Assembly (NCBI GenBank): GCA_963707025.1 | Contig: CAVPOM010000014.1 | Coordinates: 128,001 to 192,000 of the forward strand | Direction: 5' to 3' | DNA: 64,000 bases | From: an uncultured Verrucomicrobiae bacterium | GTDB taxonomy: Bacteria > Verrucomicrobiota > Verrucomicrobiia > Limisphaerales > Palsa-1400 | Shown: piece by piece, positions 1 to 64,000 of the stretch | How the letters are laid out: every line of letters starts with the position of its first letter | Position numbering within the stretch: the stretch's first letter is position 1 | Program-made: the position numbers and the translations under genes | Notes under the pieces: model-generated | Seen by the model: the letters and a program-made list of their open reading frames with translations, nothing else | Told to the model about the DNA's origin: nothing | Databases searched by the model: none

Positions 1-900
1 CTGCAAGGGGACATTTGGCAGGTTGGCCTGGGCATCATAGGTCGCAATGTCGCTGGCCAGATAGCCGTCAAACTCGACCAGTGCCAGCGTCTGCCCGGTG
101 CCGGTAAGCGTCACCCCGGGGGTATAGGCGTCCCTGAAATCGTACCCCAGGTAGGTGCCTCCCGGGCCGGAACCCAGGTTGGGCGCTGCCCTCTGCGCTT
201 GCAGCAGATTCTTCGGCTTGGTCACAAAATGGGCATGCGGCTGGCCATAATTGTTCAGGCCGCTGATGTCCAGAACCGCAACCCCCGCCGGCACGGACGG
301 CTCCACATCCGGCGCGAAGAAATTCCGGTTCTCGGCCGGGTGCCGATAGACGCGCAGTTTCACCTGGAATGCCTTCTCAATATCCGCCACCGCTCCTGTC
401 ACATCCAGCAACAGCCGATTGGGATGCTGGCGCTTGACCTCCAGCCCGCTGGCCCGCGCAAAATCAATCAAACCCTGATAATCCTGTGCCGTGGGCCCAA
501 ACCGCTGCGTGAACTGCTCCGGGGTCAGATATTGGCGATAGTTCGCGCTGGCCGGGTCGTAGATCTGCTGGAGCAAGGTGTCGAGGGCTGCCCCATTGCG
601 CAAGGGCAGACCGATGGCCAGGTCCACGCGGTTGCTGCCGGGAAGCTCGCCGATGGATGGCAGGTTCCTCCGCTGAATCACCGCCGGCACATGGCCCTTG
701 AGTTGTTGTCTTTCCTGCGCCTCAGCCCGCCTGCAGGCGAACACCGCCATGACAGCCAAGAAAAACGTCAGCGACCGGAAACCGCCTTTTCCCGGAAACA
801 TCCAGGCGGGCGGGCCGGCGGCGCAAGCCGCCACCGGGCGCGCCTGCTCATTCGTTCCACTCTGGCCGTCGCTGGCCGGCAGGAAAGTCACTGGTTTCAT
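1..900 (-). CDS. S53 (sedolisin/kumamolisin) family peptidase with pro-kumamolisin activation domain; 3' part lies outside the window
   Basis: Not in the ORF track (no stop in window). Manual translation from ATG at 900 is open to base 1: hydrophobic stretch LTFFLAVMAVFAC..AEAQ, prodomain motif LPLRNGAALDTLLQQIYDPASANYRQYLTPEQFTQRFGP, then DFRDAY..TGTGQTLALVEFDGY typical of the S53 catalytic domain start. True start may be a downstream Met. Confidence 0.85.
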   Translation of the reverse strand, partial: MKPVTFLPASDGQSGTNEQARPVAACAAGPPAWMFPGKGGFRSLTFFLAVMAVFACRRAEAQERQQLKGHVPAVIQRRNLPSIGELPGSNRVDLAIGLPLRNGAALDTLLQQIYDPASANYRQYLTPEQFTQRFGPTAQDYQGLIDFARASGLEVKRQHPNRLLLDVTGAVADIEKAFQVKLRVYRHPAENRNFFAPDVEPSVPAGVAVLDISGLNNYGQPHAHFVTKPKNLLQAQRAAPNLGSGPGGTYLGYDFRDAYTPGVTLTGTGQTLALVEFDGYLASDIATYDAQANLPNVPLQ

Positions 901-936
901 GGTATTATGGCTGGGATGGATCGCAGGGTAATTGGG

Positions 937-3900
937 TTAGAAAGGGGTTGTCAATTTAAAGAAATGGAGGCTGTTGGTCGGCACGGTGACGGAGTACTGG
1001 CCGTTGACGATGCTGGGCGCGGGATTGGTCACCGTCACCCACACAATCGGCGGAGTGAGGTTGGTCGCCCCTTGCAGCATGTAATTGGTGGCCGCGACGG
1101 GCCAGGTGAATGTGTTGGCCATCGCGCTGGAAACAATGGAAAGCGTTGGCGCCGGATTGATGACAATCTTGAACGAGGCGAAGTTGTTCAACTTGATGGG
1201 ATCATACGCTAAGGACCCCACCACCACCGTGTCCAGAACGGTGCCCCCGCCGGCGTTGGTGGCCATGGCGGTCAGGGTCAGCGTGGCATCTGCGAACGGG
1301 GCCAATGAGCCGACGCTCCAAGTATTCGTCCCGCCGGCACTGGCCACTGAGCCCAAGGACGCCGAATGGCCCGTCAGAACCAGCCCCTCCGGCAGGTAAT
1401 TGGTCACCGTCGTCCCGAACGCCAAGGAAGGACCGTTGTTGGTCGCGACCAGGGTGATGGTGGCGAAATCGCCCGCCGTCACCGGGTTGGGGGTGGCACT
1501 GATCGTCACTCCCAGATCGGCGCTCGGCTGGCTGATGCTGCTCACCACGTTGGTCACGTTGTTCGTGCTCGGTTCAAGCTGGCCGGAGATGGCGATGAAG
1601 GTGTTTGTCTCCAGAGCGGCCGCGTTGGGCACCACCGCCACCTCGAAGGAGACGCCGGTCCCGACCGCCAGGGCGTTGACGGCAAAGGTCAATACTCCGT
1701 TGTTGTTGACGACCGTGCCGGGGAAGTTGTTGCTGAGATAGGTCAGCCCGGCCGGCAGGATATTGGTGATGAACACGCCGCTGGCCCCGGCCGGCCCGTA
1801 GTTGGTCAGCCCGACCGTGTAGATCAGATTGTTGCCCACCGTGGCCAGGACGGGCGCCGCCGTCACGCTCAATTCCAAATCCGTGTAGGAAGGCACCGGA
1901 TTGCCCGTGCTCAAATTCAAGCTCCAGCCGTTGCTGATCCACCCGTAATCCAGCGTCTTGGTGTCGGCCACGTAAAGCGACCAGGTGCCGTCGGCGGCGG
2001 TGCCGGAGAAGACGGACAAGTTGGTGGGATACGGATTGGCCGGCGCCGGGGGTGGCATGACGGGCAGGATGCCCCAGTTGTTTCCCACAAACAAGGTCAC
2101 GTTGGAGTAAGTGCCGTTGATATCAATATACTCATTGATATACGGGGTCGGCTTGTTCGTGGCGGATATATTATTGACAAGCTGGTTGCTCGACAGGTAG
2201 GCAGGGGCCGCATCGTCAAAGGTCAGGCTGAAGTTGGTCACCCCCAACCCGTTGCCGCCGCCCACCGCGTTCATCAACAACACATTGGTGACGGGAGAAA
2301 CCAGAACCATCATAATATCGCTCGGCAGGCTGTGCGTCAGGTTGCTGAAGGCGACGGTGACTTTGCCCACGTTCCCCGCCAGGCCCCCCACGGGGATGAC
2401 CGATGGATATGGACCGGCCGGCCCTTCCGCCGGAGTCGGCACGAAATTGGCGGCGGGAACGGCAATCAGATTGGTATTGGCGAAGGTGGTCGTGGTCGTG
2501 CCCAGGGTGAATGAAAACACTGCCGTCGCCAGATCGCGCGGGCCGTCCTGCAGTTGGAAAACCGCGGCAATGACCTGGTTGTTGCTGCCGTTGGCGGTGA
2601 AGGTGAACGGCTGGGAAACCGCATGGCCGCCCTGAATCAGCACGCCGTAGTTGTGCGAACTGCCCACTCCGGGGGTCACCGCGCTGCTGGCCTGCAAGGT
2701 GGCGACCAGGTTGGTGGTATTGCCGCCGGAAATGCACCGCAAACCAAAGTCCACCGTGACCGTTTCCCCCGGATCAATCAGCCCGTTGGTCGGCTGGAAA
2801 CTTTCATACACCAGCGCCGTGCCCGCCGCAATCACATAAGACCCGTCGCCCTCCTGGATGGTGAGAACTGCCGTGCTGGGCGGGCTGAGCACCGGCGGGA
2901 TCGCCCCGGCTCCCTGCGGATTGCTCAGGCTCAAGATCACGGTGTGGTCCGCCGTGATGATATGATCGTCAATGACATCAACCGCGAAACTCTGCGAAGT
3001 GACTCCGGGGGCAAAGTTCAGCGTTCCATTGGTGGCAAAGTAATTGACCCCCGCCTTTCCGGTTCCATCCGCGGTGGCAAACTGCACGCTCGTGTTCGTA
3101 TTGGTCACCCCGCTCACCACCACCGTGATCTGCACCTGCACCCCTTTTTCGTTCACCGCATAAGCCGCGCTGGAAAAGCTCATCGCCGTGACGGTGTTGG
3201 TGATGCTGATCACCGCGTTGGAGGGTGACAGCAGGTAGATATTAGTGGAGATGGTGGAAACTGGATTGGCCAGGGCGAAATTGAATGTTTTGGTGTTCTC
3301 CAAAACCCCGGGATTGAGAATAGTCAGCGTCACGTTGGTGCTGGCCTGCCCGTCCGCAAAGGTCAGCACCCCGTTGGTCGCCGCGTAATCCACCCCCGCC
3401 ACCGCCGTCCCGTCGCTGGTCGCATAACTGACCAACACGGTCCCGGTATTGACGTTCAACCGGTTGACCGTCACCACCACGTTGCTGCCATTCTCTCCAG
3501 TGATGTAGGCATTGGTCGCCAGTGCAAATCCGGTCACATCCCCAATGATCGTCACCACCGACGCCCCCGGACTGCCAATTTGCGTTCCGGGGCTGGCATT
3601 GGTCAGCACCACCTCGAAGCTTTCCGGCGCGTCCACCGTCTTTTGCTGGAAAATCGCTATCGGCACGGTCTCGAAGGTCTGTCCCGGCGCAAAGGTCAGG
3701 ACCCCGTTGGTCGGCCCGTAATTCAGCCCGGGAATGGCATAGCCGTTGGTCCCCGCCGCATTGGTCGGCGACACCGTGGTGTAGCCCACCGAGATGGTGC
3801 CATTGGTCGGACCGTTGCGCAGGATGCTGACCGTGACCGAACCGGAGGCTTCGCTCACGAAATAGTCCGCGCTGGCCATCGTAAAGTCCTGGATGTCGTT

Positions 3901-6900
3901 GACAATGGTCAGGGTTTCAACACTCGACCCGCCTATCGTCGTCCCAACCGGGTCGGACAAGGTCAAAAAGACCGTCGAATCCGGAACGGCGTTGGTGAGC
4001 TGATAGATGGGGATGGTGATGCTCTGGGAGGTTTGGCCGTCGGAAAAGAAATTCGTTTGCACGACCTGGCCGTAGTTGACCCCCGCCGTCGCGGTGCCGT
4101 TGCTGGTGGCAAACACGACGGAAATCGGCCCCGTCACACCATTGGTCCGAATCAAGTTGATCACCGCGTTCGAGGCCGCCTCGCCCACCGTATAGCTGGG
4201 CTGGTCGAAGCTGACGACTCCGGGGCCGGCATAGACCGTGGCAATGGTCAGCGTGGCCGAGCTGGGCGTCGTCAGAAAACCGTTGGTCGGATTGGTCAGC
4301 TCCAAATCCACCGTTTGATCGCTCAACATACTCGTGTTGTTGGACAAGCCTATCACCCACAGGTTGGTCACCACCCCCGGAGGAAAGACCAGCACGTTGG
4401 AGGCGGGGAAATAGTTCACCCCCGGCGTCGCGGTGCCGTTGGTTCCGGTAAAGGCCGTCACCGTCAGCGTGGTGATGGGATTGCCGATGCGCACCACGGG
4501 AATGACCGCCGCCCCGCCGGCCGCGTTTTCCGACTGCCGGTAGCTGGCCGAGGAGAAAGCCACCGCCGAGTTGGCGTTGGTGATGATCACCTGGGCCGAG
4601 GACTGGAACCCCAGCGACACCCCGAGCGGCTCGGACAAATTCACGTTGAAATACCGGTTGCCGCCCACCACCCCGTTGTTAATCACCGGCACCAGCACGT
4701 TGGTGAACGTCTCCCCGATGGGAAAGCTCACCGTGCTGCTCACCGCCGTGTAATCCACCCCGTTCAGCGCCGTCCCGTCCGCCGTTGTGAACAGCGCGCT
4801 CACCACCGGGTTGCCGGCGACGCCCGCCGTCCCCCCCGTCCGCTCCACCGTGATGAGCGCATTGGTCTGATTCTGCACCGCCCCATAGAGCGGTCCGGTG
4901 AAACTCAGCGAGCCGGGGCCGAAAATCTCCCCGCCAAACAGCCTCGTGAAGTTGTTCTGCACATACCCGCCAAAACTGGTAAACGAACCGCCCACGTTGA
5001 TTTCGTCATTGGCCTGGATGGCAATGGCATGAACGTAGCCGTTGGCCCCCGACCCAAAGTTGATCGTCGGATCCACCGACCCGTCGGCATTGAGCCGCGT
5101 CAGGCCATTGCGCGTCACTCCGCTGGCCCGGGTAAACTGGCCGCCCGCCAGAATCCTCTCCTGCGAATCTATCGCCAGCGTCTCCACCGTATTGTTGGCC
5201 CCCACCCCCACGTTGAAACTCTGGTCCAGGCTCCCGTCGGTGTTCAGCCGGGCGATATGATTCAAGCTCGCGCCGTTGACGTTGGTGAACACTCCCCCAA
5301 CGACGATCCGCCCGTCGGGTTGGATGGCGATGGCATGGACCGAACCCAGCACCGTGCCCCCGGTGTCCGCGTTGAAGGTCAGGTCAACCGAGCCATCCAG
5401 ATTCAAACGCACCAGGTGGTGATAATTCCCGTTGTTGAACGAGATGAAATCACCGCCCACAATCACCTTGCCGTCCGCCTGCACCGCCAGGGCATGCACC
5501 GCCCCGTTGGTGCTGGTCACGCCATTGCCGGGGTTAAAGTTCAAATCCACCTGGCCCGCGCTGGTCAGCCGCGCCACCCCGCTCCGTTGCACCCCGTTGA
5601 AATTGGCGAAACCGCCGCCGATCAGATAAGCCCGCACCGGCGGCCCGTTGTTCGTCGCCGGCGCCAGAAAGGTTTCCACCACCGCGTAGATCGTGTTGTC
5701 CGCGCCCGCCCCGGGGTTAAACGTCGTGTCCAGCGAGCCGTCCAGATTCAAGCGGGCGATGTTGTTGAACGGAATGTTGTCAAAGTGCGCAAAGTTGCCC
5801 GCCACCATGATCGCGCCATTGGTCTGGCCTGCATCCGGCGTTTGGCTCAGCACCACCTGCACCAGCCCGTCCGACCCCGCCTGCAGGTAGAGAAAACCCG
5901 TGTCCACCGATCCGTCCGCGTTCAGCCGCGCCACCTCGGATAATGGAATCTGGTTGGCAAAGGTGAAAAGCCCCCCCGCCAACAGCTTCCCGTCCGGCTG
6001 CAGGCTCAACGAGTTGACCACATTGTTGAAGCCGCTGCCCGTCAGCAGCGTCGTGTCCACCGAGCCGGGAGACCCCGTCACCAGTTGATTGTCCAGGATC
6101 GTGATCGTCCCGCTCTTGGGAAACGGATTGCCATTGGTGATGGCCGCCGGATTGGGGTTGGAAAGCGTCAAGCTGATCACCCGGTTGGCCGCGTTGGTTT
6201 CCGACGGCGTATAAAGAATCGGAACCGTAAAGGTCTGGCTCGTCACCCCGTCGCCAAAGATCAGCGTGCCGTTGGTCGCCCCATAGTTGGTGCCGGCCAG
6301 CGCCGGCTGGAAGGGCGGGATCAGCCCGCTGCCATTGGCGGTGGCATAATTGACCGAGATGGTTCCCACCGTTCCCCCGCGGCGCGTCACCGTCACGATG
6401 GCCTGCCCCGCGTTCTGCAACACATTGATGTTGGTCGGCGCAAAATTGAGCTGGCCGTAAAAATCATCGTCCACTATCGTCACCGGCACGTTGGTCGGGT
6501 AGAGCAGCACCAGGCTGTTGGTCGGCGCACCCGTGCCGTAGTTGGCCACCACCGCATTGGTCAGATACACATTGAAGGTCTTGGCTCCTTCCACCACATG
6601 ATCCTCGATGGTCGGGATGCTGACCGTCTTGACCGCCACGTCCCCGTTGGTCCAGGTCAGCAAATTGGAAACCGTCGTATAGTTGATCCCGTTGCTGCCC
6701 GTCCCGTCCGTCGTCAGGCATTGCACCGACAACAGCCCCAGCGCCCCGGCCGTGCGCTCGATGCCCACCTGCGCCGTCCCGCCCTTGGTCACGCTGTAAC
6801 CCGCGCTGGTGAAACTCAAGTGGCCGGGCTGAAAATGGTCGTCCACTATCGTCACCACCGAGTTGGTCACCAGGATGGGCGGATTATTCGTGTCGAATCC

Positions 6901-9900
6901 CGCCCCGTGCGTCGGGCTGAACAAAATCACGTTGAAAAACTTGTTCGATTGCAGGGTCGAGTGATTAAAAATCTGCACCTGGAAACTGGCGCTCACCGCC
7001 TCATCCGCAAAGTTCAGGTTGGTCGTGATCGGGTTATAATCCACCCCCGCCACGGCCGTCTGCACGTTGGGATCGTTGGTGTAACCGTTCTGCGTCTTGC
7101 ACCCGACGGAAACCGAGCCGTAACTGCCGTTGGTGCGCAGAACCGTGATGGTGACGAATCCCCCGCTCTCCGTCACGTTGTAATTGGTCGCGCTGAATCC
7201 CAGGGTGCCGGCCGGGAAGTTGTCGTTAATGATTTCCAGGCCGGCCAGGGTCAAGGCCGGCGCTGGCAGCATCGGGATGTTCATGCCGCCCAGATTGAAG
7301 GTGTCGTAATCGTTGATGGACAGCAGCGACAGGTCGGCAAAGAGGTTCTGCTGCGCCGCCTTGTTGTCGAAAATCGTCAGTTGCACCGGGACCACCCCGC
7401 CACCGAGGATGGTGACATTATTGGGGCCATAGGCGCCGTCCGCCGTGTCATAGCCGTAACCCGGCGTGGTAATGGGGCCAGCGGCCTCGCTCACGACGCT
7501 CAGGAAGGAATGGGGATACTGCGCAATCCCGTTGTTGATCAACCCAAAGTCAATATTACCGGCCGCCCCAGGACCGGGCGGGAGCGTATTGGTGGCCATC
7601 ACGATGTTGACCGGGCCTAAGGCCCCGTTGGTGCGGACCACGCTGATGAAGGTGCTGGGGGCCGTGTCGTTGGCGCTGTAGGTGCTCTGGGTGAAGCCGA
7701 CATTCCCGGGATAATTCGGAGGATTCCCCGCGACCGGGCCGGGGTTGGGATTGACTGGGGCGCCGGTGATGGCGTTGAACGGCAGGACATTGGTGCCTTG
7801 CGGACCCAGCGTGGGCGGACCGATGACGCTGGCCACGTTCCACCGGACCCTCACATCGTCGCGCGTAAAACCACCCCCCACCCGCACGAAACTGCCCCCG
7901 ATCAGGACGTTCTGATTGAGCGGCTGGTAGGCCATGGCATTGACATAATTGGGTGAGTTATACCCCGCCGGAAGCGGCAGGTCGTTCGGGTTGACCGCAT
8001 TGACATTATAATAGTGGTTGATCACACCGGCGAATTGATTGTAGGCGACATCCATGAAACTCGTATCCACCCACCCGTTGGGCAACAGGCGCGCGTAGCC
8101 GACCCGCCGCACCGACCCAACACTGGTAAACTGCCCCCCCACCAATATCTTCTGGTCAGGCTGGATGGACACGCAATACACCGGGCCGTTGGCCCCGGCG
8201 CCCGGACTGAACGAATTGTCCACCGAGCCGTCGTAATTCAGCCGCGCCATGCAAGGCAGATTGGTCAGGTGGACCTGCGAAAAACTGCCCCCGATCACAA
8301 TCTGGTTCCCCGGCGACTGCACCGCCACGCCGTAAACCGTTCCGTTGACGTCGGTGCCCGGATTGAAGTTGGTGTCCAGGGCGCCGCTGGGCGTCAAACG
8401 CGCCAAGCCGGGCCAGTTGGTGCCTTCGACCGTGGAGAAGGCCCCGCCAATCACCACATCCCCCAATGAGTCGGACGCCACCGCCCGGACACTGACTCCG
8501 TCAAAGTTTTCGTCCGTTCCCGCTCCCGGATCAAAGCTGGTATCCAGCGAGCCGGCGTGCGGTCCGCTGCCAAAAAGCCGCGCCACATGCACCCGGTTGG
8601 TGGAATCGTAGGTCAGGAAGTCGCCGCCGATCAGCACATTGCCGTTGGGATCCAGCGCCAGCGCCCACACCGTCCCGTCCGCCCCGCGTCCGGTGTTGAA
8701 GCTCGTGTCCAGCGAGCCGTCATTATTCAGCCGGGCCACATGGTTGGCCGTCACGCCGTTGAAGGAGGTGAACTTGCCTCCGATCAGGATTCTCCCCACG
8801 GCGTCAATCGCCACGGCGGAGACGAAATCATTGGGGCCGATGATGCCAATGCCCGAATCAAATGTAAAATCCGGCAGCCCGTTGGTCAGCGTCCGCACCA
8901 GATAATTAAAGTTGGTCGCATCATAAGAGACAAAATGGCCGCCAATCACCGCTTTACCGTCCTGTTGCACCGCCACCGCCAGCACCTCCTGGTCCGCCCC
9001 CGGCAGCGAGTTGAACGGAGGATAGGAATTGGCCACATTCTCCATGTTCCAACTCCGGTCCGCCGCCCCTCCCGGCTGTTGCTGGGTGTGAACTCCATGG
9101 ATGTCGGTCAAATTGGCGTCATACTGGATGATGACGCTGCAGGAGCCGACATTGCCGATGATGTCCCGGGGGTCCCCCCCGCTCGGTTTGGACAGGGTAA
9201 TCTGGATTTCCCGGTCAAATTCCACCGCGCCATTATTGTTGACAGGGATGCTGATGCCCACCCCCACTCCCCCCTGGCCGCCGCCAGGCACCGGCGGGAT
9301 GGTGATCGAGCCGGACCCGGTTGGGCCGTAAGGCGCGCGGAAATCGTCGTTTTCCAGGGTGGCAAAATTGCCCGGAGGTTGCGGCGCCGGAAGTATTTTC
9401 TCGCCGATGGCAAAATCAGCCCCCAGCTCCTGCGTGGTGGGCAGGGCCCATGCCTGGGGATTGCCAGTCAAGCCGTTGACCGTGTAGTTGAGGGTGGTGG
9501 AGTGGTCACCCGGGCCCCAGCGCCAAACAGTCACGCCGACAGCCGGGATGGGGAAGTCGTTGGTGGTTTGTTGCGCCGATTTGGGAAAGCGGTAAACCCG
9601 GTTTTCGAAGTTGATGGCATCGTAGTTGGTGCAAGTGTCCGGCAGTCCGAGAACCGCTCCCGGTTGAATGTTGTAGAAATCATGGATGGACATCACGGCC
9701 ACACCGGTGTTCCCCGCGCGAAAACCCCCGCCAGCCATGGCGCCGGTGCCATCTGGAGCCACTTCGTTGGGCGCCAGCGTCGGCACCGCCACATCCAGGC
9801 TCTCCAGCGGATCCAGGCGCGGATTGGCCAGCGACAGAATCACCCGCCGCGGTATGCCCGGAGCGACGAGGTTCCCCAGTATATCAGGCCAATCCGGCCC

Positions 9901-11187
9901 GCCCGAACCGATGCTCGCGATAGGAAAAGGCGCGACGTTCACGAAAGCATCCGCGCTCATCTGATAATCATCAAACGTCACCGTCTGCAAGTCGCTCGAG
10001 TAGTAATCTATCCCGTCCACCGCCGATGGCGTCAAAAATGTCAAACTTGTGCTCGTCGCCGTGATGTTGGTTGACATGACAAAGTAGTTGGTGCTGGAGG
10101 TGCCCGAGTTGGTCGAGATCAACACGGGCAACTGCCCGAGAGGTCCGGGATCGGGATAATTGGTGTTGCAGATGTTGGTCCGAGAGATGACAGGAAAGGA
10201 GCCGGTGACGTTGCTCACGATGGTCTGGCTGAATAACACGACGTTGTACCTGGCCGTTAACCCGAAGACATCGTATGCCAGAGTGAAGACAAAGTTGGTG
10301 TTAAAGATGCTGATATTGGTGCTGGGTCCTGGCAGCGGGTTGCCATTCACGTCTGACGGTCCTATGTAGATGTTCGTGACCCACGCGTTGGTGGTGTAAG
10401 TGTTCTGGTAGAGGTCGTTGGTCGGCACCATATCCACCTGCATGCGGCCGTTGTAGGCGGTCATTCGATTGATCGTAACCCGGCCCTGGCCGGTGTTGGC
10501 CGTGGTGCCCAGGTTCGTGAATGTGCCCGGGTTCAACGACGCAGCCGTGCCCAAGAGAACATTGTCCTCATACCCAAAGTCATAAAGGTTGGTGGCAAAA
10601 GAGAAAACACCCGCCGCCACCGCCGGATGCCAGTTGAGCACGATGTAGCCTTCATTGGTCACTCCGCCCACAATTTTGCCCTCCAACTGGATCAAATAGG
10701 TGGTGCCGGGCACGGCCAGGAAATTAACCCGGCTCACTCCGGTCTGCCCGAGGACCGGGCCATTGGGATCGTCATCGTTGCTCGCCACTTTGGTCAGGTT
10801 GCCGTATATCAGCGGGCTGGTGGGTCGCAGCAGGCTATAGACCGCCATCACCGTGTCCAGGGTGTTGCCGTAGGGATCGGTGCTGTTGCGCGTGTCGAAA
10901 GCCATGTAGTTGCTCATCGGCGCCGTCCAGAGATACCAGATGCTGGCCCCGGAGTTTACCCCCGCCACCGGCGCTCGTTCCCCCAACTCGGTGGTGCCCC
11001 GCTGGTTGTTCCCCGTCACCGTCCCGGACACCCCGAGGATGGGCTGGGCGTTGGTCAAATTGTCGTTGCTCGGCGGAAGCTGCAGCGGCTGGGCGTGGAG
11101 GTCAGCCAGGCCGCCAAAAAAGCCCGCCAGCAACCACAACGGCGCCAGGATCCTCCCTGCTCGCCTCAGATTGGTTTTATTTCGCAT
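937..11187 (-). CDS. Giant secreted surface protein (3416 aa): signal peptide, PPC-like domain, multiple Calx-beta domains, two clusters of delta-60 (DUF5122-like) propeller repeats, proprotein-convertase-P-like domain, two DUF11 domains, short C-terminal beta domain
   Basis: Signal peptide ending LHAQP; repeats like FSATNYNVTESGGFVTITVLRTNG..DGTA.AGVDY...L.F..G (Calx-beta); AIAIQPDGRIVVGGVFT..IARLNTDGSLD.SFN (delta-60); DLELSVTAAPVLATVGNNLIYTVGLTNYGP (DUF11); GTWSLYVAD..GWISNGWSLNL (P-domain-like). Confidence 0.9.
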   Translation of the reverse strand: MRNKTNLRRAGRILAPLWLLAGFFGGLADLHAQPLQLPPSNDNLTNAQPILGVSGTVTGNNQRGTTELGERAPVAGVNSGASIWYLWTAPMSNYMAFDTRNSTDPYGNTLDTVMAVYSLLRPTSPLIYGNLTKVASNDDDPNGPVLGQTGVSRVNFLAVPGTTYLIQLEGKIVGGVTNEGYIVLNWHPAVAAGVFSFATNLYDFGYEDNVLLGTAASLNPGTFTNLGTTANTGQGRVTINRMTAYNGRMQVDMVPTNDLYQNTYTTNAWVTNIYIGPSDVNGNPLPGPSTNISIFNTNFVFTLAYDVFGLTARYNVVLFSQTIVSNVTGSFPVISRTNICNTNYPDPGPLGQLPVLISTNSGTSSTNYFVMSTNITATSTSLTFLTPSAVDGIDYYSSDLQTVTFDDYQMSADAFVNVAPFPIASIGSGGPDWPDILGNLVAPGIPRRVILSLANPRLDPLESLDVAVPTLAPNEVAPDGTGAMAGGGFRAGNTGVAVMSIHDFYNIQPGAVLGLPDTCTNYDAINFENRVYRFPKSAQQTTNDFPIPAVGVTVWRWGPGDHSTTLNYTVNGLTGNPQAWALPTTQELGADFAIGEKILPAPQPPGNFATLENDDFRAPYGPTGSGSITIPPVPGGGQGGVGVGISIPVNNNGAVEFDREIQITLSKPSGGDPRDIIGNVGSCSVIIQYDANLTDIHGVHTQQQPGGAADRSWNMENVANSYPPFNSLPGADQEVLAVAVQQDGKAVIGGHFVSYDATNFNYLVRTLTNGLPDFTFDSGIGIIGPNDFVSAVAIDAVGRILIGGKFTSFNGVTANHVARLNNDGSLDTSFNTGRGADGTVWALALDPNGNVLIGGDFLTYDSTNRVHVARLFGSGPHAGSLDTSFDPGAGTDENFDGVSVRAVASDSLGDVVIGGAFSTVEGTNWPGLARLTPSGALDTNFNPGTDVNGTVYGVAVQSPGNQIVIGGSFSQVHLTNLPCMARLNYDGSVDNSFSPGAGANGPVYCVSIQPDQKILVGGQFTSVGSVRRVGYARLLPNGWVDTSFMDVAYNQFAGVINHYYNVNAVNPNDLPLPAGYNSPNYVNAMAYQPLNQNVLIGGSFVRVGGGFTRDDVRVRWNVASVIGPPTLGPQGTNVLPFNAITGAPVNPNPGPVAGNPPNYPGNVGFTQSTYSANDTAPSTFISVVRTNGALGPVNIVMATNTLPPGPGAAGNIDFGLINNGIAQYPHSFLSVVSEAAGPITTPGYGYDTADGAYGPNNVTILGGGVVPVQLTIFDNKAAQQNLFADLSLLSINDYDTFNLGGMNIPMLPAPALTLAGLEIINDNFPAGTLGFSATNYNVTESGGFVTITVLRTNGSYGSVSVGCKTQNGYTNDPNVQTAVAGVDYNPITTNLNFADEAVSASFQVQIFNHSTLQSNKFFNVILFSPTHGAGFDTNNPPILVTNSVVTIVDDHFQPGHLSFTSAGYSVTKGGTAQVGIERTAGALGLLSVQCLTTDGTGSNGINYTTVSNLLTWTNGDVAVKTVSIPTIEDHVVEGAKTFNVYLTNAVVANYGTGAPTNSLVLLYPTNVPVTIVDDDFYGQLNFAPTNINVLQNAGQAIVTVTRRGGTVGTISVNYATANGSGLIPPFQPALAGTNYGATNGTLIFGDGVTSQTFTVPILYTPSETNAANRVISLTLSNPNPAAITNGNPFPKSGTITILDNQLVTGSPGSVDTTLLTGSGFNNVVNSLSLQPDGKLLAGGLFTFANQIPLSEVARLNADGSVDTGFLYLQAGSDGLVQVVLSQTPDAGQTNGAIMVAGNFAHFDNIPFNNIARLNLDGSLDTTFNPGAGADNTIYAVVETFLAPATNNGPPVRAYLIGGGFANFNGVQRSGVARLTSAGQVDLNFNPGNGVTSTNGAVHALAVQADGKVIVGGDFISFNNGNYHHLVRLNLDGSVDLTFNADTGGTVLGSVHAIAIQPDGRIVVGGVFTNVNGASLNHIARLNTDGSLDQSFNVGVGANNTVETLAIDSQERILAGGQFTRASGVTRNGLTRLNADGSVDPTINFGSGANGYVHAIAIQANDEINVGGSFTSFGGYVQNNFTRLFGGEIFGPGSLSFTGPLYGAVQNQTNALITVERTGGTAGVAGNPVVSALFTTADGTALNGVDYTAVSSTVSFPIGETFTNVLVPVINNGVVGGNRYFNVNLSEPLGVSLGFQSSAQVIITNANSAVAFSSASYRQSENAAGGAAVIPVVRIGNPITTLTVTAFTGTNGTATPGVNYFPASNVLVFPPGVVTNLWVIGLSNNTSMLSDQTVDLELTNPTNGFLTTPSSATLTIATVYAGPGVVSFDQPSYTVGEAASNAVINLIRTNGVTGPISVVFATSNGTATAGVNYGQVVQTNFFSDGQTSQSITIPIYQLTNAVPDSTVFLTLSDPVGTTIGGSSVETLTIVNDIQDFTMASADYFVSEASGSVTVSILRNGPTNGTISVGYTTVSPTNAAGTNGYAIPGLNYGPTNGVLTFAPGQTFETVPIAIFQQKTVDAPESFEVVLTNASPGTQIGSPGASVVTIIGDVTGFALATNAYITGENGSNVVVTVNRLNVNTGTVLVSYATSDGTAVAGVDYAATNGVLTFADGQASTNVTLTILNPGVLENTKTFNFALANPVSTISTNIYLLSPSNAVISITNTVTAMSFSSAAYAVNEKGVQVQITVVVSGVTNTNTSVQFATADGTGKAGVNYFATNGTLNFAPGVTSQSFAVDVIDDHIITADHTVILSLSNPQGAGAIPPVLSPPSTAVLTIQEGDGSYVIAAGTALVYESFQPTNGLIDPGETVTVDFGLRCISGGNTTNLVATLQASSAVTPGVGSSHNYGVLIQGGHAVSQPFTFTANGSNNQVIAAVFQLQDGPRDLATAVFSFTLGTTTTTFANTNLIAVPAANFVPTPAEGPAGPYPSVIPVGGLAGNVGKVTVAFSNLTHSLPSDIMMVLVSPVTNVLLMNAVGGGNGLGVTNFSLTFDDAAPAYLSSNQLVNNISATNKPTPYINEYIDINGTYSNVTLFVGNNWGILPVMPPPAPANPYPTNLSVFSGTAADGTWSLYVADTKTLDYGWISNGWSLNLSTGNPVPSYTDLELSVTAAPVLATVGNNLIYTVGLTNYGPAGASGVFITNILPAGLTYLSNNFPGTVVNNNGVLTFAVNALAVGTGVSFEVAVVPNAAALETNTFIAISGQLEPSTNNVTNVVSSISQPSADLGVTISATPNPVTAGDFATITLVATNNGPSLAFGTTVTNYLPEGLVLTGHSASLGSVASAGGTNTWSVGSLAPFADATLTLTAMATNAGGGTVLDTVVVGSLAYDPIKLNNFASFKIVINPAPTLSIVSSAMANTFTWPVAATNYMLQGATNLTPPIVWVTVTNPAPSIVNGQYSVTVPTNSLHFFKLTTPF

Positions 11188-11271
11188 AAAATCGCACTCT
11201 CATCTCTGTCTTTCTCGCTCTTGACTCAATGCCCCTCCCGCCCGCCGCCTCTTCTCTTTCTCCTTGGGGAT

Positions 11272-11667
11272 GAGGGCGAACAACCCCCAATCCCCATTCT
11301 CACATCCCTCTTCCCCCTCTCCCTGGAGGAGAGGGCGAACAACCCCCAATCCCCATTCTCACATCCCTCTTCTCCCTCTCCCTGGGGGAGAGGGCGAACA
11401 ACCCCCAATCCCCATTCTCACATCCCTCTTCCCCCTCTCCCTGGAGGAGAGGGCGAACAACCCCCAATCCCCATTCTCACATCCCTCTTCCCCCTCTCCC
11501 TGGAGGAGAGGGCGAACAACCCCCAATCCCCGTTCTCACATCCCTCTTCTCCCTCTCCCTGGAGGAGAGGGAGAACAACCCCCAATCCCCATTCTCACAT
11601 CCCTCTTCTCCCTCTCCCTGGGGGAGAGGGCCGGGGTGAGGGCGAACCATCCCCCATTCCCATTCTC
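11272..11667. repeat. Tandem array of a 59-bp unit (6 full copies plus a partial) containing a REP-like hairpin
   Basis: Unit GAGGGCGAACAACCCCCAATCCCCATTCTCACATCCCTCTTC(C/T)CCCTCTCCCTGG(A/G)GGA starts at 11272, 11331, 11390, 11449, 11508, 11567; then GAGGGCCGGGGT and a diverged partial unit from 11638. Hairpin CCCTCTCC-CTGG(A/G)-GGAGAGGG spans unit junctions. Confidence 0.97.
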
Positions 11668-11708
11668 CGATTCAATGGCTCTTCATTCTTCATCCCTGTT
11701 CCCCCGGC

Positions 11709-14700
11709 TTAATGTCCCTGCAACAACACCCCGCCGCTCTGGTTGGTCCCCAGGAAAAACCCGCGCGCCACTCCCTGCTCCTGCAACACCACTCCCGCCC
11801 CCGTCGCTTTCTTGCCCGTGCCGGGCGCGACATACTGGAAGGTAAAACCTCCGGTGCTCGCGTTGATGGTCAGCGTCAAACTCTTGTCCGCCGATACATA
11901 GTTCTCCAACCCGCTCGCGCTCACCGCCTCGATGACCTCCAGCGGCAGATTCCCCCCGCTCAGGGTGACGGTCGGGCTGTTCAACGCCAGCCCGTTGGTT
12001 TTTTGAAACGCCGCCGAATATGTGCTGCCCAGCAATACCGCGCTGCTGGCAAAGCCGTTGCTATAATAAGTTCCCGGCCCAGCCTGCCTGGCCCACGCCA
12101 CCGTTCCGCTCAACGTCCCGTTGGTCGTGTCAAAGCCCACCCAGCCCAGCACCGGCTGCGGGACTCCCGCCGGGGTGAAGTACAGCGGCCATTGCCCGCC
12201 TTTCGATACGGGAACCGCCTGGCTGAAACTCACGTTATCGGCCAGTGTGCCGGCCGCCGTCAAATTGCCCAGCGCGTCCACCTTCACCGTGCCGTAACCG
12301 TCGCCGCCGGGGCTGAGGGCGGCGTTCGGATTGCCGGGCAACACCAGCGTGTAACTCCCGGCTTGCGGCGCCGGCTTGGCCGCCGTCCACTCCGGCGCAT
12401 GGTAAGCCGTCAAGGTGGCGTCAAACTCCGCGTTGCTCACGCTGCCCGTGGCCAGGCCGGGCGGCTCCGAATTGTCCACCTCCAGGGCCACGGCCAGGAC
12501 CTTGCCCCCATTGGTGGCCGACAGCCTGGCCACACCGGCCATGTTGAACTGGGAACTGAATGGATAATTGGTCGTCCCGAAAAGCAATTTGCCGGAGAAA
12601 ACTCCGTTGCTTTTCAAGGTCAGCGTCACGGAGCCGGAGTTGTTGCCGCCCACGACCGCGTTGGTCGGATAGAACAGCCCGTTATACACTCCCGCCAGCC
12701 CGATGAACGGGTTGGTGATGAAATTGGCTGTCAAAAATGCAAAAACATTGGTCGGCGTTCGAAACGAAATGGTCTGCTGGCTGGAAACCACCGCGCCGGA
12801 CCAGCCCAGAAACAGCCAGCCGGCCGCGGGCATCGCGGTCAGGGTGTTGCTTTGCCCAACAGTCACCCCTTTCTGCGTCAAATTCGGCGTGATGATCCCC
12901 TGCCCAGTCGTCCAAAGGACAAAGGTTTGCCCGCTCACGCCATTGGCCACCGGCAGCGTCTCCGTCCCAGTCACCAGCGTCGGGCACGGGATCGGCCCGA
13001 CGCTCGGGTTGTTCAACGGATACGGGCTGTTGACATTCAGCACGCCATCGCCGGCCGAGGAAATGCTCGCGCTGGATCGCAGCGCCGCATTCATCAGACA
13101 GTTGCTCCCCCCCAGATAGGCCACATTGGTCGTGCTGTTCGGCCCGGCGAACTGCGGCACCCACACGATGTTGGAATAAACCTGGTGCAACTTCCCCGGG
13201 TCCACGTTGGCGTTGGCAAAATAAATCGTGAAATTCGGATCCACCAGCAGCCCGTTGTGGTAATCGCTGAACGACAAGTCCTGCAAATCCAGATAATCCA
13301 CATACAACGCGTTCTTCTTCCCCGCCGCGCTGAACTGCAAGGTGGCATCGGTCGTCCGATCCAATATCAAATGCCCGATCACCACGTTGTTGAAAAACCC
13401 GGCCACTGTCGCCCCAAGGTCCTGTCCCGCCCACACATGTTGCACCCTCTGGCCGGGCACGGCCGCGATGGTCTTGAGCTGCGTCCCAAACAAGTCCCCG
13501 CTCGCCGGCTTGACCGGCAGCGAGAATCCGCCCGTCACCTGCCAGACGTTGGTGGCATAGGCGTTGGTCGAAGCCGTGTTGGGAAGGTGGTCGGTCAACT
13601 CGCCGCTGGCATAAAGGACCAACTGCCCATAGCCGGACTGCCCGGCCAGAATGGTGGAATTGGTCACCTGGATGGAGGTGGAAGTCAGGTTCACGTTGCC
13701 GTCGGCCTGCAGGGTGTTGGTCAGAACCCAGTCCTCCCGCCCCCAGGTAATCGGTCATGGCGTTGAGCGTAATCGAACCGTTGTTGGTGGATAGGATGCG
13801 GCCGCCATTGGCAAAAATCTGCGATTGCCACTCGATCGTTCCCGAATTGACTGCACCCAGGTTGGTCGTGGTCAGCAGCGGGGTGTTCAGCCTGGTCGGA
13901 TTGACCGTGCTGGCGCCGAGCACGAAGCCGACATCAATATAGTCGTCCGCCGTGAGCGAACCGCCGCTCCCGATGAGCAAATTCTTCAAGCCCGGCAGAT
14001 TGGTCGTCCGCAGTATGCTGGCGGCCCCGGTTAAATGAACGCTGCCATTGAGGGTCAGATTGCTCGCCTGAAAAAGCGCTCTCCCCATCACCCGCAAAGG
14101 GTCATCCACCACCACATTGCTCCCGCGCAAGGCCACGTTCAAGCCCGTCGTCTGGAAGGTGTCCCGCAAGTCCTGGTCCACGATCAGCACATGATATACA
14201 AAAGTGTTGGTCACCCGGTTGGTGGTGCCCGTGCCGGTGTTGGTCTGGAGATTGGACCAATCGGCCGTATAGGCCGCAATATCCCCGCGCAGCCGGTGGA
14301 AGGTGCCCGGGAAAAGATTGCTCACCAGCAGCGAGCTGCGCGGATTGCCCAAATCCACGTTCATGTTGCCAAAATCAACCGCCGCCGGCCCGCCCAAAAA
14401 GTTGGTCGCATTCATCTTGACAAAGCCGTTCGCCCGCATCCTCAGATTCGTCACGTTATTGGTCTTGCTGGCGTTGATTTCAATCCGCCCAGGCTCGTTG
14501 GTGATGTCCGGCATCCCCGTCTGGCTGTGCCCCAGAATAGTGGCCGTGTAATCGAACAACCCATCCGCCTGTTCCGGATTCCGGCCCACCTGCGCGCAAT
14601 AGAACGAATTGGTCATCGGCACGGTGATGCTTGAAAATATCCCCGCCGTATAAAGCACCGTCGGATCAAAAATGTCGTCGGCGGCAACTCCCGCCAGCCA

Positions 14701-16095
14701 CTCCGCCGGCTGGTTGCGCGTGATCTCAAAACCAAGCGGTTTGGCATAGCCCGGCCCCGCATAAACGCTGTTGGTGGCGTAAAAACCCGGCACCTCAATC
14801 GCCGAGTTGTCCAAAAAATAAATGGAATTGGTCACCGTCTGGCCGGTCATCACGTCCAGCACCGGCGCGCTAAACTTGATCATCGGCTCAAGCTGGAACT
14901 CGTCGCCCGGATAGATGGTCGGCTCATCCAGCAAAATATTGGTCCCTAACCCACCGTAGCGCACCTCCACGCTGATGTTCGTATCGGCAAAGGCGGTGTT
15001 GACAAAGACGATGGTGTAGTAATTGGTTTCTGTGGCGTTGGCGTTGGTGGACGAAAGGATACCTTCCGAATAGACAAACGACTGAAAATTCGGCGCGACC
15101 GGAGGCGTCGTCACGGTCGGAGTGTAGCCTTTTATCGGTATGAACGGCGTGCTCATCGGGAAAATCTCACCAGGAGGAACCCAGGTTCCAGGGGTGGCCA
15201 CAATTTCCCCTTCCACGGTTTCGTTTCGCGTGCCTCCTTGCCAGCTTCCGTTATTGCCGATAAACGGGAACAACGTCTCCACTACCGGCGGCAGTCCTTC
15301 TAAAGGCAGCTCCAGGGTGGTTTGCACCTCCTCCACGTCACCCAGCTCGCTGGCCCCGTTGGTCAAGCTCCAGTAGATGTCATACACTTCCGCCGGGGGG
15401 GAAAAGAACCCATAAATCGCCAGGGCGCCGGTTGAGTACCCCACCGTAACTCCCCGCGCCGCGGTCGCGTTGGTGTCCAGTTCCGAAATGATCCCGGCCT
15501 CCAAACCGCCGCCGCTCAGATTGATGCTCGCCCCGTTCAACGTCAGCACCCCCAAGTCCCCCACCGACATCAGCCCGCTATTGCTGATGTTCGTGGCCGA
15601 TACCTCAATGGCCGATGGAAACGGCGTGTTGGTGCCCGGACCGCCCGCGATCAGCAAGGGGATGGTTCCACCCACCCACAGACGCGCCCCTCCGCTGCCC
15701 GGCGGTTGCGAAGGCACCGTAAACGCGTAGCTCCCCCCCAACGCAAAAAAAGCCACCGGCGGCGCGTCCAACCCGGTTATCATCCCGCGGTTATTGAAGC
15801 TCGAGGCGGCATGCACGCTCTTGGCTGTCTCGGTGTTGAAGGTGAACCCCGGCTGGGCCACCATGATGGCCGTGTTGGTGAAATACAACGTGTCCCGCGT
15901 TTGAAACGGCACGCTGTCCACGATGTTGGATCCAATCAAATTGAAATTGACAACGTTTTCATTGATAAACACGACCGCATCAATGTTGGTCCGCGCCGTC
16001 AGCGTCACGTCGTTGATAAAAACCGCGTCCGGCTGCGCCGCCGCCCACCGCCCCATGCCCGCCGCCAGCATTATCAATAAGGTAATTCGTTTCAT
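11709..16095 (-). CDS. Large secreted surface protein (~1460 aa) with an InlB-B-like repeat and a ~330-aa beta-rich C-terminal domain; one frameshift near 13728-13745
   Basis: Start MKRITLLIMLAAGMGRWAAAQP at 16095. ORF 12682..16185 loses its composition after ..DYLGAGGL, while the adjacent frame reads VLTNTLQADGNVNLTS into ORF 11709..13694; removing one G joins them. TLTAMPAAGWLFLGWSG..LTANF repeat precedes the C-terminal domain. Confidence 0.8.
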
Positions 16096-16111
16096 ATCTT
16101 TGCAATCAATG

Positions 16112-17701
16112 CTAGGGGGATTTGCCTCCGGCCGGGCGCGCCCGCAACGCCGCCGCGCCCCCGCCGCCGCCGGCGGCGGCGCCACCGCCGCCCGTCACGG
16201 TCCCTCCCCCTGTGCCTGTGCCCGCCGTCGTGTTGGTGGAGATGATCGGATTGAAGGGCGAGTTGATGGCGGACCCTGGCGGCGGGGTTAACTCAAGGTC
16301 TATCAACCCAGCCAGGCTCGTGCCCAAGGGAAACGCGATCGGCGCGTTGGTGCTGCCGTCATACGACCCAAACTGAAAATAGGGATACAGAAAAAATCCC
16401 GAGCTGGACAAAAACCCCGGGTTCTCATTGTAGTAGATCGGCCCCACATTGTTGAACGTCACCAGCATGCCCCGGGCTGATGACCTCCGAAACCGTTGAG
16501 AGTGGATTGTTGGCCGCCACCGGCGGCGCGATAAACGTATTGCTTCGCGTGTAGGGCTGGTCCTCCGATGCCGCCGGCGTGCCCAGCAGGTTGGCCGAGG
16601 CAAATATGATATCCGGCTGCGTGTTCGTCCGCCAGACCGTCAGGGTCGTCTGCCTGGAATTGGTCAGGATCGGTATGTTGTAGTGAATGACATTGGTGGG
16701 GAAGGCGTAGCCCACCGCCGAATCGTAGGCCACTTTCACAAACATGATCTTCTCCACCCCCCCACCGTGCCGGTCCAGGTGTTATCCAGCACATTGGTCG
16801 CCCCGACGGGGGACCAGGCGGTCGTCAGACCCCCCACCCAGGCGTTGGACGGCATGGCTTCATTGTTGTAATTGTTATGGCGATACAGGTAACGCAAACC
16901 CCCAAAATCATCCCGCGTCAGGCCCAGGTAGAATCCCCCAAGTTGCTGCGCTTCCGCCGTCGCCACCGCGGACGTGGTGGTGGAGATCCCGTTTCCTCCC
17001 GGATCCACACTGGCTTCTTCATACGCATCCGCGATGTCAGGTGTGACACCTATCGTGCAATTATCTATAATATTGTAGGCGTACAGGGTGCCGTTGACGT
17101 AGGTGCTCGGATTCCAGGTGATCGGGTCGTAATTGCGCACCGCCACCTGGTAAGTCGCAATGCACCCGGTGACGACTTGCCGCCCGAACAAATCAAACAC
17201 ATGGGTTTCTCCCAGCAGGCCCATGTGCTCGATCATGATCTGCAGCACGGTGGATTTCAGGTCCAGCATGCTCAGGGCGCGCGCCGTGTAATTGATCTGC
17301 TGGTTGCCCTCCGTCACAAACTCCGACAGATCCGCGCTCGCCCCGGAGACCGTCGGCAATCGGTTCAGGATGGCAAAGGCCGCGTCCACCGCCTTGACCC
17401 CTTCGGTGCCGTAAAAATTCAGAAACGTGTAATCGTAGCCGTAAGTAATGATGGCCGAATTGAGCCGCGAGCCTTCCCCGTAGTTCTTCGGCCCCCCCTG
17501 TTCAACGTAAGGCACATTCCCGGGAACGCTCAGATCTTGATTCAGGCCGCTGACGTTCGGAGAGTAATAATACCGGGTCCCATACGAAAGGCCGGCCGTT
17601 TGAAAAGTTTCCAATGGTCCCCAGATGGTGAAGGCCCAAGCCTGCGGCGCCACGGCCATCCCCAAAAACAGCCCCGACAAAGTTCTCAGATTTCGCAACA
17701 T
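16112..17701 (-). CDS. Secreted matrixin-like protein lacking the canonical zinc motif, Gly/Thr/Ala-rich tail; two frameshifts (~16760, ~16472)
   Basis: Signal peptide ..APQAWA|F. ORFs 16736..17701, 16425..16757 and 16112..16603 join by adding one base at the C7 run 16757-16763 (TVGGVEKIMF) and removing one at C4 16470-16473 (ISPGMLVTFNN). LTRDDFGGLRYLY resembles the matrixin C-terminal helix. Confidence 0.7.
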
Positions 17702-17736
17702 ATAAGCAACGGGTTAAAAGTTCGACTGCCTCATGG

Positions 17737-18947
17737 TTATGGCATTAACACGTACATCTGCCCAAACAAATCAAAGCCGGTCGCCCCCGCAAAACTGGCC
17801 CACACCACCAGAAAACGATCCAGCCCGTTCCAGGACACATCCGGTTCCAATTGCTGGCTGGCCCAGGTGGTATTGACTTGAAATTCATCCTCCGACACCT
17901 TGTCCCCGCCTAACAGGAACCGGCCATAAACTCCTTCCCGGCTCCCGTCCTCTCCCAGGCTGGTCCAAACCGCCAGGATTCCGCTGGGCGCGCTGGCCAG
18001 CCGGGGATTGTATTGATCCCCATAAAGATAAGTGTTGATTCTGAACGGCGGCACCGTTGGCGCGCCGTGGGCGTTAAAGGCCCGCCCCCACACGTCCCAG
18101 CCGTTGGTCAGAATGGTGTCCTTCTGGCTCCACGCCGCCGTAAAGCCTCCGTTGTTCAACGGCGCCAGGGCTGGCGTGCCACATTTATACGTGCCGGAAT
18201 TGGCCAGAAATTCTCCCGTGACCGGCACCCCGGCGGCCGTAAAGACCCGCGCATATATATCCCGGCTCGTCACAAAACGCTCCCCTTCGGACACCCAGGC
18301 GAAAACGACATCGCCGTTGGCCAGGGCGCACACGGCCGGCTTGCGCTGGTTGCCGATGGTATATTGATTGACCAGAAATTCCTGCGTGCCGGCCAAGGCC
18401 CCGGCCGCCGTCACTTTGCGCGCATACACTCCCCACAAGCTGCCGTCTTGCCCGTAACTGGCCCACACCACCATCGCCCCGCCGTCCGCCAGCGCCGCCG
18501 CCGCCGGTTCCACCTGCTGATCTTTCAGGTAGGTATTGACGCGAATGTCCCCGGTGTAAAAGTTGGCCCTTTGCCCAATCGCGCGAAGATATCCGGAGTG
18601 CCCAGCACTCTGCTCTGCCAGACATATATGGTGTTCCCATTGCGCAGTTCTTTGACCGAGGGCCTGAACTGGTCCCCCGTGGCCGTCTTTTGCACGCTGT
18701 AAATGGACCCGGCGGTATAGCCACCGCCCAATGCCGCGCCGTTAATCCCCAAGCCCTGATTGTAAAACGCCAGCACCCCGCCCGTCGCCGTCAGCGCAAT
18801 GGAGGGGAGAACCTGGTCGCCAGGGCGCGACCCAATGACGCTGAATTCGCTGCCGAGACGGGCGACTCCCTGGCTCCGGCCCACGGTCGCCCCGGCGAGT
18901 AAAAGCACCGTCAAATACACTCCTCGGCATCCGTACAGTATGCTCAT
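17737..18947 (-). CDS. Secreted repeat protein, probable beta-propeller; one frameshift near 18567
   Basis: Signal-like N-terminus ..LTVLLLAGATVGRSQ; recurring EF.VN.YT.G.Q..P.V..L..G..V.AW.S...DGS..GVY.R units in both ORF 18525..18968 and 17737..18513; adding one base at CCC 18567-18569 gives KGANFYTGDIRVNTYLKDQQVEP. Confidence 0.75.
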
Positions 18948-19192
18948 AAGAAAATTGAATGTTAGCAAGATTTAATGAATTTGTCCATGCAAACTTCGCC
19001 CCCCCGATCCTGAGCGAGTTCTTCAGCAGCGCGGCCGCCCCGACCGCAGCCGCCGGCGTCCCGCCGACGGAATCCTTCCTCCCAAACCAGGCCGCCTTTT
19101 GGGTGAGTCAGCAAACACCTCGCCAATGATTCGGGTTCGTCATTTCCACGCCTCCAGGCGCCTGTTGGCACTGGCGCTCCCGCCATTCCTCT

Positions 19193-19228
19193 TCCTCTCC
19201 TCCATTGCCGGAGAGGGTCGGGGTGGGG
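19193..19228. repeat. Degenerate intergenic REP-like palindrome
   Basis: CCTCTCC-TCCATTGCC-GGAGAGG followed by GTCGGGGTGGGG; same architecture as the terminal unit of the 11.3-kb array. Confidence 0.7.
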
Positions 19229-19259
19229 AAGCCCGCCAGATTGGCCTGCCCCGGCCGCA

Positions 19260-20258
19260 TCAGTTGACCTGAGCTTGTTCATGAAAAAGGTCCTCCGTTT
19301 TGGGCAGGGTGGTTTCCTCCAACTCCCGCAGCAGGTTTTTGAAGCCCCAGCCGGAATAAAGCCGCCGCAGTTCCTCCGCGTCCCTCTGCCGCACCGCCAA
19401 ATCCTCCATTCGCAAATCGCACTCCATGGTGTCTCTCAGCCTGATCAGTTGTTGGTTGCGCCGGACCGCCTCCTCCTCCGCGAGCAGACGGGTCCGCACC
19501 CGCTCGGACCGCACTTCTGGCAAACGCCCGTACATTACATCTATCGTACCGAATTGTCCCAACAATTCCGCAGCAATCTTCGCGCCAATCCCCGGCACGC
19601 CCGGTATGTTGTCCGACGCGTCCCCAACCAGGCTCAACCAGTCCACGATTTGGGCCGGCGCCACTCCCGTCTTCTGCCGGACTTGCCCGGCATCCCACAG
19701 GCCTTCGGTTTTGTCCTGTGGCACCAGCAGTTTGACCCCGCCGGCTACCAACTGCATAAAATCCTTGTCCGAACTGGCGATCACCACCGCCAGGCCCGCC
19801 GCCGCGCCCTGCGCCGTCAAGGCCGCGATGCAATCGTCCGCCTCGCATCCTTCTTTCCTCAAGGAACAGACCCCGGCCGCCCGCAAATACTCCACCATGC
19901 CATCCAATTGCGGCGCCAAACCGGCCGGCATCTCCGCCCGCTGCGCCTTGTATTCGGGCAGCAGCCTCATCCGTTCCGCCGTCAAGCCCCCATCCCATGC
20001 CACCACCGTGTGCGTCGGCTGCACCCGGGCCTGCACCTTCCCCAGCATGCGGATGAAACCGTAAATCGCGTTGGTCGGCTGCCCTGATGGCGAGGTCAGC
20101 GACGCTATCCCAAAAAACGCCCGATAAGCATAACAGTGCCCGTCCACGATCAACAACGGACCGCCCGCCGGCCCATTGGACCAGGCAGCCCCGGCCTTGG
20201 GCGGCGATCCCGGGTTTGAGGATGTCGGGCTGCTTTGCATGGGAGCGGGCCTCGCCAA
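19260..20258 (-). CDS. Stand-alone 5'-3' exonuclease/flap endonuclease (Pol I N-terminal domain family)
   Basis: Motifs LLIVDGH..AYRAFF, PTNAIYGF, YKAQR, EADD, SSDKDFMQL, GDASDNIPGVPGIGAKIA (H3TH); no polymerase domain. Start codon uncertain (20258 or 20240). Confidence 0.92.
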   Translation of the reverse strand: MARPAPMQSSPTSSNPGSPPKAGAAWSNGPAGGPLLIVDGHCYAYRAFFGIASLTSPSGQPTNAIYGFIRMLGKVQARVQPTHTVVAWDGGLTAERMRLLPEYKAQRAEMPAGLAPQLDGMVEYLRAAGVCSLRKEGCEADDCIAALTAQGAAAGLAVVIASSDKDFMQLVAGGVKLLVPQDKTEGLWDAGQVRQKTGVAPAQIVDWLSLVGDASDNIPGVPGIGAKIAAELLGQFGTIDVMYGRLPEVRSERVRTRLLAEEEAVRRNQQLIRLRDTMECDLRMEDLAVRQRDAEELRRLYSGWGFKNLLRELEETTLPKTEDLFHEQAQVN

Positions 20259-20266
20259 TCAGCAGG

Positions 20267-23107
20267 TCAGGGCGCTTTAGCCCCCACCGGTTGAGGCGGG
20301 ACGGAATTCTTGGCGAAAGGCATCTCCTCATCGGTATGCAATTTATTACCCGCTGGATCAATAATTGTCGCCGTGACGAACACCATCAAATTCTGCTTCT
20401 GACTGTAGGAGTACTCGCTTTGGAACAACCGGCCCAGCAGCGGCAAATCGCCCAGCACCGGTATCTTGTCTTTGAACTTGGTGATGTTTTCCGCGATCAA
20501 CCCGCCCAACATGACCGTCTGGCCGTCCCAGACATTGACACTGGTGACGACCTGGCGGACGCGGTAATGCGGCAGCGGCAGCACCGCCGTCAGCGGCACA
20601 CCGATGGAAGAACCGGCGACCGATTGGGCCTGGATCAGAAACGGGCCGGGAGGGTCGTAACCGACGAATTCGGTCAAGGTGGGAATGAGAACCATCGAGA
20701 TGGAATAGCCGTCCGATTCAATCGAGGGCAGTACGTCCAAAGCCGGTCCCGCCGTGAATGGACTGGTGCCAGGGATCGAGGAGGAGGCGACTGCCGAAGA
20801 GGTGCTCAGCCCGCCGGCTCCGGTGCTCGCTCCAAAGCCGCCGGCTCCGGTTGAGGACACGCCGGAAGTGGTGACGATATCTATAATGTCACTCACCTGC
20901 ACATGCGCCTGCCGCCCGCTCTCGGTCGTCACCCGCGGAGCGGACAGGATATCCGCTCCGTCCCGTTGTTCAATCGCCTGAATGGCCAGGCGAAATTGCG
21001 GGTCGGTCAAAATGCCGGTAATGGTGCCCAAGGTGGTCAGCCCTGGCCCGGACGGGGAGCCGGGGGGAGCGGTGCGCAAGGCCGTGCCGGTCAGACTGGA
21101 ATCTGAAGTGGACGGCGGAATCTGCAGGGGGATGGCACTCCCACTGGCACTGGTGGTGGAGAAACCGGTGGGACCCGCCCCAGGGAAGTTGCCCGATGGA
21201 TTGGCCAGCGTCGGCGGCGATGAGTACGAAGGCGCCGTGCCCGCCTCGGCCCCGATGGCGCCCTTGTTCACCGTAAAGTTTCCCAGATTCCATTGAAAGC
21301 CCAACCCTTTGGCGTCGTTTTGTGTCACCGAGGCAAATTTGGTGTCAATCTGCACTTCCGGCGGGATTTTGTTCAGCAGTTGGATGACCCGTTCCACCAT
21401 GTCCAAGTCCTGCGTCGTCGCCCGCACCAGCATATCCCCGGTCCGCTCATTGAAGAAAACGAAGGTGCCATTAGTGTTCAAATTAATGCCCATGGTCCGC
21501 AAGAAGTATTGGCTGACCAGAGCGTTGTCATTAAGCGTCAAGTTGGTCACTGTGATATAAGGAAGGAATGAGGGGGTGACCTGCAGATAAGTGGCAGTCC
21601 CCTGCCCTCCGCCCCCGCCGAACCCGCCGCCGCCGCCAATCCCGCCAGCCCCGCCAATCCCACCGCCCCCAATCCCACCGCCCCCAATTCCACCACCGCC
21701 AAAGCCACCGCCCCCAAACCCGCCGCCGCCGCCAATGCCGCCGCCGCCAAAACCACCACCGCCAATGCCACCGCTTGAGCCGCCGATGCCGCCTCCGCCC
21801 ACGCCGCCCCCCGCGGAATTGGCCGTGCCGGAAATGCCTGTCACAGACACTCCGATTAATCCCTGCACAAAAGTATCCGGGTTCACATGGAACAACCGCG
21901 TTTCCAGCGCCGCCGCTTCAACCGGCTTCACAAAGAACCACACCGCGTAATCCTCCACTGAGTAGCTCAGGCCATTGGGACTGTCGGACAATTGACAAAT
22001 CGCATCCAACGCCTCAAGCAAGGTCACATTGTTGAGCGGCGGATTGATTTTGATCTGGATGGTGGACGCTTCGACAAACGCCGCCGGCGGCGCCGTCAAA
22101 TCAACGGCCAGCGCGGCGGCCCCGGAACTGGGGCTGGGGCGCGGATTGAACATAAAATTGATGCCGACGTTCTCCAGGTCGTTGGAGATGGACCGCCTCT
22201 TCAGGCTCTTGAGCACTTCGCTCAACGGCATGCCGGTTTCCAAGGTGGCTTCGTCGGGCAGATTCTCCAGTTTGATCTCCTGCAGTTTGCGCATGATGGT
22301 CGAACGGCCCGGACTGGTGTGAATCAGAGTGCTTTTGGCGTAACTGTTGGGCACCGGCAACTCCTGGGCCTTGGTCGAAAGCAGCCAGGTCCGCTCCACC
22401 TGTTCCAGTTCGGTTTTGGTGTCCCGCTCCCGGTTGCGCGCGTCATTGATGTAACGGGCTTCCTTGAGCAAATCCAAATAGTAAGGCGCCGCCGCGTTGG
22501 ACGGATCCAGGGCCAGCGCCTGTAAGAGCACTTTCTCCGCCTCGTCCAGCCTTCCCATCTCGTAAAGCAGTCTGCCGTTCTGCACCAGGGTGGCCACCTG
22601 CGTGTTGGTCCTATCGAACTGCGGAATCATCTTGAGCACGTCCGGGCTGGGAACCCGGCCCTCCTGCGCGGCGGTGTTCAAGTCTATTTCCTTGCGCAGG
22701 ATGCGCAGCCGTTCATTGCCGGGATCATACTTCAGGGCGGCGTTGACCTGGTCGCTGGCCGCGGCCATCTCCCCCAGCTTCATGTATTGCCGGGCCAGCA
22801 ATTCCCGTGTCTCAGCGTGGCCGGCCAGCGCCTCCAACTTCTCCCCGTCCACTTTGAGATTGCCCACCTCCACGTACGGAATGTTGGTCACGGCATCCTG
22901 GTAAAGTTTGGCGGCGCTGGCGATCTCGTTGCGCTTCCGGGCCGCGTCCGCCGCCCGCAGGTCCCTTTCCATGTCGCCGGTCGCGGCCTGGCGGCGCACC
23001 GCTTCATCCTGCGCCAGTTGAATGGCGTCCTGGCTGTTGGTCTGGGCCTGCGCGGAGAAGGCCAGAAAGAAAACGAGGCTGATGGTGATTTGGGCTGCTG
23101 GTCTCAT
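20267..23107 (-). CDS. Secretin (GspD/PilQ family, Amuc_1098-like) with N-terminal TPR region and Gly-rich loop
   Basis: Signal peptide MRPAAQITISLVFFLAFSAQAQ at 23107; TPR-like GRLLYEMGRLDEAEKVLLQALALDPSN; secretin motifs ILSAPRVTTESGRQA, DGQTVMLGGLI, KIPVLGDLPLLGRLF, NLMVFVTATII. Confidence 0.93.
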   Translation of the reverse strand: MRPAAQITISLVFFLAFSAQAQTNSQDAIQLAQDEAVRRQAATGDMERDLRAADAARKRNEIASAAKLYQDAVTNIPYVEVGNLKVDGEKLEALAGHAETRELLARQYMKLGEMAAASDQVNAALKYDPGNERLRILRKEIDLNTAAQEGRVPSPDVLKMIPQFDRTNTQVATLVQNGRLLYEMGRLDEAEKVLLQALALDPSNAAAPYYLDLLKEARYINDARNRERDTKTELEQVERTWLLSTKAQELPVPNSYAKSTLIHTSPGRSTIMRKLQEIKLENLPDEATLETGMPLSEVLKSLKRRSISNDLENVGINFMFNPRPSPSSGAAALAVDLTAPPAAFVEASTIQIKINPPLNNVTLLEALDAICQLSDSPNGLSYSVEDYAVWFFVKPVEAAALETRLFHVNPDTFVQGLIGVSVTGISGTANSAGGGVGGGGIGGSSGGIGGGGFGGGGIGGGGGFGGGGFGGGGIGGGGIGGGGIGGAGGIGGGGGFGGGGGQGTATYLQVTPSFLPYITVTNLTLNDNALVSQYFLRTMGINLNTNGTFVFFNERTGDMLVRATTQDLDMVERVIQLLNKIPPEVQIDTKFASVTQNDAKGLGFQWNLGNFTVNKGAIGAEAGTAPSYSSPPTLANPSGNFPGAGPTGFSTTSASGSAIPLQIPPSTSDSSLTGTALRTAPPGSPSGPGLTTLGTITGILTDPQFRLAIQAIEQRDGADILSAPRVTTESGRQAHVQVSDIIDIVTTSGVSSTGAGGFGASTGAGGLSTSSAVASSSIPGTSPFTAGPALDVLPSIESDGYSISMVLIPTLTEFVGYDPPGPFLIQAQSVAGSSIGVPLTAVLPLPHYRVRQVVTSVNVWDGQTVMLGGLIAENITKFKDKIPVLGDLPLLGRLFQSEYSYSQKQNLMVFVTATIIDPAGNKLHTDEEMPFAKNSVPPQPVGAKAP

Positions 23108-23141
23108 GGTGTCTTGTCTCTTTGGATTTTTCTCCCAGGGC

Positions 23142-23912
23142 TTATGGCCCGCCGTTCCATTCTCTTTGGCTCTTTTGGGCCGTCCTGGTGTTCTGCACTG
23201 TAACGGTATTGCTGGTAATGGCAATGATTTTCCACTCTTCCTGCGAAAGCTGCAGCGTATCGTTGACGTGCTTCTTGTTGAACACGTTGGTGCTGTCGGA
23301 CGCATTATATTTCATGCTCGCTTCATACAGTTCCACCCGCTGGTACGGCTCCGTGGCCGTCACCAAGTTGGTTTGTCCGGTTTCGGGTATCAGCACTTGG
23401 AGCTTGGCTGGCGTTTCCTGAGCAGCATTGGTGCCAACGATCACACAAGGATAGGGCTTGTTTTTGGGGCCCTTGTCGTTGTAGGCGCCAAACCATCTCA
23501 CCTCCGGCCCCATCGGATGTTTGGCGACCATCTGAAAGGCCTCCCCCGCTTGTTTGTCCAGCCGGATGGTATAATAAAGCGGCACGATCTCGGTCACCGT
23601 CAGCGCCATGGGGCCTTCCCTGTTCATTTTGAACAGCCGCCCGTCATGGCTCATTTTCCAAGTCACCGGATTAAACAGGTTATGATCGTCGCTCAAACTG
23701 AACTCGGGCACATCCTTCAAGCCTTTGAGCGCGTTGCGCAATGCCGTCAGATCCACCGCGACCCACGGCTTGGCCGGCGGCGGGGTCCCGAAGGTGGTGG
23801 GGCTCTTGGCCTCCCTCACCGCCGCGAACAACCAAAAGGCTGCCGCCCCAAGCCCCGCCAGGACGGCGCTCAAAATGATCTTCTCAAAATGTCTCTTCAA
23901 AAATTGCATCAC
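23142..23912 (-). CDS. Single-pass membrane protein of the secretin cluster (Amuc_1099-like by position)
   Basis: N-terminal FLKRHFEKIIL plus TM helix; HNLFNP motif; 4-bp overlap with the upstream gene; lies between PilO-like gene and secretin. Confidence 0.7.
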   Translation of the reverse strand: MMQFLKRHFEKIILSAVLAGLGAAAFWLFAAVREAKSPTTFGTPPPAKPWVAVDLTALRNALKGLKDVPEFSLSDDHNLFNPVTWKMSHDGRLFKMNREGPMALTVTEIVPLYYTIRLDKQAGEAFQMVAKHPMGPEVRWFGAYNDKGPKNKPYPCVIVGTNAAQETPAKLQVLIPETGQTNLVTATEPYQRVELYEASMKYNASDSTNVFNKKHVNDTLQLSQEEWKIIAITSNTVTVQNTRTAQKSQREWNGGP

Positions 23913-24919
23913 TTGAATTTGATCACCTCCACCGACAGCGTGATGTAAAGCAACTGCTCCCGCTCCACCGTCCTCGGCCCGCCGGCGACCGGCGCGGCCG
24001 CCAGCTTGTCCTTCCAGGCCTCCATCGCTCTCTCATAGGCCATGGCCTTGAGATTATAGAGTCTTACTTTCGCATCGTATTGGGCCGGGCTTTCGCGAAA
24101 CCCCCGGACGGGCGGGTCGCCCGGCGGCGTGGGCTGGCCCGGCAGCGTCACGCCCGGCGCGTACCCGGGCTGATCCAGCGTTTTTGGACCCGCCGGCCGG
24201 ACCACGATATTTTTGACAACAAAACAATTGCTCGACCGGGCCAGCCCCGCCAGGACGGCGGCCAGTTCCCGCGTGAAGCTCTTAAACTCCATCTTGTACG
24301 GGGTCGCGGTGCCAAAGGCCGTGGGGGCAATGTGCGTGTTCAGAAGATCGTTGGCCGTCGCAATCAGATCGTTGGTGGAGTTGACGGGCACGCGCCGCAT
24401 GCTCACCAGGGAATTGATTTTGGCGCTGTAAAGTATGTCGCAAAGCGTCTTGATTTCCGCCAATTGCTGCATCCACAAGGGGATGTTTTCCGCCGGCGGA
24501 TTGAGTTTGCCCCGCTGATCGGTGAACCCAAAGGCAAAATCATCGGGCACTCCCACCTCCGCGTTGGTCGCCTTGGTTCTCAAATCAAAAATCGTGTTCT
24601 CCAGATATTCGGAGAATCCCTTGGCATCCTCCTTGGGCGGGATGGGGAAGGGGGCGAAGGTTTGGCGCAACTGATCCACCAACCCCTTGACCTGGCCCTG
24701 GTCTTCCCGGGCATGCTGGATGTTGTCGTCCGACGGGTAAGGCACCTTTGGATTGTTGCCCAAGGCCTCGTACTGGCTGGTATAATCCGCAAAATCCTTG
24801 TTCACCGCCGCATTATTGCTCAAATCCACCCAAAAAAACACATACGCGCAGTAACCCGTCAATATCAAACCCGCCGCCAAGCCGAGAGCAAAAAACAAAT
24901 TTCGTTTAATCCAGGCCAT
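23909..24919 (-). CDS. Amuc_1100-like / PilO-like pilus-associated protein
   Basis: Start MAWIKRNLFF 5 bp after the pilM stop; N-terminal TM, coiled coil, FAFGF..Q, LAAVLAGL..S..CFVVKNI; position matches the Amuc_1098-1101 gene order. Confidence 0.75.
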   Translation of the reverse strand: MAWIKRNLFFALGLAAGLILTGYCAYVFFWVDLSNNAAVNKDFADYTSQYEALGNNPKVPYPSDDNIQHAREDQGQVKGLVDQLRQTFAPFPIPPKEDAKGFSEYLENTIFDLRTKATNAEVGVPDDFAFGFTDQRGKLNPPAENIPLWMQQLAEIKTLCDILYSAKINSLVSMRRVPVNSTNDLIATANDLLNTHIAPTAFGTATPYKMEFKSFTRELAAVLAGLARSSNCFVVKNIVVRPAGPKTLDQPGYAPGVTLPGQPTPPGDPPVRGFRESPAQYDAKVRLYNLKAMAYERAMEAWKDKLAAAPVAGGPRTVEREQLLYITLSVEVIKFK

Positions 24920-24923
24920 ACCT

Positions 24924-26804
24924 TTAGAGCTTGAACGGATGCTTGAGCCCAACGCTCAGTCTAAAGGTCAACGTGTTCGTATCCGAGTTGTCCGCCTCCA
25001 GGCCCATCTCCCCAAGCTTGGCGTCGGTGAAAAAGGGCGACGCGTTCAGGCCCGCCGACACGGCGAACGCCAAATCCGAGTTGGCGGACGCCGAGATTTT
25101 ACTCCGGTCTATCATCCGGCAGGTCATCTGAATGTTGCTGATAGTGTTGTCGCCGGAAGTGTTGCCCGTCGGCTGGTTCGGTCGCGACGGCGCCCTTCTC
25201 TCCGGCGCGCCGGTTCCGCCGGGCCCTGGCCTCCGGCCGAGCCGCGGATCATACATGCGGCGCTGCTGCGGAGCCGCCTCTCCCCCGCCCGTCCCGCCGC
25301 CATAGGCGCTGTTCTCGGGCAATTCCGGTTCAAATGTCTCCACCCACACTCCGGCATCCACGTTCTCGCCGCCGCTCTTTGCTTTCAGGGCGGCTTGCGT
25401 GCTGGCTTCCGCCTTCAGCAGCACGGCGCGCAGTTCCCCCAGCAATCTCACCCAATAAACATGGTTGTCGGAAAGCAGGGAGATTCCTTTGGCCTCGTCC
25501 AGCGCCTGGTCGCGGTCGTTAATCGCTTTTTTCAAATCCTGCGACTTCTTGGTCAATTCACCCAACTTCGCCTTGAGGTCAGCCAGCTTGCCCTGTCTCA
25601 TCCCGTAGATGCGCGCTTCGGCCTCATGCAGCAGGAAAACCGACAGCGCCAGGCTGAAGATGGCCGCGATCAGATAGGGCTTCTTCTGCGCAAATTCCTG
25701 CCGCTGGATCGAGCTTTTGGGCATCAAATTCAGTTCCACCGGGCAATGGGCCAGATCCCTCAACCCCAATCCCACCACCTCCCCAAAGGAATGGGCATAC
25801 TTGGACAATTCTTCCAAATCCAGCGCCGGCCCGATTTCGATGTTGCGGAATGGATTAAAGTAATCCACCGGCAGGTTGAGCTTCTCCGCGAAAAACTGCG
25901 CCGTGTAAGGCATGATCGAAGCCCCCCCGGACAGATAGAGCCGTTCCGGCGGCGAGCCCCCTTGCTGGCCCCGGTAGAATTGAATGGTCTGGTTGACTTG
26001 AATATGCAGCCGCGTCATCACTTGCCGGGCGATTTTGGCGATGGCCGCCGCCTGCGGGTCCTCCGGCTCTTCGTAGGCCCCGCCCAGGCTGACCGACCCC
26101 TTTTCCAGCTTGGTCGCCTCCGCTTCCGGGAACCGCATCTTGGCCTCATGCCCGAAATCCTGGGTGATGGAATTGGCCCCGATGTTGATGCTCCGCGCAT
26201 AGACCTTCCCCTTCTCGAAAAAAAGCAGATTGCTCGTCTTGGCGCCGACGTCCAGCAGCATGCTGCACCCTTCCACCTCCCCGTAATTGTAGCGAAAGGC
26301 ATTGCACAGCGCCGCCGAGGACACATCCACCAGTTTGATCCGCAGCCCCGCCCCTTCCCCCACCCGGAACAGGCCCTCGATGATTTCCGATTTCACCGCC
26401 ACCAGCAACACCTCCAGTTCGTTGCTGGCCGAGGTGCCCAGAATTTGATAATCCCACACCACCTCGTCCAGCGGGAACGGCACATTTTGCTGCGCTTCGT
26501 AGCGGATGATTTGCGTCACCTTCGACGTGTCCACCGGCGGCAGCTTGACGAATTTGGAAAAGACATGAAAACCCGGCGCGCAAACATTGCTCTGGCGCGA
26601 GCTGAAGTTTTTCTCCGCCAGCAACTCCTGCAAGGCCTTGAGCATGGCCGCCTCCCGGCTCGCCTCCTGCGAACCCTCCAGGCCCAGCGGCTTGATGCCA
26701 TACTGCTTCAAGCGCAATCCGCCCGCGTCGTTCTGTTCAAACTCCGCCAGCTTCAGGCTTCCCGCCCCAAAATCTATCGCCAAAAATGATTTCGCATTTA
26801 ACAT
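24924..26804 (-). CDS. pilM: Type IV pilus assembly PilM-PilN fusion (Amuc_1101-like)
   Basis: Actin-like motifs LAIDFGAGSLKL, EAQQNVPFPLDEVVWDY, LLDVGAKTSN, LYLSGG, VGLGLR; then PilN-type LNLMP motif, TM helix, coiled coil and periplasmic domain. Confidence 0.92.
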   Translation of the reverse strand: MLNAKSFLAIDFGAGSLKLAEFEQNDAGGLRLKQYGIKPLGLEGSQEASREAAMLKALQELLAEKNFSSRQSNVCAPGFHVFSKFVKLPPVDTSKVTQIIRYEAQQNVPFPLDEVVWDYQILGTSASNELEVLLVAVKSEIIEGLFRVGEGAGLRIKLVDVSSAALCNAFRYNYGEVEGCSMLLDVGAKTSNLLFFEKGKVYARSINIGANSITQDFGHEAKMRFPEAEATKLEKGSVSLGGAYEEPEDPQAAAIAKIARQVMTRLHIQVNQTIQFYRGQQGGSPPERLYLSGGASIMPYTAQFFAEKLNLPVDYFNPFRNIEIGPALDLEELSKYAHSFGEVVGLGLRDLAHCPVELNLMPKSSIQRQEFAQKKPYLIAAIFSLALSVFLLHEAEARIYGMRQGKLADLKAKLGELTKKSQDLKKAINDRDQALDEAKGISLLSDNHVYWVRLLGELRAVLLKAEASTQAALKAKSGGENVDAGVWVETFEPELPENSAYGGGTGGGEAAPQQRRMYDPRLGRRPGPGGTGAPERRAPSRPNQPTGNTSGDNTISNIQMTCRMIDRSKISASANSDLAFAVSAGLNASPFFTDAKLGEMGLEADNSDTNTLTFRLSVGLKHPFKL

Positions 26805-27083
26805 GGGTCCTTTTCCTGCCGCCTTCGGCTCTTTACTTTACAAATGCCACGCGCCCCGTCTCAGCACAATTTGAAAAAGTCCGTGCTGATTACCGTACAT
26901 CGCCGCGGCGGTCAATTATTTTGAGCAAGTTATTTTATTTAAGCTAAAGACATGCCACCACCCGGCCTCCAACCGCAATGCAAATAAACTGCCTTTCCCA
27001 CGGCTTCCGGCCTTTTCCCCCTATTTTGCCTGGCTTTCCCCCCGTCATTTTCACGCCAAATGCGTGAAAATGCCGCACCCCCT

Positions 27084-28067
27084 TCACCTCCCAATCTTGC
27101 CCCGAAAATAATCAATAGTTTTGACAAGACCATCCCCCAGCGCCACCCGCGGTTCCCAGCCCAACCGCCTCCTGGCCCGCGCAATGTCGGGACGCCGCTG
27201 GCGCGGATCATCCTGCGGCAAGGGCCGATAACTGATTTTGCTGCGCGAACCGGTGGCCGCGATGATTTCGCGGGCAAATTGCAACACGGTTAATTCGGCC
27301 GGATTGCCGATGTTGACCGGCTCGCTGGTCCCGCTCTGCATCAGGCGGTAAATTCCTTCAATCAAGTCCGAGCAGTAGCAAAAACTGCGGGTCTGCGCCC
27401 CACGCCCAAAAACCGTCAGCGGCTGGTTCTTGAGCGCCTGGCTAATGAACGCCGGCACCACCCGCCCGTCATGCAATCTCATCCGCGGCCCGTAGGTGTT
27501 GAAGATGCGCACAATGCGGGTTTCCACGCCATGCTCGCGGTGATAGGCCATAGTCAGCGCCTCGGCGAAGCGCTTGGATTCGTCGTAGCAACCGCGCAGG
27601 CCGATGGGATTGACGTTGCCCCAGTAGGATTCGGTTTGCGGATGAACCAGCGGGTCGCCATACACCTCCGAAGTCGAGGCGAGCAGGAATTTGGCCGATT
27701 TGTGCAAGGCCAGTCCCAGCGCCTTGTGCGTCCCCAACGATCCCACCTTCAAGGTCTGGATCGGCAACTCCAAATAATCCACCGGACTGGCCGGTGAGGC
27801 GAAATGCCAGACGTAATCCACTGCCATGTCAAGAAACAAATACTCCGTCACATCCTGCTCGATGAATCTGAAATACTTGTTCCCCGCCAGATGCGCGATG
27901 TTGTCCACGCTGCCGGTGACCAGGTTGTCCACCGCCACCACCTTGTGACCGCGCCCCAAAAGGTAATCCACCAGGTGCGACCCCAGAAACCCGGCACCTC
28001 CGGTGACGACCGAGGCGGGTGGACGGGGCTTGGCCTTCCCGGCCGTCCGTTGCACTAGCCTGCCCAT
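27084..28067 (-). CDS. UDP-glucuronate decarboxylase (UDP-xylose synthase) family SDR
   Basis: [68 protein letters not shown]. Confidence 0.93.
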
Positions 28068-28077
28068 AGCTCGCCCA

Positions 28078-29553
28078 TCAGCGCGCCCCCTTCCCCAGCA
28101 ATACCACCGGGATGGTCAGCCAGAGAATCTTGATGTCCAGCCATAAAGACCAATGATCAATGTATTCCAAATCCAGCCGCACCCATTCCTTGAAATCGCT
28201 CACCTCATTGCGTCCGCCCACCTGCCAGAGGCAGGTCAAACCCGGCTTGACGCTGAGACGGCGGCGATGCGCCCAATCATCGAAACGGTTGACTTCTTCC
28301 ACCGGCAAAGGCCGCGGGCCGACCAGGCTCATATCCCCCATCAAGACGTTGAAAAGCTGGGGAAATTCATCAAAGCTAAACTTGCGCAGAAAACGTCCTA
28401 TCCTGGTCACGCGCGGATCGTTGGTCACCTTGAAAACCGGGCCGGACATCTCATTCAGGGACGCCAGTTCCTGTTTGAGCTGCTCCGCGTTGCTGACCAT
28501 GGACCGGAATTTGTACATCATGAACGGCTTGCCGTTCAGCCCCGCCCGCTTCTGCCGGAAAAAGACCGGGCCGGGGGATGTCAATTTAATGAGGATCGCG
28601 GCCAGGAAAAAAAGCGGCAAGGCAAAGACCAGCAGCAAAAGCGCTCCCATCACATCAATGAATTGCTTGACCAAGCCGGCCCAGGAGGCCAGTTGCGGCC
28701 CGGAATGGAACACCAGCATGGGCCGTCCGCAAAAATCATCAATGGTGGTTTGCGAAATCCGGGGTTGGAAGAAATCCGCCACCAGCCAGGCTTCGATGCC
28801 CTCCAGTTCACAGGCCTGAATGGCCTCTTCAATCCGCCCAAAAACCGTGTGCCGCGCGCTGAGCACCACGCTGTTGACCGAATGCTCATGCAGAAACGAA
28901 ACCAAATCACTCGTGCAGGTTGTGTTCAGATCAATCTGACCCACCACCTCCAGTTCCGGCTGGGCTATCCGCATATCCGCTCGCAAGCTGGCCGTTTCTG
29001 CCGGCTCTCCCACCAGAACCACTCGTTTGGTGAACTGGGCCGCGCCCAGCCGGCCCTTCCGGCCTCGCAGCACCAACTCTTCTTTGAGCGCCATCAGGCC
29101 GAAGCTGCAAAGCCCGAAAAGCACGAGCACGCCGCGCGCCTGCCCCCCCCGGACCAGCAGGACCGCCACGATCAGTCCAATCGTCGAAAGAAAGCAAGCC
29201 CTGGCCAATTGCCAGGCCTTCTTCCGCCGCGGGGCGAATATCGCCTGTTCGTAGAACCCCTGGGCTTCCAGAATGAACATCGCCATTGGAATCACCACCA
29301 AAAACAGCGGAAAGTATTCGGAAAAGGGACCGATGCTGTCGGGTTGGTAGGGAATCGCACCAGGCGTGACGCCGGCCAAATCGTAGCGGACAAAATGCGC
29401 CAAGCCCTTGACGATGCCCAATTCCCGCAAGCCCGACACGACAGCGTGCCAATGGAAGCGGATGAAATGCGCCAGCCATAATCCCAACGCAAACACCATC
29501 CCATCCACCAATTGGTGAACCTGAACCCGGATTTGGCGATCACGACGCAACAT
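28078..29553 (-). CDS. Priming undecaprenyl-phosphate glycosylphosphotransferase (WcaJ/WbaP family)
   Basis: N-terminal TMs; C-terminal [70 protein letters not shown]. Confidence 0.95.
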
Positions 29554-29631
29554 TTTGATTGTCTTAACTGATTCAGCGCCAGCACCATGGAGCACGCCCA
29601 CTTGGCTGGAAATGATTTAGCCAGCTACCCG

Positions 29632-30384
29632 TCATTTTCTAGCCTTCCCTGGCGTGGCGGAACCAATCCGCTCGCCCGTCACGGTTTGAAATTCAGGCAC
29701 GGACTCTTTAATGAACTTCTGCAATCGGTCCAACGTATCAGATTCCGCCCCCGGGTGGCAAGTAGTAAAAAAGCTGATGTAAGCCCATCGCTCGGTCACC
29801 CCTTTTTGCAGGACGGTTTTGCACATGGACCACAGCCGCGAGCCTTCTTCGGAGGTGATTTTGTCCCCGGAAACAAACCAGTAAACATAAATGCACTGGA
29901 TCCTCTGCCCATTGGTCAACGCACGGGTGGCGCTGAGCTTGATCGCCGGGATGTCGTAGGCATACGGACGTTCCATGCGCAAGTCAATCCGCTCCGTATT
30001 GGTGACCGACCAGTTCTGCGCATAAAGGCAGTATTGCGGCTGGTGAATGCTGGTGTGGTCCCTCCCCATCAATACCACGGTGGCCTGAACCCAAAAGCCG
30101 TTGTTCGTGTAATAGCGCCGCCCAAAAGTGGTGTCTTGGGGCAAGCCCGTTAATTCCTCAGCCGTAGGGCCCATCGCCTGGGATTCAAATCCTGGCACAT
30201 GGGCCGGCAGAACCACGCTCCGAGGCAAAACCAGGCGGTCATCAGGTCCATAAAGCGCCGCCGGATACACCTTGACCCCAGGCGCGCCCAAGTTGACCCG
30301 CCCGCGCAGTTCCGTCAACCATCCCGCCGTGGCGGCGATCATGCCCAGCGCCACGCCAACCACCACCCACTGGCCGCGCTTCAT
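29632..30384 (-). CDS. epsI: Exosortase-associated EpsI family protein
   Basis: ATGA overlap with exosortase stop; N-terminal TM; SIHQPQYCL..Q.W and YVYWF motifs. The 529-aa ORF-track version is over-extended. Confidence 0.85.
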   Translation of the reverse strand: MKRGQWVVVGVALGMIAATAGWLTELRGRVNLGAPGVKVYPAALYGPDDRLVLPRSVVLPAHVPGFESQAMGPTAEELTGLPQDTTFGRRYYTNNGFWVQATVVLMGRDHTSIHQPQYCLYAQNWSVTNTERIDLRMERPYAYDIPAIKLSATRALTNGQRIQCIYVYWFVSGDKITSEEGSRLWSMCKTVLQKGVTERWAYISFFTTCHPGAESDTLDRLQKFIKESVPEFQTVTGERIGSATPGKARK

Positions 30385-31334
30385 GGCGGGACGGATAACG
30401 CTTTCTCCCTGAGCCACCGCCCGGCCAGCAGAAGTATCCCAAGCCCGATCATGTAGGTCACGAACCCAAACCAATGATCCACGAAATCCCCCGCGGCCTG
30501 GCTCTGGAACGCCGTCGCCGCCAGAATGATCGTGCTCAACCGCACCACATTGCAAATCAGCGCTATCGGGACAGTCAACACTATCATTATGGCCCGTTTC
30601 CAAAACGATCTCATTGTCAACACCGAGAAAATGGTCGAGATCGCCAGCAAGGCAAGGAAACTCCGGATGCCGCTGCATTCCGCCGCCACTTCGTAATGCC
30701 AGCGAGCGTGGGAATCCAGCAGCTCTGTCCCGATGCGCGTGACATCTATCTCCAACACGTTGTGCGTGATGAACATCGTCAGCATCGCGGCCAACTTCCG
30801 CAAGGGCAGCGTCAGCCCTTGCGCGAAGGTCCCCCCCATGGGCACGCAAAATGCAAAAATGAAAAACGGGAAGAAAGTGACCTTCCAGGTCTCCCATCCC
30901 CACACCAGCCCGACCAATCCCCAGGCCCCGAAGAAAAATGCCACCATGGACAAGCGCGGCTGTTGCACCACGAAACCGGCCACATGCAGCGCCAGCGCCA
31001 AACCCACCGCCAGCAAACCCGGCCACCAAACGGCGGCGACCGATTTGGCCAGCCGCTCCCGTCTGAACCAAAGGACTCCCAGCACCACCAACGGGATCAA
31101 TTTCCCGTGGCTGGCATCGTTGGATGGATCGTCCCACTTGCCCCACATCCAGGCGAACAAGGAATCCGTCCGCCCCACAGCGGCCGTGGTCCAGCCATAA
31201 TACTGGAACAGCAAAACCCAAGCCGCCAAGAGCGCTCCGAGGACCGCTTTGTCCGGCAGCGCGCCCCAGCAGCGCTGGAACTCCGCTATGAACCCTTCCC
31301 TGGAGGGTGTTTCCATTCTTACGCTCGCATCCAT
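30381..31334 (-). CDS. Exosortase (EpsH family transpeptidase)
   Basis: Multi-TM; SHGKLIP; catalytic triad context EVAAECSGIRS, NVVR, FVDHWFG. Confidence 0.93.
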   Translation of the reverse strand: MDASVRMETPSREGFIAEFQRCWGALPDKAVLGALLAAWVLLFQYYGWTTAAVGRTDSLFAWMWGKWDDPSNDASHGKLIPLVVLGVLWFRRERLAKSVAAVWWPGLLAVGLALALHVAGFVVQQPRLSMVAFFFGAWGLVGLVWGWETWKVTFFPFFIFAFCVPMGGTFAQGLTLPLRKLAAMLTMFITHNVLEIDVTRIGTELLDSHARWHYEVAAECSGIRSFLALLAISTIFSVLTMRSFWKRAIMIVLTVPIALICNVVRLSTIILAATAFQSQAAGDFVDHWFGFVTYMIGLGILLLAGRWLREKALSVPP

Positions 31335-31730
31335 TGAGTTTCAGACATGCTTCCGCGCCATTCAGTTCAAGATCGCCAAGTCATCTGGTGGATTGAAGCC
31401 GAACCATCGCTCCCCAAGTTCAACGGCTCCGCCACATCGCTGGCCGGAATGGCTTTGCTGCCTTTCAGGCAATCACCAATAACCCCCCTCGGCTCCTCAC
31501 ACAACGACTTTGTTGGAATTCACCAACAGGAACCGCGCCGTAAAGGATTTGCCCGGTTATGCAATCGGAAGCTTTTTCCTCCCAAACCGTGCCCACGGGC
31601 TGCCTCCGATGATGCATCCGATAATTATTCCTCGACCTGGTGCCCCTGCGCCAATGACCGGCAGGCCGGCATGTGGAACTGGCCCGCCGCCCGCCAGAAT
31701 CATGCTGGCGTGGCGATCCACTCGTTTCGC

Positions 31731-33629
31731 TCAATTATGCTTGCTCTGCGCTCCGGCAAAATGGACGACATACCAAGCATCTTCGCCGCCGCTCGCCGTG
31801 GACGCGATCATCTCCCGGGCCACGACGGTGCCCCCGGTCCGCCTCACCCACCAATCAAAGGGCTTTCCAATGGCCTCTTCAAGAGCCTGCTGCCTGACCG
31901 CCACCCATTCCATGTCGGGAGGCCGCCAGAGGTCAATTCCCACCAATTCCCGCACCCGCCTTCTTCCATAAGGCTGCCACAACGAGGTCTCGGCGCCACC
32001 CATCTCTTCGATCACCCCGAATGTCAGCACCTCATTCGGAATATGGCGCCGCACAGGAGCCAAAAACGAATTCCTTTTCCGATAAACAGAGTAAACCCTT
32101 TGCGCGCGCACAATTTCCGAATTGTGCGGAAACTCCATGGCAAGCCAGTCACAGACCCGGCCGGCAGGCCAGAGCGGCCGCAACGGCGTCAACACCAGCG
32201 CCAACAGCGTGGCCGCAGTGGACAGCAGGCCGAGGATTTTCCAGCACGGCCGTCTCACCAACCCCGTCTGCCCGCGCATCCGCAAGATGGGGAGAACCAG
32301 CAACGGATAGTAGGCTGCCACCAGGCGGCTCGTGGCTTCGCTGCCAGCCTTCGTCATATACACAATCAAGGCAAGCCATGCCGTGATGCCGATCCACTTG
32401 CCAACCGCCCGGCGCGCCGGATCTACCACCGGCCAGCCCTTGCGCCACCGCAAAAAAACCGCCGCCAAAAGCACCGTAATACCAAGGCCCAGCCCTGAGG
32501 CTTCCTCCTGGGGCAATTCTCCAAACCCCCATATAAATCGGGGGAAATCGCGTTTCAATAAATCCATCAAATGGTCGGGAGCATGGTCCGCCATCCAGCC
32601 TGAGACGTTTCGCGCGTAAGGGAAAATCGGCGGTGCAACCATCCCCTCCGCCATCTGCAGGCTGTTCCCGACAATTCCCGCCAACGGCTTTTTAATTTGG
32701 GCTTGCATGATGTTAGCCGGGTCGCCTCCCCAATGGCCTGTATAGATCGTGTTCAGCACCGCGCTGGGACCAAACGAGACCACGGCGCTGAACAATAGCA
32801 TCACCACGCCAAAGACCAGCCGCGAACGCAGCAACCCCAGGGCGGGCCACACCGCCACGGCAATGGGAAGCAACAATGGCAAATTCAACACCTTGTCTCC
32901 AGTGGCCAGCCCGGCCGCGAGAAACGCCAGACACAAATGTTCCACCCGGCCGCTCTTCCGCGCCCGGAAGGCAAAATGAATCGCCGCCAAAACATAGCAG
33001 GCCGCCAGCGCGTCATTCCCGATGCTGCCCGCCTGCATGATATAGCAGAACCCCATCGGCAGCAGCCACATCCAGGCCCAGGCCACTCGCGCCGCCACGC
33101 CCGCGCCAGCCAAGACGCTGTAGAGCAGCCCCGGCATCAGGAGAAACCCGGCGATGTTGATCAAAAACAGCAGGCGATCACTGTGAGTCAGCACCAGCAT
33201 CGGCATCATCAGCCACTCAAAGCCGACCGCGCTATAATTCATCGGCGGCACCGCGGTGTGGATCCAATGCCAGGCCGAATGATCCCACCACATCAGCACG
33301 CGCGGCAGGCGATAGGTCAGCGCGTCGTAATTGTTCGGAGCATAAAGCGCCCCTCCTAGAAAAGCCCCCAGCGCGGCCAACAGAAACAACATCGGAAAAA
33401 CCCGCCGGAAACGGCGGGCATAACGACTCCAATCCTGACGAGCCAATTTGAGCCGCCCCCCCAAGGTGCCCTGCCACCACCGCTTGCCCCAGAGCGCGAC
33501 GGCGCCACCCGTCACCCCAAAAAAAACCAAGTAACCAACCGCATTGAGTTGTCCCAGCATGGACAACGTCCAGCCTGCCAGAACGCACATCCCCTGCAAT
33601 AAAAGCCAGATTCCAATCAGATTTGACAT
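31731..33629 (-). CDS. GT-C superfamily integral membrane glycosyltransferase
   Basis: >10 TM segments; first-loop motif PNNYDALTYRLPRV; GND and LATGDK motifs resembling ArnT/PMT-like enzymes. Confidence 0.7.
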   Translation of the reverse strand: MSNLIGIWLLLQGMCVLAGWTLSMLGQLNAVGYLVFFGVTGGAVALWGKRWWQGTLGGRLKLARQDWSRYARRFRRVFPMLFLLAALGAFLGGALYAPNNYDALTYRLPRVLMWWDHSAWHWIHTAVPPMNYSAVGFEWLMMPMLVLTHSDRLLFLINIAGFLLMPGLLYSVLAGAGVAARVAWAWMWLLPMGFCYIMQAGSIGNDALAACYVLAAIHFAFRARKSGRVEHLCLAFLAAGLATGDKVLNLPLLLPIAVAVWPALGLLRSRLVFGVVMLLFSAVVSFGPSAVLNTIYTGHWGGDPANIMQAQIKKPLAGIVGNSLQMAEGMVAPPIFPYARNVSGWMADHAPDHLMDLLKRDFPRFIWGFGELPQEEASGLGLGITVLLAAVFLRWRKGWPVVDPARRAVGKWIGITAWLALIVYMTKAGSEATSRLVAAYYPLLVLPILRMRGQTGLVRRPCWKILGLLSTAATLLALVLTPLRPLWPAGRVCDWLAMEFPHNSEIVRAQRVYSVYRKRNSFLAPVRRHIPNEVLTFGVIEEMGGAETSLWQPYGRRRVRELVGIDLWRPPDMEWVAVRQQALEEAIGKPFDWWVRRTGGTVVAREMIASTASGGEDAWYVVHFAGAQSKHN

Positions 33630-33661
33630 GCTCAATGCCGATAAATCAATATCGTCCCGGG

Positions 33662-35161
33662 TCACTCCTTCGATTCTCTTGCCTCCCAGATGTTGAAGGC
33701 CGGGAACACCGCCGCCAAATGAAAGCCGTGCCCGGAGATGTAGCGCGCCATCCCTCCCGCGGCGTCGAACAGGTCCGGCTTGGAGGCCACGATCATTTGT
33801 GGCGCCGGCCAGCCAGCCAGGGTCTCGGCCGGGAGATTGTTCACCAATAGCGCCTGGCCTAGAGTGGGCTGGGAATCGCTCAACGGCAGGTGGTAATACC
33901 AAGCGCCAACTTGGTCGGCATTCCACCAAACGGTCCGCCGTTCCGACAGAGCTGCCATGGCCAATTTCGACGCTCTGCGGTAGTCATCCTTGGCTTGTCC
34001 ATAGTCGAACCGGACCATCAGCGAGGAGCACAAGCTCAAGGCCAAAAAGGCCGTCACCATCGCTTTTCCCATCCAGCCAGGTTGGCCGGCCAGCGCCACC
34101 ACGCCGCTGGCCATCCAGAAAAACCAGACGACCGCCAGCGGCGCGCTGTGCCGCCCCAACAGGCGGAAGTGCATCAGCACGCCGAGCGCCGACAAAAAGA
34201 CCCACGGCAAGGCAACCGCAATTGACAGGCCGGCCATTTTTCGGGGCGATTGCCGCCAAAACTCTTTCAGCCCAAAGTACAAGATAGCCGTCAGCGCCAC
34301 CGCGTAACATGCCAGGCCCGGCAGGTACGGCAACAAAGCACGGATGCCGCCAGCCCGCAATGCCGTGCGCCCCGGTCCCAACCCGCCGAAACCAAACTGC
34401 TCATAGACGATAAACAAGGTGGTTCGCCAATCGGTTGAGGCGATAGCGGTGACGCGGGCGCCTTGCCGCACCGTCCACACATAATAACAGCCCAGCGCGG
34501 CGAGGGCGGCCGTCAACAGTATCCACCCGATCCGCCACCGCCGCCACCAGCCGAGCAATCGTTCCGCCGGGAAGAGCACCCAGGCGGCGCCCAGCGCCGC
34601 CGAGGCCCAGACCATCCCCAACATGCTGCTGGTGCAAACCGTCAACAACCCAAACACAAACACCCCAAGCCATCTTCCCTCCTTCTCTGCCGGGACGGTC
34701 ACGGAAGCCAGCCGATGGAGCGCCGCCACGACCATGCAACTGCCGCCCAATAGCATCGAATAGGCCCGCGCCTCATTGGCATAGTACCATAAAAACGCGT
34801 TGGTGGCGACGACCAGCACGCCGGCCAAACGACCCTGCCACTGGGGAAAGCTCACGGCAAAGGCCACCAGGCCCGGCACCAGCCACAGTGTTCCGGCCAG
34901 GCGCAGCGCGTATTCTCCCATCCCAAACACTTTTGCGAACGCCCAGATATAGAGGGAGTACAGCGGCATTTGCACCTCGGTCCTCCCGGACGTGGAGTTA
35001 AAATGCCACCATTGGCCAAGCGTGTGCGGGGAAGCCCCGTATGCCGTGCCCGCTTCGTCAAGCCAGAAACTGCCCGCCGTCACTGCCGCCAGCGCGAAAA
35101 GGACAAAGAAAACCGTCAATGCCCACGGTCGCAAGAACACCGGGGGAACATTGAGATTCAT
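33662..35161 (-). CDS. GT-C superfamily (PMT_2/GT39-like) membrane glycosyltransferase
   Basis: SFWLDEA after TM1, PLYSL, GEYALRL, YANEARAYS; many TMs. Confidence 0.82.
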   Translation of the reverse strand: MNLNVPPVFLRPWALTVFFVLFALAAVTAGSFWLDEAGTAYGASPHTLGQWWHFNSTSGRTEVQMPLYSLYIWAFAKVFGMGEYALRLAGTLWLVPGLVAFAVSFPQWQGRLAGVLVVATNAFLWYYANEARAYSMLLGGSCMVVAALHRLASVTVPAEKEGRWLGVFVFGLLTVCTSSMLGMVWASAALGAAWVLFPAERLLGWWRRWRIGWILLTAALAALGCYYVWTVRQGARVTAIASTDWRTTLFIVYEQFGFGGLGPGRTALRAGGIRALLPYLPGLACYAVALTAILYFGLKEFWRQSPRKMAGLSIAVALPWVFLSALGVLMHFRLLGRHSAPLAVVWFFWMASGVVALAGQPGWMGKAMVTAFLALSLCSSLMVRFDYGQAKDDYRRASKLAMAALSERRTVWWNADQVGAWYYHLPLSDSQPTLGQALLVNNLPAETLAGWPAPQMIVASKPDLFDAAGGMARYISGHGFHLAAVFPAFNIWEARESKE

Positions 35162-35261
35162 CTCCGTCGCTGAATTTATGTAGCTGTTCAGGCAGGCCTT
35201 TTCGTTTGGCCGACAGGCAATGTGAGGGTCGCGGGGGCCGGGAAGCAAGTCAAAAACAGTT

Positions 35262-36053
35262 TCAATTCAACGGGTATTTTCTCAGACCGGCCCATTGGCA
35301 AAAAATTCGGACGACAAACAACGGATTATTTTTCAAGTAACGTTTCCACAGCCGGCGCGGTTCGCAGACCAGCCGGAAAAGCCATTCCAGCCCGGACCGC
35401 CGCATCCAGCGCGGGGCCTGCCGCACCCGCCCCGCATGAAAATCAAAGGCCGCCCCGACCCCCGCCATCAAAGTCACCTCCAACTGCTCCAGATACTCGG
35501 CCATGAATCTCTCTTGCTTGGGCGTGCTCAAACCGACCCACATCACGTCCGGCCGGGCTTGCCGGATCAGTTTTTTCAATGCCTCCTGCTCCTCCGCGTT
35601 CAAAGGTCGGAACGGCGGCTGGTAAGTTCCAGCGATCTGCAGCTTGGGAAAACGTTTCCCCAACTGTTCCCGCATGGCCTCCGCCGCCCCGTCGGCCCCG
35701 CCGTAGAAAAAATGCCGGTAGCCTTTCTTCTCCGAAACCTCCAGCACCGCCAGCATCAAATCCGGCCCATAAACCCGGCCCATCTCTTTGCGCCCCTGCC
35801 ATCGCCCCACCCAGACCAGCGGCATGCCATCGGGCGTGCAAAGAAAAGCCCGGTTTAAGATCTGCCGGAAATCCTCGTCCGATTGCGCCTCCGAAACCCC
35901 ATGCACCCCCGTGACACAAATGTACCCTTTCTCCCTCCGCTCCAGCGCGCCCGCAATCGCCTCCAGCGCCAGGTCCATGTTGATCGCGCTCACCCCCACC
36001 CCCAGAACATTGACCCGCCCAATGGCAGCACCGTGGTCGCTTGAAACATTCAT
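35262..36053 (-). CDS. WecB/TagA/CpsF family glycosyltransferase (GT26)
   Basis: PDGMPLVW, RVYGPDL, PPFRPL, WVGLSTPKQE, GVGAAFDF, APRWM..GLEWLFRL..EPRRLWKRY. Confidence 0.95.
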   Translation of the reverse strand: MNVSSDHGAAIGRVNVLGVGVSAINMDLALEAIAGALERREKGYICVTGVHGVSEAQSDEDFRQILNRAFLCTPDGMPLVWVGRWQGRKEMGRVYGPDLMLAVLEVSEKKGYRHFFYGGADGAAEAMREQLGKRFPKLQIAGTYQPPFRPLNAEEQEALKKLIRQARPDVMWVGLSTPKQERFMAEYLEQLEVTLMAGVGAAFDFHAGRVRQAPRWMRRSGLEWLFRLVCEPRRLWKRYLKNNPLFVVRIFCQWAGLRKYPLN

Positions 36054-36223
36054 TTGGACGGCGCGGCCGCATTCAGATGTTTGACCGAGCGGGCCGCGTC
36101 ATACGACATCGAGTTGGGTGCCTGGAACCTTGAACACGAGCGCAACACGGCGCCCAAACTATTTCCTCCAAACGCCAAAGTCAATGCCCGCGCGCTTTAC
36201 AAAACCCGCCGCGGGACAATACC

Positions 36224-37377
36224 ATGAGGCAAATGATGAGTTCCGCAGCCCGTTCTGATTCACCCACAGAAGCGCCGCCAAAAGAAATCTCGCTCACTTA
36301 TTCGCTGGCCGACCAATCCTTTGTCCGCACCAAGTCGGTGGGCATCTTCAACGTGTCGCTGGATCTTTTGCGGGTGCTCGCCCGGCGGCCGGAACTGCCT
36401 CGCCTGATGGTGTTGGCCAATAGTTCCGTCAGAGAAAAGCTCAAGCTGCCCGCCACCAGCCGCGCCCAGATTCACGATGTGGCGGTCCGTGGCATTCTGG
36501 GACGGATGTGGTGGGATCAGTTCGCTGCTTACGCCGCCGCGCGGCGCTCGGGCAACGAATGGCTGCTGCTCCCCAAAGGCTTTGCCTCCTTCGCCCGGCG
36601 GTGCCCGGTGCGGCTGGCTCCCCTTATCCACGATGTGGTGCAAGACCATTACGACCGCCATTATCCTGGCGAGGGGTCCAGATTTGAGGCGGCCTATTTT
36701 CGCGCCGCCTTTCGCGCCTCCCTGCGCCAGGCGGACGTAATTTTCACGCCCACCCAATTCACCAGCCGCGAAGTCGCGCGTGTGGCCCGGGAAAAAGCCT
36801 GGCCCTTCCTCCTCTGGTCTGCTGCGGCGAAGGCTTCGACCGGCCGGCCGCGCCGCCCGTCGCAGAACGCCGCGATGTCGTTGTGCTGGCCAGCCGCTTT
36901 CCACACAAGCTCACCCTCCGGGCTGTGGATTTTTTTTCGCGCTGGCGCCGGGACAATCTCTCCGGCGATTCCGTTCACTGGATCGGTTCGTTTCCGCCCC
37001 AACTGGAACTGCCCGGCCTCCCTGGATTCCGACGGCACCCGCGCCTGGCGGAAACAGAATTCCGCGAGCTGATGGGCCGCGCGCGCGTCGTCCTCTTTTT
37101 CTCCGAATACGAGGGCTTCGGACGCCCGCCCGTCGAAGCGGTTCTGGCGGGGGCGTGTCCTGTTTATTCCGACATTCCCGCCACACGCGAAGTGATGAGC
37201 GGTTGCGGTTTCCCGTTCGACAATGCCGACTACCAGAGTTTCGCCGCGGCGCTCCGCCAGGCGCTGGCCGCCGCTCCGGCACAACTCCGGGTTTGGGCCG
37301 ATGAGTTGCTGGCCCTCCACAATTGGGACGCGGTCGCTGGTCGCATTGTTGTCGCGTTGAGCCAGCGTCGTCTCTAA
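36224..37377 (+). CDS. GT4 family glycosyltransferase; one frameshift near 36803-36810
   Basis: ORF 36224..37072 gives the N-terminal domain (IHDVV, ADVIFTPTQFT); shifting frame gives PPLVCCGEGFD.. into ORF 36883..37377 with PHK and SEYEGFGRPPVEA..G.PVYSDIP. Confidence 0.8.
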
Positions 37378-37474
37378 ATCCCGGCCTTTCTCTTTCTTCC
37401 TCCACTTTGCGTCTCAGTCCTCCCCTTCCTCCTTGACGCGTTGGAATTCCCCATTATCTTCGCCAGACCACTTC

Positions 37475-38728
37475 ATGAAACCGATCCAATCCATTTCCGT
37501 CTTCGGTCTGGGCAAGCTCGGCGCCTGCATGGCCGCCACCTTCGCCGCCAGGGGTTTTCCAGTGCTTGGGGTTGATGTTGATCCCGCCAAAATCCAGAAA
37601 ATCAACGCCGGCCTTCCTCCCGTCGCGGAACCGCTCCTGGCGGAGACCATCACCGCCGGTCACGCCCGCCTTCGCGCCACCGACGACGTCCGCCAGGCCG
37701 CCGCCACCGACGTTTCCTTTTTCATCCCCCCTTCCCCCAGTTTGCCCGATGGCAGCTTTTCCAACGAATTGCTCCTGCGCGCCATGCAATCGGCCGCCCA
37801 GGCCGTGCGCCAGGCCGGCAAAAAACAACACCTCTTTGTCTGTAGCTCCACCACCACCCCCGGCGCCATGAATTCGGTCCTGATCCCGATGCTCGAAAAA
37901 GAAACCGGCGGGGTTTGCGGAAAGGATTTTGGCGTCTGTTACAATCCCGAATTCATCGCCTTGGGCAACGTCGTCAACGGCCTGCTCGAACCCGACCTGG
38001 TCCTCATCGGCGAATCCGACCCGGCCAGCGGCGCCGCGTTGGCGGAACTTTACAGAAAATACAACCGCAACCAGCCCAAAATCGCCCGCATGTCCATCAT
38101 CAGCGCGGAACTCACCAAAATCTCCGTCAACAGTTACATCACCATGAAGATCAGCTTTACCAACCAGTTGCGGTTGATCGCTGACAAACTTCCCAAAGCC
38201 GACATCCACGACATCCTCGCTGCCATCGGCAGCGACAGCCGCATCGGCAACAAATACCTGCGCGCCGGCCTCAGTTATGGCGGTCCCTGCTTCCCGCGCG
38301 ACAATCGTCTGCTCGCCTTCACCGCCCGCCAATTGGGACTGACCGCCCCGCTGGCCGAAGCCTCTGACCTTGTCAATGAAAAGACCAAAGAATCCTTGGT
38401 GGAAACCGTCAAGGCCCTCACCCAACCCGGAGACACCGTCGCCGTTTTGGGCCTGGCCTACAAGCCCGACACCTATATCGTCGAGGAATCAGCCGGGCTC
38501 CACCTGGCCCAACACCTCCAGCGCCAGGGCCGCCGGGTGCTTGTCCATGACTACGCCGCCGCGCCTGCCAACAGTCCCAGCCTGTTCGAGTTTGAAATCC
38601 TTGACCAGCCGGAGTCGTTGCCGGAACGCGGCGACGTCAAGGTGGCCGTGCTCTGCTGCCCCTGGCCGGGGTACAAGGCCCTCCAGTTTCATCCCCACAC
38701 CAAGGTCATTGCCCCCTGGAAAATCTAA
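37475..38728 (+). CDS. UDP-glucose/GDP-mannose dehydrogenase family protein
   Basis: VFGLGKLG, YNPEFIA, AELTKISVN, KISFTN, YGGPCFPRD, LGLAYKPDT. Confidence 0.93.
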   Translation: MKPIQSISVFGLGKLGACMAATFAARGFPVLGVDVDPAKIQKINAGLPPVAEPLLAETITAGHARLRATDDVRQAAATDVSFFIPPSPSLPDGSFSNELLLRAMQSAAQAVRQAGKKQHLFVCSSTTTPGAMNSVLIPMLEKETGGVCGKDFGVCYNPEFIALGNVVNGLLEPDLVLIGESDPASGAALAELYRKYNRNQPKIARMSIISAELTKISVNSYITMKISFTNQLRLIADKLPKADIHDILAAIGSDSRIGNKYLRAGLSYGGPCFPRDNRLLAFTARQLGLTAPLAEASDLVNEKTKESLVETVKALTQPGDTVAVLGLAYKPDTYIVEESAGLHLAQHLQRQGRRVLVHDYAAAPANSPSLFEFEILDQPESLPERGDVKVAVLCCPWPGYKALQFHPHTKVIAPWKI

Positions 38729-38796
38729 AGGTATTGGATTGCCCCTCAGGAGCATCTCCCTTATACCATTCTTCAAACATCGGACTGAGATCAACC

Positions 38797-39525
38797 GTGG
38801 ACATCCAACAAGCTCATCAGAACTGGACAGAACTGGGCAAGGACGATCCCATGTGGGTCGTGCTGACCGTTCCCGAAAAAAAGGGCGGCAAATGGACGGC
38901 CGAAGAGTTCTTTCAAGATGGCCGCGAAGAAATCCGGCGGGTGGTAAAAGAACTGGAGGATGCAGGCATTGCATTTCAACCGGGAAAGGCCCTGGATTTC
39001 GGTTGCGGGCTGGGCCGCCTCACCCAGGCACTGGCCAATTATTTCTCATCGGTTGATGGCGTTGACATCTCCGCCTCGATGATCGAAAAAGCCCGCGCCT
39101 TCAACCAGGCCCCCGAAAAGGTTCGTTATCACCTCAATCTCAAGGCCGACTTGAGCGCGTTTCCATCGGCCACTTATGACTTCATCTACACGCGTATATG
39201 CCTCCAGCACATTCCCGCCCAATACCAACTGAGCTATATCTCCGAGTTCATGCGCCTGCTCAAGCCGGGTGGCGTCGCCCATTTTCAAACCATCCACGCC
39301 CGCGGCCTTCGCGCCCTGGTTCCCAATTGGTTCACCGAGGTTTACCGCAAGTTCAAATACCGGGGCAAACCGTTTATTCCGATGTATGGCGTGTCCGCCC
39401 GGCTCGTTTTGCACGCCATCAAAGCCGGAGGCGCCGTCCTCAAAAGGCATGAACCATCCCCCTACGAAGGATGGGAAAACCGATTCCGCAACGACAACTT
39501 CGTGGTTGTCAAACAAACTTCCTGA
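38797..39525 (+). CDS. Class I SAM-dependent methyltransferase
   Basis: ALDFGCGLGR, GVDISASMI, LQHIP, RLLKPGG; probable GTG start. Confidence 0.9.
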   Translation: MDIQQAHQNWTELGKDDPMWVVLTVPEKKGGKWTAEEFFQDGREEIRRVVKELEDAGIAFQPGKALDFGCGLGRLTQALANYFSSVDGVDISASMIEKARAFNQAPEKVRYHLNLKADLSAFPSATYDFIYTRICLQHIPAQYQLSYISEFMRLLKPGGVAHFQTIHARGLRALVPNWFTEVYRKFKYRGKPFIPMYGVSARLVLHAIKAGGAVLKRHEPSPYEGWENRFRNDNFVVVKQTS

Positions 39526-39541
39526 GTCTTTTCAGAACCTG

Positions 39542-40402
39542 CTACAGGTTGTCCACCCCGCTGTTGGAAGAAAAGCGCGCCCGTTCGTGCATGTGTTTCC
39601 GCAGCAGCCACCGCCCGGGGATGACGTCGCATTTCCCCCGGTGATAAAGCTTTTGCCACTGCCGCTTGGCCCGGTAACAATTGGCCAGAACCCGGCCCCA
39701 AGCCCCGCCGGGAAAGCCATGTTCCTTGCGAATTTGCAGCGATTCCTTCTGCATATTCCTCTTGACCCGCACATCCGCCGATTGCCCCATCTCATGGAAT
39801 CTATAGTCCACCAGCAACGCCCGCACATGCCCCACCCGGCACCCTTCCCGTCCCAGCCTTAAAATAAACTCGTAGTCGCAAACGTTCTTAAAATCCTTGT
39901 GGCGATACCCTCCCAGCCGGTCATAAACCGTCTTGCGCACAAAAAGAGTATGATGGCAGATATAGTCGTGCCAGTAGCGCAGAACATTGTAATCATACAA
40001 CGCTTCTTCGCGCCGGTAAATTTCCTTTCTCTGGCCATCCACATAAACAACGTCCCCGAACGACGCATCCCATTCCGGGTGCGCTGCGTAAGCCGCCACC
40101 ACGCTCTGGAATGCTCCCGGACGAAAACAATCATCCGCGTTTAAAATGACGATCAACTCTCCCGTGGCCACAGCGATGCCTTTATTCATGGCGTCGTAAT
40201 GGCCCTCGTCCTTGCCGGAAGTCCATAGCAAGTGCGGATATTCCTTCACAATCTCCAGCGTGCCGTCCGTCGAACCGCCGTCCATCACGATGTGTTCTAC
40301 CCCGGGGTAGTGTTGTTGCAGGACACTTTGGATCGTCTCGCGGATGGTGCTGGCGCTGTTGAAACAGGGGGTGATGACAGAAATGCGCAGCGGCTTTGAC
40401 AT
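39542..40402 (-). CDS. GT2 family glycosyltransferase (WcaE-like)
   Basis: ISVITPCFN, DGGSTDGT, D.G.YDAMNKG, LNADD, DYEF.LR. Confidence 0.92.
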   Translation of the reverse strand: MSKPLRISVITPCFNSASTIRETIQSVLQQHYPGVEHIVMDGGSTDGTLEIVKEYPHLLWTSGKDEGHYDAMNKGIAVATGELIVILNADDCFRPGAFQSVVAAYAAHPEWDASFGDVVYVDGQRKEIYRREEALYDYNVLRYWHDYICHHTLFVRKTVYDRLGGYRHKDFKNVCDYEFILRLGREGCRVGHVRALLVDYRFHEMGQSADVRVKRNMQKESLQIRKEHGFPGGAWGRVLANCYRAKRQWQKLYHRGKCDVIPGRWLLRKHMHERARFSSNSGVDNL

Positions 40403-40406
40403 GGCA

Positions 40407-41927
40407 TCAGGCCTGGACCGGCAGCGGAGCTCCCATCGCCACAGGCTGGGCCGCCCTGGCCGGGACTTGCCCCGGTTTGCGCACTCCCCCGTTAATCGAG
40501 ACACTCATGCCGAGAATCCCTGTGAAAAGGCAAAGCTGGGAGTTGAACGCGCCAAAAACCCCGAAGTAGAAAATAATTTGCGTGATAAAAAAAGCCAGAA
40601 AAAAAGCATTGATGTTCTGAAGCGCAGGATCGCCATAACGATAATTCCGATAAAGCGCCCTTGCGCCGGCTCCCAGCAGCCACAGAAAAGCGATCGCCCC
40701 CCCAAGCCCGATCGGGATAATGGTCGAAAGCGGCCCGCTATGGTAATCGCCGGCCACCACCTCAGTCTGGCCCGCCGCGCCCTCCGCCCCTCCTCCCAGG
40801 ACTGCAAAGTAGAGCTCCGTCGGATCAATGGCGTAACCCTTCCCCAACACCAAATACTTTGGAATAAGGGGCACCAAAACCCGCCACATCTCCAGCCTCC
40901 ATTCCACCGACCCTTGCGCATCAGCCTGAACCCCGGCATCCACCTTGACCGGCAGAAAACTCACGGCCCGTTGCGCCGCCAGTGGCAAATGATCGGAGAA
41001 AGCAAATACCATGACCCCGGCCGCCACTCCAAACCCCAGCAGTATCGGCAGAAAACGGGTGCGCCACAGCCCTTCAACGCAAAACTGGCAAAAACAAAGG
41101 AGTCCAATCATTATCTCGGCTGAACGAAAGCCGCCCAGCAAACTCAAGAGAACCGTCGCAACGAAAATTACTATCCGCCAAGGTCGAGCTAATGAAAAAA
41201 TCCCCCGCATCCCCCACCGCACTAAAAAGTAGCAGATCAGAGCATTACAGGCCCCGCTGACCCCGCTAAGCCGCTCAATCACCCCCGGCTGCCTTCCAGA
41301 CTCAGCGATTGCCTGGGCCCCTACGAACTCACCCGGCAATAAATAAAACAAAAAATAAAACGCCGGCCCTAACATAAAGGCGAGGTTGCTCAAGGCGAAT
41401 GTCATTCCCGAAAGAAAGTATATGCGGGCGGCGCGGCTGGCCTTGGCCACCGGAATTCGCACCGCCGAAAGCGCAAAGTAACCAATAATGGCGCCAAAAA
41501 TGTAAAAATAACTTTTTCCTCCAAAACTGGCGTTCCCGAACGCCTGGACCCCTATGCCGCCCCGCAAGTACCCCGTCACCAAGACGATGCCACCCAGGAA
41601 AAGCAGCGGCCAAGTCAGTTCCGGCGCGCGCAGAAACTTCCTTCCCCCCAACAGGCCGTTGAGCCATGAAAAGCCAAAGCTCAACACCGCCATCAGCAGC
41701 CAGAAGTGCGGCCGTCCCGGGAGAAAGGGAAAATTGAAAGCCGCATTCCAACAAAAAATCAGCAAAATATGGTGCCACTGAATGAAGATGGGCAGCGCCA
41801 GAACGAACAAAAACATACCCACCATCACCAAGCTCATCCGGTCCGGCGTGGAAAGGGCATATCCCAAAACCAGCGCCAGGGGGATGGCGATGGCATAAAC
41901 CGTTAAAATTCGGGGCAGTCCAAACAT
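40407..41927 (-). CDS. O-antigen ligase/Wzy polymerase family membrane protein
   Basis: ~12 TMs; GGFRS, S..WRLEMW, LGKGY, DYHSGPL periplasmic-loop motifs; embedded among GT genes. Confidence 0.78.
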   Translation of the reverse strand: MFGLPRILTVYAIAIPLALVLGYALSTPDRMSLVMVGMFLFVLALPIFIQWHHILLIFCWNAAFNFPFLPGRPHFWLLMAVLSFGFSWLNGLLGGRKFLRAPELTWPLLFLGGIVLVTGYLRGGIGVQAFGNASFGGKSYFYIFGAIIGYFALSAVRIPVAKASRAARIYFLSGMTFALSNLAFMLGPAFYFLFYLLPGEFVGAQAIAESGRQPGVIERLSGVSGACNALICYFLVRWGMRGIFSLARPWRIVIFVATVLLSLLGGFRSAEIMIGLLCFCQFCVEGLWRTRFLPILLGFGVAAGVMVFAFSDHLPLAAQRAVSFLPVKVDAGVQADAQGSVEWRLEMWRVLVPLIPKYLVLGKGYAIDPTELYFAVLGGGAEGAAGQTEVVAGDYHSGPLSTIIPIGLGGAIAFLWLLGAGARALYRNYRYGDPALQNINAFFLAFFITQIIFYFGVFGAFNSQLCLFTGILGMSVSINGGVRKPGQVPARAAQPVAMGAPLPVQA

Positions 41928-42089
41928 TCTATCTACCTGAAACCCAGCTTAGCTGAAGCATCCTTCCTGCCGCAACCCTAATTCTGAGTTTTTAATCCCG
42001 CCATGACGCAGGCCCATCCGGGCAGGCCTTGGTTGAGATGTATGACCCGATCTTTCGCTAAATAACTGCCCCGATTCCGGAAGAAAAGA

Positions 42090-43241
42090 TCACGGGGAAC
42101 TATTGAGCACTTCGCGGTAGATTCCCATGTGGCGCCGGGCCACCACCTCGGGATGATACCGCTCCCGCATCTGCCGGGCCGCCTGCGTTGGTTTTGGACA
42201 TCCAACAGAGAGCCATTGGAACACAGCCTCTTCCAACCCAGCCAGATCGCCATGCTTGAACAGTTCGGCTCCCTCAGTTCCAGCAGCGATGTCCACCACT
42301 CCACCCACCTTCGTCCCAAAAAACTTAAGATTCCGTGCCAGACCTTCTGCCACCACCAAACCAAAGGCTTCCTCGGCTGGGGCGTGGATCAGCCCCGAGG
42401 CCGAGTCCATCAGTTCAATTATTTCACCTTCCGATTTCTGCCCCAAGTAAAGGGCGTAGTCCTCTTTCTCCGCCTCCTTGATCCGCTCCTTGAAACCTCG
42501 GACATAGGCGACGCTCTCATCCAACTTGCCGATAAAATGAAGCTTAAAGCTTCCGTGCCGCTGGCGCAGCCGTGCCGCCACTTCCAGTATTTCGATCTGT
42601 GACTTGTTTGGACCAATCACGCCAATGTTTAACAGGATTGGGGGAAGGGACGGTTGCAAGACATTCGGAGTCCGGAAAAAACTGCCGCGCACAGCATTTG
42701 GAACCAGCCACGTCGCAGCCGCCAGGGCCTTGACCAAGCGTTGCGTGTGATCACTGTTGCAGAGCACGCCCTTGGTTCTCGGCAAGGCAAACTGTTCCAA
42801 GTGCGCCGCTATCCAATCGAACGAAAACGGACGCGCCCGGCTGATTTTAGCCAACTGCCGCATGTTGCCGTGGATCGTCAAGACATTGGGGAAGCCCGAA
42901 AAGACTGCGGCGAGCGCGCAATAACGCTCTGTCCCCTGTCCATGCACCACATCCGGCATGATTTCCCTCAGTTTCTTCCTGATCGTGCGAACACATCCCA
43001 GGTAGGCTCCGCGCATCCATCCCCACTTCGGGACAATCACCGAATGATAATAGATGTTGTCAGCCAGTTGCGGTGGGGATCGCAGAGGCTTTTGGCTGGC
43101 ACAAACAATATGAACCTCACATTCTGGCATTCCGGCCAGGCCCTCCAGCAGGGCTGCCACCGCCGGGCCAAAACAGGGATCAGGGTCCGAGTACCGCCGA
43201 AACTCATCCCGGCTGTCCGGCGCCAGCATCGCTATTCTCAT
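42090..43241 (-). CDS. GT4 family glycosyltransferase
   Basis: PDVVHGQG, LTIHG, VPNAV, NKSQ, EEAFGLVVAEGLA. Confidence 0.9.
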   Translation of the reverse strand: MRIAMLAPDSRDEFRRYSDPDPCFGPAVAALLEGLAGMPECEVHIVCASQKPLRSPPQLADNIYYHSVIVPKWGWMRGAYLGCVRTIRKKLREIMPDVVHGQGTERYCALAAVFSGFPNVLTIHGNMRQLAKISRARPFSFDWIAAHLEQFALPRTKGVLCNSDHTQRLVKALAAATWLVPNAVRGSFFRTPNVLQPSLPPILLNIGVIGPNKSQIEILEVAARLRQRHGSFKLHFIGKLDESVAYVRGFKERIKEAEKEDYALYLGQKSEGEIIELMDSASGLIHAPAEEAFGLVVAEGLARNLKFFGTKVGGVVDIAAGTEGAELFKHGDLAGLEEAVFQWLSVGCPKPTQAARQMRERYHPEVVARRHMGIYREVLNSSP

Positions 43242-44242
43242 GCACAGAGCTTCCGGTAGATTTCCAAATATCGCTCCGCCACCTGCCGCCAAGTTGGCAC
43301 GGGAAAAGTCTGGTGGGGCAGACGTTGCGCCTGATCATAAAACGCCCTCAATGCCGGGGCAATCTTGCTGGCTCGCCCCAAGGCAACAAATTTCGCCGCA
43401 GGGACCTGGCCATATAGCCGGTTGGCCCACGGCAAATCCGTCAGCAGCAACGGCAGCCCGGCTGCGGCCGCTTCACAAACCGCGATGCAGTCACTCTCAA
43501 ATTGGCTGAACAGGACGAAACCCCGCGCCCCCCGCAACCACCGGTTCTTTTCTTCCCCTGCGGCGAACCCGGCATACCGCACCAACTTCCCATCCACACA
43601 TTGTTTGAATTCCAGGAAGTAGGGATCGTCTTCCGCGTACGGTTTCCCCAAAAAAACAACGGGCGTGCCGGCCAGTTGAGCCGCCCGGGCCAGTAAAACA
43701 TTGTTTTTCACCGGATAAAGGGTCGCCATGCACACCAGATAATCCTCTGCGTGCTGCGGGCGCGCCAATGCCGTCAGGGCTTGAGCTTCCAGCCCGTTCG
43801 GAATGATATGGCCGCGCTCCGGGTTGGCGTGGAAAAGATATTTGGCTGTTTCCCATTCGTGTTTCACCAGGTAAACCATGGCGTCAAGTTCCTGATAAAT
43901 GTCCCAACTCAGACGATCCAAAAAGCCTCCCGGCAATGCCTTGCGCGCCAGATCCGTCAAGGCGCGCTGGAGGAAAAGCTGCTTCCACCCTCGCGATGCC
44001 GTCTGGCCCAACATTTCCGTCATCACCACTTTATATCCCTTCTGATGGGCCGTGCGGACCGTGGCAATCGGCGGACGGCCCAGATGATGAATAATATCTC
44101 CTTTTTGCTTCTCGTCCCACCACCGCTCCGGCTCGACTTCGACCCCAAGCCCCGCCAGTTCGCGCATCAGCGCTTCGGTCGTCGTTTGCATGCCCCCATG
44201 CGCCAGAAAAAACGGCGGGCTGTTGAAAAACAACACTTTCAT
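43238..44242 (-). CDS. GT4 family glycosyltransferase
   Basis: HGG, IIPNG, KNN, SQFESDCIAVCEAAAAGLP; ATGA overlap with the next GT4. Confidence 0.88.
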   Translation of the reverse strand: MKVLFFNSPPFFLAHGGMQTTTEALMRELAGLGVEVEPERWWDEKQKGDIIHHLGRPPIATVRTAHQKGYKVVMTEMLGQTASRGWKQLFLQRALTDLARKALPGGFLDRLSWDIYQELDAMVYLVKHEWETAKYLFHANPERGHIIPNGLEAQALTALARPQHAEDYLVCMATLYPVKNNVLLARAAQLAGTPVVFLGKPYAEDDPYFLEFKQCVDGKLVRYAGFAAGEEKNRWLRGARGFVLFSQFESDCIAVCEAAAAGLPLLLTDLPWANRLYGQVPAAKFVALGRASKIAPALRAFYDQAQRLPHQTFPVPTWRQVAERYLEIYRKLCA

Positions 44243-44431
44243 CGCGCAGGATTGGCAGACTTCGATTTTAGCATAGTAGTCCGGCGGCAAATTGGTGTCT
44301 TTCAGCCGGCTAGACAAGCCTGATTTAACGTCCATTGCGAAAGAAACCAAACCAGTCTGCCAGAAAAAACTTGTCGCCCGAGCTCCAATTTCTCATCATT
44401 CATGGCAGTTGACCGGAGCGGCTTGGACTAA

Positions 44432-45406
44432 TTGCAGGGGCTGCTTAAACAAACCGAACAACTGGCAGGTCGAAACATGGATTTTCTCGCCACTCAATTG
44501 CTTGGGTTTTGGAAGGGCTCCAAAGTCGGGGATTTTCGCCGTGCAAACGATTTCCCCTGCTGGTGCGGGGAGAGGCGCTCCCGTGGCGTTTGCCAACAGA
44601 TGTTCGGCCGCCGCCATTTCATGGTATTGGAGTGTGGTTCCTGCAAGACCCATCGCATCCTGCCGCGCGCCCTGGCGATGGCTTCGGATGCGGAAAAGCT
44701 CTACAACGAGTTTGCCAGGGAACAACTGTCCCAGGCGCTGCAGGCAGACTTAGCCCGCCGCATGCTGCGCCGTTTGCGGACCGTCCAGGTCGAGTTTACG
44801 CCGACAACAAGGGTGCTGGACGTGGGGTGCGGGACCGGGTTGACCCTCAATGCCGTTTGCAACGAATATGGGTGCGAGGGAAAGGGAATAGACGTGGACA
44901 AACGAAGCATTGAGCAGGCCAGGGCGAGAGCGAGCAAAGCGGAGTTCGAATGCGGTTTGTTCGAGGCCAAGGCGCTGGCAGGCCCCTACGATGTCATCAT
45001 TTCCAGCGCGGTTATCGAGCATGTAACCGACCCGCTTGGTTTCTTGAAGGAGTTCAGCGCCGTGCTCAAGCCCGGCGGCTCCATTTTTCTCTTGACTCCC
45101 AACGCGGCCAGCCTCAATTACCGGCTCCTTGGAAGTTGGTGGCGGGAATTGTTGTCCATTGGCGAGCACATCTACCTGTTCACTCCGGAGAGTCTTGCAC
45201 TCTGTGCCAGGCAAGCCGGCTTCGAATTGGTCAAGGCGTCTTCGGATTTCGACTTCAGCCCGTTCTCATTCAAGTTTCGAACCGCCAGGGAACTGGCCAT
45301 TCAAGCATGGAGCTGCTATCGCCGCGTCATTAAGCGCCTGGCCCAGGTTTTCTCGACCGCACAAACCGGAGATATTCTCTTTGTGCATTTGCGCAAGCCT
45401 GCGTAA
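44432..45406 (+). CDS. Class I SAM-dependent methyltransferase with N-terminal Cys cluster
   Basis: CWCG..CGSC, VLDVGCGTG, GIDVD, YDVI...VIEHV.DP, LKPGG..TPN, EHIYLFT. Start uncertain (44432 or 44477). Confidence 0.88.
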   Translation: MQGLLKQTEQLAGRNMDFLATQLLGFWKGSKVGDFRRANDFPCWCGERRSRGVCQQMFGRRHFMVLECGSCKTHRILPRALAMASDAEKLYNEFAREQLSQALQADLARRMLRRLRTVQVEFTPTTRVLDVGCGTGLTLNAVCNEYGCEGKGIDVDKRSIEQARARASKAEFECGLFEAKALAGPYDVIISSAVIEHVTDPLGFLKEFSAVLKPGGSIFLLTPNAASLNYRLLGSWWRELLSIGEHIYLFTPESLALCARQAGFELVKASSDFDFSPFSFKFRTARELAIQAWSCYRRVIKRLAQVFSTAQTGDILFVHLRKPA

Positions 45407-45445
45407 GATCGCTTTGCCTCCGGCCCCATCGCGGCAATACCTTCA

Positions 45446-46432
45446 TTATTCTAAACTCCCCGGCGTCGAACGCTTAAACTGATTCCATGATTTTGCAGTG
45501 ACTCGGACGAAGCCGGCGCCGAAAATCCTGGCCATCCACTGAAACAGGCCATACCGCCAGTGCGGGGCAGGCGAAATTAGAAGCAACCCGACATGATAGC
45601 GCAGCAAGCGCGGCGACAACGTGTGCCCAAATCGCAGCAGAAAACGCACGGACATGGGCGAACGTCTCTGCAAATCTGTACGGTCAAATTTCATTCCGGA
45701 ACCAGGAGGCAGCATCGCCAGAATTCGTTTGTGTTCCACATAGAAGGTCGGGAGGTGCCGGCCGCTCCGTTCCACCTGGCTGCTTCCCCGGTCCCAACCG
45801 TAGTGGCCACGGTTGAAAGCCACCGTTCGACTGCTCTGCGCCGCGCCGCCATCCGCCATCAGCTCGGCCCACATTTCCCAATCGCCACACATGAACGAGG
45901 TCGCTCGGAACCCCCCCAGCCGCCTGGCCGAAGAAACCCGGAACAGATGCCCCGCAAACGGGAACGGCGCGTAAAGGATGTCCCTCAAATCCCTCTCCAC
46001 CCAGCGGCCGGCGACCGGCCGCAAATCTTGTTCCGGCCACGCCCTGCACTGTTCATCCACGAAAATTGTCCTCCCGAAATACAACGCGCGCCCCGGCGCC
46101 TCTTTCTCCAACTCCATCATCGCTTCCACGAAAACTGGCGCTAAATAATCATCGTCATGCAAAATGGAAATCCACTCCGTCCGGCACAATTCCAGACACG
46201 CATTCCAATTGCCAAAAAGTCCCCGCCGCTTTGGATTTCTGAAGTAATCAATCCGCGGGCCAAACTCCGCTTTCACGAAACCTTCCAGCATGGGGTCCGG
46301 TCCGCAGTCTTCCACCACCATCACGCGCGCGGGAACGGTTTGGTTCAGCGCGCTGGAGATCGCCTGCTTGACATATTGCCGCCGATTGTAAACGGTAATG
46401 GCAACCGTGATCTGGTCCGCGGAGAGGCTCAT
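45446..46432 (-). CDS. GT2 family glycosyltransferase
   Basis: ITVAITVYN, AISSALNQ, VVED, GLFGNWNAC, LHDDD, DWEMW. Confidence 0.9.
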   Translation of the reverse strand: MSLSADQITVAITVYNRRQYVKQAISSALNQTVPARVMVVEDCGPDPMLEGFVKAEFGPRIDYFRNPKRRGLFGNWNACLELCRTEWISILHDDDYLAPVFVEAMMELEKEAPGRALYFGRTIFVDEQCRAWPEQDLRPVAGRWVERDLRDILYAPFPFAGHLFRVSSARRLGGFRATSFMCGDWEMWAELMADGGAAQSSRTVAFNRGHYGWDRGSSQVERSGRHLPTFYVEHKRILAMLPPGSGMKFDRTDLQRRSPMSVRFLLRFGHTLSPRLLRYHVGLLLISPAPHWRYGLFQWMARIFGAGFVRVTAKSWNQFKRSTPGSLE

Positions 46433-46648
46433 CGGGCAACTGACTTTGCAGGCCGGGCGCACAAGACAAACACTAACCCGGCTCCTCTATCGGTTGCGTC
46501 CATCTTCTTCGCCAGGGGGTCGAGGTTTCTCATTGGCCCTTTTGTAAATCGCTTGTCTGGGTTCGCATGGCGTTTGGTAAATGGCCCACTGCCAGATTTA
46601 TGAAAATCTCTGGCGCATGAATGACACCCGGCCTGCAAGAAAAGATCT

Positions 46649-47371
46649 TCACTGCTTTTGCTCCATGACCGGCTTTTCGCGGCGGGTCTCGCACCAGCGC
46701 AGGAACCTTGCTATGTCCGGAGCCAGCAACATCGGCAGTGCTTCAACCACCGCGGCATGCTCCCAATTCCACCAGGCGATTCTTTGCAGTTGCTCGATCA
46801 CATCCGGATCGAAGCGAAATCTCTTCACGCGCGCAGGATTGCCGGCGGCGATAGCGTAAGGGGGAATGCTTTTGCTGACCACGCTGCGCGCGCCGACCAC
46901 ACATCCGTTTCCCAGGCTAACACCGGAGAGAATCGTGGCTCCGTGGCCGACCCACACATCATGGCCGATAACAACGTCTCCTTTCGTCGCCGGGTGCCCG
47001 GTGTGCCTTTTGGCTTCAGGCCAAAGCACACTGAAAGGATACGTTGTCACCCAGTCCATGCGATGCTCGCCGCCGAGAAGAATGACGACTTGGTCGGCGA
47101 TGGAACAATACTTGCCGATTTTAAGAGTCGCTGCCTGGCCCCAACTATGGACGATTGGATCCCCGTAGCTCCATTCTCCAATTTCGAAGGCAGAGTAGTC
47201 AGGGTTCTCCGACATGAAGCGCGCCAAGGGCTCGGTCGGTTTCCCAAGATGCGAAGCCATGCGGCGGAGACCGGAGGCCAGCAAGGTGCCGACCGATGAA
47301 AGGGTCCGTCCTGGAACAGCGGCGCGTTGCATATCGGTGAGTGATCTTGGGCCAAACCCGGGTTCTTGCAA
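46649..47371 (-). CDS. Hexapeptide-repeat O-acetyltransferase (CatB/Vat-related)
   Basis: LKIGKYCSIA, H.MDWVTTYPF, KGDVVIGHDVWVG, PPYAIAAGNPA...RF, WWNW. Start uncertain. Confidence 0.88.
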   Translation of the reverse strand: MQEPGFGPRSLTDMQRAAVPGRTLSSVGTLLASGLRRMASHLGKPTEPLARFMSENPDYSAFEIGEWSYGDPIVHSWGQAATLKIGKYCSIADQVVILLGGEHRMDWVTTYPFSVLWPEAKRHTGHPATKGDVVIGHDVWVGHGATILSGVSLGNGCVVGARSVVSKSIPPYAIAAGNPARVKRFRFDPDVIEQLQRIAWWNWEHAAVVEALPMLLAPDIARFLRWCETRREKPVMEQKQ

Positions 47372-47423
47372 GATTTTTCTACAAGGTTGCCACGGCTAAA
47401 ACAGATTCGCCAAACGCAACTCA

Positions 47424-48824
47424 TCAACCGCTAAACGCCATGGCCCGGCAAAACCGCCGCACGGTCAAAGGTTGCCCTTGGAACCCCCGCCTCACCGTAA
47501 ACCAGTTGCTACAAGCCGTCTCCGCGATGAAAGGCGCGGCCAGCAATCCCCAAAGGCCAAAAAGTGGGGTCAGAATCAAACTGCATGCGATGACGCCAAG
47601 CCCTGTAAACAGGCCGATTCTAAAAAACGGCACCACGTTTTCTGTAAAGGCCAGGGAACCAAATTGCAGATAAAAAATTTGCTGTGTCAAGTAAATCAGG
47701 TAAAATGCCAAACAGGACGGCGGCAGCAAACGCGTCTGCGTCCCCTTCCAGGCCAGCAAAACATTCCCCGCAAAAAAAACAAGGAGCGCCAGCCCGACAA
47801 ATGACCCCATGACTAAAGTCAGCCGTCGGGCGAACAGCCGCGCCATTTCCTCCAGCCGCCCTTGCGTGCGCAAGATGGCGATTTCCGGCCACTTGACCGT
47901 CAGCCAGAGACAGGCGAAACTCATCAGGAAGCTCCCTACTTGCGCCGTCAATCCGTAGGACGCCGTAATTTTCTCACCCAAAAAGCAGCGGCATATTAAA
48001 ACGGGGCCGTTCATCACGGAATAACCTCCGATGGAGAGGATGCCAAACTTATAAGCGTTGGGCCACAGCTTCCTGATAATCTGCGGGTCCGGCATCACTT
48101 TTTCCTCCGCAGGCGGAAGTGCTTGCAGGCATGCTTGCCGGCACTTCTGCCGCATGATCAACCCTTTCAGAAACGTCGCCACGACCATGGCCCACAAACC
48201 TGCCCCCAGGCAAAGCAGAACTGCCGCGCAGCACACGTAACCAAGACCGCTGAAAATGGCGGCGATCTCCATGTCGCGAACCCGGTTCAATCCCTGGGAA
48301 GCCATCATCCAGTAACTGGTGGCCAGATTATACCCAATGGCGATCAGGAATACCGCCCACAACCACCAAACCTTCTCTGGAAATCCGCTCTCGGCCGCCG
48401 GCTTTAACAAAAAAATAGTTCCACCAACCGCCAACAGCAACAGCGCCCCCAGCGACAATTTCAAATAAAGCCGCTGCAAAGTCGCATTCAATTGCTGGAT
48501 CCGCGCAAAATTGGGCTTGCCATCGCCCTTCGCCGCCGGCATCCCCTCCGTGTCAAAATCTTCCGCCCCGGCCCACAAATAGCTATAGACCCGCGGGATG
48601 GCCGATCCAAATCCAAAATCCGCCAGATTGCCAAAATTCCCCAGCGCCACAAAGACCACCCACATGGCGTATTCGGTCGAAGTCAGCTTCATCAACACCA
48701 GTGGGAGCAGCAGCAGATTGGCCCCGATGCGGAGACCGTTTCCCAGGACGCCCATTAGCATGGCCGAACGCCACACTCGTTGCCAATGGGAGCCTAACGC
48801 GGACAACTTCATTTTTTGCATCAC
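47424..48824 (-). CDS. Wzx-like polysaccharide flippase
   Basis: ~12 TMs; LLLPLVL..L...EYAMW, ADFGFGSAIPR, ASYGLT; located in the glycan locus. Confidence 0.8.
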   Translation of the reverse strand: MMQKMKLSALGSHWQRVWRSAMLMGVLGNGLRIGANLLLLPLVLMKLTSTEYAMWVVFVALGNFGNLADFGFGSAIPRVYSYLWAGAEDFDTEGMPAAKGDGKPNFARIQQLNATLQRLYLKLSLGALLLLAVGGTIFLLKPAAESGFPEKVWWLWAVFLIAIGYNLATSYWMMASQGLNRVRDMEIAAIFSGLGYVCCAAVLLCLGAGLWAMVVATFLKGLIMRQKCRQACLQALPPAEEKVMPDPQIIRKLWPNAYKFGILSIGGYSVMNGPVLICRCFLGEKITASYGLTAQVGSFLMSFACLWLTVKWPEIAILRTQGRLEEMARLFARRLTLVMGSFVGLALLVFFAGNVLLAWKGTQTRLLPPSCLAFYLIYLTQQIFYLQFGSLAFTENVVPFFRIGLFTGLGVIACSLILTPLFGLWGLLAAPFIAETACSNWFTVRRGFQGQPLTVRRFCRAMAFSG

Positions 48825-49591
48825 GAGCGCCTCGAAAACAAGTCGCGAACTCTCCTTAGCGCGCGATAGACCGGCAGATGATAGGCCCGCCGATACCAGT
48901 CATTCTCGACCATGCCCGCCAGATAGGCCTTGTAGTTCTCCTGGATCCGCCCGCGCAATGGTTCGGCCTCGCAAAAACGCATCGTCCCGACTTCGATCAA
49001 AAAAATCGAACCCGGCAGTATGTGCGGATGAAAGGAACGTCTGCTGGCTGCTAATTCATTGAGAAAAACCTGCAATCCGGTGAAAACCAGATTCGCGTCG
49101 TGAAAGACAATGACGCCGTTCTCCGCCAGCACCGAGAGGCAAAATCGCGCATCCCCCAACATGGCCTCGTCAGTGTGTTCGCCATCTATAAAACACAATC
49201 GCGGGCGAACCCCAATTATGTTCTCCGTCATACTGGCGGTCGTGGTTTCAAACGTCTTGATTTTAGAAACATCCGCGCCGGGGATCTGCTTGAGCGATTC
49301 CAACATGCTAGCCGTGCTCACGGGCACGTAATGCTGCGTCCCCCGTGTATCGGGCGTGGCGCCCGGGCGCGGGTCAATCGAAATGATCCTTCCACACTTG
49401 GGATCCAGCACATGCGGCTGGAGCGACCCCCCCATGTGCGATCCGACCTCTAAATAGACATAGCCGGGAAACTTCCGGCGGATGGCCGTCTGAACCGCCA
49501 AAAGTGAAACACGATCGTCATCCGTGGCCTGGCTCACCACATGCCCAAACAGACTTAAATCAAGCTGTTCAATTCTTTCCTCAATCGTCAT
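48821..49591 (-). CDS. Class I SAM-dependent methyltransferase (Methyltransf_24-like)
   Basis: YLEVGSHMGGS, SIDP, FIDGEHT, GVIVFHD. Confidence 0.85.
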   Translation of the reverse strand: MTIEERIEQLDLSLFGHVVSQATDDDRVSLLAVQTAIRRKFPGYVYLEVGSHMGGSLQPHVLDPKCGRIISIDPRPGATPDTRGTQHYVPVSTASMLESLKQIPGADVSKIKTFETTTASMTENIIGVRPRLCFIDGEHTDEAMLGDARFCLSVLAENGVIVFHDANLVFTGLQVFLNELAASRRSFHPHILPGSIFLIEVGTMRFCEAEPLRGRIQENYKAYLAGMVENDWYRRAYHLPVYRALRRVRDLFSRRS

Positions 49592-49826
49592 CGCTGTCTG
49601 TCATGCTATCTGCTCCGGGAAAATGCGCCATCCTAAATTCTCTCCTGCCTCCAGGACGCCCGCAAAAATCCGATCCGCCAGCCACTTTCCAAACCCATCC
49701 CGGCAACGCGGCCACATGCGGCGTCAAACATTCGCCTCAAACGCCGCCACCCGCGCCCCGGACTGGACATGCTTGCAGAGCAGCGACTGCCTGCCGTCCC
49801 GCCGGGAGGATCGGGATGGGAGGGAG

Positions 49827-50741
49827 TCAACCCGATTTTTTCGCGGAGATGCAATGATAAAAACCAAGCCCGTTGCCCGTGTGGCGTGGGGGAAGTTTTG
49901 CCGGCGTCTTCCGCGGGACAGGCGTCCCGCCGGTCGGGACGTCCCGAGCCACATAATCAAGCGCGGCCCAGTCATGGCGGTAGCCACCCAGGCGCAAGGC
50001 CAGGCGGTTGCACCAATTCAACGGCGGAAAAGCCCTGGCCGACAAATAATCGCCGGAAGTCGGCTCGGTGTGGACGCGGATATCTTCCAACGGCAGCCGG
50101 GCCAGCATCCCCAAAATTTCCTTTCGCGTATAAGCCTTGGTCCCGATGCTTTCCAGGTGGTGCCACAGGACCCAGCCCAGCGATTTCCACGGGCGCCCCT
50201 TCAATAAGGCGTGCTTGATCCATTGATTGACGGCAAAGACGGAATGGCGGTTGTAGAGCATGATTTTGAGTTCACCGCCGGGGCGGATAACCCGGACCAG
50301 TTGGCCAATGGCCTTGGCGGTATCGGGGGAATGGTGCAAGACGCCGAAGGAATAGCCCAAATCAAACCGATTGTCCTCGAATGGAAGATTTTCCGCGTCC
50401 GCCACACAGATTTGTTCCGGCGCGCGCAGGTGGTACTGCTCAATCCTGTGGCGCAAGTTCTCCAGCGCTTCTTGCGTCAGGTCAATTCCCGTTGCCGCCG
50501 CCCCGGCCCGCAGCCATTGGATAAAGTCGGTGCCGGCGCCGAAGCCGACCTCCATCACTTTCTTGCCCCGATAGCGTGAAAACTGGGCGAAAGCGTGGAT
50601 GAACGGCTGGTCCAGGTAACGGAACGTTTCGATTTCCTCGAAGTATTCCAGCGTGAATTTGTCCGCCCTGGCCACCTGCGTGTCGCAGCTCTGCTGGTTC
50701 CAAAACTGCCGCACTTTTTCTTTGAGGTCTGGTTCAGGCAT
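49827..50741 (-). CDS. Class I SAM-dependent methyltransferase
   Basis: VMEVGFGAGTD, GIDLT, ADAENLPF..N.FD..YSFGVLHH, RVIRPGG. Confidence 0.9.
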   Translation of the reverse strand: MPEPDLKEKVRQFWNQQSCDTQVARADKFTLEYFEEIETFRYLDQPFIHAFAQFSRYRGKKVMEVGFGAGTDFIQWLRAGAAATGIDLTQEALENLRHRIEQYHLRAPEQICVADAENLPFEDNRFDLGYSFGVLHHSPDTAKAIGQLVRVIRPGGELKIMLYNRHSVFAVNQWIKHALLKGRPWKSLGWVLWHHLESIGTKAYTRKEILGMLARLPLEDIRVHTEPTSGDYLSARAFPPLNWCNRLALRLGGYRHDWAALDYVARDVPTGGTPVPRKTPAKLPPRHTGNGLGFYHCISAKKSG

Positions 50742-50926
50742 GGCAATCGGTCCTTTTCAGCGGGCGCACAGGTTAAACTCAGGTTCTGATCAGCGCTGCA
50801 AACAAACTCTTCGTATCCGTCGCGCTGGACATCTCCCGCAACGTATAGCCGCCGGGCCAGCCAAAAAAGCACAATCTGTGGGCGGCCCCGCCTCGGGCGC
50901 ATCTCGCCACTGCCACCGCGCGCTTC

Positions 50927-50974
50927 TTCTCCCTTCTCCACAAACTTGTGGAGGAGAAGGGCGGGGTGAGGAGG
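50927..50974. repeat. Degenerate intergenic REP-like palindrome
   Basis: CTTCTCCAC-AAACTT-GTGGAGGAG followed by AAGGGCGGGGTGAGG; same tail as the other copies. Confidence 0.7.
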
Positions 50975-51176
50975 ATTCAATCAAGCGCGGGATCAACGGT
51001 TCCCTCCATCCATGGTGGTCGTATCAAGACGCGGCCCCTTTCCACCTCTCCTCTTTTCTTGCTGGCAAACACCAGGCGCTCTTGCTACAAAGCCCGCGCA
51101 TGAACCGTTTGTCGTTTGGCGGCAATATGATAATTTTATTAACTGGCTCCTTTAAGGATCCGCGCGAGTATTTGGG

Positions 51177-53123
51177 GTGAGCGATATTTCTCCATTGGCC
51201 TCTGCCTCGCCGGAAAATCCGGCGGGACGCCCAGGCCCCTCCTTCCGGCAACGGGTGGACGGGTTTTGCGAGCGGGGCATTTTGGGCGCGGTCCTGGTGA
51301 TTCTGGTCTGGGGACCGCTGGCCTACGGGGCGGTGCGGGTCAATCCGGACAGCCAGGAAGTGCCGCATTTGTATGGACTGCTGGTCATCCAGGGTTTGAC
51401 GGCGCTGGCGCTGGCCTTGTGGGTGGCGCGGTTTTTTACGCAGCAGCCCTTCCGGTTGTTGTGGCCTCCGGTCTGCTGGGCCGTGCTGGCGTTCGTGCTC
51501 TACGCCATTGTGCGCTGCCAGGTGGCCGAGCTGCAGTATGTGGCGCGGGAGAATTTGCGGTGCGTGATATTATACGGGGCGCTGTTTTTTGTCATTGTCA
51601 ATAATTTAAACCGGCGGGAATCGGCGACCCTGGTGGCGGTGGTGTTGATCGCGGTGGCGGTGGGAGAGTCGCTCTTCGCGTTTTACCAGTTCACGACGCA
51701 TTATGCCAGGGTGTGGGCGGTGCTCAAACCGGCGGGGTATGCGGTGCGGGGGAGCGGCACTTATGTCAATCCGAACAACTTTGCCGGCTTTGTGGAGATG
51801 GTTCTGCCGCTGGCCCTGGCTTATACGGTGATGGGCCGTTGCAGCGCGACGGTCAAGGTGTTGCTGGGTTACAGCGCGCTGGTGATGTTGGCGGGGGTGG
51901 TGGTGTCGCAGTCCCGGGGCGGGGTGATCGCGATGGGGACGACGCTGGCAGTGTTTTGCGTGGTGCTGTTGTTTCAGCAAGATTATTGGCGGCGAGGGGC
52001 GCTGGCGCTGGGAGCCCTGGTCTTGGCCGCGGTGGTTTTGATGCAGCAGTTCGGGGCGGTGGAAAAGCGGTTCGGAGACGTCCTGATGGACAAGAACGAC
52101 GGGCGCTATACCTATTGGATGGCGGCGGAGCGGATTTATCACGAGCACGTGTGGTGGGGGGCCGGGCCGGGGAGTTTCCGCTATCTCTACCCGATGTGGG
52201 CCTCGGTCTATGCGCAAGGCACTCCGGCCAACGCGCATAATGATTATCTGACGACGCTGTGCGAGTGGGGATTGGCGGGGTTTGGCATAGTGCTGGTGGC
52301 GCTGGGGTTGCTGTTTAGCGGGGTGATCCGGATTTGGCCTTATCTGAGGAGAGGTTCGGGTGACCTGGGAGGGAAGAACAGTTCCAGAGCGGCTTTTGTT
52401 TTGGGGGCGTCGCTGGGGTTGGCGTCCATTTTGATCCATTCGGAAGTGGATTTTAACATGCAGATTCCAGCCAACGCGGTCACCGCCATCACTCTCATGG
52501 CATTGTTGAGCGCGCACTGGCGTTTTGGCACGGAGCGCTACTGGGTCAATCCGGGGAATTTCGGCAAGATTCTGCTGGCGCTCACGGCGGTTGGAGCGGT
52601 CTGGTTTTTAGGGCGGGAAGGCGTCCAGGCCGGCCGGGAATTCTACTGGCTGGAGCGCGGGTGGAAAGGCCAGGTGGAGGGGTTGAAGAAGGCGCAGCAG
52701 ATCGAGCCGGGCAATTTTATGACGGATTATGAGTTGGGGGAAGCTTGCCGGCTGGAGGCCTGGCGGGGCGAAGCCGGGACCGACGATCTGGCCCGGGAGG
52801 CGATGCGCTGGTTTGAGCGGGGGATGGTCCTGAATCCTTATGATTTCGAGTCGCGCTTGGGCTATGGGATGTGCCTGGACTGGCTGGATCGGCCCAAGGA
52901 GGCGACCAGGTACTTCGTGCAGGCCCTGCACCTGAATCCGAACGGCGCCAGGGTGCAGTGGAAGTTCGCCTGGCACTGTGCGATACTTCGGAATTATCCG
53001 CTGGCCAAGGTTTGGCTGGAGCGTTCCTTGTTTTGGGTGCCCACACCGGAGGCGAAGGCACTCTTGGAAACGGTGAACGAAAAGATCGCCCAAGGCGCCC
53101 AGGCCGGCCCGAAAGGACGCTAA
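51177..53123 (+). CDS. O-antigen ligase / O-oligosaccharyltransferase-like protein with C-terminal TPR domain
   Basis: GTYVNPNNFAG, SQSRGG, GAGPGSF, AHNDYL..L.EWG, HS.VDFN..IPAN; TPR-like AMRWFERGMVLNP and ATRYFVQALHLNP. Confidence 0.88.
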   Translation: MSDISPLASASPENPAGRPGPSFRQRVDGFCERGILGAVLVILVWGPLAYGAVRVNPDSQEVPHLYGLLVIQGLTALALALWVARFFTQQPFRLLWPPVCWAVLAFVLYAIVRCQVAELQYVARENLRCVILYGALFFVIVNNLNRRESATLVAVVLIAVAVGESLFAFYQFTTHYARVWAVLKPAGYAVRGSGTYVNPNNFAGFVEMVLPLALAYTVMGRCSATVKVLLGYSALVMLAGVVVSQSRGGVIAMGTTLAVFCVVLLFQQDYWRRGALALGALVLAAVVLMQQFGAVEKRFGDVLMDKNDGRYTYWMAAERIYHEHVWWGAGPGSFRYLYPMWASVYAQGTPANAHNDYLTTLCEWGLAGFGIVLVALGLLFSGVIRIWPYLRRGSGDLGGKNSSRAAFVLGASLGLASILIHSEVDFNMQIPANAVTAITLMALLSAHWRFGTERYWVNPGNFGKILLALTAVGAVWFLGREGVQAGREFYWLERGWKGQVEGLKKAQQIEPGNFMTDYELGEACRLEAWRGEAGTDDLAREAMRWFERGMVLNPYDFESRLGYGMCLDWLDRPKEATRYFVQALHLNPNGARVQWKFAWHCAILRNYPLAKVWLERSLFWVPTPEAKALLETVNEKIAQGAQAGPKGR

Positions 53124-53198
53124 CATCCAATTCATCGGTTTTCTTGCGGGCGCGAATTGTCTTTGCCGCTGCCAAAACCGGGCTACTTTCTCCCTGCT

Positions 53199-53684
53199 AT
53201 GCCATCATTCGACATCGTTTCGGAAGTCAGTCCCATGGAAATTGACAACGCCGTCAACCAGGCCAAAAAGGAGCTGGCCAACCGCTTTGATTTCAAAGGC
53301 AGCCGCGCGGAAATCCTCCTCGAAAAAAATGAAATCAGCCTCTCTGCCCCGGACCATTTCAAAATCGCCGCCCTCCACGAAATCGTCATCGGCAAACTCG
53401 CCAAACGCGGCGTCAGCCTCAAAAATGTCCAGTCCCTCCCGGCGGACCTCTCCCCTCTCGGCCACGCCCGCCAGGTCATCAAAATAAAACAAGGCCTCGA
53501 ACAACCCGTCGCCAAACAAATCACCGCTTTTATCCGCGACACCCGCTTGAAGGTTACCTCCCAAATCCAAGGCGACGCCGTCCGCGTCACCGGCAGGAAC
53601 CGGGACGATTTGCAGGCGGTCATCGCCGCTGTGCGCGGCCAGGACTTCCCCGCCGCCCTGAGTTTTCAAAATTTCCGCGATTGA
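53199..53684 (+). CDS. yajQ: YajQ family nucleotide/c-di-GMP-binding protein
   Basis: MPSFDIVSEV, RFDFKGS, QIQGDAVRVTG.NRDDLQ, F.NFRD. Confidence 0.95.
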   Translation: MPSFDIVSEVSPMEIDNAVNQAKKELANRFDFKGSRAEILLEKNEISLSAPDHFKIAALHEIVIGKLAKRGVSLKNVQSLPADLSPLGHARQVIKIKQGLEQPVAKQITAFIRDTRLKVTSQIQGDAVRVTGRNRDDLQAVIAAVRGQDFPAALSFQNFRD

Positions 53685-53898
53685 CCCGCCCTCGGCCCGC
53701 GCCCTAGGCAGGAGCGGCTTTTCCAGGAGCGCTCTCGCCGCAGCCGCATGTGTCGGTGTCCCGCCGGCGGCATCTTTCGTCCGAAACCGGCCCGCCTGTT
53801 GAGTCAGTCCGCACGCGCCTGGCTAATGATTCGGTCGCCGCCCCTTTTTGCTGCGGTCGCATTAACGGCCCGATCGTGTCTGGATAAAATCACCGGCC

Positions 53899-54240
53899 TC
53901 ACGCGGGCGGCTCTTCGTTCTTGTCCTCGGCCCAGTACCAGACCGCCACCACTCCGTCGCCCCCGTCGGAGGAATGGGAAATATTGATGACGCGCGCGGG
54001 GCCGGTCTCGCTGGCGAATTCAGCGGCATCGTTAAATAATTCCTCCCAAGTGGCCAGGGTCCCGCGAAACATCTGGTATCGCGCCCGCCATTTGACCGGC
54101 GCGGGCGTGTCGGCGCTGGCCGCGTCCGGCGTCGTCGGCGCCTCGGCCGCCGCGTCGGCGCGCGGGCTGGCGCAATGCCAGCAGGAATCGAATTGATCCT
54201 CGATCTTTTCACCGCATTTTGCACAGATCCACATAAGCAT
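53899..54240 (-). CDS. Small protein with N-terminal zinc ribbon, Ala/Pro linker and small C-terminal domain
   Basis: W.C.KCGE.IEDQFDSCWHC; SD-like AAGGAG upstream of ATG. Confidence 0.78.
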   Translation of the reverse strand: MLMWICAKCGEKIEDQFDSCWHCASPRADAAAEAPTTPDAASADTPAPVKWRARYQMFRGTLATWEELFNDAAEFASETGPARVINISHSSDGGDGVVAVWYWAEDKNEEPPA

Positions 54241-54345
54241 CAGCTCCTTTCGGATCGCGTTTGAGCAAGCGTAACCGGCGGCGCCGGTGGTGTCGAGGGA
54301 GAACTAAAGCCGGAGTATTTTCGCCGCCACCCCGTCTAACCAATT

Positions 54346-56676
54346 ATGAAAAGATTATTTTTGCTCCCGCTGTTGGTGATCCTGTTTGGCTCCGCTGCGT
54401 CCTTGCTGGCGGATGGGTTGATTATCATTGACGAAGCACATTGGCAAAGAATGCCGCATCCCGGCCCCGTGCCGTTCCGGGTTTATGCGCCGCTGGAAGT
54501 CACTTACCATCACGTCACTGTCAAGATTGACGGCCAGATCGCCACCACCTCGGTGGACCAGGAGTTCTACAATCCCAATGCGCAACGGCTCGAAGGCACC
54601 TATTTGTTTCCCCTCCCCAAAGACAGCCAGATTGACAAGTTCACCATGGAAATCGCCGGCCAGCAGGTCCAGGCCGAACTGTTGTCCGCCGACAAGGCGC
54701 GCGCCATTTACGAAGACATCGTGCGCAAATTAAAGGACCCCGCCCTGCTCGAATACGCGGGCCGCGACGTTTTCAAGGTGCGCGTTTTCCCCATCGAGCC
54801 CAACAGCCGCAAGCGCATCACCCTTTCCTATTCCCAAGTGCTCCCCTCCGAGGCCGGCCTGTTCCGCTATGTCTATCCGCTCAACACCGAAAAGTTTTCC
54901 GCCAAACCGGTCAAAAACGTCAGCATCAAAGTGGAACTGCAAACCAGGCTCTCCCTCAAAACCATCTATTCCCCCAGCCACACCGTGGAAATCAAACGCA
55001 ACGGCCCCAACAAAGCCACCGTCGCTTACGAGGCCGCCGAGGTGCAGCCCGACACCGATTTCACCCTCTACTTCGCGCCGGAGAAGGATGAAGTCGGCCT
55101 GAACCTGGTCACCTACAAAACGCCCGGCGAAGACGGTTATTTTCTCCTGCTCGCTTCGCCCGGCATGGATGCCAAGGACCGCCAGGTAGTGTTGAAAGAC
55201 GTGGTTTTTGTCCTCGACACCTCCGGCTCCATGTCCGGCAAAAAAATCACCCAGGCCAAAAAGGCGCTGGAATTCTGCGTGGAAAACCTCAACGACGGCG
55301 ATCATTTTGAACTCGTCCGCTTCTCCACCGAAGTCGAGCCGCTCTTTGACCAGTTGGTGGACGCCTCCCCGGCCCACCGCGCCAAGGCGGAGGATTTCAT
55401 CAAGGACCTCAAGGCCAACGGCGCCACCGCCATTGACGATGCCTTGCACAAGGCCCTCTCCCTGCGGCCGGCCGACAGCGCCCGCCCCTTCGTCATCATT
55501 TTTCTCACCGACGGCATGCCCACCATCGGCGTCACCGCTGAAGACCAGATCCTGGCCAACGTCAAGCAAAACGACGCCGGGCGCACGCGGATTTTCTGTT
55601 TCGGCATCGGCACCGATGTCAACACCCATCTGCTGGACAAGCTGACCGAACAGTCGCGCGGCTCCAGCCAATATGTTCTGCCGGAGGAGGATATTGAAGT
55701 GAAGGTTTCCAGCTTCTTCGCCAAGATCAAGGAACCGGTGCTGGCCAATCCAACCTTGCAGTTCACCGGCGACATTCGCGCGACCAAACTCTACCCCGCC
55801 TCGCTCCCGGACCTTTTCAAAGGCGAACAACTGGTGCTGGCCGGACGCTATTCCGGCCACGGCAGTTCCGCCGTCATCATCGAAGGCATGGTCAACGGCG
55901 CGACCCGCAAATTCACCTATGAAGTCAAGTTCCCCGACGAATCCTCCGCCCACGAATTCATTCCCCGCCTTTGGGCCACCCGGCGCGTGGGCCATTTGCT
56001 CGACGAAATCCGCCTGCACGGCGAGAACGCCGAATTGCGCGACGAAGTCACCCAACTGGCGCGCAAATACGGCATCGTCACCCCGTACACCGCCTACCTG
56101 ATCGTTGAGGACGAAGCCCGCCGCGGCGTGGCCTTCAACCTGCGTTCCTTGCAAAACATGGACAAGGATGTGCCCGTGCAACAGGAGGCGGCAAAAAGTT
56201 GGCGCAGCCTGAATTCGACGTTGGATGGCGCCAGCGCCATCGCCGGATCGCAGTTGAACGACAGCCTGAAAAATGCGGCGGCGGCGCCACCGACAGGGGC
56301 GATGGGCGGTGGCTTTGGCGGCGGCGGCGGCACCCGTGGCGGCGGCGCGCAGTACGATTTCGCCAGACAGTCCCTGGGTTTGCCCAGCTCAGGCTCAGCA
56401 ATGGCCAAGACGCCCTCGGCGCAGGCCCGCGAACAACTCGTTCAATACTCCCAGCAGTCTCAATTCGTCAATGGCCGCAACTTCTTCCAAAACGGCAGCC
56501 AGTGGATGGACAGCGAGGTGCAAAACAACCAGGCCGCCAAACACACCCGGCTCCAGTTCAACTCCACGGACTATTTCGCCTTCGCGGCGAAAAACCAGCA
56601 GGCCCTCCCCTGGCTGGCCCTGGGCCAGAACGTCCAGTTTGTCTTGGACGGCGTAGTCTATGAAATCTATGAATAA
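54346..56676 (+). CDS. Secreted VIT and vWA domain protein (inter-alpha-trypsin inhibitor-like)
   Basis: Signal peptide; VIT (EGTYLFPLP, ARAIYEDIV..DPALLEY); vWA MIDAS DTSGSM, T, FLTDG; RLWA.RRV..L, IVTPYTAYL. Confidence 0.93.
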   Translation: MKRLFLLPLLVILFGSAASLLADGLIIIDEAHWQRMPHPGPVPFRVYAPLEVTYHHVTVKIDGQIATTSVDQEFYNPNAQRLEGTYLFPLPKDSQIDKFTMEIAGQQVQAELLSADKARAIYEDIVRKLKDPALLEYAGRDVFKVRVFPIEPNSRKRITLSYSQVLPSEAGLFRYVYPLNTEKFSAKPVKNVSIKVELQTRLSLKTIYSPSHTVEIKRNGPNKATVAYEAAEVQPDTDFTLYFAPEKDEVGLNLVTYKTPGEDGYFLLLASPGMDAKDRQVVLKDVVFVLDTSGSMSGKKITQAKKALEFCVENLNDGDHFELVRFSTEVEPLFDQLVDASPAHRAKAEDFIKDLKANGATAIDDALHKALSLRPADSARPFVIIFLTDGMPTIGVTAEDQILANVKQNDAGRTRIFCFGIGTDVNTHLLDKLTEQSRGSSQYVLPEEDIEVKVSSFFAKIKEPVLANPTLQFTGDIRATKLYPASLPDLFKGEQLVLAGRYSGHGSSAVIIEGMVNGATRKFTYEVKFPDESSAHEFIPRLWATRRVGHLLDEIRLHGENAELRDEVTQLARKYGIVTPYTAYLIVEDEARRGVAFNLRSLQNMDKDVPVQQEAAKSWRSLNSTLDGASAIAGSQLNDSLKNAAAAPPTGAMGGGFGGGGGTRGGGAQYDFARQSLGLPSSGSAMAKTPSAQAREQLVQYSQQSQFVNGRNFFQNGSQWMDSEVQNNQAAKHTRLQFNSTDYFAFAAKNQQALPWLALGQNVQFVLDGVVYEIYE

Positions 56677-56713
56677 AACGAAGACTGTAACTTGTCTTCA
56701 AGCATCCCTGCCG

Positions 56714-56746
56714 CTCCCTCTCCTGGAGGAGAGGGCCAGGGTGAGG
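56714..56746. repeat. REP-like palindrome downstream of VIT gene, possible terminator role
   Basis: CCCTCTCC-TGGA-GGAGAGGG-CCAGGGTGAGG, nearly identical to the array terminal unit; followed by a short T run. Confidence 0.8.
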
Positions 56747-56796
56747 TCGAACTTTTTTCTTATTGACTTGCCTTCTGATGCTTAAAAATTGAAAGC

Positions 56797-57015
56797 TCAC
56801 GAGACCGGCAACTGCTCTGCCACCCCGGCGGCCGCCATCTCTTTTTCCAAATCCCCCGCCTGTTCCAGCGCCGGTTGAAAGGCATGGCCGGAGGCCAGCC
56901 GGCTCCATTTTAAAGCCTCCGCCAAATTCACCGCCGTGCCCCGCCCGCGGCGGTAACAAACCGCCAATTCGTATTGCCCCTGCGCCAGTCCCCTGATCGC
57001 CGCGATTTCGATCAA
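56797..57015 (-). pseudogene. Orphan 3' fragment of the Sel1-repeat gene
   Basis: Translation matches the C-terminus of 62914..63807 (QGQYELAVCY...EQLP); 5' portion absent. Confidence 0.85.
56805..56984. repeat. 180-bp direct repeat, left copy
   Basis: Matches 62922..63101 with one mismatch seen (AGCCTCCGCC vs AGCCTCTGCC). Confidence 0.95.
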
Positions 57016-57764
57016 TTCCTGTCAGACGGCCTCTGCGGAAAACGTTGCGGAGCGTTGGTGTTTATGAACATCTTTCCGCTGTCTCTCATCCGCTTTTGGT
57101 AATCCGCCTCAAGTTCCGGCACAACATTACTCGGTATTTTCGGCGTGAACGGGATGTCGCGGAAATCATTCGTGTGACTCAAACTTACGGTCATCCCTAC
57201 CAACGTCTTTAGGTCCATGTTTATCTCGACTCTAATTTGATTCAGATATCCCAGTTCCTCCGTCTGTGGCCACTCCCACGATATACAACAGTAAGGCACA
57301 TGGCCGCCGACCCGGCCCTCCGCGTGAAGATCGAATGGCCCTTCCAAGGTAGGCGCATGGTCAGCGTGCGTCAACTCAGGTTTATAGCCGAGCTTTTTTA
57401 AGGCGTCTCTAGCCATGGTGACCGCCTCGTTGGTCGTCATGTGATCCTGCCCAAAATACTTCTTTATGCTTTCGTCGGTGAACTCCTGCTCGAAGAACCA
57501 GTTGGTGGGAGCGCGGAAACAGTCAATTAATCCATGCCCGCCGTCGTATCCTTGCCAGTGGAAGGCAAACGAGTAATGGTTGGTTAGTATCACTCCGTCC
57601 GCGATAAAGCCCTTGTACGGTGATGGGCTTGACCACGCCACCTGATTTGTAGTGATTGGCTGCCGAACCGGCAAATCCAGTTTCGCGGCAAATTCTGAAA
57701 TATGAGGAAGGACGGCCACGAGCATCGCATTTGAATACGCCACCGTCATGTGTATCAGGTCCAT
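57012..57764 (-). CDS. Hypothetical protein (250 aa), partner of upstream secreted peptidase-like gene
   Basis: Starts 5 bp after the upstream stop; plausible composition; no family recognised. Confidence 0.75.
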   Translation of the reverse strand: MDLIHMTVAYSNAMLVAVLPHISEFAAKLDLPVRQPITTNQVAWSSPSPYKGFIADGVILTNHYSFAFHWQGYDGGHGLIDCFRAPTNWFFEQEFTDESIKKYFGQDHMTTNEAVTMARDALKKLGYKPELTHADHAPTLEGPFDLHAEGRVGGHVPYCCISWEWPQTEELGYLNQIRVEINMDLKTLVGMTVSLSHTNDFRDIPFTPKIPSNVVPELEADYQKRMRDSGKMFINTNAPQRFPQRPSDRN

Positions 57765-57768
57765 AAAA

Positions 57769-59716
57769 TCAGCGATTGAATTGATTTAAGCCCAACAACC
57801 AATATCCAAAAACTTTTAGGTGACTTGTGGATAGGTAAGTTACATTTGGGTACTGCCCCGCGTTGAGAAATGCTTGTTTCACGCCGTGAGACGCCCACTC
57901 GTACTGGAAATCCTGAAAGAAGAACACATGGCTCACGTTGATGGAACCCAAAAAACCTGCGGCCTTGTCATCGTCCCATCCAGCGAAGGAGGTTGGCCGA
58001 AGAGAAGCGTTAACATAATCAGTGCCGGCAACGTTTTCTTTATGAATGATGCCGAATGATTCCGGCAGCTTGCCCGACGCTGTGCTGCATCCGTCAAGGC
58101 AAACAAACCGGTACTTGTGTGCGTTCGTCTGGCCGGCAGGAATCGTCGCCAAATTTGCGGCTATCTCCGAGGCCAAAACTGAGAGGTTGGTCGTGGTTTG
58201 AGTGGCACCCAGTCCGTTCGGGCTGCCGTGGCCCAAATAGAACAGGTTGCGGGAGAGGTTATTATATAGGGCGGCACGAAAATTAGCCCAGTCACCATAT
58301 GACGCGGGGGGATCATTAAATCGGATCCGGTAGGCCGTGCTATTTTGGGCTGTTGGACGAACGGCAAGGCCCAAAGTTTGCGCCCCCGCAGCGAATCCAT
58401 CAGTCATTATATCCAAATCGTCCCAGCCAACCAGATTATTCCAAGCCTGCTGGTTCACCACAACCCAGTCACCCGGACCGCTCCAGGGGTCTGTGACCTT
58501 AAAACTCGGGGGTGCCACCTTGCTGGCCACAACCGAGCCAGCGGAAAAAGTCGTCAAAACAAACTCAAATGTGTTGTCTGTATGGAGCATTCCGTCCGGC
58601 CCAATCAGATTCCAAACGACATAAATATTGCCGTCTGGTGTAGTCCCGCCCATCGTGCCAATGTAGCTGAACCCGCTGTCATACACGTCCAGGTACCACT
58701 GAACGTTTGTCAGGGCAGACTGAGCGCTCACCACCAGAGAATTGCCCATTTCGCCAAACGCTGACATCCAATTCGGGAAAGAGAGTGCATTGGAAACAGT
58801 GACTGTCACCGCAGGGGAGTCAGCCTCGTAAATCGTCCCACTGCCATCTTCCGTGCCATCGCCGGGATCGTTCCAAAAGGCATGAACGGAGATGCTGTGG
58901 ACCCCATTGCTCAGTTGCGTTGTATCAAGGATCATGATTGGCACCGGCAGTTCAAACGGGGCAACATGAATGGAACTCGCGATGGGAACCTCAAAATCCT
59001 CCAAAGTCAACGTCGTCAATTGGCCGGAGGGTTCGCCGGCCTCGACCGGGAGGTTTATCACGTCGCCAATGACCATGCCGTTGGTGAGGCCATAAAGAGT
59101 TGCCCCCACTTTGACGACTTCGTAAAAGTCCGTTTGTGGCGCTGTGCTTGCCCCTCCGCTTCCGCCTGAGCCGCCACCCGGCGGCATAGGTACCTCGGGG
59201 GTAGCGCCGTTCGGCAAAGCCGGGCCGGCTGAATACGCTGATCCGCTGACCCATTCCGCAGTTGAAGGATCGAAAATATTCAAAGTGGACAAATCATACC
59301 CGGGAGGGTATAGGAATAGCGGAACGACATCGCCTAAACCAGTTTGCAGGCATGGCCATCGGCATAGGCGGAAGGGTAGCAGCACCTTTCGCTGAATCAT
59401 GCATGGCGCCAGCGATTACAGCAAACGAACCACCACTTCCACCGACGCAATCGGCATTCGTAACCACCCCGTAATCAATATACACAGTGAGATTAGTTCC
59501 TGTTGCGGCTGGATAAGAGTTCGCAAGCACCGTCCAAGTCGAATTTGACGATAAATTTGTGCCTCGCATGATAATATACGTGTCTCCATTACCGTCTACG
59601 CTTGGCCAAGTCAACACAACGTTACTGGATTGCACAGCAATGGTGAGGCCTTCGATGGCAAAGGAGTTGGAGGCGGTCAGGAGAATCAGGCTTGCGGTCC
59701 CGATAATTCCTATTTT
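57769..59716 (-). pseudogene. Secreted multidomain protein with C-terminal His/Cys (clan CD-like) domain; IS4 inserted in the signal peptide and frameshift near 59343
   Basis: Native start MKITKIG lies at 61188-61168 beyond the IS; continues IIGTASLILLTASNSFA|IEG. ORFs 59294..59767 and 57769..59400 join at MPA-x-GLGDVVP by removing one base. Motifs LFYLGHGS and FVCLDGCST. Confidence 0.7.
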
Positions 59717-61167
59717 CACACCCGTCTCATAAGGGGAAAAGTCTGGTGCTGACCTGTTCATTTGCAAGGGTTTAATTGGTCTTCGGGGTAAAATGAGATT
59801 TTGATTTTTCCGAGTTTGGCTTTTGGGTTTGGTATGCGCCTGTTTGGGCGCGTGTGCTGTCCCATAGCTTTATTGGAAGCCGGGGAAATACGCCTGCTCG
59901 GGCCGCGCCAAGTGGCGAAAGCTGCCGCCTGCTGTCCCATAGCACGCCAGCAAATTGAGCAGATCATATTTCTCCCAGAGCGCCGCCCGCAAAATCGTGA
60001 ACAGCCGGGTGAAGCTGTGCGCCCAGTTGGAGAGGTGACTGAGGTAGCGCAACAGCACGTAGGTCAACAGCGCCGTCCACACCTGCCAGCGCACGGCGTT
60101 GGCGTTGTGGCCCAGAAAATCCGCCAACTGCAAGGTCTGCTTGATTTGTTTGAAGAAGACTTCGATCTGCCAGCGGCAGCGGTAAAGGTCGGCCACGCTG
60201 CGCGGACTCCACTCCAGGTTGTTGGTCAGGAAGGTCATTTCCCGTTCCTCTCCATCAATCTCGACCAGCGCCACCACCCGGCGCATCAACTCCGGCGCGG
60301 GTTTGTTCTCGTTGCTCAGGACGATCACTTCGTCGCGCAAAATCTTCGGGTCTCTGGAGGCGGGCATTTTCCGCACCACCTCATAGCCCATGTTCTCCTT
60401 GGCCCGCGTCACCCAAAAGACCCCGCGCCCGTCCAAATCCCGCAAGTGGCCGAAGTCCACATAACCCTTGTCGAACAAGGCGATTTCGCCGCTCTTCAAG
60501 TCGGCGCACAGTTCCCGCGCCCGTCGGTTGTCGTGCTCGGCGGCAGTGTCCACAATGACAAAACCGGGCAAAAGATTCTGCAGATTCAACCGCATATGGG
60601 TTTTGGCGGCGGCCTTGCGCCGGCGGTGCTTGGCCCAGTCCAGGCAGTTGGCCACCAGTTCCATGGTCGTGCTATCAATCACATGGATGGGCATCTTGAA
60701 ACGGAAGGCGGGGCCACGGCGCTGGCCCGCGGCAAAGCCGGGCGTCTGTGCTTTCAAATGCTCCAGGACCCGCCAGAAGAGTTGTTCGGCCATCTGGGCC
60801 GGACGCTCCCGGTTGGCGTGGGAGAGGCCGTTGCGGCTGGGGGCGCTGGCGCCGCGCAAAGTGGACAGCGGCCCGGAATGCAATTGCAGCGAGTCGCACA
60901 GATCGTTGAGTCCGATGCAATGGGTGAGTTGCGCGTCCAGCAAACTGACCGTGTGACTCCACGGACTGAAGGTGCGCGACTTATCCAGAGCCCCGGTCTC
61001 CCGCGCTATTTTGGAGACTTCATGCGCAGGAATGAGATTGCAAATCTGGCGCAAAACGTTAAACCGGGACCGTGTTGGTTTGATTTTTTTGTTTTTCATG
61101 CCTGCCTTGTGGCAGGTTCAAATGGTCAAGCCAACACTTTTTTCCAATTTCCTGTGGGATGGCTGTG
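59717..61167 (-). mobile_element. IS4-family insertion sequence (1451 bp) with 9-bp target-site duplication
   Basis: Imperfect IRs CACACCCGTCTCATA (from 59717) and reverse complement CACAGCCATCCCACA (ending 61167), 11/15 match; TCCTATTTT at 59708-59716 and 61168-61176. Confidence 0.93.
59870..61099 (-). CDS. IS4-family transposase (DUF4372-type N-terminus plus DDE domain)
   Basis: SRNGLSHAN..R, IDSTT, K.HMRL, FDKGY, FLTNN, LYRCRWQIEVFFKQIKQ (Y-2-R-3-E-6-K-like). Confidence 0.95.
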   Translation of the reverse strand: MKNKKIKPTRSRFNVLRQICNLIPAHEVSKIARETGALDKSRTFSPWSHTVSLLDAQLTHCIGLNDLCDSLQLHSGPLSTLRGASAPSRNGLSHANRERPAQMAEQLFWRVLEHLKAQTPGFAAGQRRGPAFRFKMPIHVIDSTTMELVANCLDWAKHRRRKAAAKTHMRLNLQNLLPGFVIVDTAAEHDNRRARELCADLKSGEIALFDKGYVDFGHLRDLDGRGVFWVTRAKENMGYEVVRKMPASRDPKILRDEVIVLSNENKPAPELMRRVVALVEIDGEEREMTFLTNNLEWSPRSVADLYRCRWQIEVFFKQIKQTLQLADFLGHNANAVRWQVWTALLTYVLLRYLSHLSNWAHSFTRLFTILRAALWEKYDLLNLLACYGTAGGSFRHLARPEQAYFPGFQ

Positions 61168-61491
61168 TCCTATTTTGGTGATTTTCATAAAGCATGCTCT
61201 CGTTAATCATCTGTTTTCAGCGCGAAGTCGCTTAATGTGGACGGCAGGCCAAGTGAGGTGGACCCCATCCTTTAGACCACGGAGCGCATGAAATAAGCGC
61301 GACTTTTGCCGATTGCTGTCATTACTAATTGTAGTTGACTACTGTTCATTCCGTGTTTCAAAACCCTTTCGAAAAGAGAGAACGAGCGATGCGGAGCACT
61401 GCCCGTCCTCCCTCTCCGTTTTCTTAGGGTTCTCAACTCTACCGCCGCAGGCGGTCTGATTTCAAGCCTTTTCCTGCCGCCTGCCTCTCTG

Positions 61492-62346
61492 TCAAGTGCT
61501 GCGATCGCTCCTGCCTCTGGCAGGTTGCATCGCTTCCCATTTGGCCGGTTGGGCTCCATGCGTGCCGGGATCAAAATACGCGTCCGCCGGCGTCGCATAG
61601 CCCAACGCCTGGTGCGGTCGTTCCCGGTTGTAGCCGTCAAACCACCGGCCCAGTCCGCGCCCTGCCGCCAACCCGTCGCCATAGTCTTGCAAATAAATGT
61701 CCTCATACTTGGCGCTCCGCCACAGCCGCTCGATAAACCGGTTGTCCATCCAGCGACCCCGTCCGTCCATGCTCACGTCCACCCCCGCCGATTCCACCGC
61801 ATCGATAAACATCGGGGAGGTGAACTGCGATCCCTGGTCGGTATTGGAAATCAACGGCGCCTGACGCCCCGCCCGCAACGCCGCCTCCCAAGCGTCCACA
61901 CAAAAGTCCGCCTCCAACGTGTTGCTCAAGCGCCATCCCAGCACGTAACGACTCCACCAATCCATCACCGCCACCAAATACATAAACCCAGTTGCCATAG
62001 GCACATACGTAATGTCCGAACACCAAACCTGATCCGGTCCCGTCACTGCCAAATTGCGTAACAGATACGGATAAATCTGGTGCCCCATCTCCCGCAGACT
62101 CGTCTTGGGCTTGGCGTAAATCGCCTCGATCCCCATCAACCGCAGCAGCCGCACCACCCGTTTGCGATTGATGGTCAAACCCTCCCGGCGCAACAGCACG
62201 GTCAGTTTGCGGCTGCCATAAACCGGGTGGTCCAAATGCATCTGGTCCAACCGCCGCATCAGCGCCAGGTTCTCCTCTGTCTCCGGACAGCACTGGTAAT
62301 AATAACTGCCACGGCACACCGCCAGCAGCTCGCACTGGCGCCGCAC
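61492..62346 (-). CDS. IS3-family transposase OrfB (DDE integrase core)
   Basis: YGSRKL, NRKRV.RL, WCSDITY, NTDQGSQF, DNRFIERLWRSAKYE, YN.ERPHQAL.Y.TP. Confidence 0.95.
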   Translation of the reverse strand: MRRQCELLAVCRGSYYYQCCPETEENLALMRRLDQMHLDHPVYGSRKLTVLLRREGLTINRKRVVRLLRLMGIEAIYAKPKTSLREMGHQIYPYLLRNLAVTGPDQVWCSDITYVPMATGFMYLVAVMDWWSRYVLGWRLSNTLEADFCVDAWEAALRAGRQAPLISNTDQGSQFTSPMFIDAVESAGVDVSMDGRGRWMDNRFIERLWRSAKYEDIYLQDYGDGLAAGRGLGRWFDGYNRERPHQALGYATPADAYFDPGTHGAQPAKWEAMQPARGRSDRST

Positions 62347-62378
62347 GCTGAGCTGCGGATCGGGAGCGATTAAACATG

Positions 62379-62669
62379 TTAAAGCCCCAGTTGCCTGGAC
62401 TTTTTTTTAAGCCAGTCCAAGTCCACCGTCAGTTGGCCAATCTTCTCATGCAGTTGGGCAATCAACTGTTCCTGATCCTCCGTGCGGGGTTGCCCGGGCT
62501 CAAACAATTCGGGCATGTGATCCCGAATCGTCGCCCGCCACTGCGTGACCTGCGCCGGATGCACCGCATACTCTCGCGCCAATTGCGCGACCGTCTTCAG
62601 CCCCACCAGGGCTTCGAATCCCACTTTGGCCTTGAAGGCCGCACTGTGTCTTTTCCGTTTTGCTTTCAT
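62379..62669 (-). CDS. IS3-family transposase OrfA (HTH)
   Basis: RKRHSAAFKAKV..EA, LA..Y.VHP.QV.QW, L.EKIGQL.V..DWLKKK. Confidence 0.93.
   Translation of the reverse strand: MKAKRKRHSAAFKAKVGFEALVGLKTVAQLAREYAVHPAQVTQWRATIRDHMPELFEPGQPRTEDQEQLIAQLHEKIGQLTVDLDWLKKKSRQLGL
62400..62408 (-). promoter_or_regulatory. -1 ribosomal frameshift slippery site (A8G) joining OrfA to OrfB
   Basis: CTT AAA AAA AAG on the minus strand; the -1 frame is open (KVQATGALTCLIAPDPQLSVRRQCE) into OrfB. Confidence 0.8.
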
Positions 62670-62913
62670 AAGTCTGCTCTTTCTTATCTACAGCAAACCG
62701 GCAAAAATCGAAACTTACCTGTGGTCTAAAAATAGGGGTCCAGCTCATAGCACTTCGCCAGCCTTTCAGACATCTTCGTTTTTACTCCTAAGCCGCGCCG
62801 AGATGCTCCACGCTTTTTGGTAATTTCTCACCTTGGATTGCGTACCTTTATGAAATCTACGAATAAAACGAAGACTGTAACTTAATTCCGCGCGGTCATT
62901 GGCCGGGCCGGCA

Positions 62914-63807
62914 TCAGGCAGCCGGCAACTGCTCTGCCACCCCGGCGGCCGCCATCTCTTTTTCCAAATCCCCCGCCTGTTCCAGCGCCGGTTGAAAGGC
63001 ATGGCCGGAGGCCAGCCGGCTCCATTTTAAAGCCTCTGCCAAATTCACCGCCGTGCCCCGCCCGCGGCGGTAACAAACCGCCAATTCGTATTGCCCCTGC
63101 GGCAATCCCTTTTTCGCGGCCAATTCAAGCCACCTGAAGCCTTCCGCCTCATCCCGCGGCACGCCCTCGCCCTGCTGATAACATTTGCCCAGGTGGTAAG
63201 CCGCCTCCCGCACCTCCTGCTCGGCCGCCTTGCGAAACCAACCGGTCGCCTCCTCCTGATTCTGAGGAGTGCCTTCGCCGTTGAGCAGGCAGCAAGCCAG
63301 ACTGACTTGCCCGGTCGCGTCCCCGTGTTCCGCCGCCCGGCGAAACCAGGCCGCCGCCTCTTCCGGGCTGGCCCAAACGCCCAGCCCCTTTTTCAGGCAG
63401 ATGCCCAGGCTGACCTGGGCGCTGGTGTGCTCCTGCTCCGCCGCCAACCGGAACCATTTCACCGCTTCCTCCAGGTCCTGCGCCAATCCCTGCCCGTTGG
63501 CGTAACAAATGCCCAGGCTATAACGGGCATTGGTGTCCCCGTTTTGCGCCGCCTCGCGGAACCAGTGCGCCGCCTCCCCATAATCCGGTTCAATGTTCCT
63601 TCCCTCCGAGTAACAGACCGCCAGTTGGTATTGCGCCCGCACATCGCCATGCCGCGCCGCCACCAGCATCATGGCGTGTTCCCCTTTGAGAACGGGCGCC
63701 GCCTTCGCCGCCTTGGCTTGCGCCGCGCGCCGGCCCGAAACCAACTTTCTGAGGCCATAAACCGCGCCCCAGAACCACATCCAAATGAACTGGACTACTC
63801 TTCTCAT
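62914..63807 (-). CDS. Sel1-like repeat protein
   Basis: About six repeats of A.Y.LG.CY..G.G...D.EEA..WFR.AA..G. Confidence 0.93.
   Translation of the reverse strand: MRRVVQFIWMWFWGAVYGLRKLVSGRRAAQAKAAKAAPVLKGEHAMMLVAARHGDVRAQYQLAVCYSEGRNIEPDYGEAAHWFREAAQNGDTNARYSLGICYANGQGLAQDLEEAVKWFRLAAEQEHTSAQVSLGICLKKGLGVWASPEEAAAWFRRAAEHGDATGQVSLACCLLNGEGTPQNQEEATGWFRKAAEQEVREAAYHLGKCYQQGEGVPRDEAEGFRWLELAAKKGLPQGQYELAVCYRRGRGTAVNLAEALKWSRLASGHAFQPALEQAGDLEKEMAAAGVAEQLPAA
62922..63101. repeat. 180-bp direct repeat, right copy (inside intact Sel1 gene)
   Basis: Matches 56805..56984. Confidence 0.95.
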
Positions 63808-64000
63808 AATTTACAACAAACACTTTCCGTGCTGGCTTAAAAACTCGGTTGAAAGACAACACCTCCAAAACCGCGACATCTCGCCTTAACTTCGTTCATT
63901 TCCCCGGATTTTCAAGTATTTCATTTCTGCGTAATCTGGTTGACGGCCCCGCCATTCAGACGCACCTTGTAACCTGCCGGTCATTGGGCCGGTCTATTGC

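Follow-up and report, generated by a model that had tools for sequence, protein, structure and literature searches.

Bacteroidota possess an O-glycosylation system that reads the short sequon D-(S/T)-X in periplasmic, inner-membrane and lipoprotein targets, prefers a small or hydrophobic residue after the site, and builds a core glycan suggested to start with O-linked mannose or another hexose (available portion of PMC10897501). In humans, TMEM260 (PF11028/DUF2723; PDB 9RQL) is an O-mannosyltransferase, and the sites named in the available portions of two sources are all Thr (PMC10214176; bioRxiv 10.64898/2026.03.17.711096). The same portion of the latter describes action on extended peptides, the signature P-x5-P-x3-G-P-x2-G/A-G-G-x2-T/S in IPT domains, and four essential residues, D52, H67, R264 and Y267 (bioRxiv 10.64898/2026.03.17.711096). 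In literature searches, the one paper found to name DUF2723 mentions only the existence of distant bacterial homologues, and no description of a T-N glycosylation signal was found. PglL/PilO-type O-oligosaccharyltransferases (Wzy_C family) have their targets in Ala/Pro-rich linkers, and we know of no fixed dipeptide that they require. Nor do we know of an enzyme identified as the initiator of Bacteroidota O-glycosylation.

Here we examine a different short motif, the dipeptide Thr-Asn (TN), starting from 64,000 nt of a Limisphaerales (Palsa-1400) genome (GCA_963707025.1, CAVPOM010000014.1, positions 128,001-192,000), hereafter the window. Its source genome, G000, is 88% complete. A sequence-only reading had noticed that TN recurs in exported proteins of the window and had proposed a selected sequon, perhaps glycosylated by neighbouring enzymes. 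The relevant features are:

937..11187, minus strand: giant exported protein of 3416 aa with Calx-beta domains, a DUF5122 propeller and DUF11 domains; putative substrate
1153..1890, minus strand: its two DUF11 domains, used in a cross-phylum column test
2788..4200, minus strand: its four Calx-beta domains, modelled (pLDDT 90.9)
10060..10428, minus strand: the stretch VPTNDL...MSTNIT singled out by the sequence-only reading, residues 254-376 (123 aa)
11709..16092, minus strand: exported protein of ~1450 aa, split by one frameshift near 13750
16112..17701, minus strand: "pseudo-matrixin" (a name from the same reading), in three frames, the first without Pfam match
20267..23107, minus strand: secretin, Amuc_1098-like
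23142..24916, minus strand: Amuc_1099-like and Amuc_1100-like proteins, the former presumably so, as its name rests on gene position
24924..26804, minus strand: PilM_2 protein (PilM_2 domain, residues 10-349)
29632..30384, minus strand: EpsI-like DUF3485 protein, adjoining an exosortase
31731..35161, minus strand: two multi-pass membrane proteins, GT-C-like by shape and without Pfam match (genes at 33665 and 31734)
51177..53123, plus strand: Wzy_C (O-antigen ligase-like) protein (protein at 51255), a weak rival candidate

The giant protein carries 88 TN and 22 NT, compared with 34.5 TN expected; the highest value in 10,000 shuffles was 57, and shuffling within 10-residue blocks gave 36.7. In its highlighted stretch, the 10 TN and 3 NT claimed were found again on recounting. 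Recurrence in what had been called the 1460-aa protein also holds, here over two frames: 23 TN vs 7.0 expected in frame 13750-16092 and 12 vs 4.9 in frame 11712-13694 (35 vs 11.9 in sum); in relatives G253 and G178, both parts lie in a single frame. EpsI has the three TN reported (0.5 expected), and the cytoplasmic PilM domain has none, as stated, the single TN of that protein being at residue 609 (1.0 expected). For the pseudo-matrixin the claim stands in part, as six TN occur over the three frames but the first frame is not enriched (1 vs 2.2). In the Amuc_1099-like (3 vs 1.2) and Amuc_1100-like proteins (2 vs 1.1; together 5 vs 2.3) and in the island protein (4 vs 2.5) TN is present as described, in numbers too small to inform alone; the same is true of the secretin (5 vs 3.3) and of the secreted VIT protein, which indeed lacks TN (0 vs 1.6).

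The excess extends over the whole genome: no other dipeptide of the proteome is as strongly over-represented as TN, and in 764 proteins with a signal peptide it occurs 1816 times vs 934 expected (observed/expected, O/E, 1.95). About two thirds of the signal-peptide proteins (476/717) carry it. The order of the residues is strict: in the same 764 proteins NT stands at 0.83, SN at 0.97 and T.N at 0.95. N-x-S/T, which had been described as common, is not enriched there (N.T 1.07, N.S 0.95) nor in the giant protein (43 vs 54.5 expected), and its frequency reflects composition only. In TN-rich genomes DT (0.77), DS (0.81), TD (0.57) and TG (0.69) all fall below expectation. Hence N-x-S/T, T-x-N, S-N and D-S/T were ruled out as the selected motif. 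Local composition was ruled out by the 10-residue block shuffles (1816 vs 1002), and exported proteins poor in Thr and Asn are still rich in TN (39 vs 23 expected). Because Thr codon usage before Asn equals that of Ala before Asn and of Thr before Lys, the excess is not driven by DNA; nor is it driven by fold, since in Ala/Pro linkers of signal-peptide proteins it reaches 4.6-fold (85 vs 18.4). Counting TN by DNA pattern as a genome-wide proxy was abandoned, as contrasts were weak in G000.

The residue that follows matters. When it is A, L, W, Y, I or G the excess is 2.2-2.8, and it drops to 1.1-1.5 with C, E, K, P, R, N, H or D; Pro behind Asn abolishes most of it (TNP, O/E 1.21). This context holds no long pattern of the TMEM260 type. 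TN gains consist mainly of Asn in place of D, G, Q or S behind Thr.

The excess is confined to extracytoplasmic segments. It is missing from 160 P-loop proteins (96 vs 104.5 expected), and in 13 membrane kinases it is seen after the transmembrane helix (26 vs 12.1) and not before it (4 vs 5.3); a histidine-kinase topology test comprised three proteins only. In 148 YfhO-family homologues, cytoplasmic segments have 19 TN vs 17.6 expected and periplasmic segments 553 vs 231, 124 of the 553 coming from one conserved site. The excess is also missing from Tat-type proteins: 25 with a strict Tat motif have 13 TN vs 20.6 expected, and 41 identified by regular expression only have 27 vs 33.9, compared with 341 vs 182.8 in 189 Sec-type proteins matched to the latter in composition. 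As Tat substrates are predicted to be exported folded, this suggests that the motif is read on the unfolded chain. Some Sec-dependent classes depart from the rule and show no excess, among them 12 RND pumps (8 vs 16.5) and 34 prepilin-like proteins (36 vs 29.7). The distribution over extracytoplasmic proteins and domains resembles that of Bacteroidota O-glycosylation targets, a likeness that concerns the motif and not the modification.

A roughly twofold TN excess is common to most sampled Limisphaerales. When status was scored on large exported proteins, 42 of 50 genomes of the order had the excess, five lacked it and three were unclear; outside the order it was found in 2/17 genomes, with G285 and G101 as TN-rich outsiders. 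The genomes compared belong to related lineages and are not independent of one another. The 20-kb PilM loci from outside the order (O/E 0-1.7) have little power and were left out of the calls, except for two long proteins of G048 and G054. Pooled TN-poor genomes have an O/E of 0.76, and secretins of 11 class and phylum genomes, taken from the set scanned for PF11028, have 17 TN vs 24.5. One Pedobacter locus, from a scan of named genomes, has TN at expectation (43 vs 42.3); its Bacteroidota sequon is not enriched either (18 vs 20), so enrichment is no general mark of sequons.

Homologous domains of other lineages do not share the bias. Distant DUF11 proteins gave a pooled O/E of 1.02 (112 proteins) and, in 149 more, a median of 1.07; the two highest TN outliers of the blind comparison proved to belong to clusters in which members are named Limisphaerales or Verrucomicrobiota. 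In DUF11, Thr precedes an invariant Asn in 73% of cases, compared with 42-44% in distant homologues, and the Thr column also accepts S, R, A and K. A structure search for a solved DUF11 domain gave no match, and no column of the DUF5122 blades reached at least 10% TN. In the Calx-beta model, reading positions by hand on the DSSP string placed 14/16 complete TN sites in loops or at strand ends. At the commonest Calx-beta site, solved CALX domains have mostly charged residues in the aligned places of both Thr and Asn (R-K, A-R), and exposure therefore does not favour one over the other. Because TN sites come and go on loops, at strand ends and in Ala/Pro linkers, selection appears to act on their density rather than on position. 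Altogether, the proposal that the order bias marks a selected T-N motif, specific to lineage and compartment, is well supported and withstood the sequence-level attempts at refutation.

We propose that T-N is recognized by a general system for protein O-glycosylation: while the still unfolded chain exits the Sec channel, a TMEM260-like enzyme of the inner membrane would attach a sugar to its Thr, with mannose the likely one; more speculatively, a GT-C of the YfhO family, found order-wide, might extend the glycan. Both candidates are encoded elsewhere in G000:

G000:C5:279907-283740, outside the window: TMEM260-like (PF11028/DUF2723) GT-C, ~1280 aa
G000:C6:179066-181945: YfhO/AftD-like GT-C (GT-C fold plus YfhO domain)

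We give this reading, with the DUF2723 protein as the transferase, a probability of roughly 0.42. Its parts differ in strength: that the T-N site is modified at all is highly probable, that the group is a glycan is probable, and Thr is slightly favoured as the acceptor because its frequency before the invariant DUF11 Asn rises from 42-44% to 73%.

The candidate scores 58.5 bits against PF11028 (cut-off 24.2) and matches human TMEM260 (9RQL) with E 4.7e-12, or 9.4e-37 when a 13-sequence profile is used. To judge from these alignments, it shares with TMEM260 a GT-C module, a Rossmann-like region, a TPR tail (TPR_14 match at 1174-1216; the profile matches TPR proteins) and equivalents of the donor-binding residues: D46, H61, R325 and Y328, invariant in 13/13 sequences, align with human D52, H67, R264 and Y267. 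It differs in its length of ~1280 aa and in its putative catalytic loop, where the human catalytic base D441 aligns with invariant T611, the next residue being invariant D612; R355 is also one residue out of register. Unlike the long Pro/Gly signature of TMEM260, the substrate proposed here is a dipeptide that occurs in hundreds of proteins.

PF11028 is present in 47/47 genomes of the order and in 39/39 TN-rich genomes tested, and none of the 10 scored genomes that lack it is TN-rich. Its presence in seven TN-poor genomes too (five in the order; in G155 a weak second type only) indicates that it is not sufficient for the excess. It exceeds the cut-off in 33/46 further class and phylum genomes, a count made for PF11028 alone, and in 1/14 control genomes, that of B. 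thetaiotaomicron. In two outgroup genomes, G285 and G005, the DUF2723 gene lies directly behind a GT2 that resembles polyprenyl-phosphate sugar synthases, below family cut-offs. A quick DUF2723 tree tracks lineage, with copies of TN-rich outgroups apart from those of the order; the long branches of the TN-poor genomes G184, G158 and G151/G227 are indistinguishable from the lineage rate. A plasmid search for DUF2723 returned one match, in Parabacteroides.

The same O-linked modification of Thr might be initiated by another membrane transferase, which we consider unlikely. The window Wzy_C protein would suit the Ala/Pro-rich linkers typical of PglL targets, and close orthologues occur in 24/25 TN-rich genomes of the order; however, its distribution fits poorly, since TN-rich G265 (96% complete, 7 contigs) yielded no copy and homologues occur in 12/16 outgroup genomes, many of them TN-poor, and at E<=1e-4 it matches PF04932 only, with no match to PF11846 or PF15864, which we take to be the PglL-specific domains beside Wzy_C. 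T-N sites also differ from PglL/PilO sites in that they lie in folded domains too and exclude Ser. The YfhO-family protein (PF09586 in precomputed annotation, no Pfam match at 1e-6) occurs in 45/47 genomes of the order and weakly in G285, G101, G023, G008 and G343, but was not found in TN-rich G159, its gene often lies among glycan-biosynthesis genes, and its model (pLDDT 85.5) is nearest AftD, a glycan modifier. The neighbouring GT-Cs at 33665 and 31734 (5/25 and 7/25 TN-rich genomes of the order; 5/49 and 9/49 genomes) are too patchy to be the general enzyme, so the idea that enzymes next to the substrates modify them found no support. Patchy as well are a TMTC-like family (14/49, also in TN-poor outgroups) and a second YfhO-like family (15/49). 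PMT_2 has 11 matches in G000.

Comparably unlikely is that Asn is the acceptor, in a form of N-linked glycosylation by a non-STT3 GT-C in which the hydroxy residue would sit at -1 and not at +2. The effect of Pro after Asn, as in N-x-S/T, the gains of Asn behind Thr, the resemblance of the YfhO-family model to AglB (E 1.2e-4) and the divergence of the DUF2723 loop from the human one fit this view, and the proposed modification of exported chains on the outward-facing side of the membrane recalls STT3, PglB and AglB. Against it, N-x-S/T is not enriched, STT3 (PF02516) has no match in G000 whereas the control was positive in four archaea, and the preference in DUF11 is for Thr before a structural Asn, on which a glycan would likely disturb the fold. 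We give similarly little weight to a reader other than a glycosyltransferase (phosphoglycerol, phosphoethanolamine or acyl modification, or binding by an export factor or a chaperone of the periplasm): anything that reads unfolded chains in the periplasm would fit the patterns of compartment, Tat route and lineage, and none of the candidate glycosyltransferases follows TN exactly, but a short polar-plus-hydrophobic motif in lipoproteins, membrane loops and linkers parallels the Bacteroidota sequon as given in the available text (PMC10897501). Least probable is that there is no reader, and that T-N is a physically favoured strand-end or turn pair built up with an Asn/Thr-rich surface. Loops and strand ends do hold most of the modelled sites, two DUF11 columns carry Thr-Asn as a universal structural pair (42% in distant homologues), and a D-to-N change in DUF11 that accompanies loss of a Lys/Asp/Asn triad may need no sequon; yet the excess is strongest in disordered linkers, survives in T/N-poor proteins and block shuffles, and is absent from homologous domains elsewhere and from TN-poor genomes.

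O-glycosylation of Thr through the DUF2723 protein would resemble the Bacteroidota system, as far as the available description goes, in its short motif, its many extracytoplasmic proteins and the small or hydrophobic residue that follows. It would differ in that the polar partner comes after the hydroxy residue and not before, Ser is not enriched and the phylum is another; non-enrichment of D-(S/T)-X here does not exclude its use. If proteome-scale, co-translocational O-mannosylation at Thr-Asn by this family does take place in Limisphaerales, a tentative proposition, it would give the bacterial homologues of TMEM260 their first substrate class, bring about two thirds of signal-peptide proteins within the reach of the enzyme, and make DUF2723 the prime suspect for initiating Bacteroidota O-glycosylation. 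In the bolder form, with Asn as acceptor, it would be a new rule of N-glycosylation without STT3. Glycoengineering could profit from an acceptor tag of two residues. The TN excess also marks unnamed proteins as belonging to the lineage, and could point to the hosts of phages whose exported proteins carry it. A sequon that ranks first among the dipeptide biases of entire proteomes suggests that a large order of bacteria has a major surface modification that has gone unstudied.

A sequence-only reading of the window had counted 10 Thr-Asn (TN) and 3 Asn-Thr (NT) dipeptides in one stretch of the giant exported protein (3416 aa; window 937-11187, reverse strand), and this count is borne out over 123 aa (residues 254-376). 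The whole protein holds 88 TN and 22 NT vs 34.5 expected, and the maximum over 10,000 shuffles was 57. The small proteins cited in the same reading, including a VIT protein offered as a counter-example, have just 0.5-3 expected TN each, too few to decide singly. Other features of this part of the window, which also carries an Amuc_1098/1100-like pilus locus, are as follows:

Window 11248-11631: intergenic tandem array between two large exported genes (period 59, 6.5 copies, 95% matches).
Window 13700-13790: G-rich run where one frameshift splits an exported protein of about 1450 aa; in relatives G253 and G178 a single frame covers both parts, and the shift is either an assembly error or a recent mutation.
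Window 16112-17701: 'pseudo-matrixin' broken into three reading frames; one shift lies close to 16470, the other close to 16740 at a run of seven G.

The source genome (G000; 6.96 Mb, 88% complete; window at C14:128001-192000) was placed in Limisphaerales from the names carried by homologues of one of its proteins, 'Limisphaerales bacterium' or 'Verrucomicrobiota bacterium'. Its genes were called with a home-made dicodon model, which gave 5300 genes (77% coding). The 4835 proteins of at least 80 aa were classed by hydrophobicity rules as signal-peptide (764), cytoplasmic (3065), multi-pass (368) or other (638), and the expected dipeptide counts of each protein were derived from that protein's composition. 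In each of the four classes TN had the highest z-score of any dipeptide. Observed and expected counts were 1816 vs 934 for signal-peptide proteins, 606 vs 363 for multi-pass proteins, 1500 vs 830 for the others, and 6670 vs 3982 for all proteins together. The excess is confirmed and reaches far beyond the window. The observed/expected ratio (O/E) of 1.48 in the 'cytoplasmic' class must be read with the roughness of these classes in mind, as exported proteins with miscalled starts contaminate it; after filtering to 2197 proteins the ratio was 1.23, and 205 motif-defined proteins gave 0.93.

The motif is strict. Variants in residue, order or spacing show no excess (SN 0.97, NT 0.83, TD 0.88, T.N 0.95). 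N-x-S/T, which had also seemed common, does not behave as a selected motif (N.T 1.07, N.S 0.95), and its overlap with TN showed no surplus (248 of 1813 after TN vs 1449 of 11205 for other Asn). For the residue that follows TN, O/E was 2.2-2.8 for A, L, W, Y, I and G, and 1.1-1.5 for C, E, K, P, R, N, H and D.

Could the excess be a by-product of composition, of DNA sequence or of protein fold? The proposal that the bias goes beyond T/N-rich composition holds: shuffling 10-residue blocks keeps just 1002 of the 1816 sites, and exported proteins poor in T and N are still enriched (39 vs 23). A cause at the DNA level was rejected, as Thr codon use before Asn equals that of Ala codons before Asn and of Thr codons before Lys. 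Among exported proteins, Ala/Pro-rich linkers show the largest excess (85 vs 18.4), with A-T-N-A-P as the typical context; for linkers from the impure cytoplasmic class the count was 45 vs 23.6. In 656 Calx-beta domains from TN-rich genomes, TN is spread over nine columns (10-19% each), vs 0-2 of 16-25 domains per column in TN-poor genomes, and 14 of 16 sites lie in loops or strand ends of a four-domain model read by hand. TN stayed below 10% at every column of DUF5122 blades. The excess is neither a composition, nor a DNA, nor a fold effect.

The excess tracks the export route. P-loop proteins lack it (96 vs 104.5), and 13 membrane Ser/Thr kinases have 4 vs 5.3 TN inside and 26 vs 12.1 past the membrane helix. 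Among 148 YfhO-family homologues with model-derived topology, cytoplasmic parts have 19 vs 17.6 and periplasmic parts 553 vs 231, one conserved site supplying 124 of the 553. Lipoprotein-like proteins are enriched (54 vs 24.9). Proteins with a Tat motif are exported folded; the strict ones (25 of 43 candidates) have 13 vs 20.6, and all 43 pooled 38 vs 32.5. In 189 Sec-type proteins matched in T and N content the figure was 341 vs 182.8. RND pumps (8 vs 16.5) and prepilin-like proteins (36 vs 29.7) speak, however, against a simple export rule.

The excess also follows lineage. Scoring of DUF5122/Calx-beta giants or LamG proteins, as large exported proteins, in 67 other genomes classed 42 Limisphaerales as TN-rich (O/E 1.43-3.33), 5 as TN-poor (0.56-0.91; G151, G227, G155, G158 and G184, 4 of the 5 from LamG proteins only) and 3 as unclear; outside the order, 2 were TN-rich, 11 TN-poor, 3 unclear and 1 too small. 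Because kin genomes are not independent, these counts are patterns and not P values. The two TN-rich genomes outside the order, G285 (2.79) and G101 (1.92; loci of the pair: L062, L095 ff., L254 ff.), possibly reflect independent gain, an ancestral state or gene transfer. Homologous domains agree with a lineage-specific bias: 112 DUF11 proteins from distant lineages, with labels including Planctomycetia, Methanobrevibacter, Streptomyces and Flavobacterium, pool at 1.02, vs 222 TN for 87.4 expected in 8 close ones (at least 44% identity). Another 149 DUF11 proteins had a median of 1.07, and 15 reached 1.8; of 10 looked up, the top two cluster with Limisphaerales and Verrucomicrobiota names, and the other 8 clusters carry no label.

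DUF11 bears on the acceptor residue. Column 27 is Asn in 97-100% of domains everywhere, and is preceded by Thr in 73% of 112 domains from TN-rich genomes vs 42-44% elsewhere (1047 and 3328 domains), the other residues there including S, R, A and K. This preference for Thr before a structural Asn would fit Thr as the acceptor. At column 40, 84-89% of domains elsewhere have Asp and 63% of those from TN-rich genomes have Asn, so that TN stands there in 56 domains (of 112) vs 3 (of 1039); this column is weaker evidence because the change coincides with loss of Lys6 and part of Asn94. In Limisphaerales DUF11 (window 1153-1890 and loci of the order) Lys6 is lost, Asp40 mostly and Asn94 partly, vs 77%, 84% and 85% conservation elsewhere. 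These residues are probably an isopeptide triad, and the change is probably a loss of the intramolecular isopeptide bond. Calx-beta sites do not discriminate between Thr and Asn.

The sequence-only reading is partly supported: a lineage- and compartment-specific motif is well supported, while the neighbouring enzymes that it proposed fail or fit poorly. Two neighbouring GT-C-like genes, 33665 and 31734, were rejected as the general enzyme (5 and 7 of 25 TN-rich genomes of the order). The O-antigen ligase-like Wzy_C gene (window 51177-53123) occurs in 24 of the 25, was not found in G265, and has homologues in 12 of 16 outgroups. TMTC-like and second YfhO-like families were discarded for patchy occurrence, and no STT3 was found in the 88% complete source genome. 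Further features of the window are:

Window 27084-50741: one polysaccharide/exosortase cluster, with genes for a sugar epimerase, a priming sugar transferase, EpsI-like, exosortase, WecG-type and other glycosyltransferase-like proteins.
Window 59870-62624 (right end): transposase-like ORFs, apparently IS elements judging by their sequence; the 409-aa one recurs at L144:7865.

Two GT-C families are order-wide. The YfhO family, often among glycan genes, is present in 45 of 47 genomes and was not found in TN-rich G159; its modelled fold is closest to AftD, then to AglB and ArnT. DUF2723 (PF11028, TMEM260-like) is present in 47 of 47 genomes of the order and 7 of 23 outgroups, in all 39 TN-rich genomes tested and also in 7 TN-poor ones; no TN-rich genome is among the 10 scored genomes that lack it. 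It also occurs in 33 of 46 further genomes counted for presence alone. From this profile DUF2723 is therefore a candidate that looks necessary, not sufficient. The source genome has four matches:

C5:279907-283740: 1277 aa.
Adjoining gene (L142:10539-14608): split paralogue, 321 + 1038 aa; the split may be real because G253:C23, from the same family, likewise shows a 353-codon frame.
Third and fourth matches: second type, order-wide, about 950-1000 aa with a TPR tail (L143:5390-8368, L144:4476-7424), seemingly without the active-site acidic motif and possibly a non-catalytic partner.

The 1277-aa protein matches human TMEM260 and keeps the equivalents of D52, H67, R264 and Y267, each essential in the human enzyme according to bioRxiv 10.64898/2026.03.17.711096. 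In the bacterial family, an invariant Thr occupies the position of the human catalytic base D441, and the next residue is an invariant Asp. In G285 and G005 the DUF2723 gene lies directly behind a GT2 gene with a resemblance, under the family cut-offs, to polyprenyl-phosphate sugar synthases; in G005 this is the C-terminal domain of a 1092-codon frame (L328:10815-14090). In G008 a DUF2723 gene adjoins a YfhO-family gene (L329:279-6118).

The literature search, with subscription journals mostly outside its coverage, found no report of a T-N motif or of protein glycosylation in Limisphaerales. The system proposed here would not belong with STT3; its mode of action would resemble that of the Bacteroidota D-(S/T)-X system (PMC10897501), yet its sequon differs and it would not be a member. 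Most likely, a GT-C enzyme at the outer face of the inner membrane would glycosylate Thr in T-N, the substrate being chains not yet folded after Sec export; TMEM260 modifies extended peptides, according to the same bioRxiv preprint. All of this chemistry is inferred. Selection would have scattered T-N sites across the exposed loops and linkers of exported proteins.
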